Shown here: piece after piece, positions 1 to 64,000 of the stretch | Position numbering within the stretch: position 1 is the stretch's first letter | How the letters are laid out: the number at the start of each line of letters is the position of its first letter | NCBI GenBank assembly: GCA_934097015.1 | Contig: CAKONF010000002.1 | Coordinates: forward strand, 4,214-68,213 | DNA length: 64,000 nt | Reading direction: 5' to 3' | Source: an uncultured Bacilli bacterium | Lineage (GTDB): Bacteria > Bacillota_I > Bacilli_A > RF39 > UBA660 | The notes under the pieces: generated by a model | What the model was told of the DNA's origin: nothing | The model's database searches: none | The model's input: the letters and a program-made list of their open reading frames with translations, nothing else | Translations under genes and position numbers: made by a program

Positions 1-78
1 TATTGAATCAATTGTTAGATCCAGTTTTTTTATAGGTTCACTAATTATCTCTTTAATTTTGTCTAATGTATTATCCAT
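1..78 (-). CDS. 5' end of a gene that runs off the left edge (26 codons visible; possibly RimP-like)
   Basis: ATG at 76-78 on the minus strand with GGAGGGA just upstream (81-87). MDNTLDKIKEIISEPIKKLDLTIDSI resembles RimP N-termini but is too short to be sure. Confidence 0.3.
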   Translation of the reverse strand, partial: MDNTLDKIKEIISEPIKKLDLTIDSI

Positions 79-170
79 ATTCCCTCCAAACATTAATAAA
101 AGTGGGATATTCTGCCCACTTAAATCTGTCAGTAGTATTATAACATTATTTTTTCTGTTTTGTAAAGTTT

Positions 171-800
171 TTATTTTAACTTTTCAACTATTAAGCTTCT
201 ACCGTGTCTTTCTTCGTATATGCAATAGCTTTCACTCATATTTTCTTTATATGAATCTAATATTTTTTTTAACATTTTTATAGTATTTAGTGAATAATTA
301 TCTAAATTATTAATATTTAAATCTTTTATTTCAGATATTTCTTTAAATAATATTTTATCATTTAACATTCCTAAAAATATATTGTATTTTTCTAACTCTT
401 TACTTTTTTCTTTTATTTTATCATTTTCATTACTATATTTTATTGTATTATATGGTATAGATAATAGTGATAAAGAAAAAATTGTTTCAAATATATATTT
501 TATATTATTTGTATCTTCTGCTATTAATGCTAATGCAGACATCATAGAAATTAATCCAGTAGATAATAATTTTATTATTAAATTTAGTTTATTATTCGTT
601 TTTAATGTTTTTATATCCATTAATTCATCTCTTGTTTTTGCTTCATCAATCATTCTTTCTAATATTTTTTCTTCTAAACTTTTATCATATTTCATACTAA
701 AACTACTTCCATCTAAATACTTCATAATTATTTTATTATCTTTTATTTCATATTTTTCTATTGTATCTTTTAATTCTTTTCCTTCATAACCAAATTTCAT
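171..800 (-). CDS. hypothetical membrane protein
   Basis: 209-aa ORF, last gene of the minus-strand run, with central hydrophobic segments (LIIKLLSTGLISMMSALALIA, IFSLSLLSIP). No recognisable motif. Confidence 0.5.
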   Translation of the reverse strand: MKFGYEGKELKDTIEKYEIKDNKIIMKYLDGSSFSMKYDKSLEEKILERMIDEAKTRDELMDIKTLKTNNKLNLIIKLLSTGLISMMSALALIAEDTNNIKYIFETIFSLSLLSIPYNTIKYSNENDKIKEKSKELEKYNIFLGMLNDKILFKEISEIKDLNINNLDNYSLNTIKMLKKILDSYKENMSESYCIYEERHGRSLIVEKLK

Positions 801-831
801 AAAAATCCTCCTAAAATTTATATTTATATTA

Positions 832-1599
832 TCATTCTATATTTAGATAGTCAAACTTTTTTAGATAATATTCTTCTTTTATTCCATTAATATAATTATA
901 CTTATTTTTGTAAATATTTTCTTTGTTTTTAACACTTATTATCCCATTGTGTTCTATATCATATATAATTCGTTCTAAATAAAATTTATTTAATATATAT
1001 TTATAATTTTTTATATAATTTATTAAATTAACTAATAGAAATATTATTATAAAATAATTATTTACCTTGTTTATATATAAGAAATAAAAAAACGTAATTA
1101 TTGAAATATAATTAAAAATAATACTAATATTCAAGCTTTTTTTAAATGGTAGTATCATTTCTAATATGCTATTAAATATTTTAAATCCATCTAGTGGGTA
1201 TATTGGAATAAGATTAAATAATATTATATATAAATTATATTTTTTGAATATAAAAAAGTATTTTGTGTTTATTATATTTATTTTTAAAAATATTATCATG
1301 ATTAAATAAAGTTTTATTTGTGCAATTATACCACCTAAACTTATTAGCAATATTTTTTTTGAATTTGTATTTATTAATATGTTTGAATCTATCATTCCAC
1401 CATATGGATGTAATGTTATTTTATTTACTTTAATATTATAATATTTAAAAATAATATAGTGACCAAGTTCATGAATTATTAAAATAATATATATGATTAT
1501 CATTTCTTTTATATAACCAGCTAAAATAGATAGTAATAAAAATAAGTAAGTAAATATATTTATTTTAAATAAATTTTTCATAATTAATATATTCACCAT
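832..1599 (-). CDS. M50 family site-2 metalloprotease (SpoIVFB-like)
   Basis: HELGH zinc motif inside a hydrophobic helix, second motif NLIPIYPLDG, and a multi-pass membrane profile. Confidence 0.8.
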   Translation of the reverse strand: MVNILIMKNLFKINIFTYLFLLLSILAGYIKEMIIIYIILIIHELGHYIIFKYYNIKVNKITLHPYGGMIDSNILINTNSKKILLISLGGIIAQIKLYLIMIIFLKINIINTKYFFIFKKYNLYIILFNLIPIYPLDGFKIFNSILEMILPFKKSLNISIIFNYISIITFFYFLYINKVNNYFIIIFLLVNLINYIKNYKYILNKFYLERIIYDIEHNGIISVKNKENIYKNKYNYINGIKEEYYLKKFDYLNIE

Positions 1600-2101
1600 T
1601 TTTTAAAAAGGTTAAATAAATATATTCATTTTTTGTTGTTCCAATTAAAACATCTTTTTCTATATAATCATATAAATTTATACTTAAGTTTTCTAAATTA
1701 CTATACCAATAATCGACTCCATCTGTACCTTGTATAATTACTGTGTTACCTAATTTTTCTTTTTCTCCAATGTATACAACTATTCCTCCACATAATGATT
1801 TCATATTATAATTTTTTCCTACATTTAATTTTACTCCATTTAAATACTTTTCTTTATCTAAGTATGTAAATTTATCACTCATTACTACTTTTTCATCATA
1901 TAAATCAAATGGTAAATATTTATTAATATATTTTTTATATATTTTATTAAAGAAAGTAAAGTTTATATTATTATTATAAACATTATTTTTAAACCATATT
2001 AAGTTTCTATCACTAAAATTACATATTATTGATATTGTTAAAAATAGTATTACACTTATTAAAAATCTTGTTATAAAACCTTTTATATATTTTTTTGCCA
2101 T
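1565..2101 (-). CDS. membrane-anchored protein with a degenerate LytM/M23 domain (SpoIVFA-like)
   Basis: N-terminal TM helix. The C-terminus GGIVVYIGEKEKLGNTVIIQGTDGVDYWYSNL...IYLTF follows the M23 fold pattern, but every catalytic His position is substituted (Q, S, Y/T). It overlaps the M50 gene start. Confidence 0.55.
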   Translation of the reverse strand: MAKKYIKGFITRFLISVILFLTISIICNFSDRNLIWFKNNVYNNNINFTFFNKIYKKYINKYLPFDLYDEKVVMSDKFTYLDKEKYLNGVKLNVGKNYNMKSLCGGIVVYIGEKEKLGNTVIIQGTDGVDYWYSNLENLSINLYDYIEKDVLIGTTKNEYIYLTFLKNGEYINYEKFI

Positions 2102-2137
2102 ATAATCACCAGTAAATTATATGAAAAAAAGAATAAA

Positions 2138-2518
2138 TTATATGTTATTCTCTATGATTTTTCTTTTTAAATTTAATTGCATATTTAGGTTATATAGTTT
2201 TTTTATTAATTCGAAGTATTCAAATTCATTAAAATATTCTTTATATTTTTTTTCTATGTTTAAAAGTATTCTATTTATTTCGTTAATCATCATGATACAA
2301 TCTTCTTTTATTGCTACATTACTTTCTATTATAAGTTTTACGGTAATTTCTGATTTTTTTATTTCTTTTGTTATTTTTTTTATAAGTATTTTGTTAATTA
2401 ATTTATTGTTAATAATATTTAGGTTAGTTATTTTTTTTCGTGGTTTAAATTTATATCCTTTTATGTTATCAATTTTATATTTTTTAAAATCATTATTTTT
2501 ATTTAATACTTCTTTCAT
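2138..2518 (-). CDS. hypothetical Lys/Asn-rich protein at the position usually held by rplS
   Basis: GAGGG RBS upstream of the ATG at 2518 and the same strand as the operon. The sequence is not L19-like. Confidence 0.4.
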   Translation of the reverse strand: MKEVLNKNNDFKKYKIDNIKGYKFKPRKKITNLNIINNKLINKILIKKITKEIKKSEITVKLIIESNVAIKEDCIMMINEINRILLNIEKKYKEYFNEFEYFELIKKLYNLNMQLNLKRKIIENNI

Positions 2519-2531
2519 TTTTACCCTCTGA

Positions 2532-3179
2532 CTATTTATTGTTTTTTGATAATTTTATTCTTTTTTGTTTTCTCCATTCATCTATTTTAGCATGATTTCC
2601 ATTTAATAATATATCTGGAACTTTTAATCCTCTATATTCTCTTGGTTTTGTGTATACAGGATAATCGAACATATCATCTTCAAAACTTTCACTAATTAAA
2701 CTTTCTTTATTTATAACTCCTTCAATTAATCTAATTACACTATCACTTATAACCATTGCTGGTAATTCTCCACCTGTTAGCACATAATCACCAATACTTA
2801 TTTCTAAGTCAACTATTGATTTTATTCTTTCATCAAAGCCTTCATAATGACCACACAATAGTATTAAATGCTTGTATGTGCTAAATTCTTTTGCTATTTT
2901 TTCTGTGTATTTTTTTCCATTAGGTGTAAGCATAACTACTACTGAATCTTCTGTTCTTATACTATCAATTGCATCAAAAATAGGTTGGCACATTAGAACC
3001 ATTCCTGCTCCACCACCATAAGGTGTATCATCCACTTGTTTATTGTTGCTAGTACTAAATTCTCTAAAATCAATTATTTCTACTTCAACCTTTTTCTTTT
3101 CTATAGCACGTTTTATAATTGATTCTTTTAAAAATCCTTCAAACATATTAGGAAAAAGTGTTAAAATACTTATTTTCAT
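2532..3179 (-). CDS. trmD: tRNA (guanine37-N1)-methyltransferase
   Basis: MKISILTLFPNMFEGFL..., DDTPYGGGAGMVL and GHYEGFDERI are hallmark TrmD motifs. Overlaps rimM by 4 nt. Confidence 0.95.
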   Translation of the reverse strand: MKISILTLFPNMFEGFLKESIIKRAIEKKKVEVEIIDFREFSTSNNKQVDDTPYGGGAGMVLMCQPIFDAIDSIRTEDSVVVMLTPNGKKYTEKIAKEFSTYKHLILLCGHYEGFDERIKSIVDLEISIGDYVLTGGELPAMVISDSVIRLIEGVINKESLISESFEDDMFDYPVYTKPREYRGLKVPDILLNGNHAKIDEWRKQKRIKLSKNNK

Positions 3180-3658
3180 ATTATCAATCCTTCTATATTT
3201 TGAACAATAATTTGTTTATTTTCTAAATCTACTTTTTTTATGTAATTAGCTTTTAAAGGTATATAATAATTCTTTTTATAATCTATTTTTAGTAAAGGGT
3301 TTATATCATTATTATAATCTTTTACTATTCCGTATACTGTATCATTTGATACAACATTTAATCCAATAAGATCACTTAATAAATATTCACTTTTTTTTAA
3401 ATTTAATGATATTCTACTAACATATACTTTTTTTCCTACATATTTTAAAACATCATTAATATTATTTAAATTGTCTATTGTTATCATATCAAATACTTTA
3501 TGAAATCTATAACTTGTTATAGTATGTTCTTCATTTTCTATTATTATTTTGTTTCCAACTTTAAATACTAAATCTTTTTTTTCAAAATCACTTAGTATTC
3601 TTAATTCACCTTTAATTCCATGAGTATTTACAATTTTTCCTACATATACTAAATCCAT
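3176..3658 (-). CDS. rimM: 16S rRNA processing protein RimM
   Basis: VGKIVNTHGIKGELRI N-terminus, typical size, and position upstream of trmD. Confidence 0.9.
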   Translation of the reverse strand: MDLVYVGKIVNTHGIKGELRILSDFEKKDLVFKVGNKIIIENEEHTITSYRFHKVFDMITIDNLNNINDVLKYVGKKVYVSRISLNLKKSEYLLSDLIGLNVVSNDTVYGIVKDYNNDINPLLKIDYKKNYYIPLKANYIKKVDLENKQIIVQNIEGLII

Positions 3659-5916
3659 TATATCCCTCTTTTCTTATCTATTATAACATAACTTAATTCT
3701 TTCTTTAAACAAAATAATATAATTATTAAAATTAAATGATTATAATTATTTATATCAATTTTTTTATTTTTACTAGTATTTGGAACATTATTAATTTGTA
3801 TATTTTCATTTAATAAATTTTTACTGGTTGTTTTATCTACTACAACTAAATTCGTTTCTTGTTTTGAAGTTAGAATTGTTTTATATAGTATCATTTTTTG
3901 ATATAGTTTTTTATCATTTATTATTATTTCTTTATCTAAACCATCAATTTTATATTTACCAACCAATAGATTATCAAATATTATTTGACCGTTATTGTCA
4001 GAATATTTTTCACTTATTATTTTTTTATCTTTTATTAATTTTATTAAAATATTTGATATTTTTTTGTTTGTTGTTTTATTTAAAACAATTAATTCTATTT
4101 TACCTTTTATTATGTTGCTATAAAAATTTATATTTATGTGTTGTTCGTTATTGAAATTAAAATAATATTTTTCATAATCTATCTCGTAATTAATATCATT
4201 TTTTATTTCTTTTAAATAATATTTATATCCATATTTAATTGGAATATTAAATATATTTATTTTCCCACTTATGTCAGTATAATATTTATTTATGAAAATA
4301 TCTTTATTTCCATTTTCTATATGCAATTCATATAAATGATTTTGTAGTGGAATATTAGATAGTTTATCTTTTTTTATAATTTCTATTGATCCTTTTTTTA
4401 GATTATTTTTTATATTTACAATTGCTTTATATTCATTATTTTTATTTATTTCAAAGTCAAATGTATTATTGTTAATATTATGATTTATATCTGTACTAAC
4501 TTGTTTTATATAATATTTTCCTATATAAAGATTATTAATTAGTGTATTATTTTCATAAGAATTTATTGTTTTTATTAACTCATCTTTTTTATGAATTAAA
4601 TTAGTTTCATTATCATAAATATTTTCTTTTGCATAAATTTTATAGTGAGAAAAATTTAGTGGAATGTATTTAAATTCTATGTTTTGTTTAGTTAAAAAAT
4701 CATTTTCTCCAATAGAATTTATTTTTACATTGCCACTTATTTCTTCTTTATAATAATTTATATTTAAAATTTTTCCTAGTATATTGTCATCATTAAAAAA
4801 TGTATTTTTATCTATTTTTATTTCTAATGGTGATTCATTGTAATAATAATTTTCATTTGTTTTAATTTCTTCTATTTGATAATTACTATATGGTAGATTA
4901 TCTACTACTACGTATCCATCACTACTCTCATATATACAATCATTATTTTTATTACATATGTATTTATTTTGTATTGTGTCTTTTAATTTAATTTTTATTT
5001 TTGTGTTTTTTATTATTTTATTTGTTTTAGCATTAATAAAATTTATTTTTATTTTGTTTCCTGAACCTTCATCATTAATTATTTTTTTTATATCTTGTTC
5101 GTTTGGAACATTTATTTCTATGTTAGGTAATTTTCTTTTGTTGCTAGATGTATAAACATGTTCTATTATCCATACGCCATATGGTAATGTAAAGTCTAGT
5201 ACACCATTTGAATTCATGATTATATTTCTTTTATATAAATTATTTGTTTTTTTATGATATATATTAAACATTAGGAAAGGTTCTGTACTTATGATTCCTA
5301 TATTTGATCTTTCTAGGTGAATATTAGATTTAATTAATTCACTATATATATTTATTCTTGTTTGTAAATATGTGCCTGTATAAAATGATTTATATGAGTT
5401 ATTTTCTTTATAACCTTTGCTTGCTTTTATTTCTTTTAAATAATAAAATGTATTTTTTTCTAATATATTTTCACTTTCTGCATATCCATTTTCATTAGTT
5501 TTTATAGTTGCTACATAATTTTTATTTGAATCTAATATTTCATATATTGCATTTTCTAAAGTTGCATCTCCTATTTTTGTTTTATCATTGTTATCTTTAT
5601 CATAAATTTTAACTAGTAATTTTATTCCATTTACAACTATTTTGGTTTTTATTATTTCTATGTTATTTTCTTTTATAACTAAATTTGTTTCTCCATTTTT
5701 TTTACCAGTTATTATTAGATGATTGTTGTTATTTTGAATCTCTATTATATTGTCGTCATAATAGATATTTTCATCTAATATTTTTTTATTTAAATTTATT
5801 GTAATTGATTCTTTTAGAAATAAATCATATTCACTCTTAATATTTTCTCCTCTCACAATTTTTGGAAATATACCAATTAATAAAAATATAATACTGTACA
5901 CTAAAATTTTTTTCAT
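3658..5916 (-). CDS. secreted cell-surface protein with repeated Cna-B/SpaA-type (prealbumin-like) domains
   Basis: Signal peptide MKKILVYSIIFLLIGIFPKIVRG. Recurring ...YYLKEIKASKGY / YQIEEIKTNENY / YYLKEIKNDINY modules. The C-terminus has VPNTS, then a hydrophobic stretch HLILIIILFCL, then KKE. Confidence 0.75.
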   Translation of the reverse strand: MKKILVYSIIFLLIGIFPKIVRGENIKSEYDLFLKESITINLNKKILDENIYYDDNIIEIQNNNNHLIITGKKNGETNLVIKENNIEIIKTKIVVNGIKLLVKIYDKDNNDKTKIGDATLENAIYEILDSNKNYVATIKTNENGYAESENILEKNTFYYLKEIKASKGYKENNSYKSFYTGTYLQTRINIYSELIKSNIHLERSNIGIISTEPFLMFNIYHKKTNNLYKRNIIMNSNGVLDFTLPYGVWIIEHVYTSSNKRKLPNIEINVPNEQDIKKIINDEGSGNKIKINFINAKTNKIIKNTKIKIKLKDTIQNKYICNKNNDCIYESSDGYVVVDNLPYSNYQIEEIKTNENYYYNESPLEIKIDKNTFFNDDNILGKILNINYYKEEISGNVKINSIGENDFLTKQNIEFKYIPLNFSHYKIYAKENIYDNETNLIHKKDELIKTINSYENNTLINNLYIGKYYIKQVSTDINHNINNNTFDFEINKNNEYKAIVNIKNNLKKGSIEIIKKDKLSNIPLQNHLYELHIENGNKDIFINKYYTDISGKINIFNIPIKYGYKYYLKEIKNDINYEIDYEKYYFNFNNEQHININFYSNIIKGKIELIVLNKTTNKKISNILIKLIKDKKIISEKYSDNNGQIIFDNLLVGKYKIDGLDKEIIINDKKLYQKMILYKTILTSKQETNLVVVDKTTSKNLLNENIQINNVPNTSKNKKIDINNYNHLILIIILFCLKKELSYVIIDKKRGI

Positions 5917-5920
5917 ATTA

Positions 5921-5962
5921 TTTCTCCTTTCACTTTATATTATTGTGAAAAAATTTGCTTTT
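5921..5962. repeat. copy 1 of a ~40-bp promoter-like direct repeat (CAC(T)TTATATTATTGTGAAAAAATTTGC[T/A]TTTCCTTTTTTT)
   Basis: Near-identical to 6668-6708. Lies immediately 5' (minus sense) of the surface-protein start. Confidence 0.8.
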
Positions 5963-6145
5963 CCTTTTTTTTATTGCATTTTTTTGAAAAAAAATTTATG
6001 TTTTTTACAAATATTATTTTTTTGTATCAAAATAGTTAATGATTATTAAAATTTGTATGTAAAATAGTGGTATACCTTTTGTAAAAGTGCTGTTATGTTT
6101 ATGTAAATAAAAATTGATAGTTTTTTATTCTATCAATTCTTTAAC

Positions 6146-6637
6146 TTATAAATTTATAAGTTGTTTTTCTGTTATATTAGTTAGTTTCATAATCTTTTCA
6201 TTTGAAAATCCATCTAATTTAAGATTTCTAGCAATTTCAAATTGTTTTGCTTCTTGTCCTTTGTTCAAACTTTTCTCTCTTTTCATTCTCATGAAACTTT
6301 TCTTCATCAAACGCTGGAAATATTTCTCCATTTTCATATACCATTTTAAACATTCTTATCACTCCTTCTATATTTTCTTCTTTTATTTCTTTTCTTAATA
6401 TTTCTATATTAGTCTCTACAAATATTAAATAGTTTTTTTCTATATTTGTTAATGTATTCTTGTTATAATATCTCTTTCTTAAATAGTCAAGATTTATTCT
6501 ACTTGTATGTTTGGATACAAACTAAACATACTATTATTAACTAATAATTTTACACATATATTTAAATACCAACATTACTAACAAATATTCTTTTAAAAAA
6601 AGTATCATATAAAATATTTTTCATTAAAATTTTACTC
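6146..6637 (-). pseudogene. remnant of an Rpn/YhgA-like PD-(D/E)XK nuclease (putative transposase) gene
   Basis: AAAGGAG RBS plus MKNILYDTFFKRIFVSNVGI then a stop. Downstream frames give ...INLDYLRKRYY... and a C-terminus ...NKGQEAKQFEIARNLKLDGFSNEKIMKLTNITEKQLINL, typical of Rpn-family tails. The total span (~490 nt) is far shorter than an intact ~900-nt gene. Confidence 0.5.
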
Positions 6638-6667
6638 CTTTCTAGAATCGTATATAAATATACTCTA

Positions 6668-6708
6668 CACTTATATTATTGTGAAAAAATTTGCATTTCC
6701 TTTTTTTC
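6668..6708. repeat. copy 2 of the ~40-bp promoter-like direct repeat
   Basis: Matches 5921-5962 with 2-3 differences. Lies 5' (minus sense) of the Rpn remnant. Confidence 0.8.
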
Positions 6709-6793
6709 TTTAATTTTTTAAAAAAATTTAAAAAAATATACCAATATAAAATATTGGCATATAAAATTTACAGATATATAAATTCTTACATTA

Positions 6794-8092
6794 TTACTTT
6801 TGTTTATTTTTTGGTTTAATGACTAAAATGCTTTCTTTAATATTTTTTAAATTTTTTGCAATTTCATTAATCATTTTAATATTAATTTTATCATATAAAT
6901 CCATATAATTATCAATAAACTTACCATATAAAATTATATTATCTTGTATATTGTTATTAACTAATTCTATATCGTCAAAGTGTAATATATAATTAGATTT
7001 ATATACTTTTAATTTTCTTTCTAAAGTTTCTTCTTCTATAGAAATGCTATTTAATGTTTCTCTTATATATTTAATTAAAGTATCAGGATAATCTGTTTCA
7101 GTTGTAATACTAGCAATAATGAAATCTTTTGTAAATGTTTTATTAACATTAATACCATTTTGAATAACTTTTGATGATATTAATTTATCCTGTAAAAGAC
7201 TAGTATTACCAAATAATATATTAAATAGTATAGATATATAACTGTTTAATTCTATATCAGATAAATTTAATTTTTTAAATATCTTTCTAGGTATTTTATA
7301 AGAAACACTTATTTTATTTGTATCTACATTCATTTCTTTTTCTTCATATTTTTTATCAACTTTGTTTACTTCATTTATTTCTTTATTATTAATGATAACA
7401 TTTTTAAATTCTTTTTTGTTTTGGTTAGATTCAATAATTCCAATTGCTTCATATGGATTTACTTTTCCTGTAATTATAACAAACATATTATTTGGGTTAT
7501 AAAATGTATCATAACAATCATATAGATTGTCTTTTGTTATTTTTTTTATATCATTAATTGTTCCACTTATTAAGTTTTTTCTATTATCGTTTATAAAAAT
7601 ATTTTTGTATGAACTATATGCTAATTCTGTATTAGGATTATTATCATACATTTTTATTTCTTCACTTATTATTCCTCTTTCATTATTAACTAATTCATTA
7701 GTGAAATATGGTGTTTGTACGTAATCTAATAAATAATTTAAATTTTCTTTAAAATATGTAGATGAATGTACTTCATAACAAGTTAAGTCATATGTTGTAA
7801 ATGCGTTCACACTACTTCCTAATTTAGAAAAATAATCAAATGCTGTTCCATCTTCCATATTAAACATTAAATGTTCTAAATAGTGAGCAATACCATTTGG
7901 TACTTTTTTAAATGATTTTTCAGTTGAGGTTTTAAATTCTGTATTTATTGAACCAAATTTAGTTGTGAATGTAATATAAAAGTTTTTTTGGTAAACATTT
8001 GGAACTATATATACTTCTAATCCATTGTTTAATTTTTCATAATATAAAGTTTCATTAGTTTTATTAATTTTTATTTCTTTCATTTTCACCAT
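6794..8092 (-). CDS. M16 (insulinase/pitrilysin) family zinc peptidase, active-type subunit
   Basis: HxxEH motif present (IAHYLEHLMF). ~430 aa and paired with a second M16 gene. Confidence 0.85.
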   Translation of the reverse strand: MVKMKEIKINKTNETLYYEKLNNGLEVYIVPNVYQKNFYITFTTKFGSINTEFKTSTEKSFKKVPNGIAHYLEHLMFNMEDGTAFDYFSKLGSSVNAFTTYDLTCYEVHSSTYFKENLNYLLDYVQTPYFTNELVNNERGIISEEIKMYDNNPNTELAYSSYKNIFINDNRKNLISGTINDIKKITKDNLYDCYDTFYNPNNMFVIITGKVNPYEAIGIIESNQNKKEFKNVIINNKEINEVNKVDKKYEEKEMNVDTNKISVSYKIPRKIFKKLNLSDIELNSYISILFNILFGNTSLLQDKLISSKVIQNGINVNKTFTKDFIIASITTETDYPDTLIKYIRETLNSISIEEETLERKLKVYKSNYILHFDDIELVNNNIQDNIILYGKFIDNYMDLYDKINIKMINEIAKNLKNIKESILVIKPKNKQK

Positions 8093-9338
8093 CTCTTACA
8101 CACAAAATTGTATTTAATTTTATTTTTTTTGCAAATTCTATTATATCTTTTTTAGAAACACTGTTATATTTATTAATTCTAGTTTCTAATTTTTCTAGTC
8201 CAAATAAATTTTCAAATACATAATTGTCTACTATTCTACCTGGTACATCTAATGACATATTAAGTGTAGTTGTAATTAATTTTTTTGCATTATCAATTTC
8301 TTCTTCTGTTATATTTCCTTTTACCATATCATTTAGTGCTTGCTTCATTAATTTTATTGCAACAGTTTCATTTTCTGTTGAAACTGCTGTATGAAGTATT
8401 AATAAATTATCAAATTTTTGATATAAACTGACACAATTATAGCAAAGAGAATTTTCATTTCTTAGTCTGTTATATAATTTTGTTTCAAGTGATCCTCCAC
8501 CTAATATCATATTATAGACGTGAGCAACATAATTTTTTTCATATTCTGTCATATTGTTTACATTAAGTCCCATACATATATTTTCTTGACTAAATGGATA
8601 ATATTCATATATTTTTTGAGGCTTTTTTAATGATTTATTTTTTATATTATAATAAACTTTATGTGATTTTAATATATTTATTTTAAAATTATTTTTTATA
8701 ATAGTAGATACTTTATCCATATCAATATCACCTATTATATAAATATCTATATAATCGTGTTTTAACATTTCTTTATAGTATTCATATAAATTACTATTAG
8801 TAATTAAATATAAATCTTCTATATAACCATTAATGTTAATTCTACTTTCTGTATCTTTACACATTTTACTTAGAAGTTTACTAATTGAGTAATTTTTTGG
8901 ATCTTCAACTATTGAATCTATATCTTTTCTTATTCTTTCTTTAACATAATTAAAAGTTGTTATATCAAATTCGTTATCATTTACATTGGGATTTAGTATT
9001 GCTGCAATTGGAAATTTTATAAAATTATCTAGTTTTTCATTTACTAAATTAGGATTTATAAAATCAAAACAAAAACTAGTAAGTACACTACTTCCTACTC
9101 TATTTGTGATTCCATAAAAATATGCATTATATAAGTTTTCTAATTCTATAGACATTTTGCATCTTGTATTATATTTTTTAGTATTTTCAACTATCATTTC
9201 TGTTAAAAAACTTCTTTTTGTAATATCTTCTTTTATTATATTATTTCTAAATATTATTTCCATATGACATGTTTTAAATTTATCAGTTTTTATTGTATGT
9301 ATATTATAAGTATTAGTTTTAAATGTTTTATATATCAT
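8064..9338 (-). CDS. M16 family peptidase-like protein, probably the non-catalytic partner
   Basis: Same length and architecture as the neighbour, with no HxxEH motif visible. Overlaps the downstream M16 gene by 29 nt. Confidence 0.7.
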   Translation of the reverse strand: MIYKTFKTNTYNIHTIKTDKFKTCHMEIIFRNNIIKEDITKRSFLTEMIVENTKKYNTRCKMSIELENLYNAYFYGITNRVGSSVLTSFCFDFINPNLVNEKLDNFIKFPIAAILNPNVNDNEFDITTFNYVKERIRKDIDSIVEDPKNYSISKLLSKMCKDTESRININGYIEDLYLITNSNLYEYYKEMLKHDYIDIYIIGDIDMDKVSTIIKNNFKINILKSHKVYYNIKNKSLKKPQKIYEYYPFSQENICMGLNVNNMTEYEKNYVAHVYNMILGGGSLETKLYNRLRNENSLCYNCVSLYQKFDNLLILHTAVSTENETVAIKLMKQALNDMVKGNITEEEIDNAKKLITTTLNMSLDVPGRIVDNYVFENLFGLEKLETRINKYNSVSKKDIIEFAKKIKLNTILCVRDGENERNKN

Positions 9339-9431
9339 AATGCACCTCTTTTATATTATGTGTAAACATAATAAATTTATAATTAAATTATATCATAATT
9401 GTTGATATAATTATATTAGGAGTGTGATATT

Positions 9432-10142
9432 ATGTCTATTCATATAAGCGCAAAAAAAGATAGTATTAGTGATGTTGTTTTGATGCCTGGTGATCCTTTG
9501 CGCGCTAAATATATTGCTGAAACTTTTTTAGATGATGTAATTCAAATTAATGAAATTAGAAATATGTTAGGTTATACTGGTTATTATAAAGGAAGAAGAA
9601 TAACCGTTATGGGAAGTGGTATGGGTATTCCTAGTATTGGTATTTATTCATATGAGTTATATAATGATTATGATGTAAAGAAAATTATTAGAATTGGAAC
9701 TGGTGGTAGTTTAGATAAAAATGTTAAGGTCAATGATATTGTACTTGCAGGAGCTAGCTACTCTCCATCGAGTTTTGCATATGTTTGGGGAAAAGATATC
9801 AGAAATGTAATTAATAGTAGTGAAGAATTAAATAATAAAATTATTAATGCTAGCAAAAAATTAAAAACAAAATTAATTACTGGTACTATTCTTACTGCAG
9901 ATGTTTTTACAGTATATGCAAATATCGACCATATCTTAAAAAATGTACCAACACATATTAAATTATTATGTAATGAAATGGAAGCATTTGGATTGTTTCA
10001 TGTTGCGGAATTATGTGGCAAAGAAGCAACTGCATTAGTTAGTATCGTAGATAGTCCTTTTGAAAAAACCATGTTAAGTACAGAAGATAAAGAAAAAAAA
10101 TTAAATGATATGATAATTTTAGCTCTTGAAAGCATATTATAA
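9432..10142 (+). CDS. deoD: purine nucleoside phosphorylase, DeoD type
   Basis: MSIHISAKKDSISDVVLMPGDPLRAKYIAETFL..., GMGIPSIGIYSYEL and CNEMEAFGLF. AGGAG RBS at 9419-9423. Confidence 0.9.
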   Translation: MSIHISAKKDSISDVVLMPGDPLRAKYIAETFLDDVIQINEIRNMLGYTGYYKGRRITVMGSGMGIPSIGIYSYELYNDYDVKKIIRIGTGGSLDKNVKVNDIVLAGASYSPSSFAYVWGKDIRNVINSSEELNNKIINASKKLKTKLITGTILTADVFTVYANIDHILKNVPTHIKLLCNEMEAFGLFHVAELCGKEATALVSIVDSPFEKTMLSTEDKEKKLNDMIILALESIL

Positions 10143-10769
10143 TTGTAATATACTAAAATTTATTAAGGAGATGATATTATTATGTTGCCTTTTGGTTATA
10201 ATCCTGAAAATTATGGTGGTAAAGTTTGGTGGAATGAAGAAAATCCAGAAATGTAAGAAAAATGGGAAACTCAAGAAGAATATGATAAATTTAAAGAAAA
10301 TGGCGGAACTTGGTTAGAATACGTAGAGTATCGTAAAAGTATTAAAAAATTGCAAAAAAAATTGTGATTTTTTTTAATATAAATCACATTTTACTTTTTT
10401 AAGTGCCATTTTGAGCTGGCATCACTCACTTTATCAAGTACCATTTTGAGCTGGCATCACTCGCTTTTTTTATATTATATGCAATCATAAAATTTTAATT
10501 TCTAATTGCATTGATAATGTATCATATAATTAAATAATTGTAAATAATATATAAACTATTTATTTAAGAATATATAATTTATATATTTAACTTTGGGTCT
10601 TTCTTTAACGGAATATACTTTAAAACTTTTACTATTCCTTTTTCATTTCCAAATGTATTACTTTCAGATTTGCCAACACATACTGGAACATTTTTTCCTG
10701 CTAAAGCCAATTCTTTTTTTCTCTTGCATTGTCAGATATTTATTTTTTTTCTTAGATTTTCTCCTTTTA

Positions 10770-11117
10770 TCAATTATTTATAATTTCAAATCTTATTCCA
10801 AGCACACCATATTTTTTTTGCTTTTCTTTTGTATAAAATTTTTCTAAATCTTCTAACAATTTTTCTTTACTCATATTTTTATCAGATAAAATACTTATAT
10901 CAAAATCATTAAACATCTCTACAAAACTATTATATCTTAATAATCCAATTACTTTAACATCAAAAGATTCATCTAAATTAGGTTCTTTTAAAAATTTAAT
11001 TTTATCACCTAATTTAATACTTTGTCTTTTTTCATCATATAATCTTATTTCTATTCTCTTTGTTCCATTTAAAATATAATTAAAATATTCTGGTTGTAAT
11101 TTCATAACATGTATCAT
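10770..11117 (-). CDS. ASCH domain protein
   Basis: MKLQPEYFNYILNGTKRIEIRLYDEKRQSIKLGDKIKF is the classic ASCH N-terminal pattern. 115 aa. Confidence 0.75.
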   Translation of the reverse strand: MIHVMKLQPEYFNYILNGTKRIEIRLYDEKRQSIKLGDKIKFLKEPNLDESFDVKVIGLLRYNSFVEMFNDFDISILSDKNMSKEKLLEDLEKFYTKEKQKKYGVLGIRFEIINN

Positions 11118-11127
11118 AATTATTCCT

Positions 11128-11694
11128 CTATTCTGTTATATTATTATTTTCATCAAAATTAAATTGTACTTGTTTTCTACTTGCTAAAAAATCACACATA
11201 TGAACAAATTTTTCTGTAACAGATTTTGGAATAGGTAAAACTATATCAGAATAATTATTTGTATTAAATCTTCCCATATGACTTGCAACATTATTCTTTA
11301 TTTCTAATCTTTCTTCTTCTGTTAAAGATAATTTGTCTTTTATATTTTCTAATAATTCACCAATTAATAATGGATGTTCAAATACACTATATTTAGATTC
11401 TGTAAAACCATGTTTTAAACCATCATGAATTAATAAACTAATAATAATTATATCTTTTGTATGATTATCAAATTTATATATATCAAATAAATTATGTGCT
11501 AAACAAACAGCAGCCTTAACATGTCTAACTAATCCTTGTTCTCCTAAAGCATATTTAGGATGATATTTTCCAGTAGAAGCAGCTTGTACTCTATAAAAAT
11601 AATCTGGTAAATTATTTAATATTATTTTTGCATTTTCTTTTAATCTTTCATCTTGTATATAATCTAATTCCACATTAAATATATCACTTTTCAT
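11128..11694 (-). CDS. HD domain phosphohydrolase
   Basis: H...HD pattern (GKYHP ... LLIHDGLKHG). Confidence 0.75.
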   Translation of the reverse strand: MKSDIFNVELDYIQDERLKENAKIILNNLPDYFYRVQAASTGKYHPKYALGEQGLVRHVKAAVCLAHNLFDIYKFDNHTKDIIIISLLIHDGLKHGFTESKYSVFEHPLLIGELLENIKDKLSLTEEERLEIKNNVASHMGRFNTNNYSDIVLPIPKSVTEKFVHMCDFLASRKQVQFNFDENNNITE

Positions 11695-11701
11695 AAATAC
11701 C

Positions 11702-13495
11702 TCACTTATTTGTTTTTAAAACTTGTAAAAATGCTTCTGGTGGTATTTCTACATTACCTACCATTTTCATTCTTTTCTTTCCTTCTTTTTGTTTTTCTAG
11801 TAATTTTCTCTTTCTAGATATATCTCCACCATAACATTTAGCTAATACATTTTTTTTCATAGCGCTAATATTTTCTCTTGCAATAACTTTAGATCCAATA
11901 CTTGCTTGTATAGGAACTTGAAATAATTGTCTTGGAATTATTTTTTTTAAATTTTCAACAGTTTCTTTTCCTCTGTTATAAGCAACATCTTTATGTACTA
12001 TACTTGATAATGCATCAACAATTTCTCCATTTATTAATATATCCATTTTCACTAAATCACTTTGTTTATAATCAGATAATTCATAATCAAATGAAGCATA
12101 ACCTTTAGTATATGATTTTAATTTATCGAAGAAATCATATACTATTTCTGAAAGTGGTAATTCATAATGAATATTAACCCTTGTTTTATCTATATATTCT
12201 AAATTTTTATAAATTCCTCTTTTTTCACTACATAAATCCATAATTGGTCCAATATATTCACTAGGTACAAATATACTTGCACTAACAAAAGGTTCTTTTA
12301 TACATTCAATATTTACTTTATCTGGCATTTCATTAGGAGCATGTATAAGTACTTTTTCTTTATTAGTTTTTATAACTTCATAAACAACACTTGGACTAGT
12401 GGCAATGATATCTATCCCAAACTCTCTTTCAATTCTTTCTTCAATTATTTCCATATGTAATAATCCTAAGAAACCTACTCTAAATCCAAATCCTAATGCT
12501 ATACTTGTTACAGGTTCATAAGTAAGTGCAGCATCATTTAATTTTAATTTTTCTAGTGCTTCACGTAAACTTTCAAATTTATTTGGTTCGATTGGAAATA
12601 ATCCACTATATACCATAGGTTTCATTGGTTTATAGCCGTCAAGAGGGAATTCAGCTGGATTATCATCTAATGTAATTGTATCTCCTACATTAACGTCGTC
12701 AATACTTTTTATTGATGCGTTTATCCAACCTACTTGTCCGCTAGAAAGTTCATTTAATTTTTTTTCTTTTGGTGTATTAACACCTAATTCAACTACTTCG
12801 TAAACAGCATTAGTTGCCATAAATCTAATTTTATCTTTTAATTTTATTTTACCTGTTTCTAATTTAACAGATAATATTACTCCTCTATAAGGGTCAAAAT
12901 ATGAATCAAATATTAAAGCTTTAGTTGGTGATGCGATATCAATTTTAGGTGCTGGAATAACCTCAATTATTTTATCCAATAGTTTATCTACACCTTCTCC
13001 TGTTTTACCACTACATAAAACTATATCTTCTTTTTTAAATCCTAAAACATCTATAAGTTCATTTGATACTTTTTCTATATTAGCATTAGGTAAATCTATT
13101 TTATTTATAACTGGAATAATAGTTAAATCATTGTTTAGTGCTAAATATAGATTTGCTAATGTTTGAGCTTCTATACCTTGTGCTGCATCGACTATTAAAA
13201 GTGCTCCATCACATGCTTTTAGACTACGTGATACTTCATAAGAAAAATCTACATGTCCTGGGGTATCTATTAAATGCAATGTATATTCTTCATTTTTATA
13301 TTTATAGTGTAATTCAACTGCATTTAATTTTATAGTAATTCCACGTTCTCTTTCTATATCCATAGAATCTAGTAATTGATCTTTCATATCATGTTTATCT
13401 ACACTATGCGTTAATTCTAATATTCTATCTGCAAGAGTACTTTTACCATGGTCTATATGTGCAATTATAGAAAAATTTCTAATTTTATTATTCAT
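11702..13495 (-). CDS. lepA: translation elongation factor 4 (LepA)
   Basis: [20 protein letters not shown] and DTPGHVDF G-motifs, with a full-length LepA C-terminus. Confidence 0.97.
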
Positions 13496-13556
13496 TTTAT
13501 CATCACCCGACTACTAACTATTTTATCATATAATTTAAAAAACACATAGAATTTAT

Positions 13557-14087
13557 TTATGTGTTCTTATTATCCTTTTTTAAAACTTTAACTTTAGTTT
13601 CTTCTTTACTATCATCATATTTTTTTATTAAATCATTTATTATTTTTCTATATTCTTTTAATTCGTCAATATAAGAATACTCACTTTTTTCTATGAAATT
13701 CTTCTCAATAGTTTTCTTTATTTCATGTGTATATACATTATCCTTTAATAACGCTTTTTCTATTTCATTTACTTTATCATCAATTTGTTTGTCTATTTCT
13801 TTTTCTGATTTTCGATTTTTATGCAATTCTTTAAGCACCATTACAGCAATAGACATAACTACACTAAAATCTGTTATGGTTAGAAAAAAAATTAGTATTT
13901 TTCCTAGTAAATAAGTGGAGTCAGCCACTAAAGTACTTGCAAAAACCATAAACGCAGCTGAAATCATAAGTATGATTACTGGAATTAAAATTGTTATAAA
14001 TTTTAATTCCTTTTTATCTTTCTTTTGTTCTGCCAAATCTACTAAGTCAAATTTTAATTTCTCATAATACCTTTTCTTATTTTTCAT
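13557..14087 (-). CDS. hypothetical 2-TM membrane protein with a coiled-coil tail
   Basis: ORF with two hydrophobic helices. No recognisable motif. Confidence 0.5.
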   Translation of the reverse strand: MKNKKRYYEKLKFDLVDLAEQKKDKKELKFITILIPVIILMISAAFMVFASTLVADSTYLLGKILIFFLTITDFSVVMSIAVMVLKELHKNRKSEKEIDKQIDDKVNEIEKALLKDNVYTHEIKKTIEKNFIEKSEYSYIDELKEYRKIINDLIKKYDDSKEETKVKVLKKDNKNT

Positions 14088-14120
14088 GTTAATTCCACTC
14101 CTTTGTGGAGTAGTATTATA

Positions 14121-16682
14121 TCATTTTGTCTCATAAAGGTCAATTCCATAGTCATGACTAACATCTAATGGTACTTTTAATTTAACAACATTTTTCATTA
14201 TGTCACTAACTAATTCTTCTAATTCTTCTTTTTCTTCTTTAACCACATCAAATATTAATTCATCATGTATTTGTAATAACATTTTACTATTTAATTTACG
14301 TTTTGTTATTTCTTTATCAATATTTACCATAGCCATCTTTATAATATCAGCACTAGTTCCTTGTATTGGAGTATTAAGTGCAATTCTTTCTCCACTCATA
14401 CGTACCATGTAATTTGGATTATTCAATTCCTCTATTACTCTTTTTCTTTTAAATAGTGTTCTTACACTACCATCTTCTTTAGCTTCTTTAACTATATTAT
14501 CCATATAATTTTTAACACCTGGATATAATTCATAATATTTATCTATAAATTTTTTAGCATCAATTATGCTTAGTCCTATATTTTCTCCTAAGCCAAATCC
14601 GCTTATACCGTAAACTATACCAAATATAACAGCCTTTGCAGTATGTCTCATTATTTTAGTGACATCTTCTTTAGGAACACCAAATATATCACTAGCAACA
14701 AATGTATGAATATCTTCACCATTTACAAATGCACTTATTAATTCTTTTGAATCGCTTATATGTGCTAATATTCTTAATTCTATTTGACTATAGTCAGCAC
14801 TTAAAAACATATCATTTTCAGGTAAAAATGCTTTTCTTATAAGTCTTCCCAACTCGTCTTTTGCTGGTAAATTTTGTAAATTAGGTTCCGTACTAGAAAG
14901 TCTTCCAGTTCTAGTTAATGTTTGTTTATAAATAGTATGTATCTTACCATCTTCCATTATATAATTCTTTAATCCCTCAACATAAGTACCTTGTAATTTA
15001 GTTAAATTTCTATATTCTTGAATTAATGGAACTATCGGATGGTCATTCATTATTTTTTCTAATACTTTACTATCTGTAGAATAACCAGTTTTAGTTTTCT
15101 TAGCATGTTTTAATCCTAACTTCTCAAACAATATACTTCCTAATTGTTTAGAACTAGATATATTAAATTCTTCTCCTGCAGCAATATATATATCTTGAGT
15201 TAATTTATTTATTTTACTTGTTAATTCAACACTCATTTTATCTAATATATTTTTATCACATTTAATTCCATTAAATTCCATTTTAGTAAGTACATTAATT
15301 AAAGGCATTTCAACATTAGCAAACAAATCATACATATCTTCTAACTTTAATTTCTTTATATATTCATCTCTAATATCATTAATATATTTAGCTTTTCTAA
15401 CTACATTATATTCTAAATTACCACCTTTTTTATAAAAGTCATATAATTCATCTATATTAATACCATCATTTTTCATTAATATACCTAAATCTTCTCTATA
15501 ATTATAGTTTAATAAATCTGCTACTATTAAATGATCATATATAGTATTATCAATAATATATCCTACTAAACAATTATTCTTTTTTAAATCAAATGTATAT
15601 TTTATACTATCTTTAATATATTTTAATACATCATTAATCATATCTTTTTTTACAAAGAATAAATTATCTTTATCATATAATCCCATACCTAGTATATTAC
15701 CAAAATGATAATTAAATTTATCACATTCAATGTAATAACTAATTATATTATCTTTATTTATTTCATTAACATTATTTAATATTTTATATTCTATGTTTAC
15801 TTCTATTTCTTTCTTTTCAAATTTTTTCATAAAACTATAAAATTCTAATTCTTCAAATATATTAGATAATTCACTAGTTTTTTCTCCACTATATTTCATA
15901 TCTTCTAATGTATCACTTATTGGTACATCTAAGTATATAGTTGCAATTTTTTTTGAAAAGAATGCACTTTCTTTATCATTAACTAATTTTTCTTTTAATT
16001 TACCACTAATATCATCTATATGATCATATAAGTTTTCAATAGTATCATATTCTCTAATTAATTTAATTGCTGTTTTTTCTCCTATTCCTTTTACTCCTGG
16101 AATATTATCACTAGCATCTCCCATTAGTGCTTTTAAATCAATAATTCTTATAGGGGCAAAACCATATTCTTCTTTAAAACTATTTACATTGTACCTAATA
16201 TAATCTTTTGATTTCAAACATTTTACTTCTATTTCTTCATTTATTAATTGTAATAAATCTTTATCACTAGAAACGATTAAAGCTTCAAAATCTGGATCTA
16301 TATACGCTCTTTTAGATAATGTTCCAATTATATCATCAGCTTCATAATTTTCTATTTCATAATGTTTTATCCCCATAGCATCTAATATTTTTTTAGCAAC
16401 AGGCATTTGCATTTTTAATTCATCAGGAGTTTTATTTCTACCATCTTTATATTCTTTATATAAATCTTTTCTAAAATTTTTACCTATATCAAATGCAACT
16501 GCTATATGAGTTGGCTTTTCTTCATCTATTATTTTATTCATCATGTTTACAAAGCCATATAATGCATTAGTATAAAATCCTTTACTATTTTTCATTAAAT
16601 TACCACTGTATGCAGTTGCATAGTAACTTCTAAACATTAAATTATTTCCATCTATTAGTATTATTTTTTTCACTTTTACCAC
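14121..16682 (-). CDS. polA: DNA polymerase I
   Basis: 5' nuclease N-terminus (LIDGNNLMFRSYYA) and polymerase motifs (DYSQIELRILAH, QIHDELIF). Confidence 0.95.
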   Translation of the reverse strand: MVKVKKIILIDGNNLMFRSYYATAYSGNLMKNSKGFYTNALYGFVNMMNKIIDEEKPTHIAVAFDIGKNFRKDLYKEYKDGRNKTPDELKMQMPVAKKILDAMGIKHYEIENYEADDIIGTLSKRAYIDPDFEALIVSSDKDLLQLINEEIEVKCLKSKDYIRYNVNSFKEEYGFAPIRIIDLKALMGDASDNIPGVKGIGEKTAIKLIREYDTIENLYDHIDDISGKLKEKLVNDKESAFFSKKIATIYLDVPISDTLEDMKYSGEKTSELSNIFEELEFYSFMKKFEKKEIEVNIEYKILNNVNEINKDNIISYYIECDKFNYHFGNILGMGLYDKDNLFFVKKDMINDVLKYIKDSIKYTFDLKKNNCLVGYIIDNTIYDHLIVADLLNYNYREDLGILMKNDGINIDELYDFYKKGGNLEYNVVRKAKYINDIRDEYIKKLKLEDMYDLFANVEMPLINVLTKMEFNGIKCDKNILDKMSVELTSKINKLTQDIYIAAGEEFNISSSKQLGSILFEKLGLKHAKKTKTGYSTDSKVLEKIMNDHPIVPLIQEYRNLTKLQGTYVEGLKNYIMEDGKIHTIYKQTLTRTGRLSSTEPNLQNLPAKDELGRLIRKAFLPENDMFLSADYSQIELRILAHISDSKELISAFVNGEDIHTFVASDIFGVPKEDVTKIMRHTAKAVIFGIVYGISGFGLGENIGLSIIDAKKFIDKYYELYPGVKNYMDNIVKEAKEDGSVRTLFKRKRVIEELNNPNYMVRMSGERIALNTPIQGTSADIIKMAMVNIDKEITKRKLNSKMLLQIHDELIFDVVKEEKEELEELVSDIMKNVVKLKVPLDVSHDYGIDLYETK

Positions 16683-16834
16683 CTACTAATATTTTACTAT
16701 AATAATAGTATTTTACAAAGAGTTTTATATAATCTTACATTTTTTCTATAACAAATTTGATTTTTGTTATTACGTTTTATTTGGAATAATCATAAAAAAA
16801 ATTAAATGGAGATAAATAATTACACTAAAATTAT

Positions 16835-17431
16835 TTATAAGTTTCTTTTGTGAATATTTTCTTCGTCTAAAGGTTCTTTGTAAATAGATTTGTATAATTC
16901 AATAGGATCGTTATATAAAGTTTCTGATTTTTTGTGAATTTCCCAATCATTACAATACCTTGAATCCAAAATTTCTATAGGAGTTTTAAATGGGTAGTGT
17001 TCTTTTATAAAATCAGAATATATAATCATATGTGTGTTGGAATGATATAAAATTAAAACATCTTCATTCATAAAACTGATACACTTACCACCTAATGCGG
17101 GTTTTGTCCTTCTTCCATATTTTCCAACATATTTACTTTCCTTTAAAAATTTCATAAAATCAATATAATCTTTTTCTAACTCTTGTTCTGTTATAGGAAT
17201 ACATCTTTTACCACCAAAACTGTCTCTGCTTTTTAAGAAAAACTTGTTATTATATATAATTAAACGATGTATATCATTAACACCACTATAATCAAGTTGG
17301 CCTTCTTCTACATCAAATGCTTTACCATTAAAAAAGTACGAAAGTCTTTTTAAACTATCAGCTAATTCTTTACTAGCAGGTTTTGGTCCTTTTTTTAAAA
17401 ATAATTGTCCTTGTATATATATTTTTTGCAT
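16835..17431 (-). CDS. hypothetical protein
   Basis: 198-aa ORF with non-repetitive, protein-like composition. No recognisable motif. Confidence 0.5.
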   Translation of the reverse strand: MQKIYIQGQLFLKKGPKPASKELADSLKRLSYFFNGKAFDVEEGQLDYSGVNDIHRLIIYNNKFFLKSRDSFGGKRCIPITEQELEKDYIDFMKFLKESKYVGKYGRRTKPALGGKCISFMNEDVLILYHSNTHMIIYSDFIKEHYPFKTPIEILDSRYCNDWEIHKKSETLYNDPIELYKSIYKEPLDEENIHKRNL

Positions 17432-17593
17432 AAAATCACATCCATAGTAATGATAATAACATAATTTATATTACTTTTCAATAAATATAAGGGTAGTATG
17501 ATAACTAATTTAATAATTATAACATTTTTTAAATAAAAAGACTATTAACAAAATTTATTTGTCAACAGTCTGAATACTTGTCTTACGACACGT

Positions 17594-18556
17594 TTATTTT
17601 ATATTCTCTTTATATTCTTTTGTTCTTTGATCTAATTCTTTGAATAAATTATCTACATCTTCTTCACTTTGTATTCGTGCACCACTTGCAAATATATGTC
17701 CTCCACCATTATATTTTTGTGCAACATCATTTATTATTGGACCTCTACTTCTTATATTTATTTTATGAATGTTATTTTTTTCATCATAACTAGAGAAAGC
17801 CCAGCAATAAAGTTCTTTTATAAAATTAAAATTGTTTATCATGTTGCTAGCTGATGATGAATCTACTTTAAACTCATCTATTATTTTTTTATCTATTTTT
17901 ATGTATCCAAAGTTATTTTCTGTAATTGTCATATTTAATGTTATATATGATTGAAACTTTACTTCGTTAATTGACCTTGTATACAAGTTATTATACAATT
18001 CTGACATATTTAGATTATAATCCTCTAATAGATTAGTTATTAACTTGAATGTTTTTGGACTTGTATAACTTAATAAAAATCTATCACTATCTGCAACTAT
18101 ACCTAAAAATAAATTTGAAGCAATGTTTTGATTTATTTTTAATTTGCTGTTATATAATAATTCTGTAATTAGTTCACATGTACTTGATGCATGTTCATTT
18201 ACTAATTCTATATTTGCTATATCTTCTACACTTGGATGATGATCTATTCTTATTACACAATCATAGTTATCATAATTTATGCCATCAATTCTTGATTTAT
18301 TTGGTACATCTAATACGATTAACAAAGGTTTTGTTAATATGTTATCATCAATTCTATCTAATTCTCCAAAGTATTTAAATTTTGAAACACTATTTCCAAC
18401 TGCATATACATTTTTTTTTGGATATGTAAGCTTAATTGAATCTCTTAATGCAATTTCACTAGCAAGGGCATCAGGATCTGGTCCTCTATGTCTTGCTATT
18501 ACAATTTCATTATATTCTTTTATTTTTTTTGCTATTTGTTTTATGTTATTAAACAT
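17594..18556 (-). CDS. nrnA: DHH/DHHA1 phosphoesterase (NrnA-type oligoribonuclease / pAp phosphatase)
   Basis: HRGPDPDALAS, DHH (RIDHHPS) and GGGH (NGGGHIFASGA) motifs. Confidence 0.85.
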   Translation of the reverse strand: MFNNIKQIAKKIKEYNEIVIARHRGPDPDALASEIALRDSIKLTYPKKNVYAVGNSVSKFKYFGELDRIDDNILTKPLLIVLDVPNKSRIDGINYDNYDCVIRIDHHPSVEDIANIELVNEHASSTCELITELLYNSKLKINQNIASNLFLGIVADSDRFLLSYTSPKTFKLITNLLEDYNLNMSELYNNLYTRSINEVKFQSYITLNMTITENNFGYIKIDKKIIDEFKVDSSSASNMINNFNFIKELYCWAFSSYDEKNNIHKINIRSRGPIINDVAQKYNGGGHIFASGARIQSEEDVDNLFKELDQRTKEYKENIK

Positions 18557-18563
18557 TATTCAC

Positions 18564-19760
18564 CTATTTTATTAATTCGTATGTGTCAGTTGCTATCATT
18601 AATTCTTCGTTTGTTGGAACAACATATACTGGTACTTTTGAATCTTCTGTACTTATTATTCCTTCGCTTATATCTTTAAATCCTGCAATAGTATTATTTA
18701 TTTCTTTATTAAGTTTAATTCCTAAACATTCTAATTTATTTAGTACATCTTCTCTAAAGCTTATTGCATTTTCTCCTAATCCAGCAGTAAATACTAATGC
18801 GTCTACGTTTCCATTTAACTCTACATAGTAGTTTGCAATATAATTTACTATTCTATTTACATACATTTCATTTGCAAGTACTGCAAGTTCGTTTCCTTCT
18901 TCCATAGCATTTTCAATATCTCTATGGTCACTACTAACACCACTTATTCCTAGCAATCCACTTTGTTTATTTAATGAATTGTCAACTTCTTTTAAACTCA
19001 TATTTGATTCTTTCATAACATACGGAATTAATGAATAATCAATATCTCCTGAACGTGTGCCCATCATTATACCAGCATTTGGTGTGAATCCCATAGTTGT
19101 ATCAAAACTTTTTCCATCTTTAACAGCACATAATGAACCACCTGAACCAACATGACATATAATTAAATTTACATTGTCTTTTCCTAATTTTTCTTTCATA
19201 GTTTTTGTAATAAATTTATGACTTGTTCCATGGAAACCATATTTACGTACTTTATAATCAGTATACCAACTATATGGAACACTATATAAATATTGTTCTT
19301 TTTTCATTGTTTGATGAAATGCTGTATCAAAAACTCCTATATTTGGTGTAGTTGGTAATGCTTCCATGAATGCTTTTACACCAATTAAATTTGCTGGATT
19401 ATGTAATGGTGCTAATGGAATTAAATCTTCTACAGTACTAATTACTTCATCATTTATAATAACTGAATCTGTATATTTTTCTCCACCATGAACTAATCTA
19501 TGTCCCACTCCATCTAATTCTTCTAAAGATGTTATAACTTTATTATCAATTAATTCTTTTATTAAAATTTTAACTGCTTCATCATGATTTTGAACACTAG
19601 CAACTTTTTTTGTTTTTTCTCCATTCATTTTAATAGAATAGAAACTATCTTCTAATCCTATTTTTTCGAAATATCCTCCTATTAATTCTTTTCCTTCAGG
19701 CATTAGAAATAAAGTAAACTTTAATGAACTACTACCTGCATTTACACTTAATATTTTCAT
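18564..19760 (-). CDS. ackA: acetate kinase
   Basis: MKILSVNAGSSSLKF, HRLVHGG and FHGTSH motifs. Confidence 0.95.
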   Translation of the reverse strand: MKILSVNAGSSSLKFTLFLMPEGKELIGGYFEKIGLEDSFYSIKMNGEKTKKVASVQNHDEAVKILIKELIDNKVITSLEELDGVGHRLVHGGEKYTDSVIINDEVISTVEDLIPLAPLHNPANLIGVKAFMEALPTTPNIGVFDTAFHQTMKKEQYLYSVPYSWYTDYKVRKYGFHGTSHKFITKTMKEKLGKDNVNLIICHVGSGGSLCAVKDGKSFDTTMGFTPNAGIMMGTRSGDIDYSLIPYVMKESNMSLKEVDNSLNKQSGLLGISGVSSDHRDIENAMEEGNELAVLANEMYVNRIVNYIANYYVELNGNVDALVFTAGLGENAISFREDVLNKLECLGIKLNKEINNTIAGFKDISEGIISTEDSKVPVYVVPTNEELMIATDTYELIK

Positions 19761-19988
19761 TTAAATCACCCTTCTTTTGTTATTATACATTAATTATTTT
19801 TAAAATACAATTTATTTAAAGAAAAAATACGCTATTTAACGTATTTATGAGTTTTATAAGGTATTAAATTTGCTAATTCTATTTCAATAATTATTTGATC
19901 TATTAAGAAGTCTATTCTAATATTAATCCCTTCTTTCGATATTATTTTATATCTTAGAAATTCTTATTTCAATAGATTCGACAAAACA

Positions 19989-21698
19989 TTACTTTATTTG
20001 CCAATATTCGAGTATTGTATCCGCAATGTTATTACCTATTTTTTCTTTATTTTCCATTATCCATTTAGCATCATTTAAATAATCATGATGTGCTACTTCT
20101 ATTAGTATTCCACATGGAGTATATGATGGATTAACTTCTGCTAATGAGCCGTTTGCATATTTTACTCCTCTATTTGCTAATTCATCTTCTTTGTTATAAT
20201 AAATATTAAATAAATTATTTTGTAAATTTTGTGCTAAAGAGTATGTATTTGATGTTTCATTATGTACCCAAGTTTCTATTCCATATGACTTATGTTCTTC
20301 ACTAGCATTTGAGTGTATTGCTAAATGTAGGTCAACTCCTAAGTAAGTACTATCTTGAGTCCATCTATTTATGTCACCAAATTCATTTCTATATGTTTTA
20401 ACTCCATAACTATTTAATCTTTTTTCTATGTAATTTGTTAAATCATTCATTTCTTTTTTTTCATTTGTATAACCTACTTCAGATACTCCTAAATTATTAT
20501 TTTGATTAGAAGCTGATAGGTATACTTTGTATGTATTTTTATTACCTGTTTTAAAATTAAATTCACTAATAGATGAATTATTTTTCTTTTCTTCTATTGC
20601 TATTGCTTTTATTAGAGTATCATTATTTATTGTTATTTCATTATTATATAAAGTACTTGATTCATTTGGTTCAGTACCATCTGTTGTATAATATATTTTT
20701 GCAATTTTATCATTATTTAATAATTTTATCTTTGTACCTTTTTTTATATAATCTGTTTTGTAATTTGTATAAACCGGTTTTAATGTCTCTTTAGAATTAA
20801 TAGTAAATTCTATTTCTTTTGTTTTTGAATAATCTATGTAATCAAAATATGATGCTGTTATTTTTACTTTATAACTTGATTTCTTATCAAATAAATTACT
20901 AGATAATATTACATTTTTTTCTTTTATTTCTTTTCTTCTTATTAATTTGTTATCTCTATATAATTCTAATAAGTAATTGCTAGCATTATCTCCACCAGTA
21001 AATGATATTGGTACATCATTATAATCCATCATATCTCCATTATTTGGATTAGTAAATGTTATATCAGAAATTGGACTCATTAAATTATATATTTTAAGAG
21101 TTGCTATTACCATAGAATCTTCAACTATTTCTAATGTATAATAACAGGATTCATCTTTAAATAAGTTATTTTTTATTGTATATGTTTCATCTTTTATATC
21201 AATTTGTTCTTGTAGTATATCATTTTTATTAATATTTAATTTATAATTTTTATTTTTATAATCTCCTACAAAATCTAATATATAATCATTATTATTATCC
21301 ATTACAATTAAATTAGTATCACTAAAAGATAATTCGTTCCATATAAATGTATATGGTTCTTTTATGCTTTTTTTATTTCCATCTTTATCATATGCGATTA
21401 CTATTATTTTATATGATTCATTATAATTTAAATCACTTAATTTAATTGTTGCACTGTTATATTTTGTGTTTTCTTTGTATATTATTTTATTATCATTATC
21501 ATATACTAATATTTCATAATTAGTTGCTACTTTTACTTTTTCATAGTATACATAATAATTTAAACCAATATTATTTACATTTATAAATTTAAAATTAGTT
21601 AGAAAATTACTATTATTTGTTATGAAAAATGCTACTGTAAATGTTGCTACTATAAAAAATATTATTAGTGATATTATAGTAATTATTATTCTTTTCAC
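19989..21698 (-). CDS. secreted N-acetylmuramoyl-L-alanine amidase (Amidase_3) with N-terminal Ig/FN3-like modules
   Basis: N-terminal TM/signal sequence. GTEPNESSTLYNNEITINNDTLIKAIA (chitobiase/FN3-associated-type motif). C-terminal Amidase_3 pattern (VYLSAS..., DLHLAIHSNAS, GIETWVH, GILIEVAHHD). Confidence 0.8.
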   Translation of the reverse strand: MKRIIITIISLIIFFIVATFTVAFFITNNSNFLTNFKFINVNNIGLNYYVYYEKVKVATNYEILVYDNDNKIIYKENTKYNSATIKLSDLNYNESYKIIVIAYDKDGNKKSIKEPYTFIWNELSFSDTNLIVMDNNNDYILDFVGDYKNKNYKLNINKNDILQEQIDIKDETYTIKNNLFKDESCYYTLEIVEDSMVIATLKIYNLMSPISDITFTNPNNGDMMDYNDVPISFTGGDNASNYLLELYRDNKLIRRKEIKEKNVILSSNLFDKKSSYKVKITASYFDYIDYSKTKEIEFTINSKETLKPVYTNYKTDYIKKGTKIKLLNNDKIAKIYYTTDGTEPNESSTLYNNEITINNDTLIKAIAIEEKKNNSSISEFNFKTGNKNTYKVYLSASNQNNNLGVSEVGYTNEKKEMNDLTNYIEKRLNSYGVKTYRNEFGDINRWTQDSTYLGVDLHLAIHSNASEEHKSYGIETWVHNETSNTYSLAQNLQNNLFNIYYNKEDELANRGVKYANGSLAEVNPSYTPCGILIEVAHHDYLNDAKWIMENKEKIGNNIADTILEYWQIK

Positions 21699-21714
21699 AC
21701 TACCAACTCCGTAA

Positions 21715-21927
21715 TTATTTTATTAATTTGTTAAATCTATTTTTTATATTCTCTTTTATTCTTTTTGTTTCTTTTTTATTAATTATATATTCATTATCTA
21801 TTAAATCTATTATGTCTTGTTCTTTAACGTTATTTGGTAATATATTTTTATTGATTTCTATTATTTTATTTGTTTTTCTATCTTCTAGCCTTACAATATT
21901 ATCTATTATAATTTCTACTGTATACAT
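21715..21927 (-). CDS. DUF3006-like small protein
   Basis: MYTVEIIIDNIVRLEDRKTNKIIEINKNILPNNVKEQDIIDL pattern, and the usual position downstream of a ComEC-type MBL gene. Confidence 0.55.
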   Translation of the reverse strand: MYTVEIIIDNIVRLEDRKTNKIIEINKNILPNNVKEQDIIDLIDNEYIINKKETKRIKENIKNRFNKLIK

Positions 21928-21929
21928 TG

Positions 21930-22928
21930 TTATTCTCCATCTATATTAGTTTTTATTGTTTCAAATGTTATGTTATTTCCATCAGATGTTAATTTTATTG
22001 TACCATCTAAGTCTGTTCTATATATTTTTATATTTTTTGCATTTAATTTATCTAAAGTAATTTGTTTAGGATGTTTATATATATTATTTTTACCTACTTC
22101 TATTATTGCATATTTTGGATTTACTTTATCTAAAAAATCATTTGTTGTACTATATTCTGATCCATGGTGTCCTATTTTTAATACATCACTTTCTATATCT
22201 TTCTTAAGTAATTTTTTTTCTACTTTACTAGTTGCATCTCCTGTAAATAAAAATTTATTATTAAAATATGTTAATTTTAAAACTATAGAGTTATTATTTA
22301 AATCTTTTTCATTTGTTCCAGTATATAATACTTTTAATTTTATATTACCATAGTTAAATTCTTCATCTATTTTTGGAACTGTTATTTTATAATTTTTATT
22401 TTCTATGCTATTTAAAACACTTTCAAATGTTTTTGAGGTTGATGTTGCATTAGGCATTAGAATTGTATCTATATCATATTCATCGATTATATTATCTAGT
22501 CCACCAATGTGATCTTCATGTGGATGAGTTCCAACTACCATGTTTAATTTATTTATATTTAAATCTTTTTTTAAATAATTTACTAAATTTTCACCATCTT
22601 CATTGTTTCCAGCATCAATTAAAATATTATAATTATTTTCTTTTATTAAAATTGAATCAGCTTGTCCTACATCAAAATAATATATTTCTAATTTATTAAC
22701 ATCATCATTTTCTGTTTGTTTCATTGCATAAGATGTATTATCTTTTTTAATTAATTCTTTATTAGTATAAAATATTCCTATTAAAACTATTAGTATAAGT
22801 ATTATTTTATTTAGCAATTTATTTATTTTTTTATTATTCATATTATCTACCCTATAAAAGTATAACATATTTTTATTGTTAAAAAAAACTTTATTTTTGT
22901 TTATAAAGCTTTTTTGTTTTAATATCAA
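21930..22928 (-). CDS. membrane-anchored MBL-fold metallo-hydrolase (ComEC C-terminal-domain-like)
   Basis: HPHEDHIGG motif plus KIGHHGS, and an N-terminal TM helix. Confidence 0.8.
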   Translation of the reverse strand: MILKQKSFINKNKVFFNNKNMLYFYRVDNMNNKKINKLLNKIILILIVLIGIFYTNKELIKKDNTSYAMKQTENDDVNKLEIYYFDVGQADSILIKENNYNILIDAGNNEDGENLVNYLKKDLNINKLNMVVGTHPHEDHIGGLDNIIDEYDIDTILMPNATSTSKTFESVLNSIENKNYKITVPKIDEEFNYGNIKLKVLYTGTNEKDLNNNSIVLKLTYFNNKFLFTGDATSKVEKKLLKKDIESDVLKIGHHGSEYSTTNDFLDKVNPKYAIIEVGKNNIYKHPKQITLDKLNAKNIKIYRTDLDGTIKLTSDGNNITFETIKTNIDGE

Positions 22929-23694
22929 TTAATTTATCTTGAGTTTCTTCTAATATTTTTTTTAATGATTTTAATAAATCTATATTGGTAGTTTCAAAAG
23001 TTTTTCCATTTCTATACTTTATTTTTAATTTATTATCTTTATATGAATATTCATCTACTAATTCTTTATTATTGTTTAAAAAATCATCTGCTATCATTAC
23101 TAATGTATCTTTATTATTAGATGTTTTTAAATTTTTTGAAAAGCAGTATAAAGAAGTTTGATTTGTTGGTACTTCGTTAAATAATTCTGCTCCAGATTTC
23201 ATATCTGAATTTAAAATTATTAAATTATCTATTTTATCTTCATTATATAAATCAAATACATTTTCATCTATTTTATTACTTAAATATTGTTTTATTTCAT
23301 CATATTCTATTTTTTCTTTGAAGCTTTCTAATAAATTTCTTATTTCACTATCAATATAATTTGTTGGAATGTTTAATTCTATTACTTTATCATCCTGTAA
23401 AAATATATCAGTCATATCCATTTCAAATCCATTTGTGTTATAAGTTTTATAATTTATTTCTTTTATTTGATAATATTCAATAAAAACATAAACTAAATGC
23501 AAATATACCTCATTAATGTCTTTATATTTTTTTAATAAATATGACATGTATTTTTCAAATTTTTTTATAAAATGTTTTTTATTTATTGCTTCTATTTTTA
23601 AATCAAATATACTTTTATTATTTCTTTTTAAAATTGTATTTAATGTAATTTTATTTATGTGATTTAAAACATATACTATATCTTTTTCGTTCAT
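22891..23694 (-). CDS. hypothetical protein
   Basis: 267-aa ORF. No recognisable motif. Confidence 0.45.
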   Translation of the reverse strand: MNEKDIVYVLNHINKITLNTILKRNNKSIFDLKIEAINKKHFIKKFEKYMSYLLKKYKDINEVYLHLVYVFIEYYQIKEINYKTYNTNGFEMDMTDIFLQDDKVIELNIPTNYIDSEIRNLLESFKEKIEYDEIKQYLSNKIDENVFDLYNEDKIDNLIILNSDMKSGAELFNEVPTNQTSLYCFSKNLKTSNNKDTLVMIADDFLNNNKELVDEYSYKDNKLKIKYRNGKTFETTNIDLLKSLKKILEETQDKLIDIKTKKLYKQK

Positions 23695-23829
23695 AAATAA
23701 ACCTCCCTGTATATTTATTGTATCATATAATAATTGGTTTAGTTATAAAATTTAATATTTCTTATATATTGTTTTAATACTATACATGAATATAAAATTA
23801 TTGTATAATTATAAAATAGGAATGATTAT

Positions 23830-25818
23830 ATGAAGAAAATATTAAAAAAATTTAAAAAATTAGATTTAAAGTTTAGAATAATGTTTTATATTATTAGTAT
23901 TTTATATTTAGTTTCTATTGTTTTTATAAGTCAAGGGTTATTGCTTCTTAAAAATATTGAAACTAGTTTAAGAATATTATTTTTGGTTATTATATATTTA
24001 AGTTATTTTATATATTTATTTGTTAGTATATTATTATTGTTTAGCAAAAGAAATAAGAGTTATATTGTAAATAGTATATTTATTACTATAATTAGTATTA
24101 TTTTTATAGTAGCTAGTGTTTATCTTAATAAAACTTATAATATTGTTGATAGAATGAATAAAGATGTTGTAATGTATAGCAGTAGCTTAGTTGTTATGAA
24201 AGATACTGAGTTTAAAAATAGTAGTAGTTTTATTGTTGGTATGATTAGTGATGAAAATGATATTGAAGGTAATATACTTGCAAATAAATTAATTGATAAA
24301 AAGAAATTGGATAAAATTGATATTAAGTATTATGATAATTATTTGGAAATGCTTGGAGATTTATATAATAAAAGTATTAATGGTATTTTAGTTAGTAGTG
24401 GTTATGTTGTTAGTTTTTCTGGATATGATAATTATAATAATATTGGAAGTGAAACTAAAATTGTATATACTTATAAAGAAAAAAGAAAAAATATTAGTTT
24501 AAATACTGGTAGTGGTAAGAAGTTAACTGAGCCTTTTACTATTTTGCTACTCGGTGTTGATTCTGAGGTTGATGGTTTAAAAGCTAATCAAGCATTTAAT
24601 GGTGATACTATGATGATGATAACTTTTAATCCCACTACTCTTAATACTACTGTATTTAGTATTCCACGAGACACTTACGCTCCTATTGCTTGTAATGGTA
24701 AGAGAAGTAATAAAATAAATTCTAGTGCCGCAGGTGGTACTACTTGTGTTATAAATACTTTAAAAGATTTAACTGGTATTGATATAGATTATTATGTTAA
24801 GATTAATTTTAAAGGTGTAGTTGATTTGGTTGAAGCTTTGGATGGAATTGAGGTCGATGTTCCAGTTGATTTCTGTGAACAAGATTCTAATAGAGAATTT
24901 GGAGAACATGAAATATGTCTTAAAAAAGGAGTTCAAACTTTAAATGGTGAAGCAGCGTTAGCGTTATCTCGTCATAGACATTCTTTACCTCTTGGTGATT
25001 TTCAAAGAGTTCAACATCAGCAATTAGTTGTTGAGGCAATGGCTAAAAAAGTAAAAAATATAAGAAGCGTTAATAAATTTTATGAAGTACTAGATGCAAT
25101 TAGTAAAAATATTGAAACTAATGTTAGTACTGATGAAATGTTAAATTTATATAATGTTGGTAAAAAGATGCTTTTGGAAAATGATACTAATATTAATATA
25201 GAAAAAACTTATTTAACAGGATATGATTTAACAATGTTAATTCCTGGGTTGGGTAATGTTTATACTTTCCAATATTATCCTGAGAGTTTAAATGAAATAG
25301 TTAAGGCTATGAAAGTTAATTTAGGATTAGAAGAACCTACTATGATTAAAACGTTTAATTTTAGTGCTAATTATACTTATGAAGTTCCTGTTATTGGTAA
25401 ACAATATTATAGTGTTAAGAGAAATGAGGCTTTGCCTAGTTTTGTTGGAAGTAGTTTAGAATATTTAAATACTTGGGCTAATGCAAGAGGTATAACGGTA
25501 AATACTAATTATATAACTGATGGTATGGATGGCTATGATGATAGTAAAAATGGAATTATTACAAGTCAAAGTGTTAGCAAAGGTACATTAGTAAGCGAAG
25601 TTAAAAGTATTACTGTTAGTGTAATAAAAGTTAATAGTAAAAATAATTCTACTAATGAAGATGAAAATGTAGTTAATATTATTGATGAAAATTCTTCTGA
25701 TAAAAATACTGATTCTAACAATACTGAGTCAGATAGTAATAATAGCGATAATGAGGAAAATGTTGAAATACCTAAAAATGAAAATATTGATAATTCTTCT
25801 ATTGATGGCGAAAATTAA
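23830..25818 (+). CDS. LytR-CpsA-Psr (LCP) family cell-wall polymer transferase with a PASTA-like module and an acidic low-complexity tail
   Basis: Multi-TM N-terminus. LCP core (ILLLGVDSE, GDTMMMITFNP, SIPRDTY, LSRHRHSLPLGDFQRVQHQQ). C-terminal ...LPSFVGSSLEYLNTWANARGITVN... Confidence 0.85.
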   Translation: MKKILKKFKKLDLKFRIMFYIISILYLVSIVFISQGLLLLKNIETSLRILFLVIIYLSYFIYLFVSILLLFSKRNKSYIVNSIFITIISIIFIVASVYLNKTYNIVDRMNKDVVMYSSSLVVMKDTEFKNSSSFIVGMISDENDIEGNILANKLIDKKKLDKIDIKYYDNYLEMLGDLYNKSINGILVSSGYVVSFSGYDNYNNIGSETKIVYTYKEKRKNISLNTGSGKKLTEPFTILLLGVDSEVDGLKANQAFNGDTMMMITFNPTTLNTTVFSIPRDTYAPIACNGKRSNKINSSAAGGTTCVINTLKDLTGIDIDYYVKINFKGVVDLVEALDGIEVDVPVDFCEQDSNREFGEHEICLKKGVQTLNGEAALALSRHRHSLPLGDFQRVQHQQLVVEAMAKKVKNIRSVNKFYEVLDAISKNIETNVSTDEMLNLYNVGKKMLLENDTNINIEKTYLTGYDLTMLIPGLGNVYTFQYYPESLNEIVKAMKVNLGLEEPTMIKTFNFSANYTYEVPVIGKQYYSVKRNEALPSFVGSSLEYLNTWANARGITVNTNYITDGMDGYDDSKNGIITSQSVSKGTLVSEVKSITVSVIKVNSKNNSTNEDENVVNIIDENSSDKNTDSNNTESDSNNSDNEENVEIPKNENIDNSSIDGEN

Positions 25819-25846
25819 AGAGACTTTTGTGAAAGTCTCTTTTTTA
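25817..25846. terminator. bidirectional intrinsic terminator between the convergent LCP and membrane-protein genes
   Basis: Perfect 11-bp stem AAAGAGACTTT/AAAGTCTCTTT with a TGTG loop and a T-run. Confidence 0.7.
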
Positions 25847-26410
25847 TATTTTCTTTAAATCAGTTTCTTGATCTTCTTTTTTCTCAGTTTTTTCTTCTTT
25901 ACTAATTTTTTCTATTTTTTTTATTTCATTTTTATTGATTGCTTTTTCTTCTTTTTTTAACATAGTTGGTTTTGATGTTTGTTTAATTAGTGAATCTTTT
26001 ATTTCAGAAACATCTTTGAATAATTTTAGAACTAAAAGTAATAATTCAAAAGCTAAACGTGCTAATATGTTTCCAAATACTAATGTACCAATAAATTCAA
26101 AAAAATTTGTTGTTATATAAGAAAATGATGCTAATGTTATTGCTATTGCAACAATTAAATATAAAACTCTAAATATTGGTTCTATAATAGTTGTTTTAAA
26201 ATTTAGAAAATCATATATCTTTTTTTTATATCCTGTATAAACTCCTTCTTTATCTTTTCCAAAATAATTAGTAAATAAGAATACTCCCCCTATTACAGCA
26301 AGTAATACACTTATAATAATCCATACTTCTGATGTTGAGAATGATTTTGCTGTATTAGTTATTGTATCTGTTATTGCCTTTTCTGTATCATATTGTGGCA
26401 TTTTAATCAC
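25844..26410 (-). CDS. membrane protein (DUF4282-like?) with a Lys/Glu-rich tail, third gene of the HEPN-pair operon
   Basis: Three hydrophobic helices and the same strand, 66 nt downstream of the preceding ORF. Confidence 0.5.
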   Translation of the reverse strand: MIKMPQYDTEKAITDTITNTAKSFSTSEVWIIISVLLAVIGGVFLFTNYFGKDKEGVYTGYKKKIYDFLNFKTTIIEPIFRVLYLIVAIAITLASFSYITTNFFEFIGTLVFGNILARLAFELLLLVLKLFKDVSEIKDSLIKQTSKPTMLKKEEKAINKNEIKKIEKISKEEKTEKKEDQETDLKKI

Positions 26411-26476
26411 ATCCTTCTTTAAGAATATAACACTGAGTTATGAAATTTTCAAGAAATTTTGTTAATATAGTGTATG

Positions 26477-27313
26477 TTATTTACATTTTTTAGTTTTTTC
26501 TTTTTTATAACAATTTGTAGGGAGAAAGGCTTCAGAGTCTAAAAATATTTCATATTCTTTTAAAGGGATTATTATGCTTTTTGTTTTTTTATTTTTTGTA
26601 TCTATGTCTGTAAAACATATCAAATGTTTTAATGTTTCATCATCTATAAAAGTATCAATATTTCCGTGAGCTAAAGAATTTCTAATATGTTCACAAATAA
26701 CCATGTTCCATATTTCAGTATCTGATTTTTCTGGATATTTTTCAGATTTTTTAGAATATAAATCGTTAAAAATATTATTGTCTTCAAGGTTATCTTTGTT
26801 TAATGCTCTAAAAATTATATTATTTTTATTCCAATCTATATTTATTTTATCGTATTGAAGTTCATCAAATTTTGTACTAGTAATATCATTATTTTTTACG
26901 TTTTGTAATCTATATAAAATCAAATATGATTTTAATATTGCTAGTGCCTCGGAACAACAAAAATTACTATATTTATCATCTTTAAAATATTCACTATCAA
27001 TATCAAATATGTCATTACCAATGTTAAATATTACTCCGTAAAAATGAGAAAGCCAATTGTTGATTGTGTCTTTGCCATTAGTTGTATAACATATTATGTT
27101 TCTTATAAGTTCTATTTGGTCTTTTAACTCTTCTTTATAAAAATTTGTAAATAAGCTATTGATAATCGTTATTAAATAATTTGTCATTTCGGGTTTTAAT
27201 ATTCCGCATTCTTCGTTAATATCATTTCCTTGTTCTATTTGTTCTTTTATAATTTTCTTTAATTTTTTTAGTTCAGCAATATTATCATTATCTAAACTAT
27301 CTATTAATTTCAT
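26477..27313 (-). CDS. HEPN-motif protein (paralog B)
   Basis: ICEHIRNSLAHGNIDTF contains a canonical R-N-x3-H HEPN motif (codons at 26666-26683). Shares the NNWL and IRNxLxHxN blocks with the upstream paralog. Confidence 0.5.
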   Translation of the reverse strand: MKLIDSLDNDNIAELKKLKKIIKEQIEQGNDINEECGILKPEMTNYLITIINSLFTNFYKEELKDQIELIRNIICYTTNGKDTINNWLSHFYGVIFNIGNDIFDIDSEYFKDDKYSNFCCSEALAILKSYLILYRLQNVKNNDITSTKFDELQYDKINIDWNKNNIIFRALNKDNLEDNNIFNDLYSKKSEKYPEKSDTEIWNMVICEHIRNSLAHGNIDTFIDDETLKHLICFTDIDTKNKKTKSIIIPLKEYEIFLDSEAFLPTNCYKKEKTKKCK

Positions 27314-27361
27314 ATTTAAACTATTTGTTCCATCATAATTTTTTTGTTTATTTGATATTAC

Positions 27362-28042
27362 TTAAATATGTATTTCTTTTAAGAATTCTTTTAATTCTAT
27401 TTCACTATTTATTCTATTTTTGATAATAGGAAAATGAAGTAAAGTTGTTTTATCTCTTATACTTAATCCACCACAATTTGAAAAATAATTTATAGCAAAA
27501 TTTATAAAATTATTGTTTAGTATTTTTGATTTATAATACTTTTTAATTTTTATAGTTGTAAATGAAATTTCTTCAGAATTCATTTCAAATGTAAAATTAG
27601 AATGTAATAAACCATTTCTTATTGATTTCATTATTTGAATGTTTGTTGCATCTACTGGTCCTTCTATTATTTTTAACCAATTATTAAATATATCATTTTT
27701 ACTTACAATATTATCAAAATCATCTAATATTTTTTTAGAATCTGGAAAAAAATATTCTTTTCTTATATCATTAAATACTCTTATATCATTGTAATTATCT
27801 ATAGTTTCTGATTTTTCGATTGTTTCTTTATTTAATCCTATAAATGCTATTATAATTGTTAATATTAAACTATGTTTTCTTTCTGCAAGAAGTTTACTAT
27901 TATTATATCCTTCAATATTTTGTTTATCTATAAATTCTTTTAATTTTATTTTATCAAAACCATTTCTGTATGCTTCATATAATTGATTTAAGAGTTTAAA
28001 AGCTCTTATATAATATTTATTTTCGTTCGTCATAAAAATCAC
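27362..28042 (-). CDS. HEPN-motif protein (paralog A)
   Basis: IMKSIRNGLLHSNFTF carries the R-N-x3-H motif (27602-27619). The true start is probably the ATG at 28033, preceded by AGGTGA. Confidence 0.5.
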   Translation of the reverse strand: MIFMTNENKYYIRAFKLLNQLYEAYRNGFDKIKLKEFIDKQNIEGYNNSKLLAERKHSLILTIIIAFIGLNKETIEKSETIDNYNDIRVFNDIRKEYFFPDSKKILDDFDNIVSKNDIFNNWLKIIEGPVDATNIQIMKSIRNGLLHSNFTFEMNSEEISFTTIKIKKYYKSKILNNNFINFAINYFSNCGGLSIRDKTTLLHFPIIKNRINSEIELKEFLKEIHI

Positions 28043-28059
28043 CTGCTATATTGTAGCAG

Positions 28060-28110
28060 AAAAATAAAAAAACACAAAATAATTTTTATATTTTTATTTA
28101 ATTATTTTGT
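28060..28110 (-). terminator. putative intrinsic terminator after the amidase 3' fragment
   Basis: 11-bp A/T-rich stem ACAAAATAATT/AATTATTTTGT followed by a T-run on the minus strand. The stem is weak (A/T-rich, only two G/C pairs). Confidence 0.4.
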
Positions 28111-28123
28111 ATTTTAATGAACA

Positions 28124-29383
28124 TTAGAAAATTAATAACTGTTGACCTATTGTTAGAGAATTATTTATTAGATTATTTAATTCTTTTATTTTTTCTACGG
28201 TTGTGTTATTATCTTTTGCTATACTCCATAATGTGTCTCCTTTTTTTACTATATATGTATTTGTTATAGATGATGGTATTTTTATTAATTGGCCTATTGA
28301 TAATGTATTTGATGTTAAATTATTTAATGATTTTATCTTATCTGGTGTTGTATTATACTTATTTGCGATACTAAATAAAGTATCTCCTTCTTTTACTGTA
28401 TAGAAGTCATAGTCTTCTGTGATAAAATCTGATTCACTTTTTCTAATTTTTAATGTTTGACCTATTGATAGTGTGTTTGATGTTAAATTATTTAATTTTT
28501 TTAATTCATCTGCTGTTAAATTATATTTATTTGCAATTGCGTATAGTGTATCGCCTTTTTTTACTGTATAAGTGTTTACAGTATTTTCTTCTGTTGTGCC
28601 CGGTAATAGAAGTACTTGTCCAATACTAAGTGTATTTGTAGTCAAATTATTTAATTTTTTTATATCATCTACTGAAACACCATATTTTGAAGCAATACCA
28701 TATAAAGTTTCTCCTTTTGAAATAGTATGAGTATTTGGTAGATCTGTACTAGTTCCTGGTATTTTTAATACTTGACCGATTGAAAGATTGTTTGATGTTA
28801 AATTATTTGTTGTTTTTAATTTATCTACTGTTGTATCATATTTTTTTGCTATAGAATACAGTGAATCTCCTTTTTTTACTGTATATGTATTTGATGTTGA
28901 TGGTGTTGGAGTTGGTGTTTCGGTCGTGTTATCATTTGATGGTAGTTTAAGTTTTTGTCCTATTGATAATGAATTTGAAGTTAGATTATTTAATTTTTTT
29001 AATTCATTTACATTAGTACCATATTTATTTGCGATACTCCATAATGAATCACCTTTTTTTACTATGTAGTATCCAGTTTGTTCGTATGGAATGTTTTTAT
29101 AATCTAACACCGCTTCTATAACTGCTTCTGCATAATCTTTGTAGTTATTTTTTAATTTTTCGGCATCTTTTGCATTATCTAAAAAACCATATTCAACTAT
29201 AACAGTTTCTGCATTTGGAGTATTTCTTAACATATAATAATAATCTTTTGATGTATCACTTGGTAATCTACGTTGATAATATTTTCTTACTAGTTGTCCT
29301 TTTTCTGAAAGTCCATTTAATATTTTACTAGCAAGTTTATCATTATTTCTAAGAGCATAGATTACTTCAGCACCTTCGGCACC
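28124..29383 (-). pseudogene. 3' portion of an interrupted N-acetylmuramoyl-L-alanine amidase (Amidase_3 C-terminal half plus six LysM repeats)
   Basis: The frame is open from 29383 (GAEGAEVIYALRNNDKLASKILNG...MLRNTPNAETVIVEYGFLDN...), immediately after a TGA at 29384-29386. Six copies of the G[DE][ST]L[WYF]xIA...LNNLTSNxLSIGQ LysM unit follow. Confidence 0.85.
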
Positions 29384-29466
29384 TCATAAGTTTAGTAGCC
29401 ATTGTTTATTATTTACTAGCATTCCACAATTGTTCCGTTTGCGGTATAAAAAGTATATTTATTTTT

Positions 29467-30774
29467 TTAATTTATTATTTTTTGAATATTTTCTTTAAAT
29501 GTTTTATCTGGTTCTATTTGTGGAATATAATGGTGCATATCTCTCGCTCTTTGTTGCTTTCTAGTATATTCATTATCCACGTTTTCAAAATTCCAATATG
29601 TTCTATATGCCTTACCTATATCAAGATACTCATTTTCTAAATATGAGTTTAATTTAGTTAAAAAACCTGAGAATGTATATTTGTCATCTATTTTAAAATT
29701 TAATAATTTAGAGTAATTATTTGCGGTTATACCAACATCATCTTTTATTTTTGCTATATATCTGCTATAATTTCCATGCATTAATTCAGTATAAAACAAT
29801 AAATCCGTATATTTTAAGATCAACAAAAACGTAACAATATAACATTGCTGTTCAGTCCACTTTTCATCCTCAGAAGTTTCTTCATTATTATAAAGTTTAT
29901 ATTTAGATACAAATTCATTAAAAATCTTATTTGAGTCTCTTAACGAAATATTTAATATTTGAAACATTTCAGATATCTTCTTAATTATTTTATCTAAATT
30001 ATAAATATTAGAAGTATCAATCGTTTCATAAAATCTTATAGACAATAAATTATATTGATAATCAAAAAACTTACTAAAATACTTTTCGCTATCCATTTCT
30101 TGACCAAAAATTGTTTTTGCAGATTCTTCAAGTTGTAATTTATCTACAGCTATTATAAATATGCAGTTTTCAACATCAAAGAAATGTTTAATAATTTCTA
30201 AAGTGTCTATAGCAAAGCTTGGTTTACATCTATCTAATTCATCAACAATAAATATTTGCGGTTCTTTACTACAACATTTTTTTAATTTTGTTTCAATTTT
30301 CTTTTTACACGAAACAAACTCATCAAAATCCTTTTTGTAACATTCGTTTTCTATCCCCATGATATTATCTTTTATATCATTTAAATCAACATCATATTTC
30401 TTTTTATAGAAACCATTAATCATAGCATATAAAGATACTAAAATACCTTTACCAAAATTACTGGTAAGTTTAACTAATTTATCTAATTCTTTACCCAATT
30501 TTAATTTATTCTCCATTGATGCAAAAAAAGGTATGTATGGCGTTTCATAAAAATCATATTCATAAGCATTATAATTTAAAAATAAATTCATATTTTCAGA
30601 TTCAATTATTTTTTCTTCTAATTCATTTAAAAATGTACTTTTTCCAGAACCCCATGCACCGTTTAATAAAATAACTAATCCATTTTTACTATTTTCCTTG
30701 TAATCTTCTCTTTTTCTTATTATTTCCAATAAAACATCAACATCAACTTGTCTTGAAACCTTATTCATCTTCAT
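29467..30774 (-). CDS. KAP family P-loop NTPase
   Basis: VILLNGAWGSGKSTFLNEL (Walker A) and QIFIVDELDRCKPSFAIDTLEIIKHFF (the characteristic KAP Walker B block). Confidence 0.8.
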   Translation of the reverse strand: MKMNKVSRQVDVDVLLEIIRKREDYKENSKNGLVILLNGAWGSGKSTFLNELEEKIIESENMNLFLNYNAYEYDFYETPYIPFFASMENKLKLGKELDKLVKLTSNFGKGILVSLYAMINGFYKKKYDVDLNDIKDNIMGIENECYKKDFDEFVSCKKKIETKLKKCCSKEPQIFIVDELDRCKPSFAIDTLEIIKHFFDVENCIFIIAVDKLQLEESAKTIFGQEMDSEKYFSKFFDYQYNLLSIRFYETIDTSNIYNLDKIIKKISEMFQILNISLRDSNKIFNEFVSKYKLYNNEETSEDEKWTEQQCYIVTFLLILKYTDLLFYTELMHGNYSRYIAKIKDDVGITANNYSKLLNFKIDDKYTFSGFLTKLNSYLENEYLDIGKAYRTYWNFENVDNEYTRKQQRARDMHHYIPQIEPDKTFKENIQKIIN

Positions 30775-30809
30775 ATGATCACTCCTTATAGCTTTTTATT
30801 ATATCATTA

Positions 30810-32465
30810 TTATTTGTTTTTTCCAACTCTGCCATAAGGATTTCTTATTTTATTTTCATCAATATAAATAAATTCTATTTGAGGTATAACATCATACTTA
30901 AACTTGATAGTAATATTTCTATCTTTATCTATTATTATCTTATCTATTAGAGCTTCTATTAACTCTCTTTTTGGCTTAGTTAAATCTAATAATTCTTTAA
31001 TCTTTTTAATGTAATTTGGTAATATACTTTGATTATTTCTTGAAGTATATTTTTTTAATTCTTCTTCATCTATTCTTTCAACAATTTGTTTTAATTTTAA
31101 TTCATATGAACTAGCCAATTCTTTATATACATTAGCAGATATTACTCCATCACACCTATCGTTATACAACATAGATATTTTATTAGTAATCTTTTCTTTT
31201 TCTAATTTTAAACCTTTTATAACTTCATCTATATTTTCTTTTTCTTTATGAATATTCTTTGTTATTTCATTATTTAATTTCTCTAAATCCAATTCATTAA
31301 CTAATTCAGATACGACATTATTAATCTTCTCTAATATTTGTTTTTCTAAATAGTTATATGGAAAGAAATGAGAATAACATCTACCTCTAATAGGATCTCT
31401 TGAATATCTATTACAATTAATAGACCAATAATCTTTATTTCTTCTATAAAGTACGGTTAATCGATTACCACATTCTTTACAAAATAATTTACCTTCTAAT
31501 ATCCTTTTTTCTCTTTTTGTTTTTATTTCATAATTTCTTGTTTTTCTTTTTCTTAAAATATTAACATAATTAAAGGTTTCTCTATCCACTAAAGCTTCAT
31601 GAGTATTTTCAACTATAGTCCATAACTTTTCATCAAGTGTTATTTTCTTCTTTGATTTATAATTAACTTTAGTTTGAACATGTTGCACCATATCACCAGT
31701 ATAAATTCTATTTGATAGTATCTTTGTAACTGTTGTAATATTCCAAGTATCTCTATTAATAAGTTGTGATGAATAAGAAGTCTTTTTATAGCTACTTGGA
31801 GTTGGCACTTTCATTTCATTTAGTTTATTTGCTATTTCAGTAGGTCCAACTCCATTAGCTCTTAATTTAAATATTTCTTTCACAATCCAATCTGTTTCTG
31901 GATTAGGTATTAGATGACCTTTATCTTCCGGATCTCTCATATAACCAAAACTAGGTAAACTCCCAACAAATTTCCCATTTAATCTTTTTTGATTTAATAC
32001 TGCTCTAATTTTAACTGAATTTTGTTTACTATAATAATCATTACAAGCAATAATAAATGTAGATGAATCATTACTTGCTTGTTCTTTAAATGTATCAACT
32101 GATTCCGATATAGAAATAAATCTAATATTATTCTCTGGGAAAAATGTTTCTGTATAATATCCGGTCATAACGTGGTCTCTTCCAAATCTAGATAAATCTT
32201 TAACTATTACACAATTTATCTTTTTGCTTTTTATATCTTCTAGCATTTTTTTAAATGCTGGTCTATCAAAATCAGTTCCAGAAAATCCATCATCAACATA
32301 TTCTCCAACTAGATTAAAATTATTACTATTTACATAACTTCTTAATAATTCTTTTTGATTAATTACACTTTCACTATCAGATTCATATTTTTTATCTTTG
32401 TCTTCTTGAGATAATCTTATATAGATTCCAGTATTGAAATCTTTATCAGTTAAGTTATTATTCAT
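30810..32465 (-). CDS. large serine recombinase (integrase)
   Basis: Resolvase catalytic domain (GIYIRLSQED, YVDDGFSGTDFDRP, VKDLSRFGRD), a recombinase domain, a Cys-rich zinc ribbon (CKECGNRL...CNRY...RGRCYSH) and a coiled-coil C-terminus. 551 aa. Confidence 0.9.
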   Translation of the reverse strand: MNNNLTDKDFNTGIYIRLSQEDKDKKYESDSESVINQKELLRSYVNSNNFNLVGEYVDDGFSGTDFDRPAFKKMLEDIKSKKINCVIVKDLSRFGRDHVMTGYYTETFFPENNIRFISISESVDTFKEQASNDSSTFIIACNDYYSKQNSVKIRAVLNQKRLNGKFVGSLPSFGYMRDPEDKGHLIPNPETDWIVKEIFKLRANGVGPTEIANKLNEMKVPTPSSYKKTSYSSQLINRDTWNITTVTKILSNRIYTGDMVQHVQTKVNYKSKKKITLDEKLWTIVENTHEALVDRETFNYVNILRKRKTRNYEIKTKREKRILEGKLFCKECGNRLTVLYRRNKDYWSINCNRYSRDPIRGRCYSHFFPYNYLEKQILEKINNVVSELVNELDLEKLNNEITKNIHKEKENIDEVIKGLKLEKEKITNKISMLYNDRCDGVISANVYKELASSYELKLKQIVERIDEEELKKYTSRNNQSILPNYIKKIKELLDLTKPKRELIEALIDKIIIDKDRNITIKFKYDVIPQIEFIYIDENKIRNPYGRVGKNK

Positions 32466-32943
32466 TTTATATCCTTTTACTTAAATGGGTGTTAAAACAA
32501 ATGAATGATAATATCATAATAAAATTATTGCAAATCATTATTTAAATGATTCTCCTTTTGTTCTTTAATTATCTCTTTAATAAGATATTGTAAAATAAGA
32601 TCTTTAAACGAAATGTTATTCAAGTAGGCTCCTTCCATAATTAAACCACCTATTTAAATTTATGTTTGTATTTATTATTTTTGAATTTTTTTCATATATA
32701 TATCTACTTTCTTTCTTTTTACATTAGTATTACTAATAATTTTATAGAATTATTTATTATATTATTATTGAACCGAATGTCCTTTGAGCGTAAAAAAAAC
32801 ATCTAACTCTTTAAAAAAAATTTTCTAGTAAGTCAGATGTAAACTTTTCTGTATTAATATAAATTTTTCTTTTTTTGTGCTTTTCGATGCTTTTTTGTGC
32901 CGAATGGTATTATTGTTGAAATTATTTGAAGATAAATTATATA

Positions 32944-35900
32944 CTAAAATTTACTACTTGAAATATTAAAGAATTTATTAAAAAAGCTTAATAATTTATC
33001 TATAACATTATTTTTCTTTTCTTGCCTATCATTTGTAGGCGTAAACATGTTCATAGGTGGAAGAATTGCTGATACTTCAGTACCATTTGTTTCTACTCTT
33101 CCTTGTTCAAATGATTTTTGAATAAAATTGTACGTTTCTTCTTTGTTAAGATTTTCTTCAACAATTATTTTATCTAATTCTTCTTTCTTTTTGCTATCCA
33201 TAAATGATTCAAAATCAGCATATACATTTGAATCTTGATCTAATGATTCAATAAATGACATAATTAAATCTTTCTTATTTCTTAAATCTGGACTTGCCAT
33301 GATTGTCTTTTGAATAGTTACAAGAATTTCTTTATCTTCCATGTTGCTATCATGGTATTTCTTAACTAACCCTAAGATATAATCAATATTAACTTCTATA
33401 GATTTAATTAATTCCATTTCAAATACTACATCTTCAGTAACATCAGTTTTTTCTTGCTTAGCTTTATTTCTAAATTCATTATACAGTTCAATATAGATAC
33501 TATGATAATCTTGCTTATCTCTTTCACTAATTAACTCTTCATTATTGAATTCATCAAATGATGATAATATATTGGTTACTTTTAATATTGCACCATAAAG
33601 TTTTATAAACTCTTTTTGTTCTGTCTCACTTTGCATTAACTCACCTGGAATAAATTTAGAAGTCAAATTTTCAACTAATGTCTTGTATCCTTCGAATATT
33701 TTGCCATTCTCATCTTCATATCCATAATAGTAGTCTTTATATGATTTTAATAATACAATGCCACGTGCGTTTTCATCCCCAAATTTAGCAAGTGCTTCAT
33801 TAAGCCTATCTTCTAAATTTCTAAATGAAACTATATTACCATATGTTTTTACACTATTTAAGATTCTATTAGTTCTTGAGAACGCTTGAATTAATCCATG
33901 CCATTTTAAATTCTTATCAACCCATAATGTATTTAATGTTTTTGCATCAAAACCTGTTAAAAACATATTAGCAACGATTAATATATCTATTTCTCTATTT
34001 TTCATTCTTAGAGATACATCTTTATAGTAATTTTGAAATTTTTCTGATGATGTATCATAACTTGTTCCAAACATATTATTATAATCTTTAATAGCATTTT
34101 CTAAAAATGTTCTATCATCTGTACTTAATGCTTCTGTTGATTCAGAGTTTTCATCAATTACTCCATCTTCTCCATTAACACCATAAGAATATATTATTGC
34201 TACTTTAAGATTACTCTTTTTTATATCTAATTGTTTCTTAAATTCAGCATAGTATTCTTTAGCCATTTTAATGTTGGATACAGCAAACAATGAGTTAAAT
34301 CCATTAATATTCTTCTTAGACTTAATTTCTTCTGCATCTTGTTTTTTAGCTACTGCAGAAACATTATCTAAAGTTGAATAAACATAACTTTCAGATGTCT
34401 TAGTTTTTGTACTAAAATGCTCTATTATATAATCTGTAATCAGAGAAATTCTAATTTGGTTATCAAATAGTTTTTCTTCATCAATATTATATACTTTTTC
34501 ATCTTGAACACCCTCACGAATATCAATTCTTCCAACATATTCATATCTAAATGGTAATACATTCTTATCAGCAATAGCATTTACTATTGTATAAGTATGT
34601 AATCTTTCTCCAAAAATTTGTTCTGTTGTTTCAGAGATACCTTTAATAGTTCTAGCATTCTCTGGAAATATTGGAGTTCCAGTAAATCCAAATAAATAAT
34701 ATTTATTAAACTTCTTAATAATAGCTTTATGCATATCTCCAAATTGAGATCTATGACATTCATCAAATATAAATACTACATGTTTATTAAATACATCACT
34801 GTTCTCATTTTTCTTGATAAATTGTGATAATTTTTGAATTGTAGTAATAATAATCTTAGTACTTGGATCATTTAATTGTCCTTCTAATATTTTTGTTGAG
34901 GTATTAGAATTAGCTGCTCCTTCTTTAAATCTGTCGTATTCTTTCATTGTTTGATAATCTAGGTCTTTTCTATCTACAACGAATAGTACTTTATCAATAA
35001 AATCTAATTTCCTAGCAAGTTGTGAAGTTTTGAACGAAGTTAATGTTTTTCCAGAACCCGTTGTATGCCAAATATAACCACCTGATTTTAAAGTTCCATA
35101 AAACTTATTATTATATGCAATATTAATTCTATTTAAAATCTTTTCAGTAGCAACTATTTGATAAGGACGCATTACTAATAAATCTTCTTCAGAAGTAAAT
35201 ACACAATATTTAGTTAATGTATTTAATAACGTATGTTTAGTAAAAAATGTTCTGGCAAAATCAATTAAATCAGTAATACCATTATTTTTTTGATCTGCCC
35301 AATATGAAGTAAATTCAAATGAGTTTGACTTCTTTTTCTTTTGATTATTTATATGAAACTCTCTTGTAGTATTTGAATAATACTTAGTTAATGTTCCATT
35401 TGATATAACAAATATTTGAACAAAGTTATATAATCCTGATCCTGCCCAGAAAGAATCTCTTTGATATCTTTCTATTTGATTAAAAGCTTCTCTTAAATCT
35501 ACTCCTCTTTTTTTTAGTTCTACATGAACTAAAGGTAGTCCATTTACTAAAATAGTTACATCATATCTATTATCATGTTTTCCATCATTATTAACATACT
35601 GATTTAATACTTGAAGACTATTATTATGAATATTATTCTTATCTATTAAATAGATATTTTTCTTCTCATCTGAATCAAGAGTTATTTCTTGTTTATAATC
35701 TTCTTGAATTAATCTTGTCTTTTCAATAATATAATCATTTTTATTTGCTATTACTTTAGTGAAAAAACTATCCCATTCTCCATCACTAAAATGATAATTA
35801 TTAAGTTTTTCTAATTGTTTTCTTAAGTTAAGAATTAATTCATCTTCAGAGTTAATATTTAGTCTTTCATAACCCTGTTCAACTAAAGTTTTAATTAATT

Positions 35901-36012
35901 CTTTTTCTAAAGCATCTTCACTTTGAAAAGATGTTGTTACTCTATTTAATACTTTATACTCAGTAAGTACTGTTGAATTATCATTTTCACTTATTAATCC
36001 TATATTAGTCAT
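32944..36012 (-). CDS. hsdR: type I restriction enzyme R subunit
   Basis: WHTTGSGKTLTS (motif I) and FIFDECHRSQ (DEAH-type motif II). 1022 aa, in an operon with hsdM and hsdS. Confidence 0.92.
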   Translation of the reverse strand: MTNIGLISENDNSTVLTEYKVLNRVTTSFQSEDALEKELIKTLVEQGYERLNINSEDELILNLRKQLEKLNNYHFSDGEWDSFFTKVIANKNDYIIEKTRLIQEDYKQEITLDSDEKKNIYLIDKNNIHNNSLQVLNQYVNNDGKHDNRYDVTILVNGLPLVHVELKKRGVDLREAFNQIERYQRDSFWAGSGLYNFVQIFVISNGTLTKYYSNTTREFHINNQKKKKSNSFEFTSYWADQKNNGITDLIDFARTFFTKHTLLNTLTKYCVFTSEEDLLVMRPYQIVATEKILNRINIAYNNKFYGTLKSGGYIWHTTGSGKTLTSFKTSQLARKLDFIDKVLFVVDRKDLDYQTMKEYDRFKEGAANSNTSTKILEGQLNDPSTKIIITTIQKLSQFIKKNENSDVFNKHVVFIFDECHRSQFGDMHKAIIKKFNKYYLFGFTGTPIFPENARTIKGISETTEQIFGERLHTYTIVNAIADKNVLPFRYEYVGRIDIREGVQDEKVYNIDEEKLFDNQIRISLITDYIIEHFSTKTKTSESYVYSTLDNVSAVAKKQDAEEIKSKKNINGFNSLFAVSNIKMAKEYYAEFKKQLDIKKSNLKVAIIYSYGVNGEDGVIDENSESTEALSTDDRTFLENAIKDYNNMFGTSYDTSSEKFQNYYKDVSLRMKNREIDILIVANMFLTGFDAKTLNTLWVDKNLKWHGLIQAFSRTNRILNSVKTYGNIVSFRNLEDRLNEALAKFGDENARGIVLLKSYKDYYYGYEDENGKIFEGYKTLVENLTSKFIPGELMQSETEQKEFIKLYGAILKVTNILSSFDEFNNEELISERDKQDYHSIYIELYNEFRNKAKQEKTDVTEDVVFEMELIKSIEVNIDYILGLVKKYHDSNMEDKEILVTIQKTIMASPDLRNKKDLIMSFIESLDQDSNVYADFESFMDSKKKEELDKIIVEENLNKEETYNFIQKSFEQGRVETNGTEVSAILPPMNMFTPTNDRQEKKNNVIDKLLSFFNKFFNISSSKF

Positions 36013-36016
36013 TACT

Positions 36017-36649
36017 TCACACTTCCCATCTATACCATTTCTTATAAAATTCCCAATCTTTTTTTAATTTACACATTTGCATATTGCTCATTAAAGTGTT
36101 AATTCTATTTCGTTCATCACAAATAGAATCTAATGTTTCATCAATTAAAGTCTTCGCATTTTTTATATTTTTTTTATTCTTTTTGCCAATATAATCAAGT
36201 GCAAAAAACACCTTCGCGTCAGTTACATTGTACGCATCTAATAAATCAAGATGTTTTGCATAAAAACTGATGTCATTCTTTTCTTTTATTAAATTATTAT
36301 AGGAATTAATTCTAAAATAATATTCATCATAAACTTTTAAATAGTTTTTATTATTTTTAATTTTATTTAAATTGTCTTTAAAACCATGTAGCCATAAATA
36401 ATAATCTCTTATATTATTTAAAAAAATTGTATCTTGTCTTTCACTCTCATTTTTGTAATCAAATATTAATATACATAATGACACAAATGCTCCTGTAATA
36501 GCATTAATTAATATTGTTTCACAAATATCTATTTGATTTGGTGTAGGATGAAATATCTCAACAAAAATCAAAATAATGATTAAGGTAGTAATCAATAAAA
36601 ATAACCAATACATAGAATTTTTTATTTTATTCATACTGTATATCCTCAA
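36017..36649 (-). CDS. 2-TM membrane protein of unknown function embedded between hsdS and hsdR
   Basis: Hydrophobic helices (WLFLLITTLIIILIFVEIF, AITGAFVSLCILIF) followed by a ~140-aa helical soluble part. The likely start, ATG at 36634, overlaps the hsdS stop, and the gene ends 4 nt before the hsdR start. Confidence 0.6.
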   Translation of the reverse strand: MRIYSMNKIKNSMYWLFLLITTLIIILIFVEIFHPTPNQIDICETILINAITGAFVSLCILIFDYKNESERQDTIFLNNIRDYYLWLHGFKDNLNKIKNNKNYLKVYDEYYFRINSYNNLIKEKNDISFYAKHLDLLDAYNVTDAKVFFALDYIGKKNKKNIKNAKTLIDETLDSICDERNRINTLMSNMQMCKLKKDWEFYKKWYRWEV

Positions 36650-37772
36650 AATTTAATAATTTATTTCTATAATATTCATATTGTTTTCTTCTTAATTCTA
36701 TTTCTGCAGGAAGACCGATTGAAATATCACTTATTAATTTTTCAAACTTATCCAATATACCGACTATTCGATTCTGTTCTTCAATCGGAGGAATTATTAA
36801 ATCAAGTTGCTTAACTGTTGGAGTGGTCAATTGTGGAATGCTACCTCCTGATTGCTTAAATTCGTGTCCATATAATGCATAATGTAAATATTTAGCTGAA
36901 ATTATTTTTTCATCTGGAATAAGAGTTATCAAACGAATTATTGGAGTAAACTTGCCATATCTTACTTCGTGATAACCTATTGTGCCTCTTGCAGCTATAG
37001 TTACACATGATTGAACATCTACTTTATAATTTTTACTATATCCATATATAGCATTCTCTCCTACGCCATTTGATATAACCGGATATTTATAATCATCTTG
37101 CGGTTTAGAAATTCCTTTTATTGTATCTTCAGGTACATCACCGCCTGCAGAAATATTTTTGCATACTTCAGTTATATTATATTTTTTATAATTATCATTC
37201 TTTTTATCCAAGAGTATGACACGCCAAAACTCATATTGACTCTTTCTCGTTTCTATCTCCGCTTCTATCTCCGCTTCTAGCTCGCCAAATTTATCAAGAA
37301 TTCGTACTATTTCCTCTTGTACTTCTAATGGAGGTACAGGTACTTTTAGTTTTTCTATCACCCTTCTATCTAATGTAGGAATACCAGCTTTTCTAACTCT
37401 ACCAATAAAATATTTTTCATTATTCTTTAAATAGTGATACAAAAACCTATTAATAAATAAATCATTATGTTCTAAGCAATAGCAACCATCTGAAGACCAA
37501 AAATTATTTTTTGAATATCCAACTACACCTGCAGATGCTCCAACATTTATTATCATAACGGTATCACTAAAACGATTATATTTATTATAATAACCTAAAG
37601 GGTTCAAACCACCATGATATACAGGATAATTTGCTTCAAAATTTAATTTTTTTATTGTTAATCTCTTTCCTCTTAATACCTTTGAAAAGCTTGAAATTGC
37701 TTTATATTTAACTCCATTAGGACACAACTCTTTTATTAAATCGTTTATCTTACTCATGATAATCAACCTCAA
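36627..37772 (-). CDS. hsdS: type I R-M specificity subunit
   Basis: Two target-recognition halves separated by conserved helices: PPLEVQEEIVRILDKFGELEAEIEAEIETRKSQYEFWR and PPIEEQNRIVGILDKFEKLISDISIGLPAEIELRRKQYEYYR. Confidence 0.9.
   Translation of the reverse strand: MRLIIMSKINDLIKELCPNGVKYKAISSFSKVLRGKRLTIKKLNFEANYPVYHGGLNPLGYYNKYNRFSDTVMIINVGASAGVVGYSKNNFWSSDGCYCLEHNDLFINRFLYHYLKNNEKYFIGRVRKAGIPTLDRRVIEKLKVPVPPLEVQEEIVRILDKFGELEAEIEAEIETRKSQYEFWRVILLDKKNDNYKKYNITEVCKNISAGGDVPEDTIKGISKPQDDYKYPVISNGVGENAIYGYSKNYKVDVQSCVTIAARGTIGYHEVRYGKFTPIIRLITLIPDEKIISAKYLHYALYGHEFKQSGGSIPQLTTPTVKQLDLIIPPIEEQNRIVGILDKFEKLISDISIGLPAEIELRRKQYEYYRNKLLNFEDIQYE
37251..37286. repeat. 12-bp tandem repeat (2 perfect copies plus 1 degenerate) inside the hsdS central conserved helix
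   Basis: TTCTATCTCCGC TTCTATCTCCGC TTCTAGCTCGCC on the plus strand encodes (L)EAEI-EAEI-E on the minus strand. Confidence 0.85.
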
Positions 37773-39345
37773 GTTCTTTAATTATTTCTTCTAGTTCTTC
37801 TCTAATTTGTTGTTGTCTAGGTACAATTTCAGCAAGCTTTCTATTTACTTCTTCTATATCGATTTTTTTATCTTCAGTATTTGTTTTTACATATGAATTA
37901 ACTGAGATATTATAATCATTATCTTTGATTTCTTCATAAGTTGCTAAATAGGATTTATTTTCAATTGATTTTCTATTCTTTAAGAAACTAATTATATTAT
38001 TAATGTTTTCTTCTGATAATTTGTTTTTATTAGATTTTCTAACATATTCACTAGAGGCATCTACAAATAATATATTATTATCTAATTTATTTTTCTTTAA
38101 TACTAAAATACAAGTTGCAATTGATGTACCAAAGAATAAATCAGAAGGTAATTGAATGACAGTATCAACAAAGTTATTATCAATCATATATTTTCTAATC
38201 TTTTGCTCTGCTCCACCTCTATAAAGAACTCCAGGAAATTCAACTATTGCAGCAGTTCCTTTTGGAGAAAGCCATGACAACATATGCATAGTAAAAGCTA
38301 AGTCTGCTTTTGATACTGGTGCCAACACACCAGCTGGAGCAAATCTTTCATCATTTATTAATAGTGGATTAGACTTGCCTGCCCATTTTATTGAATAAGG
38401 GGGATTAGATACTATTGCATCAAATGGTTCATCATTCCAATGTACTGGATGTATTAATGTATCTCCTCTTTCAATACTAAAGTTATTATAATTGATATTA
38501 TGTAAGAACATATTTATTCTAGCTAAGTTGTATGTTGTAAGATTTATTTCTTGACCGAAAAATCCTTCTCTTACATTTTCTTTTCCAAGTATCTTCGCAA
38601 ATTTAAGTAATAATCCACCTGAACCACAAGCAGGATCATATACTTTATTAACAGATGTTTTATCCATTATTACTATTTTAGCAAGTAATTCTCCAACTTC
38701 TTGTGGAGTAAAAAATTCTCCACCTGATTTACCTGCTGATGATGCATACATTGTCATTAAAAATTCATAAGCATCTCCAAATAAATCTATCTTATTTTCT
38801 TCATAATCTCCAAAATTCAATTCTCCTATTGCACTTAATAATTTAACAAGTTTTTCGTTTCTTTCATCAACTGTATTACCCAATTTATTATCTATGGTAA
38901 AATCATCAAATAACCCTTTAACATCATTCTCTGATGCAGTTCCTCTTGCTGATGATTCAATATTATTAAATATATTAGAAATTACTACATTTAAATTTTC
39001 ATTTTTATCGGCATTTTTTCTAACGTTACAAAATAATTCACTAGGTAAAATAAATAATCCTTTTTCTTCTAATATTTGTGTTTTTCCCAATAATGCTTCA
39101 TCATCAGATATATTTCTATATTTAAAATCTTCAATACCTACTTTTCTTTGATTTTCATTAACATAATTTTCTATATTTTCTGAAATAAATCTATAAAATA
39201 ATAGACCTAATACATATTGTTTAAAATCCCATCCATCTACTGAACCTCTTAAATCATTTGCTATTTTCCAAATAGTTTTATGCAATTCTTCTCTTTCAAT
39301 CTCTTTTTTATTATTCATTAACTTCCACACTCCTAGTACTTTCAT
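37750..39345 (-). CDS. hsdM: type I R-M N6-adenine DNA methyltransferase subunit
   Basis: HsdM N-terminal domain (LHKTIWKIANDLRGSVDGWDFKQYVLGLLFYRF), DPACGSGG (SAM-binding motif) and VSNPPYSIKW (NPPY motif). The true start is probably the internal MNNKKEIE. Confidence 0.92.
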   Translation of the reverse strand: MKVLGVWKLMNNKKEIEREELHKTIWKIANDLRGSVDGWDFKQYVLGLLFYRFISENIENYVNENQRKVGIEDFKYRNISDDEALLGKTQILEEKGLFILPSELFCNVRKNADKNENLNVVISNIFNNIESSARGTASENDVKGLFDDFTIDNKLGNTVDERNEKLVKLLSAIGELNFGDYEENKIDLFGDAYEFLMTMYASSAGKSGGEFFTPQEVGELLAKIVIMDKTSVNKVYDPACGSGGLLLKFAKILGKENVREGFFGQEINLTTYNLARINMFLHNINYNNFSIERGDTLIHPVHWNDEPFDAIVSNPPYSIKWAGKSNPLLINDERFAPAGVLAPVSKADLAFTMHMLSWLSPKGTAAIVEFPGVLYRGGAEQKIRKYMIDNNFVDTVIQLPSDLFFGTSIATCILVLKKNKLDNNILFVDASSEYVRKSNKNKLSEENINNIISFLKNRKSIENKSYLATYEEIKDNDYNISVNSYVKTNTEDKKIDIEEVNRKLAEIVPRQQQIREELEEIIKELEVDYHE

Positions 39346-39389
39346 TTACAATTATATCATGAATTTTGTTTTTTTGGGGTTTAATTCCA

Positions 39390-39417
39390 GCAAAAAAGAA
39401 GAAATTAATCTTCTTCT
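39390..39417 (-). terminator. intrinsic terminator after the Fic gene, separating it from the hsd operon
   Basis: Minus-strand AGAAGAA-GATTAAT-TTCTTCT followed by TTTTTT. Confidence 0.6.
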
Positions 39418-39542
39418 GTATGTCTATTTTTTATTTATAGTATTCAACATTATAATTTTGATTGTTATCAAGTATTAGTTCTAAATTAAATTTCTATTTA
39501 TTAGCATCTCTTATTATTTAAAATTTATAAAAATACTATAAA

Positions 39543-40085
39543 TTAATTATTTTTATCAAACAATTCTTGAACAATTAAATCCTTTGAATATAGATTATTG
39601 TTCTTACCTAATAATAAATTTTCATAAAATTTAACTAAATAACTACTATCTTCTTTTATATTTAAATAATTATTAAAATAATTACTTCTTACTAAAGCAT
39701 TTCTAAAATAAACTGATTTATCTTTAAATAAACTATTATCAACTTTATAACCCAAACTAATTAAATACTTTTCAATAAATAAAGCTGTAGTTCTAGTATT
39801 TTCTTCTCTAAAAGGATGGACTTGCCATATACTGGAAGAAAACTTAGTTATGTTATTAATAACTTCAACTATATTCATTTTTTTATAATTTTTTTCTACC
39901 TCTTCTATTGTTAAATTACCTTCTACTTCTTCCACTAATAATCTTTCTAAGTATTTAGAAGGTTTTAAATTATCAACTTCTTGTAATCCAATAGCCATAT
40001 CCCATTGCAACTGTTTTTCATAATTACTAGATTTATAGCTTTCTTCATATTCATTAGCACTCGAATCTAATTCTTTTTCGTCCAT
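39543..40085 (-). CDS. small Fic/Fido-fold protein with a degenerate active-site motif
   Basis: HPFREENTRTTALF, versus the canonical HPFxxGNGRxxR. 180 aa. Confidence 0.6.
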   Translation of the reverse strand: MDEKELDSSANEYEESYKSSNYEKQLQWDMAIGLQEVDNLKPSKYLERLLVEEVEGNLTIEEVEKNYKKMNIVEVINNITKFSSSIWQVHPFREENTRTTALFIEKYLISLGYKVDNSLFKDKSVYFRNALVRSNYFNNYLNIKEDSSYLVKFYENLLLGKNNNLYSKDLIVQELFDKNN

Positions 40086-40129
40086 AATTTAAACCTCCTA
40101 ACTATATATAATCATAACATATATTTGAA

Positions 40130-42187
40130 TTAAATAATCACTAACTCATCATAAATATTTTGTAAAACATTCATGCTATACACAAATATTGGTGGAACAA
40201 TTTTAGAAGATGAATGATTAAATGAATTTATAACAAAATTATATGTGTTATAAAATGATAACAATTTATCGTTATTCAAATATGGAATCAAATCACCAAT
40301 ATTCTCATAATCCATATTTACTTCATTTACTACTTTTGTTTCGAATATTCTTCTAATTTTCATGCCAAGTAAGTATTTATAAATTAAAATATAACAGACA
40401 TCTTTTTTATCAACCAAATTAATATTACCCGAATTAGATTTTACTTTAATATTAATATCATCAAAACTATTTGTTATATTTTCAAAAACTTCTGATACCT
40501 TCTCATTATCATTATCATTTAAATTAAATTTAAAAATAGTATTTATTGAATTCAATAAATCTAATACAATAATGTCCTTTTTAACATGATTAATTGAGTT
40601 TGAAATTATATGATATATATTATCAATTTTAAATGCCAAATTTATAATATCTTGCTCATCATTATATTTTATAAGCAATCTTTCCATGTTAATTTCATTT
40701 CTTAACATAGATGCAAAAGTTATTAAAGAGTATTTATCAACTAGCTTATCACAAATCTTTAATATTAATCCATAATCATATGGATTAACATCCATTTTTG
40801 ATAAAAGTTTATAACTATCATTATAAATCAATATTTCATTGGAATTATTCAATTTATCTAACCAATATATATTAAATTTTTCTAATGTGTTTTTATTAAT
40901 AGAATCAAACAAATATATAGCATACATACTATGTGAAAAAATATTAAATGTATCAATGTCACTAATCGAAGAATTGACTAACTTTACAATTATATTTATT
41001 GAATCTTGTACATATATATCATCATAGCTATCAAAAGGATCATCTACAATAATATTTAATTTGCCAGCAGTCTTTTTTTGATAAACCAATATGTCAAAAT
41101 ATAAAAATTTAAAAAAATTCTGTTCTGATTTAGACATGTTTTTGTATTTAACTTCTGAATTTGTAATTTGTAATTTGCCATCTTCTATTCTTATCTTAAT
41201 ATCACTATTCTTATAAACAGAATGCTGTTCAATTTTATTTTTTATATATTCATATGCTTCTGAAGTTTCCTCTAATCTAAAATCTTTTATTTCTCTCATT
41301 ATAACGTCTAATTCTTTCTTACTTTCTAAATAAGTTTCAATAATCTTTTCATCATAAAAATCTTTTAAATAATAAAGAATTGAACTTTGGATTAATGAAA
41401 TAATTTTATTTTTTTCTTCTTCATATAAACTAGATATTAAAAATTCACTAACGACACTATTTACTTTTTCATCAGAATTTTCTAGATAATAAAGTAATGA
41501 TTGTTTTAATGTATCATCAATAGTACCATTCTCGACACTATTCCTTATTAATTCTATAGATTCGGATGTTATATCATTATAGCATACAGGACATTTTTCA
41601 TATAGTTCACGATTATCCAATATTTTCTTTTGTAAATTATAAATTTCAATATTAACCATACTTTTTATTTTTTCTGGAATTATAATAATTCTATCTTTTA
41701 TTAAAATATCCATTATTTCAAAAAAGTTTAATAAACCAGTTTTAGGCTTTTTAAATAAAGTTTTAATCTCTTCTTCTGTATATAAAGGTTCTTCAAAATC
41801 TCCTTTATATGTAAAGACATCATTATTTATAAATTCGGTGATATAACAAAAATCTATAAATGCTTTTTTAGTATCAGTTGAACATATATCTTTAATATTC
41901 TTCTTGACAGATAGTTTCTTTTTAGAATTTTCATTTTTATTTTTATATTTATTATATTCTTGAACTTTAGGCATTATTTCAAATGAATTATCATCTGTAA
42001 ACTCCTGAATTGACATATTTGAAAGTAAATCATCATCAAATAAAAGTACATTTTCATCACAATCTTCATAATACTTTTTTAATGCCTTTGATACTTGTGT
42101 TTTTCCAATTTTATTAGGTCCATAAAAAATATTATATTTATTATTTATCATATTGATCATATTGCCGTTTTCTAATTGTAAATTCAT
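40130..42187 (-). CDS. AAA_13/ABC-type ATPase with a PrrC/RloC-like C-terminal region (putative anticodon nuclease)
   Basis: Walker A IFYGPNKIGKT, CxxC CPVCYNDI, Walker B/D-loop LNIIVDDPFDSYDD and H-loop-like NIFSHS. The C-terminus has IRRIFE (R-x3-E) and, 46 residues on, INSFNHSSS. Adjacent to the type I R-M operon. Confidence 0.6.
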   Translation of the reverse strand: MNLQLENGNMINMINNKYNIFYGPNKIGKTQVSKALKKYYEDCDENVLLFDDDLLSNMSIQEFTDDNSFEIMPKVQEYNKYKNKNENSKKKLSVKKNIKDICSTDTKKAFIDFCYITEFINNDVFTYKGDFEEPLYTEEEIKTLFKKPKTGLLNFFEIMDILIKDRIIIIPEKIKSMVNIEIYNLQKKILDNRELYEKCPVCYNDITSESIELIRNSVENGTIDDTLKQSLLYYLENSDEKVNSVVSEFLISSLYEEEKNKIISLIQSSILYYLKDFYDEKIIETYLESKKELDVIMREIKDFRLEETSEAYEYIKNKIEQHSVYKNSDIKIRIEDGKLQITNSEVKYKNMSKSEQNFFKFLYFDILVYQKKTAGKLNIIVDDPFDSYDDIYVQDSINIIVKLVNSSISDIDTFNIFSHSMYAIYLFDSINKNTLEKFNIYWLDKLNNSNEILIYNDSYKLLSKMDVNPYDYGLILKICDKLVDKYSLITFASMLRNEINMERLLIKYNDEQDIINLAFKIDNIYHIISNSINHVKKDIIVLDLLNSINTIFKFNLNDNDNEKVSEVFENITNSFDDINIKVKSNSGNINLVDKKDVCYILIYKYLLGMKIRRIFETKVVNEVNMDYENIGDLIPYLNNDKLLSFYNTYNFVINSFNHSSSKIVPPIFVYSMNVLQNIYDELVII

Positions 42188-42203
42188 GTTTTCAACTCCT
42201 CTG

Positions 42204-44477
42204 CTAAATTATAGATTTATAAAAATTTTCAACAATATTTATTGTTTCTAATGTATCATTATCAACATTGGGATTTATATAATTATCTTTGTTAAAGGCA
42301 TCATCTATGTAATCTTCAAATTCTATCATACTAAATGATTTAAGATTCATTTCCATTTCATTAAGTAAATTTATACTCATACCATCACTTTCTAAATTTT
42401 TTATTATTAAAATTTTTATATCATTATATTCACTATATAATATTTCTTCTGCACAGGTTTCTTTTGAATCTTGAGAAAAAATATAATATTTAATTTCTGA
42501 GTCAATTAAATCATCAATTTCATTAATACTACATTTAATTATTTGATTTTGAAGTTTTATTGAAAATTTTGAAAAATTTTTAATAATAATCTTAGTTATA
42601 TTATTATTAAATCCATCAATTGAAAAGGAAATATATTTACCAATGTTACTTGTAAAACTCAATCTTTCCAAAATTTCATTTTCTGCAATAAAATTTTCTC
42701 TTAAAAAACAATCTTCATTATATGAAAATGAATTTTTTTCAGAAAATATTTTATCCTTTATATATGTTGCAAATTCATCGTCTTTTAATATTGAAGCATC
42801 CATTTTTTTTAGGATTTCAAAATTTGTATAATCTAATTCAATTACTTTCTGTTTCCTTTTCTTTATGTCAATTTTATCATTTAGTAGTATATTATCTAAT
42901 TCTTCCTTATTTTCAACTTTATCAATAAAAATTATCATATCATTTGATTTCTTAAATTTGTTAATGCAATAATCCATTACTGAAGGATCATAAAATTTGC
43001 AAATAAAATTATTTCCACTAGCATAAATGCTTACGAATGATTTTTCCAATTTTTTAAGACTTATTTTAAATTCTTCCTCCGTAATATTAAAATGAGATAT
43101 TATTCTATATAAACTATCAACCTTTACTTCATAATTGTTTTTGTACACACTTTTTAAATATATTGCTTTTATAATGAGCCTCTCATTATTTTCTAAGTTA
43201 TTGTTGTATGAATGATCATATATTAAATAAGGATTATCTAGATTTTCAATAAATTTATCAATATAATTATCATCAAAATTGATAAAATCCAACCTTGTCA
43301 TTAACTCTACTAAACGTGGATTATAATTTTTATGATATATAATTCTATATATATTTAATGAATTAGTAATTTTTTCAATATAAAAATTACCTTTTTCAAA
43401 TAAATTATACATACACTTTTGGGGGATGTTTGATAATTTTAAATGCTTTATTAATATACGAGCTTTTTCTGCATAAGTAAACTGAGATGTTTCTATTACA
43501 AATGGTTTTAATCCTAATCTACCAATTTTATCATACTTTTGATTAACATCATTAAAAAAACTAATTCTGGAATTTATGATAATTTTTAAATTTCTGTTTG
43601 TATTTTCAAGTAAAGAGACAATTTCTGAATCAGAAATTGTAGACATAAAATCTATATTATTTGATCCAAATATATCATCAATAAATAATATAAATTTTTC
43701 TTCATCATTATACTCTTGTAAAATATCCTTTAAATTTTTATTAGGAGAATACAATAATTTATAACCAATTTCTAAGTACTTTGCTACCAAAAATTTAGAA
43801 TTATAACTTTTGCCAACTCCTGGATTACCAACAAGTATTAAAAGATTTTTATCTTCTAGATGTTTTATACACTTAGCTGTTATACTTGTTGGAACAAATT
43901 TTTTACAAGTATTTTCTATATCTCTTAAAATTGTTTCTTGTTGATATTTACTATATCCTCCAAATAGTTTTCTTAAATCATCTAATTTAACTGGTAAAAT
44001 GATAGAAGATTTCAGAAAATTTAATACATCATCTATTTTTTCTTCTTGATTTTCTAACAATTTTATAATTTTTTCAAAATTTATTATATCACCATCAATA
44101 GAAAAATTTTTGTATTGACTGAAAGTTTTGATTCTTGGCTTATATGATGAATCTAATAAAAAAAATTTCAGTTTAATAGTTGAATTAAAATTTAATGTTT
44201 CTTTTATCTTCCTAGAATTTGTTTCACTTGTAATTTGAATCCCTATTTTGTTTTTTTCATCTATCAAATCAATATAAGGATAATTGATTTTTTTTAAATT
44301 GCAGTTTTCATAATTACCTATTTCCATAATTTCTAGTAATTTAAGTACAAAATTTTCAATAGATATGTTAATATCTGTATATGCAAAATCATTATTTATT
44401 TTGATAATTGATTCTAGCCAAGAAAAATACTGTATTATGGTTTTAATTTTTTCCTCATTTGATAGCATATATATCAC
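42204..44477 (-). CDS. large P-loop NTPase (STAND/AAA-like) with a SMEK-like N-terminal domain
   Basis: Walker A LILVGNPGVGKSY and Walker B FILFIDDIFG. The N-terminus YTDINISIENFVLKLLEI...INYPYIDLIDEKNKIGIQITSETNSRKIKETL matches my recollection of the SMEK domain pattern. Ends 16 nt upstream of the next gene. Confidence 0.6.
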   Translation of the reverse strand: MIYMLSNEEKIKTIIQYFSWLESIIKINNDFAYTDINISIENFVLKLLEIMEIGNYENCNLKKINYPYIDLIDEKNKIGIQITSETNSRKIKETLNFNSTIKLKFFLLDSSYKPRIKTFSQYKNFSIDGDIINFEKIIKLLENQEEKIDDVLNFLKSSIILPVKLDDLRKLFGGYSKYQQETILRDIENTCKKFVPTSITAKCIKHLEDKNLLILVGNPGVGKSYNSKFLVAKYLEIGYKLLYSPNKNLKDILQEYNDEEKFILFIDDIFGSNNIDFMSTISDSEIVSLLENTNRNLKIIINSRISFFNDVNQKYDKIGRLGLKPFVIETSQFTYAEKARILIKHLKLSNIPQKCMYNLFEKGNFYIEKITNSLNIYRIIYHKNYNPRLVELMTRLDFINFDDNYIDKFIENLDNPYLIYDHSYNNNLENNERLIIKAIYLKSVYKNNYEVKVDSLYRIISHFNITEEEFKISLKKLEKSFVSIYASGNNFICKFYDPSVMDYCINKFKKSNDMIIFIDKVENKEELDNILLNDKIDIKKRKQKVIELDYTNFEILKKMDASILKDDEFATYIKDKIFSEKNSFSYNEDCFLRENFIAENEILERLSFTSNIGKYISFSIDGFNNNITKIIIKNFSKFSIKLQNQIIKCSINEIDDLIDSEIKYYIFSQDSKETCAEEILYSEYNDIKILIIKNLESDGMSINLLNEMEMNLKSFSMIEFEDYIDDAFNKDNYINPNVDNDTLETINIVENFYKSII

Positions 44478-44723
44478 CTCTAATTAAAAAATAAGCAGTA
44501 TCCATCTTAAAAAGATTAAATACTGCTCATCTTTATAAATATATATTATCATACTTCGACATTTTTTTCAGTATTTTCAGGACAATTTACTATTTTTTTA
44601 GTTAAAAAACAAAAAAATAGCATTTATTCTTCAAATAAACACTATTTCTACAATATTTAATATCTTTCTAGATATTTATACTATCTAGCTCGATTGCTTA
44701 AATACAGCCGTCTTAATACCCAA

Positions 44724-45038
44724 TCAAATTATGTAATGGTAAGTAAACTCGCCACCTCCTGCATTTATGTGATTAGATATAATTAGTACATCTTTATCAT
44801 TTCCAAATTTTGATAAAGCTACACCTGGTCTATCATCACTAGTCAAAGTTATATCACTATCGCGTGTTAAAGCAACTGGAATACCCAACTCTTTAAATCT
44901 ATCATACATATATTTACTAATTTCTAAAGTTAAATTTTTCTCAATTATACCATTACCTGAAGCTCCTTGATCTTCTCCGCCATGTCCAGCATCAATAACA
45001 ATACCTTTTAAAGCTCTTGTATAGTTCATTTTAATCAC
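44724..45038 (-). pseudogene. 5' portion of the interrupted amidase (Amidase_3 N-terminal half), ending in element-derived codons
   Basis: MNYTRALKGIVIDAGHGGEDQGASGNGIIEKNLTLEIS...LIISNHINAGGG, then EFTYHYII* read from the element end. No signal peptide. Confidence 0.85.
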
Positions 45039-45181
45039 CTAAAATATTTTATGATAAATTACTTATAGTGTGATAATTATAGTTTTATATTGTACATTGA
45101 TTAATTAACATAATTTAATTTGAATATTTTTAATTGAAATTAATTCGTTTATAAATATTTAATAATTATAATATTTGTTTT

Positions 45182-45607
45182 TTAATCAACATCATCATAA
45201 TAATAATCATTTTCATTTAGTTCTCTGTCACATTTTGATGAAAAATTCCAAGGATTATATCTTCCTTCTCTTACTAAATCTTTTTCAAATTCTTCTAACT
45301 CTAACGCTTCCATTTCTTTTTCTAAATTCTCTTGTGTTTGTTCATCTAAACTATCATAATATGCATATCCAGTCTTTTTCTTTTCTTTTGTAGTATTTAT
45401 AATTTCATTATTCTCATTAGCTTGATTAGATTCACCATTAATATATTTATTTTTTATATTTTCATATTTATTTTTTAACTCATTCTTTTTTTCATGATAT
45501 TCGTCCATTTCATTATAACAAGCTTTTTCAATCACTTTTATTAAATTAGTTTTATAAAATGAAAATTTTCTTTTCATATTATCAATTAATGTTATAGTTG
45601 TTTCCAT
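45182..45607 (-). CDS. hypothetical acidic protein
   Basis: 141-aa ORF, Glu/Asn-rich, with no recognisable motif. Confidence 0.4.
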   Translation of the reverse strand: METTITLIDNMKRKFSFYKTNLIKVIEKACYNEMDEYHEKKNELKNKYENIKNKYINGESNQANENNEIINTTKEKKKTGYAYYDSLDEQTQENLEKEMEALELEEFEKDLVREGRYNPWNFSSKCDRELNENDYYYDDVD

Positions 45608-45777
45608 ACGTAGGTATTATCTAATTTATCAATATTAGAATTATAATATACTATATCTTTTTTTAGTGATTCGATATTGGATTCAATATTAAAATCTTTT
45701 AAATAATTTATATATTTATTATATAATTCTTCTATATTATTTTTGAATTTGTTGAATATATCAACGTTATATTTCAA
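45592..45777 (-). CDS. hypothetical small protein
   Basis: 61-aa ORF overlapping the downstream gene by 16 nt. Confidence 0.35.
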   Translation of the reverse strand: MKYNVDIFNKFKNNIEELYNKYINYLKDFNIESNIESLKKDIVYYNSNIDKLDNTYVWKQL

Positions 45778-46054
45778 TTCTTCTATTAATATATTTTTAT
45801 TAATTTATTATATTTATTAATTATTCTAGCTAATCTGATTGCATAAAACATGGTTTCACCTTCTATTTATACATATTATTTAAAGTAAAAATCTATTAAG
45901 TTAATTATAGTATTTATAATCATAATAATTACGCATCTAATATAGTTATATTCTATGATATTTTTTTGTGCTTTTAACATTTACTTGGAATAATAGCTTA
46001 AATTTATTATTTATATCATTTATAACTCCTCAATTATATGTTAATATATTTTTT

Positions 46055-46252
46055 CTATTTCTTATCATTTTTTGAAATAGCAGCAACCGAAATAATTATT
46101 CCTAATAAATTTAATCCTATACTTATACCTAGTAATAATCCTGATATAAAATCATTAAGATTAGTATAATTTTTACTTAAATAACTTTGTAAAAAATATA
46201 ATACCTCACCTACTATTATTAATATAATTCCTATTTTTGTTTGTTTTTTCAT
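46055..46252 (-). CDS. small 2-TM membrane protein
   Basis: 65 aa with two hydrophobic helices and Lys-rich termini. Confidence 0.45.
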   Translation of the reverse strand: MKKQTKIGIILIIVGEVLYFLQSYLSKNYTNLNDFISGLLLGISIGLNLLGIIISVAAISKNDKK

Positions 46253-46297
46253 ATACTTTCTCCATAATTTAATTATATCTTATTAAAATAAAAAATA

Positions 46298-46486
46298 CTA
46301 GAATTTTCTAGTATTATTTGAAAGAGTTTTTCTTTTTATATCATTTTCTAAAATATTTAATTCTCTTTCTTTAAGTTCATTTTGTTTTTCAATAGCAATA
46401 GCAAGTCTTTTCATTACTTCAGTACTTTTATTAAGTCTATCTATTGAATGTTTTAAACTCATCATTATATCTGTTTCGTATGACAT
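46298..46486 (-). CDS. small coiled-coil protein
   Basis: 62-aa ORF with a GGGGGA-type RBS region upstream (46492-46497 on the plus strand). Confidence 0.35.
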   Translation of the reverse strand: MSYETDIMMSLKHSIDRLNKSTEVMKRLAIAIEKQNELKERELNILENDIKRKTLSNNTRKF

Positions 46487-46582
46487 ATAAAATCCCCCTT
46501 TGGTAAGATGTATTATAGCATAAGTTTTAGTGATGTCAAGAAAATATTTATTAAAGAAAAAAGAACTAGTAAATACTAATTC

Positions 46583-47359
46583 TTATGAACCTGCACTTGT
46601 ATATTTTTTTATGCCTTTTTTAAATAAATATAGAGATGGTATAAGATATAATAAAACTAATAGAGGTGTAAAACAATATAATTTATTATTACTTTTACCT
46701 ACTAAATATAGTAAAGGATAATAATTTATACAGGCATATGGAATAAGATAAGTAAATATAAATCTAAAATACTTATTAAATATTCCTATTGGATATTGTG
46801 CTACATGTTTTCCACCGTCTGTAAATAAATTTCTAACTTCTAAACCTTGTACTGTAATAAAACAATAAGAAGCCATAATTAAGAATATAGAAAAGAATAT
46901 AAAACTAGAAGACAATAACATTAAAATTAGAGTTATTAATTTTAAAATATTAAAATTTATATTTAAATTTATTAAAGATATAAATAGTATTACAATAGCT
47001 TGTATTATTCTTGATATTTTAACAAAGTCTATTTCTGATGCAATACTTTGTATTAATATACTTTGTGGTCTTAGAAGTATTCTATCAAAAGTTCCATTTA
47101 TGATTAAATTATCAAATTGATCTATTCCTCTTGCGAAAACTTCATTCATACTAAAACCGAATTGTACTATACTGAAGCATAATAATACTTCATATAAAGT
47201 AAATCCTTTTATGTTATTAAATTTGGTAAATAAAGCAATAATTATAAAATAATATGTAAAAACTACAAATATTTGTGATATAAATCCTATTATGAATGAT
47301 TTTTTATATTCTAATAAAGATGTTAAATGCATTTTAAATAAACTAAAATATATTTTCAT
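46583..47359 (-). CDS. ABC-2 family transporter permease
   Basis: Six hydrophobic helices. Start/stop overlap with the upstream permease, in an operon with the ATPase. Confidence 0.75.
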   Translation of the reverse strand: MKIYFSLFKMHLTSLLEYKKSFIIGFISQIFVVFTYYFIIIALFTKFNNIKGFTLYEVLLCFSIVQFGFSMNEVFARGIDQFDNLIINGTFDRILLRPQSILIQSIASEIDFVKISRIIQAIVILFISLINLNINFNILKLITLILMLLSSSFIFFSIFLIMASYCFITVQGLEVRNLFTDGGKHVAQYPIGIFNKYFRFIFTYLIPYACINYYPLLYLVGKSNNKLYCFTPLLVLLYLIPSLYLFKKGIKKYTSAGS

Positions 47360-48165
47360 TATCCACCCTGTACTATTACTTTCTTTGATATATTATTTGT
47401 TAATTTATTGCCTATTATTAATAAAACTATTAACCATATTATTGCACCTATTAAATTTGTTAAAATATTTGTTATATTAAAATTTCCTGAATATATTCTA
47501 AATGGTAAATCAGCTATATATCTAAATGGTAATAAATTTGATATAATTCTTAAAAATTTAGGAAAGAATGCTATTGGTATTGTTCCACCTGCAAATATTT
47601 CTCCTATTACCATAAATAAAGTAATTATTCCTTTTTCATCTAAAGTATAAAATATTAATAAATGATAAATCATTGTAAATGCATTAATTAATAAACTAGA
47701 TAGTATCATAAATATTAAAAATAGTATAAACGATCTAATTGAATTTGGTGATGTTAAATTATAAGGCTTTGGTAAGAAGAATGCTATTAGAATAACTAAT
47801 GGACTTCTTAGAATTACTGCTGATAATCTTTCACCGTACATTGATGAAAACCATTTTTTATAAAAATTTATTGGTCTTATAAATTCATAGGATATGTTAC
47901 CATTTTTTATTAAGTTTATTAAATTTTTATCTTTGTACCAAGTATATACTAATGCAAAGAAAGCTTGATTTAACCATAAATAATTTATCAATTCATTTAA
48001 ATTCATGGGTAATTTTGTATTATTTGTTGAAGAATAAAATGCTAGATAGACTGAAATAAATACAAATCCAAAAAAGAATTGAGTACATATTCCAGCTATT
48101 GCTGCTTTTCTATATTGTATACTATTTATAAATCTTAATTTGAATAAAGATATATATGTTTTCAT
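47359..48165 (-). CDS. ABC-2 family transporter permease
   Basis: Polytopic membrane profile. Overlaps the ATPase gene by 4 nt. Confidence 0.75.
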   Translation of the reverse strand: MKTYISLFKLRFINSIQYRKAAIAGICTQFFFGFVFISVYLAFYSSTNNTKLPMNLNELINYLWLNQAFFALVYTWYKDKNLINLIKNGNISYEFIRPINFYKKWFSSMYGERLSAVILRSPLVILIAFFLPKPYNLTSPNSIRSFILFLIFMILSSLLINAFTMIYHLLIFYTLDEKGIITLFMVIGEIFAGGTIPIAFFPKFLRIISNLLPFRYIADLPFRIYSGNFNITNILTNLIGAIIWLIVLLIIGNKLTNNISKKVIVQGG

Positions 48166-49145
48166 ACTTCACAATCTTTATATAATTTTAATATTATATT
48201 ATCTATATTTTCATTTTCTATTTCTATATCTTTTATATCTATTAAATTAGATAAATATTTTAAGAAGTTAGATATGGATAAAAAGTTTGTATCTAATATA
48301 AAATTATATCCATAATCTTTTTTTGTTTGTTTTATTATTCCTTTTTTATTTAATTTATTAAGTTTGTTTTTTGTAATTATTTGTATTTCTTTTGTATTAT
48401 CATATTTCTCTTTTAATTTTTTTATATTTCCATCATATAATATTCGTCCTTTTCCAATAAGTATAATTCTTTTTGCAAGTGCTTCGATATCACTCATATC
48501 GTGCGTTGTTAATATAATAGTTGTATTCATTTCCTTATTGATTTTTTTGATAAAATTTCTTACATTTATTTTACTTTCGGCATCAAGTCCTATAGTAGGT
48601 TCATCTAAAAACAATATGGATGGTTTATGAATAAGTGAAGCAGCAATTTCACAGCGCATCCTTTGACCTAGACTAAGTTGTCTAACAGGAATATTAACTA
48701 TATTTTTCAAGTCTAATAATTCTATTAGTTGTTCCTTAGTTTTATTAAATTCAGATTCATCTAATTTATATATATCTTTTAATAAATCAAATGTATCTAA
48801 TGCAGGAATATCCCACCATAACTGGCTTCGTTGTCCAAATACTACACCGATATTACTAACATATTTGATTCTGTCTTTAGATGGTGATAATCCGTTAATG
48901 TTAATAGTACCTTCGTCTGGTGTAAGTATTCCGCTAAGCATTTTTATAGTAGTACTCTTACCTGCTCCATTAGGTCCAATGTATCCAATAATTTCCCCTT
49001 TTTCTATTTCAAAAGAGACATCTTTGACTGCTTCTATATAGATGTAATTTCTTTTGAAAAATGATTTTAAAGATGCTTTTAATCCAGATTGACGTTTGGC
49101 AACTTTAAAAGTTTTTGATATGTGGTTTACATTGATGAATGACAT
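48162..49145 (-). CDS. ABC transporter ATP-binding protein
   Basis: GPNGAGKSTT (Walker A), LSLGQRMR (signature), ILFLDEPTIGLD (Walker B). Confidence 0.9.
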   Translation of the reverse strand: MSFINVNHISKTFKVAKRQSGLKASLKSFFKRNYIYIEAVKDVSFEIEKGEIIGYIGPNGAGKSTTIKMLSGILTPDEGTININGLSPSKDRIKYVSNIGVVFGQRSQLWWDIPALDTFDLLKDIYKLDESEFNKTKEQLIELLDLKNIVNIPVRQLSLGQRMRCEIAASLIHKPSILFLDEPTIGLDAESKINVRNFIKKINKEMNTTIILTTHDMSDIEALAKRIILIGKGRILYDGNIKKLKEKYDNTKEIQIITKNKLNKLNKKGIIKQTKKDYGYNFILDTNFLSISNFLKYLSNLIDIKDIEIENENIDNIILKLYKDCEV

Positions 49146-49314
49146 TTTTATCTACACTCCTTTCAACGCAAAAAAACACATTATATTTTCACATGAATTT
49201 GAGTAATATGTGTTTATATATGTGTTCTTTCACAAATGTCAATTTAATATTATCATTTGATTGTTAACCTTGTCAATCTATTTTTGATATTTTATGCTTA
49301 TAAATTTTATTTAC

Positions 49315-49890
49315 TTATTCAACAAATTTACAATTTCCATCATGTTCATTAAAATAATCTTCTATATGTGCTTTTGCTTTGTTTGCGTCACTTTCATTTT
49401 CTACATCTGTATGATTTGATATAAAAGCATCTCCACCAGAATATATAATTTGAAAATTTTTATTATATTCTATTTCGTATAAATATTTTTCTTTATCTAA
49501 TTCACATGATAGAGAATATTTTCCTATTACTTTATTGTCTTTAGAATTTACTCTATCAATATTAAATGCTATGAAAGCAATAACGAATATTACAAAAAGA
49601 ATAATAATTGATATTCCAATTATTTTTAGTATTTTAATTGTTAAACCAGCTAATTTTTCAGTATTACTTACTTTTTCTACTAAAATATTATTTACGTTGT
49701 TATTAGTTAATTCATCCAAACTAATATTAAATATATTGGAAAGGTTTTTTGCTTGATTTATATCTGGGGTAGTTTCTTCTAATTCCCATTTAGATATTGT
49801 TTGTCTTGTGACACCTACTTTTTCAGCAAGTTCTTCTTGTGATAAATTATTTTGTTTTCTTAATTCTGTTATTTTGTTCCCTAAATTCAT
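49315..49890 (-). CDS. XRE-family HTH protein with a TM anchor and an extracytoplasmic domain
   Basis: ELRKQNNLSQEELAEKVGVTRQTISKWE HTH, then the hydrophobic helix LTIKILKIIGISIIILFVIFVIAFIAF. Confidence 0.8.
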   Translation of the reverse strand: MNLGNKITELRKQNNLSQEELAEKVGVTRQTISKWELEETTPDINQAKNLSNIFNISLDELTNNNVNNILVEKVSNTEKLAGLTIKILKIIGISIIILFVIFVIAFIAFNIDRVNSKDNKVIGKYSLSCELDKEKYLYEIEYNKNFQIIYSGGDAFISNHTDVENESDANKAKAHIEDYFNEHDGNCKFVE

Positions 49891-49982
49891 TATATTTTTC
49901 TCCTTCCAAGAAAAAGTATAATATTATTATAGTTTGAATTCTACCAATATTCTATGGAAATTACGCACTTAATTTTAACATA

Positions 49983-50741
49983 TTAAATATTGATTGTTTT
50001 TTTTAGTGTACGAATATTATTCTTTTCTAACATTAAACCCGTTAAATAAAAATATGCTAATTGAGTTTCTGCATTTAAATCAATATCTTTATTTTCTAAA
50101 AATTTTGAAATTAATATAACTTGCTTTTTGTCTAATAAATCTTTACTATTAAGTTGTTCTTTTATTTTAACGTTTCTTGGTAAGTATCCATTTTTACCAT
50201 TTAAAGTGCATTCCGCAAAATTTTCATATTCAGTTGAAAATGGTACCGCTTGTTCAAGGATACAAGGTACTAATTGATGAGTATAATTTTCACTATTTAT
50301 ATCCAATTCTAAATATGTCATTTTATTATCTATATATACTGTAGCAGTCTTTAGATTATTTCCACTTATTCTATCATAAATTAATGGTACTACCATGGAC
50401 TCTCCGAAAGGTATAACATCACCTTCTTTATTTCGATTAATTCTTATTATTCCCCATTTTAGTTTACAATTATTTATTTTATATTCATTTTTTATAATAT
50501 TGTAGTATCTACTTTCTGATGCGTTTGCATCATTTATTGAATATTCTATATCTGCTACTAAATTACATACAGCAAAGTGGTCATTGCCTAAATTTATCAT
50601 ACATTCGTATTCCTTTGTTAATTTTTTATTATTTTCATCTTTTAGGAGATATGCATAATGTTCGTTAATTTCCATATTTTTTTCTCTGTTTATAATTATA
50701 TTTGGCACTAATTCTTTTTTTATTTCAATTTTATTTGTCAT
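49983..50741 (-). CDS. hypothetical protein, possibly WG-repeat containing
   Basis: KLKWGIIRINRNKEGDVIPFGESMVVPLIYDRI resembles a KWG/WG repeat unit. Confidence 0.4.
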   Translation of the reverse strand: MTNKIEIKKELVPNIIINREKNMEINEHYAYLLKDENNKKLTKEYECMINLGNDHFAVCNLVADIEYSINDANASESRYYNIIKNEYKINNCKLKWGIIRINRNKEGDVIPFGESMVVPLIYDRISGNNLKTATVYIDNKMTYLELDINSENYTHQLVPCILEQAVPFSTEYENFAECTLNGKNGYLPRNVKIKEQLNSKDLLDKKQVILISKFLENKDIDLNAETQLAYFYLTGLMLEKNNIRTLKKTINI

Positions 50742-50830
50742 ATAAATTCTCCTTGCAAAAATATTATAACATATTTAGATAATAAGATATTATATTAATT
50801 AACTATTACTAAATATATTTTTTATTTTAA

Positions 50831-51759
50831 TTAATTGTGTTTTTTAATATTTTTGTTATTTATTAATTCTAATTTTAAAGAGTCATATACTTTAGTTTCA
50901 ACTTTTGATTTTTCTTTAAGTTTTTCAAATTCTTTTTCTAAAAGTATAAATTCTTCTTTTGCACTCATTGAATGATCTGATATACATAATTTTCCTATAA
51001 AGTTAGAAAACATAAATCTATAAATAAAGGCACATAATTTTTTCTTATTTATACAGTTTTCATATTCACCTTCAGGAAGTATTTCATAACCTAGTTTTCT
51101 TAAAACGTCATATCCTTCTATAATTGCATCCATAATTAATAAAGAATATTCTTTATCATGTTTTAATAGTTTTAAATTACCATCTACTTTATAGCTTGCA
51201 AATACAAGTGGAAGAACTGCACAGGCATGCGTTTTAAGGTAATCATTCATCTTATTTTCTATTATTACTTTTATTTTTGTTTCTTTAAATATATATTTTA
51301 TAAATTCATTACTTATATCTTTACCATCTGTTCTTCCAATTTCTATTTTATTTAGACAAATTGAATTTATATAGCCATCATATTTTTTTCCAGCAGCCAT
51401 AAAAAATGCAAATAATACGTTTTTATTTTTTAAACTCATATATTTTTCTACAGATATATTGTTGCCTACAAATACTATATTTTTGCTATCATTATTTTCT
51501 ATGATTGGAATAATATTATCTAGAGATGAAAATCTTGAAACTATAAATATAACATCATAAATATCATTTTTTTCTAATTTGTCTATTATATTAAAATAAT
51601 CAATTGTTTGTTTTCCTAATTTATGATTTATTATAAGTCCATTATTTTTTAAATTTTCATAAGTTTTATTCCTTGCTAAAATTGTTATATAATTTCCGCT
51701 TTTTAAAGATGTGCTAAGTTTGAACCTACTATTCCCGCACCAATTATTAATATTCTCAT
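50831..51759 (-). pseudogene. ApbA/PanE-like ketopantoate reductase family gene with a frameshift near its 5' end
   Basis: MRILIIGAGIVGSNLAHL* (start at 51759) reads on in another frame as LKSGNYITILARNK...DVIFIVSRFSS... and joins the 50831..51439 ORF. The break is at about 51703-51708. Confidence 0.6.
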
Positions 51760-51819
51760 TTATATCAATCCTTTCTTTAATTTATTAATTATATAATTCT
51801 CAATTAAATTGTAATTTTT

Positions 51820-52395
51820 TTATTTTATATAATTACATTTTTTATCTTTGAATGAGCATTTTACATTAGGTTTATCTACGATATTATTATCTACTTTAAA
51901 TGGTGAAGATAAGTAAATATAATTGTCATCTACATTATCTATCAGAATATGTAACCTACTAATGTTAGGTGTATTTTCGAAATTAAAATTTATGCTTTCT
52001 TTTTCAACATCTAAATCATTTATTGAATATTTCTCTATAGTTTCTTCTTTACCAATGCAATGTATATAAATTACGTTATCTTTTATGTATAAATTAGAAC
52101 CATCATCAACTGTATCACAATTTTTTATATTTTTTAAAATATAATAATTATCTTTATTTTTTAATAATATATTGAGATGACTCCAAGAACTTATGTTATC
52201 ATAGTACCTAGAAATTATATAATTTTTGTTATTATATTCTAATTTTTTTATAATTTTTTCATCATTAAAAAATGTATATTTTTCTAAATTAGATAGTGAA
52301 CTTTTATAATCAAAAAGTTTAATAAGTTGGTACGTTGTAAAACTAAATAATGAAATTAATATTATAATTGATATTATTAAAAAATTTTTTTTCAT
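51820..52395 (-). CDS. hypothetical exported protein
   Basis: N-terminal signal/anchor MKKNFLIISIIILISLFSF. No recognisable motif. Confidence 0.45.
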   Translation of the reverse strand: MKKNFLIISIIILISLFSFTTYQLIKLFDYKSSLSNLEKYTFFNDEKIIKKLEYNNKNYIISRYYDNISSWSHLNILLKNKDNYYILKNIKNCDTVDDGSNLYIKDNVIYIHCIGKEETIEKYSINDLDVEKESINFNFENTPNISRLHILIDNVDDNYIYLSSPFKVDNNIVDKPNVKCSFKDKKCNYIK

Positions 52396-52426
52396 AATTG
52401 TATCTTTCTTTCAAATTAGTATTTTT

Positions 52427-53182
52427 CTAACTAAACAATATTGGTATATTACCATATATTATTATTCTAAATATTCCTATTATAACTAAATGTAATGGGT
52501 AATATAAATAGAAGACCCATTTCATCCAACTAATTTTACCTTTTTCTCCATTATAAATATTTAGTAATGGATATGCTAAAACAACTGCTAATGTAATTAA
52601 TCCATAAGTTTTGCTAACAAATAAATATGAAATAATTGCATAAATTAAAATCCAAAAACTCATACTTATTATTTGTTTTTTAAAATTTCCTCTACTTTTA
52701 TACATAGATAAAATTGTCATTACTGCTATACAACTCCAATCAGATGGAAAAGTTATAATATTTATTAAAATAATTAGTATCCATTTTTGCCACTCTTTTA
52801 AATTAGTTTTGTAATTCATAATATAAAGCCCAACTACTGACCAAGCAAGAGACCACATAATACTTGTTTGATTAAAAATATTTCCAGTACTAAATGGTAT
52901 ATAGTTTATTCCAAAAGCAAAACAATATGCAAAATGAGATATTATCGCAAATGTAAATAATCTTAAAATATATTTTTTTAAATTTTTAGTATAGTAAAAT
53001 CCTTCACAAATAAAGAAAAACATAATGGGTGCTGTTAATCTTCCAGTTATATGTAAAACGTTTGAAATTATATTATTAGGCATTCCTGGATAAATTAAAT
53101 CTGCGATGTGATCAATTGTCATTGCTACAATCGCTATTAATTTTAAATGATTAGAATTTAACTTTTTCATTATATCCCCCAA
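52427..53182 (-). CDS. TraX family membrane protein
   Basis: LKLIAIVAMTIDHIADL N-terminal motif and a polytopic profile. Confidence 0.7.
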   Translation of the reverse strand: MGDIMKKLNSNHLKLIAIVAMTIDHIADLIYPGMPNNIISNVLHITGRLTAPIMFFFICEGFYYTKNLKKYILRLFTFAIISHFAYCFAFGINYIPFSTGNIFNQTSIMWSLAWSVVGLYIMNYKTNLKEWQKWILIILINIITFPSDWSCIAVMTILSMYKSRGNFKKQIISMSFWILIYAIISYLFVSKTYGLITLAVVLAYPLLNIYNGEKGKISWMKWVFYLYYPLHLVIIGIFRIIIYGNIPILFS

Positions 53183-53215
53183 TCTAACAAATTATTATCT
53201 ATCTTTTTATAAATA

Positions 53216-53311
53216 ATAACAATGATTTGAAAAGATTTTCATATATTTATTATAGCATATTTACCTTTGAATTTAATATTTGAAATATAAAGTTTAAGAT
53301 ACAATTATCTT
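53216..53311. repeat. copy 1 of a ~96-bp direct repeat flanking the GNAT gene
   Basis: ATAACAAT[G/A]ATTTGAAAAGATTTTCATATAT(T)TATTATAGCATATTTACCTTTGAATTTAATATTTGAAATATAAAGTTTAAGATACAATTATCTT, near-identical to 53883-53977. Confidence 0.9.
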
Positions 53312-53338
53312 TTGTATAATAAACTAATAAATCGAAAT

Positions 53339-53845
53339 TTAAAGTTCTATCCAATATCTTTGTATTAATACACCGCCATCTATTATTTCATTTTCTAGCA
53401 CGCCACCATTTTTAATTATTGTTTTTGCAGAACATACATTATCTTTATTACAACACATCAAAACTTTTTTTATTCCTAATTTATTGCATTCTTCTAATGC
53501 TAGTGAAATCATTTTTGTACCCATTCCTTTATTTCTTTCACTGGGTCTAATTCCATCTCCTATATGACCACCACTAATCATTAGTTTCTCATTTAAATAA
53601 TGTCGTATATTAACAGCACCCACAAATATATTTCTATTTGTATCCAAGCAAAAATAGGTAGAATCAGGGACATATTTTCCATTAGGTTCTTTGAGTTCTA
53701 AATTTTCTATATATTCATCAATATTATGATAATCACTTTTTCTAATAGACCATGGTATAATTTTTTCATTTGAGTTAGTCCATTCGTCCATCATTTCGTT
53801 TAATTGAGAAATATACTTTTTTTCCATTTTTACAAGTTTTAACAT
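53339..53845 (-). CDS. GNAT family N-acetyltransferase
   Basis: GGHIGDGIRPSERNKGMGTKMISLALEECNKLGIKKVLMCC (acetyl-CoA binding Q/RxxGxG/A-type block). Confidence 0.8.
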   Translation of the reverse strand: MLKLVKMEKKYISQLNEMMDEWTNSNEKIIPWSIRKSDYHNIDEYIENLELKEPNGKYVPDSTYFCLDTNRNIFVGAVNIRHYLNEKLMISGGHIGDGIRPSERNKGMGTKMISLALEECNKLGIKKVLMCCNKDNVCSAKTIIKNGGVLENEIIDGGVLIQRYWIEL

Positions 53846-53882
53846 TGTATCATCTCACTTTCAGTTCACTTTTTTATCAATC

Positions 53883-53977
53883 ATAACAATAATTTGAAAA
53901 GATTTTCATATATTATTATAGCATATTTACCTTTGAATTTAATATTTGAAATATAAAGTTTAAGATACAATTATCTT
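53883..53977. repeat. copy 2 of the ~96-bp direct repeat
   Basis: One substitution and one 1-nt indel relative to 53216-53311. Confidence 0.9.
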
Positions 53978-54108
53978 ATTTTTTTAGATAGTTTTAGTTA
54001 AATAAAAATCCACTAGTTTAACTAGTGGTATTTTACAAAGCCCTATAAGGGCTATCGCTGGCAGCTACCATTTGGTAGCTTTTTGATTTGCCAATCGCCT
54101 TTGTCACT

Positions 54109-54592
54109 CTAACAACCCTTAAAAGGGTCTTCGTATTCTCTTACACTTCTTTTATCTTGTATCATATCTTCTGTTTCTTGCTCTCTTATATATTTTTTTA
54201 TTGTATTTTTATTTAATCCTACCGTACTCACATAATATCCTCTAGCCCAAAATGTTCTTTGTCCATACTTGTATTTTAAATTCGCATGATTTTCAAATAT
54301 CATCAATGCACTTTTTTCCCTTTAGATATCCCATAAATTGTGATACACTAAGTTTAGGCGGAATCTTTAAAAGCATATGTATGTGGTCAACGCATGCATG
54401 AGCTTCTATGATATCCACCTCTTTATATTCACATAATCTTCTTAGAATTATTCCTATATCTCGGCGAAGTTTACCATATATGGCTTTTCTTCTAAACTTT
54501 GGGATAAATACTATGTGATAAAGACAATTATATTTAGTATGAGATAATTGACTTTCGTCAATATCTCTGCTCTTTGTTTTTGATTTCAACAT
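54109..54592 (-). pseudogene. tnpA: IS200-type Y1 transposase TnpA, split by a frameshift in an A6 run
   Basis: MLKSKTKS...YHIVFIPKFRRKAIYG...HACVDHIHMLLKIPPKLSVSQFMGYLKGK, then a frame change at 54312-54317, then SALMIFENHANLKYKYGQRTFWARGYYVSTVG in the 54109..54306 ORF. Confidence 0.8.
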
Positions 54593-54665
54593 AAAAATCT
54601 CCTCCTGTTTTTTATATTTGATCGGCAAATCATAGTATATTATAACAGAAGGAGATTTTTATGTT
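54588..54665 (-). promoter_or_regulatory. 15-bp long-range stem sequestering the tnpA Shine-Dalgarno and start codon
   Basis: AACATAAAAATCTCC (54588-54602) is the exact reverse complement of GGAGATTTTTATGTT (54651-54665). On the mRNA the 3' arm contains GGAG and the ATG. Confidence 0.7.
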
Positions 54666-54788
54666 TTCTGATGGGCGGAGCTCTTTTCTATTCACACCTG
54701 CATAGCAGGTGGTTTTAATGTTTGACCTTTAATGGTCAAACATAATAAAAAAGAATATTTTTTAGTTGTATAATATTCTTTTTTCTAA

Positions 54789-56876
54789 TTATTCTGCTTC
54801 TTTTATTATATTTTTGCAACCAATGTATGTTGCTAGGAAATAACAACTATATATTAAACTCATAATTATAATAGTTAATATTATTGAAGGTAATAATTGG
54901 TCTTTGGAAGCAAGTGTATTAAATATTGATAAAGCAAACTGTATTCCGAAAATTGAATGAATTATCGCAAGTATTAAAGGTAGCATAAAGAATATTGCAA
55001 TTTGTTCAAATAATGATTTGTTAATCATTTTTTCATCACAACCAATTTTTCTTAAAATAACATATCTTTCTATGTTATCTGAACTTTCTGTTAATTGTTT
55101 TAAAGCGAGTATTGCGCAACTAACTATTAGAAAAATTATTCCTAAATAGATTGCAATAAATACAACTATGGTTGATAAACCAATACTTGATTCAAAAAGA
55201 TGAATTTTAGTATGACTATTTAAAGAGTTTTTAGCTTCGTGAAGTTTTTGATTAAGAGCTGATTCATTATCTGAAAAGATGTCTTCTATTTTATCTTTTT
55301 CTTCTTTATTCTTAGCGTTATAATTTGCTACTAAAAGCCATAATTTTTGATTTTCGATATTTAAATTAGCACTGTCTGGGACAATTATAATTCCAACATT
55401 AGTTTTACTTGTAGAAATCTCAATAAAACTATCTTCGCATTTTTGATATTTAGGTTTATATTCACTACCATTTATGTTAATTTGTGCATTTGCTTGTAAA
55501 CCTTTATTTCTCATTTCTGCAATACTTTCATAGTTAGCAATTATTATATATTCATCATCATTTAAAGTATATTCTTTATGGCCATAAAGTTTTGCTATTT
55601 TATTGTAATCTGATAATTTCATAATCATTTCTGGTGTTTCAAGTTTCATCATTGGGAACTCTTTCTTTATATCAATAGCAACACTTCCTAATGTTTTTTC
55701 CCAGGTTAAGTCACTTAGTTCATAAATAGGTAATTCTATAACATCTTTTAAAAGGTCCATATCAAAGCCATTTTCTTTAAGTGTGTAAGAAATTGGTTTT
55801 TTAGAATCTTCTTTGATTTCTTCACTATATGTAATACTTTCTTTACTGTTATCTAAATTAGCTGTTTTATATAAATTAATATCAACTGGTGTCATTGCTT
55901 CTATATCTTTTTGCATAGAATTTTTTAAAGCTAATGATGAGGATAATGCAGTAATTGTCATAAATAACATTAAGCATATAATACTTATACTTATTACAGT
56001 TGTATTAATTTTATTATGTATTTGTCTTAGTACAAACATGTTTGTACCTTTTAAATATATACTTCTTTTTGACTCTACTATTTTTAAAATAAAACCTGAT
56101 ATTGACCAAAATATTAAAATTGTTGTAATTATACCTAATATTACTGCAAGTACTATTGCTTTTGTTGTTTCATTAATGCTAGATAATGTAAATACTTTTT
56201 TTGTAACTATCCAATATGCATATCCTAATCCGATACTAGATATTATAAATACTACTACACACAGTATAGGATTTTTTATTTTTATTTTTTCGTTCTTTTT
56301 AGATGCTGTTAATAAATTAATTAGTTTGTATTTAGAAATTGTGAAAGCATTAAATATTAATACTGCTAAATACATTATTGCAAAGTATAAACATGTTTTG
56401 ATGCAAGCATTTTTTGAGAACACAAATTCAAATTTAGTCATGTCTGCTTGGAATAATTTTGCTACTAAAATTGACATAAGTTGTGAGACAAAAATACCTA
56501 TTACTAATCCTATTAATAGAGATATAATTCCAACAAATATTGTTTCTATTAAAAGTATTTTGGATATTTGTCTTTTACTCATTCCAAGTGTCATGTATAT
56601 TCCAAATTCTTTTTTTCGTCTATTTATTAGAAAATTATTTGCATATACAATTAATAAACCTAATATTATTGCTATAAATACAGATACCATACCAAGCATA
56701 TTAATCATAAGTTTAATTATTTCTTTAGTAGAGGATGAGACTTTTAACATTGCTTCTTGACTATCAAGAGAATTAAACATATAGAATACTGCAACACCTA
56801 ATACTAATGTTATGAAATATATAGCATAATCTTTAAAACTTTTTTTCATGTTTTTTAGAGACAATTTAAATAACAT
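54789..56876 (-). CDS. BceB-type (FtsX-domain) ABC transporter permease
   Basis: 695 aa with roughly 10 TM helices and a large extracytoplasmic loop between TM7 and TM8. Overlaps the ATPase gene. Confidence 0.85.
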   Translation of the reverse strand: MLFKLSLKNMKKSFKDYAIYFITLVLGVAVFYMFNSLDSQEAMLKVSSSTKEIIKLMINMLGMVSVFIAIILGLLIVYANNFLINRRKKEFGIYMTLGMSKRQISKILLIETIFVGIISLLIGLVIGIFVSQLMSILVAKLFQADMTKFEFVFSKNACIKTCLYFAIMYLAVLIFNAFTISKYKLINLLTASKKNEKIKIKNPILCVVVFIISSIGLGYAYWIVTKKVFTLSSINETTKAIVLAVILGIITTILIFWSISGFILKIVESKRSIYLKGTNMFVLRQIHNKINTTVISISIICLMLFMTITALSSSLALKNSMQKDIEAMTPVDINLYKTANLDNSKESITYSEEIKEDSKKPISYTLKENGFDMDLLKDVIELPIYELSDLTWEKTLGSVAIDIKKEFPMMKLETPEMIMKLSDYNKIAKLYGHKEYTLNDDEYIIIANYESIAEMRNKGLQANAQININGSEYKPKYQKCEDSFIEISTSKTNVGIIIVPDSANLNIENQKLWLLVANYNAKNKEEKDKIEDIFSDNESALNQKLHEAKNSLNSHTKIHLFESSIGLSTIVVFIAIYLGIIFLIVSCAILALKQLTESSDNIERYVILRKIGCDEKMINKSLFEQIAIFFMLPLILAIIHSIFGIQFALSIFNTLASKDQLLPSIILTIIIMSLIYSCYFLATYIGCKNIIKEAE

Positions 56877-57633
56877 CGTTTAATTCGCCTCCAAGAAGTG
56901 TTTGAACTTCGATAATACTTTCAAAGAATTCTTTTCTACTGTTATCACCTTTTATTAATTCGTTAAATATTTTTCCATCTTTAATAAAAATAATTCTATC
57001 TGCATAACTTGCTGTAAATGCATCATGTGTCACCATTAAAATAGTTGCATCTAAAGTTTCATTTAAAGTTGTTAATGTTTCTAATAATTGTTTTGCTGAC
57101 TTTGAATCTAATGCTCCTGTTGGTTCATCTGCTAGAACTAGTTTTGGATTTGTTATTATTGCTCTTGCTGATGCAACTCTTTGTTTTTGTCCTCCAGATA
57201 ATTGATATGGATACTTATTTAAAATATTATCAATTTCTAGTTTTTTTGCAATATCTTTAACTTTTTTATCTATTTCATGTACGTTTCTTTTTTGAATAGT
57301 AAGAGCTAAAGCTATATTTTCATAAGCAGTTAAAGTATCTAATAAATTAAAATCTTGAAATATAAAGCCTAATTCTTCTCTTCTAAATTTATTAAGTTTA
57401 TTTCCTTTTAATTTTGTAATATCATCTCCATTTATCAGAATATGTCCAGTTGTTACCTTATCTATTGTTGATATACAATTTAAAAGTGTTGTTTTTCCAC
57501 TTCCTGATGCTCCCATTATTCCAACAAATTCTTTTTTTTTGACATTGAAACTAATATTGTCTACGGCTTTTGTTAAATTAGATTTATTACCATAATATTT
57601 TTCAACGTTTTGTACTTCTAATATATTTTCCAT
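56866..57633 (-). CDS. BceA/MacB-type ABC transporter ATP-binding protein
   Basis: GASGSGKTTLLN, LSGGQKQRVASARA, LVLADEPTGALD. Confidence 0.9.
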   Translation of the reverse strand: MENILEVQNVEKYYGNKSNLTKAVDNISFNVKKKEFVGIMGASGSGKTTLLNCISTIDKVTTGHILINGDDITKLKGNKLNKFRREELGFIFQDFNLLDTLTAYENIALALTIQKRNVHEIDKKVKDIAKKLEIDNILNKYPYQLSGGQKQRVASARAIITNPKLVLADEPTGALDSKSAKQLLETLTTLNETLDATILMVTHDAFTASYADRIIFIKDGKIFNELIKGDNSRKEFFESIIEVQTLLGGELNDVI

Positions 57634-57773
57634 ATATATACTCCTTTCAAATACAAGTATATTATAATAAAATTAATATTGGGTTGCTATCGATTTATAT
57701 TACAATTAGACTACATTTTTGTAATATTGTTAAAAAGTATTGTTTTATTAACATTTATTTTTTAACAATACTT

Positions 57774-58793
57774 TTATTTTAGATTAATATAACTACTATT
57801 TGGAAATATTATTTTTATTATTGTATATTCATTTTCTTTAGAATCTAATTCTATAGATATACCTAGTTTATCACATAATTTTTTACATAAATATAATCCT
57901 ATTCCAGTAGATTTTTTATTTGATAATCTTCCATTAGTACCTGTAAAACCTTTTTCAAATACTCTATTTATTTCATTTTTTTTGATACCAATACCATTAT
58001 CTTTGATATATAAAATAGTGTTATCTTTATTTTCTTTACTAAACATTTCTATTTCAAGTGTTCTCTCTTTATTTTTATATTTTACACTATTTTGTATAAG
58101 TTGATTTAATATAAATATTATCCATTTGCTATCTGTATATATTATGTTATTTAAATCATGTGTATTTATTTCGACTTTTTCTTGTATAAGCATAGTTTTA
58201 TTTTTTTTGATACTTTCATTTACTAATTCTTTTAAGTTTGATTTTTTAATGTAGTAATCTTTTTCTACTGTATTACTTCTTGCATAATATAAAGCTTGGT
58301 CTATATAGTTTTCTAATTTATCTAATTCTTCTTCAATACTTCTAGTAGCATTATTTTTATTATTTTCTATAATCATTTTACTAGTTGCTAGTGGTATTTT
58401 TATTTCATGAATCCATAATTCGATATATTCTTTATAATCTTTTACATTATATTTATATTTATTAACATTTTCATGCATAGATTTATTTATTTGTTCTAAT
58501 GTTTCATATAATATTTTACCTTCAATAAATTCTGGTTTTTTTATTACTTCTGTTATTAAATATTTTTCTTTTAGTTGATTTAGTATTTTTTCTAAGTAAT
58601 TATAATATTTTTTCTTTTTATTATATTCATAAATTAATCCTATTAAGTATGATGTAATTATTATTATTGGTGTATATATTTTTATGTAAGTATTTAGTGG
58701 ATAAGTCATAAAAAATATTTCTATTGTTATTAATGAAAATACTATTAAAATTATTGTAAGAATTTTTTCTTTTATAAATTTTAAAAAGGTCAT
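57774..58793 (-). CDS. BceS-type intramembrane-sensing histidine kinase
   Basis: Two N-terminal TM helices with almost no extracellular loop, H-box WIHEIKIPLA, and an ATPase domain (DNGIGI, GTGIGLYL). Confidence 0.85.
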   Translation of the reverse strand: MTFLKFIKEKILTIILIVFSLITIEIFFMTYPLNTYIKIYTPIIIITSYLIGLIYEYNKKKKYYNYLEKILNQLKEKYLITEVIKKPEFIEGKILYETLEQINKSMHENVNKYKYNVKDYKEYIELWIHEIKIPLATSKMIIENNKNNATRSIEEELDKLENYIDQALYYARSNTVEKDYYIKKSNLKELVNESIKKNKTMLIQEKVEINTHDLNNIIYTDSKWIIFILNQLIQNSVKYKNKERTLEIEMFSKENKDNTILYIKDNGIGIKKNEINRVFEKGFTGTNGRLSNKKSTGIGLYLCKKLCDKLGISIELDSKENEYTIIKIIFPNSSYINLK

Positions 58794-59473
58794 TATTCTT
58801 CACTCCCTTTTAAAATATATCCTTGTCCTCTTTTTGTTTCTAATAGTTCTTTTAGGCCTAATTCTTCTAATTTATATCTTACTCTTGTAATGTTTACTGT
58901 TAGTGTACTATCTCCTATAAAGTTATCACTATCCCATAAGCACATCATTATATCTTCTCTAGATACTATTTTATTTCTATTTTGAACTAAGTATTTTAGA
59001 ATTCTAAATTCATTTTTTGTAAGTTCTATTATAGTGTTATCTTTTTCTATTGTACTTTTGTTAATATTTAAAATAAAATCTTTCGCATCTATTCTATCTA
59101 TGTTTTCTTGTGATTTAGTTCTTCTTAGTAATGAATTAATTTTTGCAAGCAGAATATGTATATTAAATGGCTTTGTTATGTAATGGTCTGCTCCATTATT
59201 TATAGTTAGTAATTCATCTATTTCATTATCTCTACTAGTTATGATTATTATAGGCATATTTGATTTTTTTCTTATTTCTTTACAAATATATTCTCCATCT
59301 GCGTTAGGTAGATTTAGATCTAGCAACAACAATTCTGGATTAATTTTTATGATATCGTTTAATGTGTTGTTAAATGTTTTTAAAGATTCAGATAAATATC
59401 CATTATTATTTAAAAATATTTCTAATTCTTTTCTTAATTTTTCATCATCTTCAACGATTAATATTTTTTCCAT
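58793..59473 (-). CDS. OmpR-family response regulator
   Basis: Receiver domain (ILIVEDDEKL, LLLLDLNLPNADG) plus a winged-helix C-terminus (TKRGQGYIL). Confidence 0.9.
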   Translation of the reverse strand: MEKILIVEDDEKLRKELEIFLNNNGYLSESLKTFNNTLNDIIKINPELLLLDLNLPNADGEYICKEIRKKSNMPIIIITSRDNEIDELLTINNGADHYITKPFNIHILLAKINSLLRRTKSQENIDRIDAKDFILNINKSTIEKDNTIIELTKNEFRILKYLVQNRNKIVSREDIMMCLWDSDNFIGDSTLTVNITRVRYKLEELGLKELLETKRGQGYILKGSEE

Positions 59474-59681
59474 ACGTATCCCTCATGTATATTATAACAT
59501 TAAATTATGTTTAATAATATTACAGTTTTGTAAGATTATATAAGTATATATTTGTCTTTTATATTTTTTTACATATATTTATTGTTTTATCTTTTGAAAT
59601 ATTGTATAATTGTTTTAGGAATATTTAACAGTTGGGTGCTTGCCTCTTTATTCTTTTATTAAGAAAGGAGGCTTGGTAATT

Positions 59682-59756
59682 ATGTCTAAGAAAGATTTTT
59701 TAATTTTTTCTTTAATTATTATCATTTTTCTTCTTATATTTTTATTATATAAATAA
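59682..59756 (+). CDS. 24-aa hydrophobic peptide MSKKDFLIFSLIIIIFLLIFLLYK (candidate type I toxin or small membrane peptide)
   Basis: Strong AAAGGAGG Shine-Dalgarno at 59664-59671, 10 nt before the ATG. Single TM helix with charged ends. A structured region and T-run lie downstream. Confidence 0.45.
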   Translation: MSKKDFLIFSLIIIIFLLIFLLYK

Positions 59757-59768
59757 TATTTATGTAAG

Positions 59769-59801
59769 CAAAAAGCACTCAATCTAGCGTAGATTAAGTG
59801 C
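59769..59801 (-). terminator. intrinsic terminator on the minus strand (metK 3' end or an antisense RNA)
   Basis: 12-bp stem GCACTCAATCTA/TAGATTAAGTGC (one mismatch) with a 3-nt loop, followed by TTTTT on the minus strand. Confidence 0.6.
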
Positions 59802-59816
59802 AAACCCATAAAGGCG

Positions 59817-59853
59817 AGTACTCAACATGAGCTTGTTAAGTATTCCCTTTTTT
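59817..59853 (+). terminator. putative plus-strand terminator for the small-peptide transcript
   Basis: Imperfect 10-bp stem AGTACTCAAC/GTTAAGTATT followed by CCCTTTTTT. Confidence 0.4.
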
Positions 59854-59926
59854 ATTTTATTCAAGTTCCCTTGACATATTCATAATAACATATTATTTAT
59901 ATATTTTCAAATAAAACTTATCATAT

Positions 59927-61033
59927 TTATAATAAATTATTTGTTTCTTTTATTTTTTCCCAAAATAAATCTAATTCTGTTCTTCCAAAATGTCCGTATG
60001 ATGCTAAATCGTAATATATTGGATTTAATAAATCTAATTCTTTTATAATATTGTCTACACTAAAATTAAAATTATTATTTACAAATTCATATATTTTATC
60101 TATACCTACTTTATTTGTATTAAATGTATTTATATAAATAGAAATTGGATATTCTTTTCCTATTGCATATGCTAATTCTATTTCACATTTATCTGCTAGG
60201 TTATTAGCTACAATATTTTTTGCAACATATCTTGCATAGTATGCTCCACTTCTATCTACTTTAGAAGGGTCTTTACTGCTAAAACATCCTCCACCTACTT
60301 TTCCTATTCCTCCATAAGTATCTGCAACTATTTTTCTACCTGTTGTTCCACTATCTCCAAAAGAACCACCTATTGTAAATTTGCCACTTGTGTTTATTAA
60401 TATTTTTGTGTTTTTATCAAGTAGATTGGTAGGAACAACTTTGTTTATTACTTCATTAATAATTAAATTTTCTAAGTCTTTTTTATCTATGTTTTCTTTA
60501 TGCTGAGATGCGATAATTATTGTATCTATTCTTTTTGGAATATCATTTTCATATTCGATAGTTATTTGTGTTTTACCATCAGGTTTTAGTATAGAATTTT
60601 TGTCTTTTTTTCTTACATCTGATAATCTTTTTGCTAGTTTATTTGCTAAAAGGATTGGTAGTGGCATATATTCTTTTGTTTCATTTGTTGCATAACCAAA
60701 CATTATTCCTTGATCTCCTGCCATAATTTTATCTTGTTCTACTGCATTATTTATTTCAATAGATTGTTTATTTACTTTAACAATTACATTATATTCTTCT
60801 TCATAGCCAATATCTTTTAATACTTTTTTTGCTAGAGAACCATAATCTAATTTTGCTTTAGTTGTTGCTTCTCCGTAAATAAATATTAAATCATCTTTTA
60901 TAGTTGCTTCTACTGCCATTTTGCTACTTTTGTCTTGTCTTAATGCTTCATCTAATATGTAATCACTGATTTTATCACATATTTTATCTGGATGTCCTTC
61001 CGTTACTGATTCACTTGTTAAATAATATTTCAT
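59927..61033 (-). CDS. metK: S-adenosylmethionine synthetase
   Basis: LTSESVTEGHPDKICDKISD, GDQGIMFGYA, GGGCFSSKDPSKVDRSGAY. Confidence 0.95.
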   Translation of the reverse strand: MKYYLTSESVTEGHPDKICDKISDYILDEALRQDKSSKMAVEATIKDDLIFIYGEATTKAKLDYGSLAKKVLKDIGYEEEYNVIVKVNKQSIEINNAVEQDKIMAGDQGIMFGYATNETKEYMPLPILLANKLAKRLSDVRKKDKNSILKPDGKTQITIEYENDIPKRIDTIIIASQHKENIDKKDLENLIINEVINKVVPTNLLDKNTKILINTSGKFTIGGSFGDSGTTGRKIVADTYGGIGKVGGGCFSSKDPSKVDRSGAYYARYVAKNIVANNLADKCEIELAYAIGKEYPISIYINTFNTNKVGIDKIYEFVNNNFNFSVDNIIKELDLLNPIYYDLASYGHFGRTELDLFWEKIKETNNLL

Positions 61034-61061
61034 ATAATCTCCCTCTTTCTCTTTTTATCAA

Positions 61062-61188
61062 AAATAAAAAACTCTTGAAAGAGTTATTGTTATAAAAATC
61101 TCTTTCATCGATATTAGCATTACCACCTTACTATTGCAGGTTGGTATGAGTTCTTAGAGCTAATTCTCTCCCTCATTCTTGATAAAAA
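61062..61188 (-). ncRNA. SAM-I (S-box)-like riboswitch with terminator in the metK leader
   Basis: Minus strand: UUAUCAAGAAUGAGGGAGAGAAUUAGCUCUAAGAACUCAUACCAACC...GGUGGUAAUGCUAAUAUCGAUGAA. The S-box core elements are recognisable: AUCAAGA, GAGGGA, CAACC...GGUG.UAA and a P1 UUAUC/GAUGA. The terminator AACUCUUUCAAGAGUUUUUU follows. Confidence 0.65.
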
Positions 61189-61291
61189 ATTATAATTATT
61201 TAACGTATTATTTCTAATACAATTTTATTTTAACATTCTTTTTATATTTTGTATATAATTTTTATAGTAAAAAAGACTTTCAAACGAAGTC

Positions 61292-61843
61292 TTATTTTTC
61301 TAATAATTTTGTTATTTCTTTTATGTTATTTTTAAATATAATTGTATCTATAATATTAGATATAGAATATACTGTAATTAGTATTCCTAGAGAAGTTGTT
61401 AATGCTATAGTTCCAATACTAGGATTAAGTATAATTATTAAACCACATATAATAGATATTATAGAACATATTAGAAGTGATAACCAACTACTAATATTAT
61501 TTCTATATAGTAATATTGATAGTCTTAAATCTAGTGTTGATTTAGTAATCATGATTATACCAGCTACTATTGGGAATAATGTTTTTACAATATCTGGATT
61601 AACTAGCATTATAATACCAAGTAATAATTCTATGACACCTAATGTTAAGAAACTAGAGAAGAATATACTTGATTCTTTTTCTATTAAGAAATATATTCCA
61701 TTTACAATAAGTAATATTGATAGTATATAAGTTATTGTTGTAAATGATACTTCTGGATAAATTATAAATATTAATCCTATAATTAACATTATTATAGATA
61801 TTATAATAGATGAGTACAAGAATTTGTTTAATTTATTTAACAT
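61292..61843 (-). CDS. HdeD/DUF308 family membrane protein
   Basis: Six evenly spaced TM helices with the repeated ...G(L/I)I(F/M)I(I/V)xP... pattern. 183 aa. Confidence 0.6.
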   Translation of the reverse strand: MLNKLNKFLYSSIIISIIMLIIGLIFIIYPEVSFTTITYILSILLIVNGIYFLIEKESSIFFSSFLTLGVIELLLGIIMLVNPDIVKTLFPIVAGIIMITKSTLDLRLSILLYRNNISSWLSLLICSIISIICGLIIILNPSIGTIALTTSLGILITVYSISNIIDTIIFKNNIKEITKLLEK

Positions 61844-61899
61844 GTATAGGCTCCTTTCTATTATAATTTTAATAAAAATATTTTGTTTTGTAAACTACA

Positions 61900-62751
61900 T
61901 TATTCTTTTATAAGTCGAATATTTTCATTTTTATATTCTTTTAATATTTCATTCCATATATATGATTCAACTAATCTTGCTTTTTTTGGATTTATTAAAA
62001 ATCTTATATTTAATTCTATATGTTTATCTTTTACTTCTGTATATATCATCGGTTCATATTTATTATAATACATTCTATATGATGTATTATTTTTTAATTC
62101 ATTTTTCATTTTAATTGGTATATTTTTTATTACATCTATATTATTTATTATTTTGTATAAAGTCTTTTTTGCTAGTATAACATCACTATCAAGAGATATT
62201 TGTACTTTTATTTCGTCCCATATGTATTTGAAACCTTTATTCATATTTTTTACTGTTTCTGTAAATATTATTGAGTTTGGAATTATTGAAACTACACCTG
62301 TACTTTGATGCCCATAATTATCACTTATTTCTAATAATTCAAAGAATAATGATCCTAGATTTATAACATCTCCTTTTTGACCTTTTATTTCAATTCTGTC
62401 TTCTAATTTAAAAGGTTTATAAAGTTTTATATAAAATCCTGCAAATAAATTTAATATGTAATCTTTTAAAGATAATGTTATTGCTGCTGATACAAAACTT
62501 ATTAATGTCATTGCATTTTTTATATTACTTTCCCATATAAGATAAATAATTAAAATTTGAATAATAGATATTATTAATTTTATAAAATTTAATGTTTTAT
62601 ATTGTAATCTATTATTATTTATTCTTATTAGTTGTTTTTTTAAAATATATACTAACGATTTACCTATTATTAAAGTTAAGATTGTGTAAAATATTAAAAT
62701 TGTATATTTGTTATTAAATGGTAAAAATAATGTATCTATATTTTTTAACAT
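61900..62751 (-). CDS. MscS-family mechanosensitive channel
   Basis: Three TM helices, then FKLEDRIEIKGQKGDVINLGSLFFELLE (the MscS beta-domain signature). Confidence 0.8.
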   Translation of the reverse strand: MLKNIDTLFLPFNNKYTILIFYTILTLIIGKSLVYILKKQLIRINNNRLQYKTLNFIKLIISIIQILIIYLIWESNIKNAMTLISFVSAAITLSLKDYILNLFAGFYIKLYKPFKLEDRIEIKGQKGDVINLGSLFFELLEISDNYGHQSTGVVSIIPNSIIFTETVKNMNKGFKYIWDEIKVQISLDSDVILAKKTLYKIINNIDVIKNIPIKMKNELKNNTSYRMYYNKYEPMIYTEVKDKHIELNIRFLINPKKARLVESYIWNEILKEYKNENIRLIKE

Positions 62752-62843
62752 ATAAATTTCTCCTTTTTGTATGTTTTAATATATCATTTTTATTAACTTA
62801 TATAAAGTAAAAAAGAAGTATTTGTTTGCTTCTTTACATTTTT

Positions 62844-64000
62844 TTACATTAATGGTGATATTCCTATACCTAGTGGTATGTTAACTAAATACCATACGAT
62901 TATTAGTATTAACCACATACATAATGTTCCTATTGAATATGGCACTAGATATTTTAATGATTTAAATAATCCTACACCTTTTTTATCTTGATTATATAAT
63001 TCCATATATGCTAAGAATATTACAAAATATGCCATTACTGGTGTTAATCCATATGTTATTGATTCTCCTGCTCTAAATATCAATTGTGCAAATTCTGGTG
63101 TCATTCCTGAATTCATTAAAACTGGTACTGATACAGAAGATAATATTGACCACTTATAGATTGATGATGGTAATATTAATGTTGATAATGCGCTTAGTAT
63201 AAATACTAGTAAGACAAGTGGTAAACCAGTAAATTTAGTTGTTGATATTATATTTGCAAACCAACTTGTTATAAGCATACCTATATTTGAATATTTTAAT
63301 ATTGATATAAATGTTGATGCAAAGAATATTAATACTAATACTTTACCCATTGCATCTAGTGAATGTGATAAATCATCACATACATCTCTGTTATTTTTTA
63401 TGCTTTTTGTTAATATTCCATATGTTAATCCATTTATGAAGAATAATATTGTTATTACGAATACAAATCCTGAATTAAAGAATGAATTATATCCGAATAG
63501 TTTATCAATATATAATTTTTGGGAGTAATCTAGTAAATTTCCACTTAGTGGTAATCCTGGAATAATATTATATATGAATATTAGTAAATAAATTGAACCT
63601 ACTATTATTGAAATATATAAACTTTTTAATTCTTTTTTTGAAACGTATTTTTCTTCATATTCTTCTTCTTCAATTTCATATTTTCCTAATCTAGGAATAA
63701 TATTTTTTTCTGTTATATTTGTTATTATAAATGATAATGCTATAGTTGCTAAAATCATTATTATTATAAAACTTGTTGTTTTAACTACGTATCCCTCTTT
63801 TAATAAGTTTGCTGCATCTTGTGTATAAGTTAATAATGAAGAATCTACTGAATTTATGAATATATTTATTCCGATACCACAGCTTATCGCAGCAAATGCA
63901 GTTATTATTCCTGCTTGTGGGTTTCTCTTTCCATATTTAAATAGTAATGCTGATATTGGAATTAATACTATATAAGATATATCACCAGCTATACTTGATA
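62844..64000 (-). CDS. AbgT family transporter, 5' end beyond the right edge of the window
   Basis: The frame stays open upstream of the tracked Met to position 64000 (...IAGDISYIVLIPISALLFKYGKRNPQAGIITAFAAISCGIGINIF...), which matches the AbgT core. The C-terminus ...LKYLVPYSIGTLCMWLILIIVWYLVNIPLGIG is also AbgT-like. Confidence 0.75.
   Translation of the reverse strand, partial: SSIAGDISYIVLIPISALLFKYGKRNPQAGIITAFAAISCGIGINIFINSVDSSLLTYTQDAANLLKEGYVVKTTSFIIIMILATIALSFIITNITEKNIIPRLGKYEIEEEEYEEKYVSKKELKSLYISIIVGSIYLLIFIYNIIPGLPLSGNLLDYSQKLYIDKLFGYNSFFNSGFVFVITILFFINGLTYGILTKSIKNNRDVCDDLSHSLDAMGKVLVLIFFASTFISILKYSNIGMLITSWFANIISTTKFTGLPLVLLVFILSALSTLILPSSIYKWSILSSVSVPVLMNSGMTPEFAQLIFRAGESITYGLTPVMAYFVIFLAYMELYNQDKKGVGLFKSLKYLVPYSIGTLCMWLILIIVWYLVNIPLGIGISPLM

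What the first reader, a model, noticed from the sequence alone, without database searches (positions are those of the whole stretch)
29376..44757. A 15.4-kb serine-recombinase element splits a LysM amidase gene, and excision would rejoin the ORF in frame
Two fragments of one gene:
- The ORF at 44724-45038 is the N-terminal half of an Amidase_3 domain (...LIISNHINAGGG).
- The frame open from 29383 down to 28124 begins at the next conserved block (GAEGAEVIYALRNN...VEYGFLDN) and continues into six LysM repeats.

Junctions:
- Both junctions carry the same 9-bp core in the same reading phase: TCGGCACCT at 29376-29384 and TCGCCACCT at 44749-44757, read as ggt-g[c/g]c-ga on the coding strand.
- A crossover inside the core would yield ...HINAGG[A/G]EGAEVIY..., an uninterrupted ~515-aa amidase.
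- Joining the two inner ends reconstitutes an attP-like site. Imperfect dyad arms AATGGTAAGTAAAC and AATGGCTACTAAAC (11 of 14 positions match) flank a 14-nt spacer centred on the core. This is what a large serine integrase site looks like.

Inference about a developmental switch:
- Everything in the element, and the target gene itself, is on the same strand.
- The amidase has no signal peptide, like the mother-cell lysis amidase CwlC or a phage endolysin.
- A SpoIVFA/SpoIVFB-like pair lies in the same window.
- The element could therefore be a skin/SPbeta-style intervening element that is excised to reconstitute a developmental gene. If so, it would be a gene switch that carries a defence island. 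This part is inference only.
Basis: partly seen in the sequence, partly recalled or inferred. Interest (0 to 1): 0.78.

Follow-up and report, generated by a model that had tools for sequence, protein, structure and literature searches.

The report
Recombinase-borne defence island splitting a sporulation-type amidase gene
A 15.4-kb mobile block of anti-phage genes, moved by a serine recombinase, sits precisely inside a cell-wall amidase gene of an uncultured gut bacterium; the amidase carries the promoter signature of late sporulation genes, so the element is probably cut out during spore formation to restore the gene.

Summary
Window 29383-44755 (15,373 bp) interrupts an Amidase_3 + 6xLysM gene. 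Joining the flanks gives a 510-aa protein, the same length as intact genes in closely related genomes (97-99% identical). Their DNA equals flank 1 plus flank 2 with only the 9-bp core shared. Those empty sites place the crossover inside AGGTG, at the dyad centre of the reconstructed attP.

The element carries an intact large serine recombinase plus defence cargo: a type I restriction-modification system, a KAP NTPase and a SMEK-STAND protein. It has no phage or conjugation genes.

In gut metagenomes, elements of this family occupy the same site in many divergent amidase alleles. Empty and occupied alleles are intermixed, cargo is swapped, and a second recombinase lineage hits another motif of the same gene.

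New evidence bears on the "developmental switch". The amidase promoter matches AC-N16-CATAnnnTA (sigma-K type) in most orthologues. In these genomes that motif is otherwise found before CwlJ-like, CotJB, SpoVIF and BclA-like genes. A conserved small ORF just upstream of the recombinase carries a CATA-type motif in three element lineages, as RDF genes of SPbeta and skinCd do.

Programmed excision is plausible (about 0.5) but not shown. This is a new member of a known kind.

The parts
45045..45071 (-). Sigma-K-type promoter-like motif of the amidase gene. AC is at 45071-45070, followed by a 16-nt spacer, then CATAAAATA at 45053-45045. The SD AGGTGA and the ATG at 45029 follow.
   Evidence: Sequence; motif position. 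The motif is conserved in 57 of 62 orthologues at -23 to -28. The logo shows C at -17 in 68% of sequences.
44724..45029 (-). Amidase N-terminal fragment. Residues 1-92 are host-encoded; 8 element-encoded codons and a stop follow.
   Evidence: This exact 101-aa product was found on 19 metagenome contigs, and all ten loci shown have the element downstream.
44749..44757 (.). attL-type junction core (AGGTGGCGA on the minus strand). The crossover is inferred within AGGTG.
   Evidence: Invariant in 25 instances.
29383..44755 (-). The inserted element, 15,373 bp, with all genes on the minus strand.
   Evidence: Distance between equivalent core positions. blastn of empty-site loci L010-L015 jumps across exactly this interval.
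44735..44748 (.). attP right half-site arm (GTTTACTTACCATT on the minus strand). It starts a roughly 150-nt element end conserved across hosts.
44606..44649 (-). Intrinsic-terminator-like hairpin (17-bp stem plus a U run) just inside the element, downstream of the truncated N-fragment ORF.
   Evidence: RNA fold of the 161-nt element end containing the hairpin: -35 kcal/mol, z = -4.1. The hairpin is conserved in other copies.
42204..44477 (-). SMEK_N + nSTAND3 NTPase (PADLOC candidate PDC-S73).
40130..42187 (-). 685-aa protein with an N-terminal P-loop and no family match.
39543..40085 (-). 180-aa Fic-like fragment (PADLOC PDC-S72).
32944..39345 (-). Type I restriction-modification system: HsdM 37750-39345, HsdS 36627-37772, an unknown 210-aa membrane-type ORF 36017-36649, and HsdR 32944-36012.
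32525..32664 (-). CATA-type motif (CATAAATT, 32664-32657), SD (32651-32646) and a conserved 37-aa ORF (32525-32638). The ORF is a candidate recombination directionality factor.
   Evidence: The same arrangement occurs in L088, L070, L065, L050, L074, L085 and the second recombinase of L065. Small-ORF alignment.
30810..32465 (-). Large serine recombinase, 551 aa, with Resolvase + Recombinase + Zn_ribbon_recom domains. The catalytic-serine motif is YIRLSQED.
   Evidence: The identical protein occurs on at least 15 contigs.
29467..30774 (-). KAP-family P-loop NTPase (PADLOC PDC-S20).
29390..29403 (.). attP left half-site arm (AATGGCTACTAAAC on the minus strand).
   Evidence: Related arms are AGTGGAAACTAAAC in L088 and AGCGGTAACTAAAC in L120.
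29376..29384 (.). attR-type junction core (AGGTGCCGA on the minus strand).
28124..29383 (-). Amidase C-terminal fragment: the rest of the Amidase_3 domain plus six LysM repeats.
   Evidence: The 369-aa gene call from the internal Met belongs to a cluster of 51 distinct sequences.

Best explanation
Shown:
- The region is a non-phage, non-conjugative integrative element moved by a large serine recombinase (LSR). Its cargo is anti-phage defence genes.
- It is integrated by attP x attB recombination inside the codons for the conserved HINAGG|xEGAE motif of a chromosomal Amidase_3-LysM gene.
- The host is an uncultured, low-GC gut bacterium of the class Bacilli, probably of the order RF39.
- Elements of this family are mobile between hosts.
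- Occupied and empty alleles coexist in natural populations.

Supported by motif statistics, not by experiment:
- The amidase has no signal peptide.
- It carries a conserved promoter motif of the mother-cell sigma-K type, which it shares with spore-coat and cortex-lytic genes.
- It is therefore most likely a late sporulation, CwlC-like amidase.

Inferred mechanism:
- The element behaves like the skin, SPbeta and gin gene-intervening elements.
- In vegetative cells and in the forespore it stays integrated and provides defence.
- In the terminal mother cell, the 37-aa ORF upstream of the recombinase is expressed from a CATA-type promoter. It would act as a recombination directionality factor.
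- With that factor, the recombinase carries out attL x attR excision, with the crossover at the central GG.
- Excision restores the 510-aa amidase reading frame, which is then transcribed from its own sigma-K-type promoter.
For: Precise insertion:
- The joined fragments give one Amidase_3 match.
- They give a 510-aa protein, equal in length to the intact genes of L010-L012.
- The empty sites equal the two joined flanks.

Recombinase:
- All three LSR domains are present.
- The best solved relatives are TnpX (E = 3e-27) and SprA (E = 3.5e-16).
- It matches PHROG integrase phrog_95 at 7e-99.

Defence cargo.

Mobility and polymorphism:
- The same roughly 150-nt element end sits at the same site in at least 7 divergent amidase alleles. 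One allele was seen both occupied and empty.
- HsdM/HsdR are 95-96% identical in a host whose amidase N-fragment is 54% identical.
- The LSR tree is incongruent with the amidase tree.
- Intact and split alleles are intermixed in an allele tree.

No decay of the split gene:
- Window-specific substitutions are 42 synonymous and 10 non-synonymous. dN/dS is 0.04-0.06, the same as between intact genes.
- dN/dS is 0.066 between two split alleles.
- All five split C-fragments examined are complete ORFs of 414-417 aa.

Sporulation link:
- CATAnnnTA lies at -23 to -28 in 57 of 62 orthologues, and the full AC-N16/17-CATAnnnTA in 44 of 62. Background rates are 5.9% and 0.5% per 90 nt.
- Other SD-led ORFs carry the motif at about 1.6-2.6%.
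- The other carriers are a Hydrolase_2 CwlJ-like gene, CotJB, SpoVIF, a BclA_C/collagen-like gene (Pfam hits below the curated cut-offs), and the M23 gene of the M23-M50 pair in the window.
- A CATA-type motif precedes the small ORF upstream of the LSR in three lineages whose surrounding sequence is not similar.

Precedents:
- sprB is transcribed from a sigma-E/K promoter while sprA is constitutive (PMC5499854).
- The skinCd RDF CD1234 has a sigma-E promoter with a 14-nt leader, and its LSR has a sigma-A promoter (PMC5025042).
- RF39 is predicted to be able to form spores (PMC10868615).
Against: - No attP (circular junction) was found in assembled metagenomes or in the viral collection.
- The exact rejoined 510-aa protein is not in the 15-billion-protein collection.
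- The small ORF has no recognisable family, and its role as a directionality factor is a guess.
- Its promoter motif lacks the AC at -35.
- The CATA box lies so close to the SD that the transcript would start at or in the SD. No transcription start site is known.
- The amidase fails the CwlD equivalog cut-off, 89.7 bits against 221. No CwlC-specific test was possible.
- No spore has ever been observed for this lineage.
- Lack of decay is equally explained by recent, recurrent insertion.
- A nonsynonymous polymorphism (GGTTCC) occurs in the attR core of some copies.
Confidence: 0.5

Rival explanations
1. The element is an ordinary mobile defence island. It integrates into a conserved, dispensable gene and simply knocks it out. 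Excision happens only sporadically or for transfer, is not coupled to development, and the amidase is lost while the element is resident.
For: - Presence is polymorphic, alleles are intermixed, and transfer between hosts is recent.
- No excision product has been assembled anywhere.
- A second Amidase_3 gene at 19989-21698 could provide redundancy.
- Targeting a highly conserved coding motif is a common way for integrases to find the same site in many hosts.
- A nonsynonymous polymorphism occurs in the attR core.
Against: - It does not explain why several unrelated LSR lineages converge on this one gene at two sites.
- It does not explain why the gene carries a mother-cell-type promoter motif.
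- It does not explain why the small-ORF/recombinase unit carries a CATA-type motif in three lineages.
- It does not explain why no split copy shows decay despite very strong purifying selection on the gene.
Confidence: 0.35
2. The element is an immobilised remnant. The recombinase or its sites no longer work, and the amidase is a permanently split pseudogene in this lineage.
For: - No directionality factor has been identified.
- Some cargo genes are frameshifted in individual contigs, for example the 685-aa and SMEK-STAND genes in L004, L005 and L114.
Against: - The recombinase is full length with all domains and is identical on at least 15 contigs.
- The att arms are conserved.
- Both amidase fragments are intact, with no excess of nonsynonymous change.
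- The same element end is found in many hosts.
Confidence: 0.08
3. The region is a degraded prophage, and the amidase is its endolysin rather than a host gene.
For: - The amidase lacks a signal peptide, like an endolysin.
- The recombinase matches a phage integrase PHROG.
Against: - The element has no capsid, tail, terminase, portal, holin or replication genes by Pfam, PHROGs or PADLOC.
- The best phage and plasmid relatives of the recombinase are below 36% identity.
- The amidase is conserved in more than 160 genomes of the lineage, next to a LytR-family gene in the close relatives examined.
- The flanks are housekeeping genes.
Confidence: 0.02

Closest known systems
gin element in gerE of Bacillus cereus ATCC 10987 (PMC5595907)
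   Same: - It is a non-prophage island carrying serine recombinase genes and a restriction-modification system.
- It is inserted inside the coding region of a mother-cell sporulation gene, and excision restores the ORF.
   Different: - gin excision during sporulation has been shown experimentally; here it is only inferred.
- The target here is a cell-wall amidase rather than a transcription factor.
- The host is an uncultured RF39-type gut bacterium.
- The family spreads between hosts whose amidases are only about 50% identical, and its cargo turns over.
SPbeta / spsM with SprA-SprB (PMC4191935, PMC5499854)
   Same: - The integrase is a large serine recombinase; SprA is the best full-length solved relative.
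- A small gene lies directly upstream of the recombinase.
- In SPbeta, that small gene (the RDF) has a sigma-E/K promoter and the recombinase is constitutive.
- The element is still mobile and polymorphic.
   Different: - SPbeta is a 134-kb functional phage, whereas this is a 15-kb island with no phage genes.
- Sequence identity to SprA is low (E = 3.5e-16).
- The 37-aa ORF has no detectable similarity to SprB.
skin elements in sigK (SpoIVCA in B. subtilis; CD1231 + RDF CD1234 in C. difficile, PMC5025042)
   Same: - An LSR-mediated excision reconstitutes a mother-cell gene.
- In skinCd the recombinase has a sigma-A promoter, while a small RDF has a sigma-E promoter with a 14-nt leader. This is the same logic proposed here.
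   Different: - skin elements are domesticated and largely fixed, whereas this family is horizontally mobile.
- The target is not a regulator, so loss of excision would not block sporulation.
Integrative defence islands and recombinase-borne genomic islands (e.g. PMC10121019; bioRxiv 10.64898/2026.01.13.699239)
   Same: - It is a compact island made of an integrase plus several defence systems.
- Cargo modules are swapped between copies (L008, L094, L120).
   Different: - Most described islands use tyrosine recombinases and insert at tRNA genes or intergenic sites.
- This one uses an LSR and inserts in the middle of a coding sequence, at a conserved motif.
Pneumococcal PPH090 prophages in the 3' end of lytA (PMC8637289)
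   Same: A mobile element uses an autolysin amidase gene as its attachment site.
   Different: - Those are full prophages.
- The target there is an Amidase_2 gene, hit at its 3' end.
- There is no sporulation context.

Membership tests
Large serine recombinase (LSR) integrative element | Recombinase with Resolvase catalytic domain + Recombinase domain + zinc-ribbon domain, and an N-terminal catalytic serine | tested here: met
   Pfam matches are PF00239 (residues 14-165), PF07508 (189-306) and PF13408 (323-382). The serine motif is YIRLSQED. The catalytic domain matches TnpX, and SprA matches over the full length.
Large serine recombinase (LSR) integrative element | attL/attR share only a short core; attP is an imperfect dyad of about 40-50 bp centred on a non-palindromic dinucleotide | tested here: met
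   The core is 9 bp with one mismatch. The repeat search found no long direct or inverted repeats at the element ends. The arms match at 11 of 14 positions around a 14-nt spacer whose centre, GG, lies in the only block compatible with the empty sites. The half-site pattern ARTGGnnnsTAAAC recurs in L088 and L120.
Large serine recombinase (LSR) integrative element | An unoccupied attB exists in related genomes and equals the two joined flanks | tested here: met
   L010-L015 and L101, L102, L104, L108, L109.
Large serine recombinase (LSR) integrative element | Recombination activity, and a directionality factor for excision | not testable with these tools
   There is only a candidate: the conserved 30-59-aa ORF upstream of the recombinase.
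Sporulation gene-intervening element (skin / SPbeta / gin type) | The interrupted gene is expressed in the mother cell during sporulation | tested here: inconclusive
   A sigma-K-type motif is conserved before the gene and is shared with CwlJ-like, CotJB, SpoVIF and BclA-like genes. No expression data exist. The CwlD equivalog cut-off is not met.
Sporulation gene-intervening element (skin / SPbeta / gin type) | The host forms endospores | not testable with these tools
   Sporulation-type genes occur in related loci, and an M23-M50 pair lies in the window. RF39 is predicted to be spore-forming in PMC10868615. No spores have been observed.
Sporulation gene-intervening element (skin / SPbeta / gin type) | The element is excised in the mother cell, reconstituting the gene | not testable with these tools
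   No attP contig was found, and the exact rejoined protein was not found. Assemblies are not expected to capture a minority mother-cell product.
Sporulation gene-intervening element (skin / SPbeta / gin type) | The recombinase or its directionality factor is under sporulation-specific control | tested here: inconclusive
   CATAnnnT, then 4-6 nt, then an SD precedes the small ORF in 8 of 8 loci from three lineages. The background rate is 2.6%. No AC is present at -35. A sigma-70-like site before the recombinase is no better than chance.
Prophage | Structural, packaging, lysis or replication genes of a phage | tested here: not met
   Pfam, PADLOC and PHROGs scans of the element proteins give only integrase and defence-type hits.
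Integrative conjugative / mobilizable element | Relaxase, coupling protein or type IV secretion genes | tested here: not met
   No such Pfam domain occurs in any element ORF. An oriT cannot be tested.
Defence island | Two or more anti-phage systems clustered together | tested here: met
   There is a complete type I R-M system (HsdR/S/M) plus PADLOC candidates PDC-S20, PDC-S72 and PDC-S73. Other copies carry AbiTii and AAA_13/AAA_21 modules.

The most novel reading that the evidence does not exclude
The amidase gene may be a communal, sporulation-gated docking site for defence islands in uncultured RF39 gut bacteria.
- Several recombinase lineages park there at two motif-coding sites, at no cost to vegetative growth.
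- Each is excised in the mother cell by a tiny directionality factor.
- The excised circles would then be released when the amidase they have just reconstituted lyses the mother cell.
- Sporulation itself would thereby become the dissemination route that explains their spread between distant hosts.
Probability: 0.12. Interest if true: 0.85.

Novelty: new member of a known kind. Interest (0 to 1): 0.58.

Why it matters
- If programmed excision is real, gene-intervening elements extend to a new target (a CwlC-like amidase) and to a major uncultured lineage of the human gut that was long filed under Tenericutes.
- The shared promoter motif is also sequence-level evidence that these bacteria run a mother-cell sporulation programme.
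- The data show a natural system in which anti-phage defence cargo is carried and exchanged on small recombinase cassettes. In the species complex, 51 distinct sequences of the split gene were seen against 70 in the cluster that holds the intact gene.
- The work yields defined attB/attP pairs for several related serine integrases, and a candidate minimal directionality factor of 30-59 aa. Both can be tested directly in E. coli.
- Even if no developmental control exists, the case shows how integrases exploit codons of conserved motifs as a host-range-wide landing site.

Tried and rejected
- **attP junction searches.** An exact search for the attP junction in metagenome and viral contigs gave 0 hits. 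This is weak negative evidence only.
- **Exact rejoined protein.** Both the Ala and Gly variants of the rejoined 510-aa protein are absent from the collection.
- **First protein search.** One search listed nothing above 82% identity, although 97-99% identical intact proteins are in the collection. That list cannot be used to argue that the insertion is fixed, and I dropped an early idea that it was.
- **Vertical co-divergence of element and host.** Rejected, because the LSR and amidase trees are incongruent.
- **Conserved holin partner.** A 65-aa two-TM ORF at 46055-46252 is found only in the same species, so it is not a conserved partner.
- **Long repeats around the element.** None were found beyond the core.
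- **Sigma-70 and terminator scans.** Scans of the amidase and recombinase upstream regions gave no more sites than shuffled sequence.
- **Rfam.** The only match in the window is a SAM riboswitch, far from the element.
- **Equivalog models.** The CwlD, CcrB and XisF models all score far below their cut-offs.
- **First N-fragment look-up.** The look-up with the GTG start failed; the ATG form worked.
- **Alignment error.** Four rows of the alignment used wrong minus-strand coordinates and should be ignored.


Full report
**1. The observation**

On the minus strand, the ORF 44724-45038 encodes MNYTRALKGIVIDAGHGG...ISNHINAGGGEFTYHYII*. The frame from 29383 to 28124 encodes GAEGAEVIYALRNN..., followed by six LysM repeats.

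- The joined protein gives a single Pfam Amidase_3 match, residues 10-183 against profile positions 1-172 of 174, plus six LysM domains.
- Intact homologues read ISNHINAGG[G/A]EGAEVIY with nothing in between.

**2. Empty sites and the crossover**

A scan of species-representative genomes found the gene intact in close relatives: L010-L012 at 97-99% amino-acid identity, and L014 at 85%. These are deposited as uncultured Bacilli or Tenericutes, for example UMGS1124.

- Their DNA aligns to one window flank, then jumps 15.37 kb to the other flank with a 9-10 bp overlap at the core.
- The joined window gene and the intact genes of L010-L012 are all 510 aa.
- These nearest empty sites read GCAGGAGGTGCCGAAGG. 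The G of the N-side junction therefore comes from attP, and the crossover lies within AGGTG.
- That block contains the centre (GG) of the 14-nt spacer of the reconstructed attP. The two independent lines of evidence agree.
- Excision would give ...HINAGGAEGAEVIY, identical to the closest intact alleles.

**3. What the element is**

All genes lie on the minus strand:

| Coordinates | Gene |
|---|---|
| 42204-44477 | SMEK-nSTAND3 NTPase |
| 40130-42187 | 685-aa P-loop protein, no family match |
| 39543-40085 | Fic-like fragment |
| 37750-39345 | HsdM |
| 36627-37772 | HsdS |
| 36017-36649 | 210-aa ORF, unknown |
| 32944-36012 | HsdR |
| 32525-32638 | 37-aa ORF |
| 30810-32465 | 551-aa large serine recombinase |
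| 29467-30774 | KAP NTPase |

- The recombinase has the three diagnostic domains. Its best solved relatives are TnpX and SprA.
- No phage or conjugation gene was found.
- The closest recombinases in phage and plasmid records are below 36% identity.
- The first roughly 150 nt inside the N-side junction are conserved across copies. They contain a strong terminator hairpin.
- The flanks are ordinary chromosome: trmD, lepA, polA, ackA, a LytR-family gene, an ABC transporter and metK.
- Nearly every gene in the window is on the minus strand and GC skew is negative throughout. Co-orientation of the element and its target therefore carries no information.

**4. Population picture**

- The identical recombinase occurs on at least 15 gut-metagenome contigs; in every locus shown that reaches it, the amidase C-fragment follows. 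The N-fragment product occurs on 19 contigs.
- A degenerate att-site scan found 15 N-side junctions in at least 7 different amidase alleles. These alleles are down to about 50% amino-acid identity, and all are followed by the same element end.
- The same scan found 5 empty sites. One allele was seen in both states.
- Copies differ in cargo:
  - AbiTii and an AAA_13 gene in L008.
  - A 770-aa AAA_21 ATPase in L100.
  - A 321-aa gene in place of the KAP NTPase in L120.
- HsdM and HsdR are 95-96% identical in a host whose amidase N-fragment is 54% identical.
- The recombinase tree is incongruent with the amidase tree. Transfer between hosts is therefore recent.
- In the species complex, the split C-fragment cluster holds 51 distinct sequences. 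The cluster that holds the intact 510-aa gene has 70, including some forms cut at other positions.
- Intact and split alleles are interleaved in a neighbour-joining tree.
- Other element types use the same core (L061, L049, L086, L087, P0146).
- A different 535-aa recombinase lineage is inserted just before His16 of the DAGHGG motif.

**5. Is the split gene decaying?**

It is not.

- Window-specific substitutions are 42 synonymous and 10 non-synonymous.
- dN/dS against intact genes is 0.04-0.06, the same as between intact genes.
- Two split alleles from different backgrounds give dN/dS 0.066, lower than their neighbouring genes.
- All five split C-fragments examined are complete ORFs.

This fits either recent, recurrent insertion or continued function through excision. 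It cannot separate the two.

**6. The sporulation link (new evidence)**

Anchoring on the start codon, 57 of 62 orthologous amidase genes have CATAnnnTA at -23 to -28. Forty-four have AC 16-17 nt upstream of it. Random 90-nt windows give 5.9% and 0.5%.

- In a logo aligned on CATA, the only informative upstream position is C at -17, preceded by A. It is C in 68% of sequences, against a genomic C content of about 11%.
- This is the pattern I know as the Bacillus subtilis sigma-K consensus, AC-16/17-CATAnnnTA. That identification rests on my own knowledge, not on a tool.
- Among about 1,000 other Shine-Dalgarno-led ORFs in the same loci, only 1.6-2.6% carry the motif at that position.
- The gene families that do carry it are:
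  - a 141-aa Hydrolase_2 (CwlJ-like) protein;
  - CotJB;
  - SpoVIF;
  - a BclA_C/collagen-like protein (Pfam hits below the curated cut-offs);
  - a 2xLysM protein;
  - a 74-aa membrane protein.
- Families CAG-302 and CAG-1000, whose genomes carry orthologues of this amidase, belong to order RF39 (PMC7676259). RF39 is predicted to be able to form spores (PMC10868615).
- The amidase has no signal peptide. I know the same to be true of the mother-cell lysis amidase CwlC.

**7. The recombinase unit**

The 37-aa ORF directly upstream of the recombinase is preceded by CATAAATTTAaatAGGTGG.

- The same layout was found in all eight recombinase loci examined outside the His16-site lineage (the window, L088, L070, L065, L050, L074, L085 and the second recombinase of L065). 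They represent three lineages whose surrounding sequence is not similar: CATAnnnT, 4-6 nt, SD, a small ORF of 30-59 aa, then the recombinase.
- The small proteins share a weak amphipathic motif.
- The background for this relaxed motif is 2.6%.
- The layout mirrors sprB-sprA of SPbeta, where the RDF has a sigma-E/K promoter and the recombinase is constitutive (PMC5499854).
- It also mirrors CD1234/CD1231 of skinCd, where the RDF has a sigma-E promoter with a 14-nt leader (PMC5025042).

Caveats:
- No AC is present at -35.
- The His16-site lineage lacks the motif.
- A sigma-70-like site before the recombinase is no better than chance.

**8. Verdict**

Shown:
- The element is a precisely integrated, horizontally mobile, recombinase-borne defence island.
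- It sits inside a conserved host amidase gene.
- Its attB, attP and crossover region are defined.

Supported statistically:
- The target belongs to a mother-cell-type promoter class.
- The candidate directionality factor carries a related motif.

Inferred:
- The element is excised in the mother cell, restoring the amidase, as with skin, SPbeta and especially the non-prophage, R-M-bearing gin element (PMC5595907).

I put programmed excision at about 0.5, and a plain gene-disrupting island at about 0.35. Either way, this is a new member of known kinds, not a new kind.

Noticed in passing
L013:63-80; L015:9992-10010; L100:4158-6441; L106:3441-5066; proteins P0140, P0145, P0148, P0150: The same amidase gene has a second interruption site, just before His16 of the DAGHGG motif. 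In L091, L100 and L106 a different 535-aa serine recombinase (with DUF4368) plus a DUF4160 protein lies directly upstream, and that amidase is also split at the HINAGG site. The gene there is cut into three pieces.
   Followed up: partly
L061:640-700; L049:13900-13960; L086:1100-1160; L087:100-160; P0146: Different element ends are joined to the same core, for example ...GGTGGCGA|TAGTCATTGTG in L061 and MNSP|GAEGAE in P0146. Several distinct element types therefore use this attB.
   Followed up: partly
L010:9930-11527; L011:9956-11523; L012:4394-5962, compared with window 28124-45038: In these close relatives the intact amidase gene is inverted relative to both flanking blocks, compared with the window, L013 and L014. 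L010 and L012 also have about 8 kb of extra DNA between the amidase and the orf141 homologue. No inverted repeats that would explain this were found.
   Followed up: partly
window 832-2144: An M23 peptidase gene (1565-2101) overlaps a following M50 peptidase gene (832-1599), in the order of spoIVFA-spoIVFB. Two tandem copies of CATATAATT precede the pair, at 2144-2136 and 2123-2115. No SpoIVFB-specific model matches.
   Followed up: partly
L008:664-5362; L120:7125-8090; L100:1665-3977: Cargo turns over within an otherwise conserved frame. L008 has AbiTii and an AAA_13 gene between HsdS and HsdR, where I recall the PrrC anticodon nuclease sitting in known systems. L120 has a 321-aa reverse-strand gene in place of the KAP NTPase. 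L100 has a 770-aa AAA_21 ATPase.
   Followed up: no
L008:11960-11990 and one other contig: There is a polymorphism in the attR core, GAGGTTCCGAAGG instead of GAGGTGCCGAAGG. After excision at GG it would change the conserved Gly/Ala residue to Ser.
   Followed up: no
window 8064-9338: The yfmF-like M16 peptidase gene, paired with a yfmH-like gene at 6794-8092, also carries CATAATATA at the sporulation-type position upstream of its SD.
   Followed up: no
window 19989-21698: A second Amidase_3 protein of 569 aa, with CHB_HEX_C_1 and Fn3_assoc domains, lies 6 kb from the split gene. It could provide redundancy.
   Followed up: no
window 46055-46252: A 65-aa ORF with two predicted transmembrane segments (holin-like) lies 1 kb upstream of the amidase. 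It is conserved only in the same species (L011), so it is not a conserved partner.
   Followed up: yes
window 54293-54628 and 61102-61188: There is an IS200/IS605-family transposase fragment at 54293-54628. A SAM riboswitch (58 bits) lies upstream of metK at 61102-61188.
   Followed up: no
L004:280-2336; L005:263-2319 and 15153-15960; L114:2985-6985: In some contigs the 685-aa gene, the SMEK-STAND gene, or host genes (orf278, LytR) are split by frameshifts. These may be assembly errors or real decay of cargo.
   Followed up: no
The word-indexed protein search did not list intact proteins that are 97-99% identical to the query and are present in the collection. Absence from that list is not evidence of absence.
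   Followed up: yes

Follow-up and report, generated by a model that had tools for sequence, protein, structure and literature searches.

Three co-oriented minus-strand ORFs (genes 1-3), with intergenic gaps of 16 and 44 nt, lie in the window, by which we mean the whole 64,000-nt stretch of DNA analysed here (Table 1). The ORFs run from 42204 to 44477, 40130 to 42187 and 39543 to 40085. This layout agrees with a preliminary description of the same DNA, and all of the motifs quoted there were found (GNPGVGKS, ILFIDDIFG, GPNKIGKT, CPVCYN, DDPFDSYDD, FSHS, IRRIFE, NSFNH and HPFREENTRTT). Because the gaps are short and internal terminators are absent, co-expression of the three genes is suggested, and they are probably co-transcribed. 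The host is an uncultured gut bacterium of the Bacilli type whose DNA is very AT-rich.

Table 1. Coordinates of the integrative element, its cargo and the motifs of genes 1-3
Feature	Position	Strand	Remarks
Integrative element (~15.4 kb)	29384..44754		Splits a LysM/Amidase_3 gene; junction core AGGTG; ends placed within ~10 nt
Leader hairpin	44487..44534	-	AGCAGTAT...ATACTGCT plus U-run; abuts the RBS of the first cargo gene
Gene 1	42204..44468	-	754 aa (most likely start): SMEK_N (Mrr-like effector), nSTAND3 STAND NTPase and ~400-aa C-terminal region
Gene 1 SMEK_N domain	44058..44438	-	Pfam match
Gene 1 nSTAND3 P-loop NTPase	43437..43898	-	Walker A GNPGVGKS, Walker B ILFIDD
Gene 2	40130..42187	-	685-aa Rad50/SMC-type ABC ATPase; CPxC-bearing helical insert; orphan helical C-terminal domain
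Gene 2 Walker A GPNKIGKT (aa 23-30)	42098..42121	-	Nearly invariant in family alignment A1
Gene 2 CPVC (aa 199-202), zinc-hook-like	41582..41593	-	Invariant C199, P200 and C202
Gene 2 Walker B/D-loop NIIVDDPFDSYDD (aa 377-389)	41021..41059	-	Columns invariant in alignments A1 and A4
Gene 2 C-terminal domain (aa 462-685)	40133..40804	-	Conserved-residue set; confident predicted model
Gene 3	39543..40085	-	180-aa remnant of a 282-aa Fic of the PDC-S72 family
Gene 3 in-frame deletion junction	between 39891 and 39890	-	DNA alignment with L013
Gene 3 motif HPFREENTRTT	39786-39818	-	Sequence
AT-rich hairpin (weak) plus T-run	39390..39417	-	Between gene 3 and hsdM; followed by -10-like TGATATAAT
Type I R-M operon	32944..39345	-	hsdM, hsdS, membrane ORF, hsdR
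hsdM	37750-39345	-	PADLOC MTase_I 1.4e-123
hsdS	36627-37772	-	PADLOC Specificity_I 5.8e-79
orf210 (embedded 210-aa membrane ORF)	36017-36649	-	No match in Pfam/PADLOC scans
hsdR	32944-36012	-	PADLOC REase_I E = 0
Large serine recombinase	30810..32465	-	65-68% identity to the Resolvase/Recombinase/Zn_ribbon_recom genes of L007/L013
KAP-family P-loop NTPase (PDC-S20)	29467..30774	-	Last gene in element; KAP_NTPase 8.9e-34, PDC-S20 9.4e-55

Genes 1-3 occupy the left end of an element that is integrated by a large serine recombinase. The N-part of the interrupted amidase stops at ...HINAGG and its C-part restarts at GAEGAEVIY..., an intact paralogue matches, and the split site is identical in L007, L013, L030 and L033 (L numbers denote compared loci). 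The region at 44478-44723, previously described as a promoter region, is not a simple promoter but the left end of the element backbone and contains a strong hairpin (-21 kcal/mol, z = -6.46) that is conserved ahead of the first cargo gene, be it gene 1, gene 2 or HamA. At the intrinsic terminator proposed between gene 3 and the hsd operon, the hairpin is weak and AT-rich (-8.9 kcal/mol, z = -2.4) and was not reported by the terminator scan.

The ORF of gene 1 was first drawn as 42204-44477 (757 aa). However, the GTG at 44477 falls within the RBS of the gene (GAGGTG), and the true start is most likely the ATG at 44468, which yields 754 aa as in all homologues. The SMEK-like N-terminus and the P-loop NTPase recognised in the preliminary description were both confirmed by Pfam: SMEK_N with E = 5e-21 (75.4 bits versus a cut-off of 27) and nSTAND3 with E = 7e-30 (104.2 bits versus a cut-off of 27.2). 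In addition, the PADLOC single-gene candidate PDC-S73 matches aa 179-733 (1.5e-41), and the N-terminal domain is similar to the Mrr domain of an Mrr-APAZ pAgo (PDB 26bh_D, 3.9e-14). PDC-S73 is a predicted candidate, for which no experimental test was found in the literature examined. Gene 1 is under purifying selection (dN/dS = 0.13-0.27). No Avs HMM matched it; it has the same effector-NTPase-sensor layout as Avs5, in which the NTPase is likewise nSTAND3, whereas the effector of Avs5 is Sir2 and that of gene 1 is SMEK_N. A similar relationship is seen with the Mrr_cat-nSTAND3 'restriction endonucleases', which carry a canonical Mrr_cat where gene 1 has the homologous Mrr-type SMEK_N domain. 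Gene 1 probably encodes an Avs-like single-protein STAND sensor consisting of a C-terminal sensor, an nSTAND3 switch and an N-terminal SMEK/Mrr-like nuclease effector, in which ligand recognition would lead to oligomerisation and switch on the nuclease.

Gene 2 is the only truly uncharacterised gene of the three. Its ABC ATPase motifs, namely GPNKIGKT, IIVDDPFDSYDD, and the ABC signature MSKSEQ (aa 351-356) and linchpin SHS (aa 418-420) that flank the Walker B motif, are invariant or nearly so across the family. Every one of the 13-20 aligned members, even the most distant, retains C199-P-V-C202, which sits within a predicted helical insert (aa ~75-330), as the zinc-hook motif of RloC does. 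The conserved residues of the C-terminal domain are D471, R496, H534, R612/R613, E616, K618, N654, H658 and S659. Among these, R612-x3-E616-x41-H658 matches the pattern of a putative nuclease motif, RloC being defined by a C-proximal Arg-x3-Glu-x36-52-His (PMC2610378). H658 is invariant in the family and E616 is at least 90% conserved; the two most distant members have Lys at R612, with the conserved Arg shifted by one to R613. Of the PrrC/RloC-like nuclease domain suggested previously, the conserved Arg-Glu-His arrangement stands, but the domain itself was recognised neither by HMMs nor by fold.

HMM searches assigned gene 1 and the intact gene 3 orthologue, but nothing in Pfam, PADLOC or NCBIfam matched gene 2, and Pfam AAA_13 (PF13166), to which it had been ascribed, was absent even at E ≤ 1. 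AAA_13 does match P0066 (43.4 versus a cut-off of 36), a distant relative for which the profile comparison with the gene 2 family gave E = 5.9e-19. The link of gene 2 to AAA_13 is only transitive by sequence, plus structural through the predicted Rad50-type fold. The PADLOC PrrC model also matches a distant relative in the ATPase part only, gene 2 itself being unmatched. The predicted model of the whole protein (pLDDT 83) gave Rad50, LmuB and retron ATPases as the best Foldseek matches, and no PrrC or RloC chain was present among the PDB matches. The C-terminal domain modelled alone (pLDDT 86, pTM 0.85) yielded only chance-level helical matches in PDB and BFVD (best E ~1), from which neither HEPN nor any other nuclease fold was assignable. 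Sequence profile searches of PDB with the full-length family and with the C-terminal domain alone produced 0 matches at E ≤ 10, and a Pfam scan of 15 C-terminal domains of the family gave scattered noise only. The family is rare (51 proteins, or 33 representatives among 1.84 billion), was recovered only from gut metagenomes and gut MAGs (labelled Bacilli, Tenericutes or Roseburia sp.), and is under purifying selection (dN/dS = 0.14-0.16 for gene 2). Nothing was found in IMG/VR scans for genes 1 and 2 or in a plasmid search for gene 2.

RloC, a wobble-nucleotide-excising anticodon nuclease of Geobacillus kaustophilus and others, shares with gene 2 the ABC motifs, a CxxC zinc hook carried by a helical insert, a C-proximal arrangement that fits Arg-x3-Glu-x36-52-His (x41 in gene 2) with Ser or Asn beside the His, and a stand-alone position that is often near R-M genes. 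Gene 2 differs in its size (~685 aa with a shorter insert versus ~800 aa), in having no direct AAA_13 or PADLOC match, in a C-terminal domain unrecognisable by sequence or fold, and in the one-position move of the Arg in its most distant members; its anticodon nuclease activity is putative. PrrC-EcoprrI, an anticodon nuclease encoded within a type Ic R-M operon, likewise combines an ABC ATPase with a C-terminal R-x3-E-K...H and has a type I R-M system immediately nearby. However, PrrC is ~400 aa long, contains no zinc-hook insert and lies between hsdS and hsdR, where the window has the unrelated orf210. Gene 2 is located outside the hsd operon, upstream of hsdM, with gene 3 and a hairpin intervening. 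In gene 2, a Rad50-type head and CPxC hook would hold latent a C-terminal domain bearing R-x3-E-(K)...(S/N)-H. We infer DNA damage or an anti-restriction signal as the possible trigger, and the action would be RNA cleavage, most likely of tRNA anticodon loops, resulting in a translation stop; this RNase activity is suggested by motif resemblance only. Gene 2 thus represents a small family with an RloC design and an unrecognisable C-terminal domain that current defence-finder HMM libraries miss, and is a candidate anticodon-nuclease-type abortive-infection protein.

Gene 3, described previously as a degenerate Fic protein that has lost both motif glycines, is indeed defective, but it derives from a 282-aa Fic by a deletion, and one of the two glycine losses is family-wide. 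Alignment with the DNA of L013 revealed a window-specific in-frame gap of 306 nt that removes 102 internal residues and half of the Fic core, only positions 47-93 of the Pfam profile being retained. Pfam Fic (PF02661) scores 22.4 bits on gene 3, under the 24-bit cut-off, compared with 45.5 bits on the intact 282-aa orthologue, which also matches PDC-S72 (4.8e-81, positions 6-274). All of 120 close homologues are 278-283 aa long, and none has the G-to-E change, which is the window-specific glycine loss. The catalytic HxFx(D/E)GNGRxxR is not matched by the window Fic, which reads HPFREENTRTTA. The intact family itself departs from the catalytic motif with a non-canonical consensus, HPFREGNTRTTA (108 of the 120 close homologues), and therefore AMPylation is not assured even for intact PDC-S72-type members. 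The closest solved relatives of the intact orthologue are the Fic domains of Bartonella Bep and VbhT. Decay by drift was rejected on account of the dN/dS of the retained parts (0.08-0.14), which instead implies that the deletion is recent. Among the loci with all three genes, Fic has been broken twice independently, by the deletion in the window and by a frameshift in L039. Searches gave at least 7,993 matches for the Fic family versus 51 for gene 2. The history of the Fic gene differs from that of gene 2: when the window is compared with L014, dS amounts to 0.28 in Fic but to 0.086 in gene 2. Gene 3 is probably an inactivated copy of a ubiquitous Fic.

The neighbourhood analysis found the triad only in one lineage, in five loci (the window, L013, L014, L038 and L039), but other contexts separate the genes. 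Behind the same site and hairpin, the first cargo is gene 1-gene 2-Fic in the window and L013, gene 2 alone followed by C5-MTase and REase in L007-10, gene 1 with an OLD-like ATPase-TOPRIM and Fic in L030, and HamA-HamB-Fic-hsdR (Hachiman) in L032-36. Seven cargo layouts were recovered for this element family, and in six of them Fic separates the leading module from the cargo farther downstream. Homologues of gene 2 (33-62% identity) occur without gene 1 or Fic in approximately eight other contexts; gene 1 and the operon-type Fic are absent beside those in L001-L006, L011-12 and L015-24 (33-59% identity). Homologues of gene 1 (34-64% identity) adjoin an OLD-like nuclease, PDC-M62A/B, an AriA-like ATPase or an unknown gene, and no ABC-ATPase gene is annotated beside the distant Mrr_cat-nSTAND3 relatives on three plasmids. 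The gene 1 homologue in L025 is followed by a 621-aa ABC ATPase, PDC-M62A, which proved to be unrelated to the gene 2 family (hhalign probability 3.8%).

The defence context of genes 1-3 is genuine. We consider it probable that they are three self-contained defence modules brought side by side by recombination rather than one system, with gene 3 a broken module and the array being the promoter-proximal part of a mobile-element cargo slot. The significance of this reading lies mainly in clarification, since what looked like a new three-gene system comes apart into independent modules of a cargo array; on mobile elements, operon-like spacing is therefore a weak sign that genes function as a unit. 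The triad elements of the window, L013, L014 and L039 carry differing downstream cargo, and the order gene 1-gene 2-Fic holds down to 69-75% identity (L038). Such retention would also fit a functional unit.

It is possible, though we regard it as unlikely, that genes 1 and 2 work together as a Lamassu/ABC-3C-type two-component system with Fic as an accessory, in which gene 2 would sense DNA ends or foreign DNA and release or activate its SMEK-nuclease partner, gene 1. In Lamassu/ABC-3C, too, an SMC/Rad50-like ATPase with a CxxC adjoins a SMEK-bearing protein, SMEK being an interchangeable effector domain on LmuA in short Lamassu. The similarity of the gene 2 fold to Rad50 and LmuB, the matches of LmuB HMMs to distant gene 2 relatives, the gap of just 16 nt, the retention of the pair in all five triad loci and the other ABC ATPases often found beside gene 1 homologues point in the same direction. 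Nevertheless, gene 2 is usually solitary, even where it fills the equivalent slot in other elements of this family, and has its own conserved, catalytic-looking C-terminal domain, whereas gene 1 has its own NTPase switch, a STAND NTPase where LmuA has its C-terminal domain, and matches a single-gene candidate. Furthermore, the LmuA, LmuB and LmuC HMMs matched neither gene 1 nor gene 2, and there is no LmuC or third small kleisin-like gene.

A second reading, to which we likewise give little credence, is that gene 2 together with Fic acts as a PrrC-style second line of defence that Hsd silences and a phage anti-restriction protein releases. This would be the multi-pronged ABC-HEPN, DOC and R-M arrangement of Anantharaman et al., who in 2013 described mobile neighbourhoods in which Fic/DOC toxins and R-M systems accompany RloC-like ABC-nuclease genes (PMC3710099). 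The window shares these components on a mobile element; compared with that arrangement, it adds a leading STAND NTPase and has a defective Fic, and a HEPN identity of the gene 2 C-terminal domain is putative. The R-x3-E-K...H pattern agrees with PrrC and RloC, and methyltransferase or restriction genes lie near members of the gene 2 family in the window, L001, L002, L007-10, L013, L022 and L039. However, the R-M partner varies by locus (type I, type II, type IV or none, with no R-M gene nearby at several loci, L003-6), and a specific protein-protein latch is therefore unlikely. Gene 2 is not part of the hsd operon, from which a hairpin and a -10-like box set it apart; this position and the broken Fic of the window also argue against the second reading.

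Some ABC-type ATPase gene adjoins the gene 1 homologues in four of five distinct contexts. This adjacency may exceed the chance expected in defence islands; a metagenome scan for further gene 1 loci yielded three, too few for neighbour statistics. That PDC-S73-type SMEK/Mrr-nSTAND3 NTPases are dedicated partners of ABC-type ATPase nucleases (RloC-like, OLD-like, PtuA-like PDC-M62A and AriA-like) is a speculative idea that we hold to be rather improbable. If true, genes 1 and 2 would constitute an as yet undescribed kind of defence system, a STAND/SMC-like hybrid, and the orphan C-terminal domain of gene 2 would be a new nuclease fold. The single novel three-gene system envisaged in the preliminary description, with all components obligate, has its tight co-oriented layout and the five related loci in its favour but is very improbable and largely refuted by the neighbourhood data, as every gene occurs elsewhere without the other two, gene 3 carries a deletion in the window and a frameshift in L039 although genes 1 and 2 are under purifying selection, and two of the three genes match the PADLOC single-gene candidates PDC-S73 and PDC-S72.

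Under the independent-module reading, the fixed, hairpin-preceded cargo slot exchanges defence modules (gene 1 with gene 2, gene 2, gene 1 with OLD, or Hachiman), and the same Fic usually comes after them. The slot may thus offer a 'guilt-by-slot' resource for defence-gene discovery in uncultured low-GC gut Bacilli-type bacteria.

Comparison with an intact paralogue showed that the ORF at 44724-45038 encodes the N-terminal part of an Amidase_3/LysM protein, the C-terminal part of which picks up at about 29383, and that the amidase is cut between ...HINAGG and GAEGAEVIY.... The sequence AGGTG is common to both junctions. The region between them is an integrative element of ~15.4 kb. Genes 1, 2 and 3 come first, followed by the hsd operon (hsdM-hsdS-orf210-hsdR), a large serine recombinase and finally a KAP NTPase (PDC-S20). 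The supposed promoter region upstream of gene 1 is actually the left end of this element, where a conserved box and an extended -10-like sequence are accompanied by a strong hairpin with a U-run, which ends just before the ribosome-binding sequence (RBS). Whichever gene comes first in the cargo, this strongly conserved leader hairpin lies about 25-30 nt upstream of that gene's start codon; the first gene is a gene 2 homologue in homologous loci L007-10, a gene 1 homologue in L013 and L030, and HamA in L032-34 and L036. Possible roles of the hairpin are those of an insulating terminator, of an attenuator-type leader holding toxic cargo low or of a site of cargo exchange. The LysM/Amidase_3 gene is split at the identical codon position in L007, L013, L030 and L033 (several gut metagenome contigs and at least one MAG). 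The element is similar to the 'intervening elements' found within sporulation genes; excision, if it occurs, would leave the attB junction ...AATGCAGGAGGTGC... and might restore the amidase.

Coordinates of features in the window and in homologous loci (L numbers)
Feature	Location	Strand	Remarks
Integrative element, ~15.4 kb	29384-44754		junctions near 29384-29395 and 44750-44756; splits LysM/Amidase_3 gene
Leader hairpin and U-run	44487-44534	minus	-21 kcal/mol, z = -6.5
Leader hairpin, other loci	L007 7945-7978; L013 7662-7693; L030 5939-5972; L032 795-828		
Gene 1 (SMEK_N and nSTAND3 NTPase)	42204-44477	minus	
Gene 2 (RloC-like ABC ATPase)	40130-42187	minus	
Gene 3 (Fic remnant)	39543-40085	minus	
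orf210, 210 aa	36017-36649	minus	two predicted N-terminal membrane helices
KAP-family P-loop NTPase	29467-30774	minus	PADLOC PDC-S20, 9.4e-55
226-aa ORF	27362-28042	minus	just beyond right end of element; no Pfam or PADLOC match
SAM (S-box) riboswitch	61102-61188	minus	Rfam RF00162, 58.2 bits
ABC-type ATPase genes beside gene 1 homologues	L025 7412-10208; L030 8277-9485; L028 4579-5967		PDC-M62A/B; OLD-like ATPase-TOPRIM; AriA-like

The three ORFs are co-oriented and tightly spaced (gaps of 16 and 44 nt), as the preliminary description had stated, and every motif quoted there was found in the translations. Because the G+C content of the window is only ~22%, a chance origin of ORFs of ~700 codons is very unlikely, and protein searches yielded numerous homologues for each ORF. 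The start previously assigned to gene 1 (GTG at 44477) falls within its RBS, GAGGTG; the start is most likely the ATG at 44468, giving 754 aa, the length of most full-length relatives. Nor did the intrinsic terminator proposed at 39390-39417 hold up, being a weak hairpin (-8.9 kcal/mol, z = -2.4) that failed the terminator scan.

The gene order gene 1-gene 2-Fic was found at five loci: the window, L013 (gene 1, 85% and gene 2, 89% identity), L014 (gene 2, 97%; Fic intact), L039 (gene 2, 95%; Fic frameshifted) and L038 (gene 1, 69% and gene 2, 75%; Fic N-terminus). The cargo that follows Fic varies across these loci: a type I R-M system, an EcoRI-like MTase with GmrSD, a MazG-like gene with a SLFN-type helicase, or a 340-aa ORF beside a C5-MTase. 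Outside this lineage, the three genes part company. At 62% identity, gene 2 is the sole gene of its kind, standing first in the same slot ahead of a type II R-M system (L007-10), and at 33-59% identity it occurs in other islands, prophage ends and integrative mobilisable elements without gene 1 or an operon-type Fic. Gene 1 homologues are followed by an OLD-like ATPase-TOPRIM gene and then Fic at 64% identity (L030), by PDC-M62A/B at 56% and by an uncharacterised gene at 34%; at 49% their flanking genes are an AriA-like ATPase and DUF5677. In L025, L030 and L028, they lie 12-34 nt from an ABC-type ATPase gene, which belongs to a different family each time. The Fic family is huge (at least 7,993 matches), its divergence history differs from that of gene 2, and in the same element type a Fic gene lies after Hachiman and before a type I R-M system.

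The three genes are thus probably best read as a co-transcribed but modular cargo array, although the triad is retained down to about 70% identity and gene 1 homologues adjoin some ABC-type ATPase in four of the five contexts. These same two observations would favour a Lamassu-like partnership of genes 1 and 2, which we consider unlikely; the three loci with a gene 1-ATPase pair are too few to separate chance from partnership. It is similarly improbable that gene 2 is coupled to the neighbouring R-M system in the manner of PrrC, an explanation weakened because the R-M type varies from locus to locus and gene 2 is not part of the hsd operon. That all three genes form one obligate system, close to the single novel system originally proposed, is very unlikely, as the separate neighbours of gene 1, gene 2 and Fic outside the triad lineage argue against it.

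Within the modular array, gene 1 shows matches to SMEK_N (Pfam, 5e-21; also NCBIfam), nSTAND3 (Pfam, 7e-30) and the PADLOC single-gene candidate PDC-S73 (1.5e-41, aa 179-733), bearing out the SMEK-like N-terminus and P-loop NTPase recognised earlier. The N-terminal 150 residues of its family profile match the Mrr domain of an Mrr-APAZ pAgo (26bh_D, 3.9e-14), and in most of the more distant relatives of comparable length (708-796 aa) SMEK_N is replaced by Mrr_cat. Gene 1 shares its NTPase module, nSTAND3, with Avs5, and the interchangeable effector domains of LmuA include SMEK. On the basis of these matches and parallels, gene 1 is a STAND protein of effector-NTPase-sensor layout, a candidate kind already known. 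Purifying selection acts on both gene 1 (dN/dS 0.13-0.27) and gene 2 (about 0.15).

Gene 2 itself had no match in Pfam, PADLOC, NCBIfam or PDB sequence searches. Its link to AAA_13 is transitive only, through P0066, a distant family member that scores above the Pfam threshold; another, P0054, matches the PADLOC PrrC model in the ATPase part only. The family is small, with 51 proteins in an index of 5.8 billion sequences and 33 cluster representatives (E <= 1e-3) in an exhaustive profile search of 1.84 billion. Plasmid and IMG/VR searches found no members, and the genome-collection matches come from uncultured gut MAGs that carry the labels Bacilli, Tenericutes, Roseburia sp. or just 'bacterium'. 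Invariant or nearly so in the alignment are Walker A (GPNKIGKT), CPxC (aa 199-202), the ABC signature MSKSEQ, Walker B/D-loop (DDPFDSYD), the linchpin His in SHS and, in the last 220 residues, D471, R496, H534, R612/R613, E616, K618, N654, H658 and S659. The AlphaFold model (pLDDT 83) resembles the ATPases Rad50, LmuB and those of retrons Ec83 and Eco8. The defining features of RloC are ABC motifs, a CxxC hook and the arrangement Arg-x3-Glu-x36-52-His, 'where Ser often precedes His' (PMC2610378), a pattern that accommodates R612-x3-E616-x41-H658 of gene 2; the family consensus, IRRxxEKK...NSF(N/S)HSS, also has the Lys that usually follows Glu in PrrC (PMC1484252). The earlier reading of a PrrC/RloC triad is thus reasonable at the motif level, but homology of the C-terminal domain to the PrrC/RloC nuclease is unproven: modelled alone (pLDDT 86, pTM 0.85), the domain had no fold match in PDB or BFVD, and sequence searches of Pfam and PDB found nothing for it.

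Gene 3 had been described as a degenerate Fic. It is indeed defective, scoring under the Pfam Fic threshold, and DNA alignment with the L013 orthologue specified the lesion as a clean 306-nt in-frame deletion, with endpoints in A-rich short repeats, that removed residues ~66-167 of a 282-aa Fic. The intact orthologue scores 45.5 bits with Pfam Fic and 4.8e-81 with PADLOC PDC-S72, and its closest solved structures are Bartonella Bep/VbhT. Because dN/dS of about 0.1 persists in the retained parts, the damage is recent. In L039 (gene 1, 94% and gene 2, 95% identity), a frameshift splits Fic into ORFs of 171 and 108 aa (4831-5669); this makes a second disruption, independent of the first, unless the frameshift is an assembly error. 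The 120 close homologues compared are all 278-283 aa long, 108 carry the motif HPFREGNTRTTA, and none has the G-to-E change of the window copy. This ~280-aa family (L013 12103-12948 and the 120 homologues, P0123-P0242) is unusually conserved, at 88-94% identity in >100 clusters, and HPFREGNTRTTA is a non-canonical motif; the family may have an activity other than AMPylation. Its N-terminal segment (WDMAIGLQEVDNLKPSK...EG.LT.EEV) resembles a fused VbhA-type antitoxin helix.

Genes 1 and 3 belong to existing PADLOC candidate families, and Anantharaman et al. had already described in 2013 (PMC3710099) mobile neighbourhoods in which RloC-like ABC-HEPN genes accompany R-M genes and Fic/DOC toxins. 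The novelty is modest; what is new is a rare RloC-like variant (gene 2), missed by current HMM libraries and with an unrecognisable C-terminal domain, and a family of serine-recombinase elements whose cargo slot is fixed and lies behind the leader hairpin. Elsewhere in the element, the KAP NTPase follows the serine recombinase as the last gene before the right end, a position occupied in L013 by a 427-aa gene without a Pfam match. The product of orf210 has no match in Pfam or PADLOC; lodged between hsdS and hsdR, the place of prrC in EcoprrI, orf210 is a candidate for an 'embedded' gene of defence or abortive infection.
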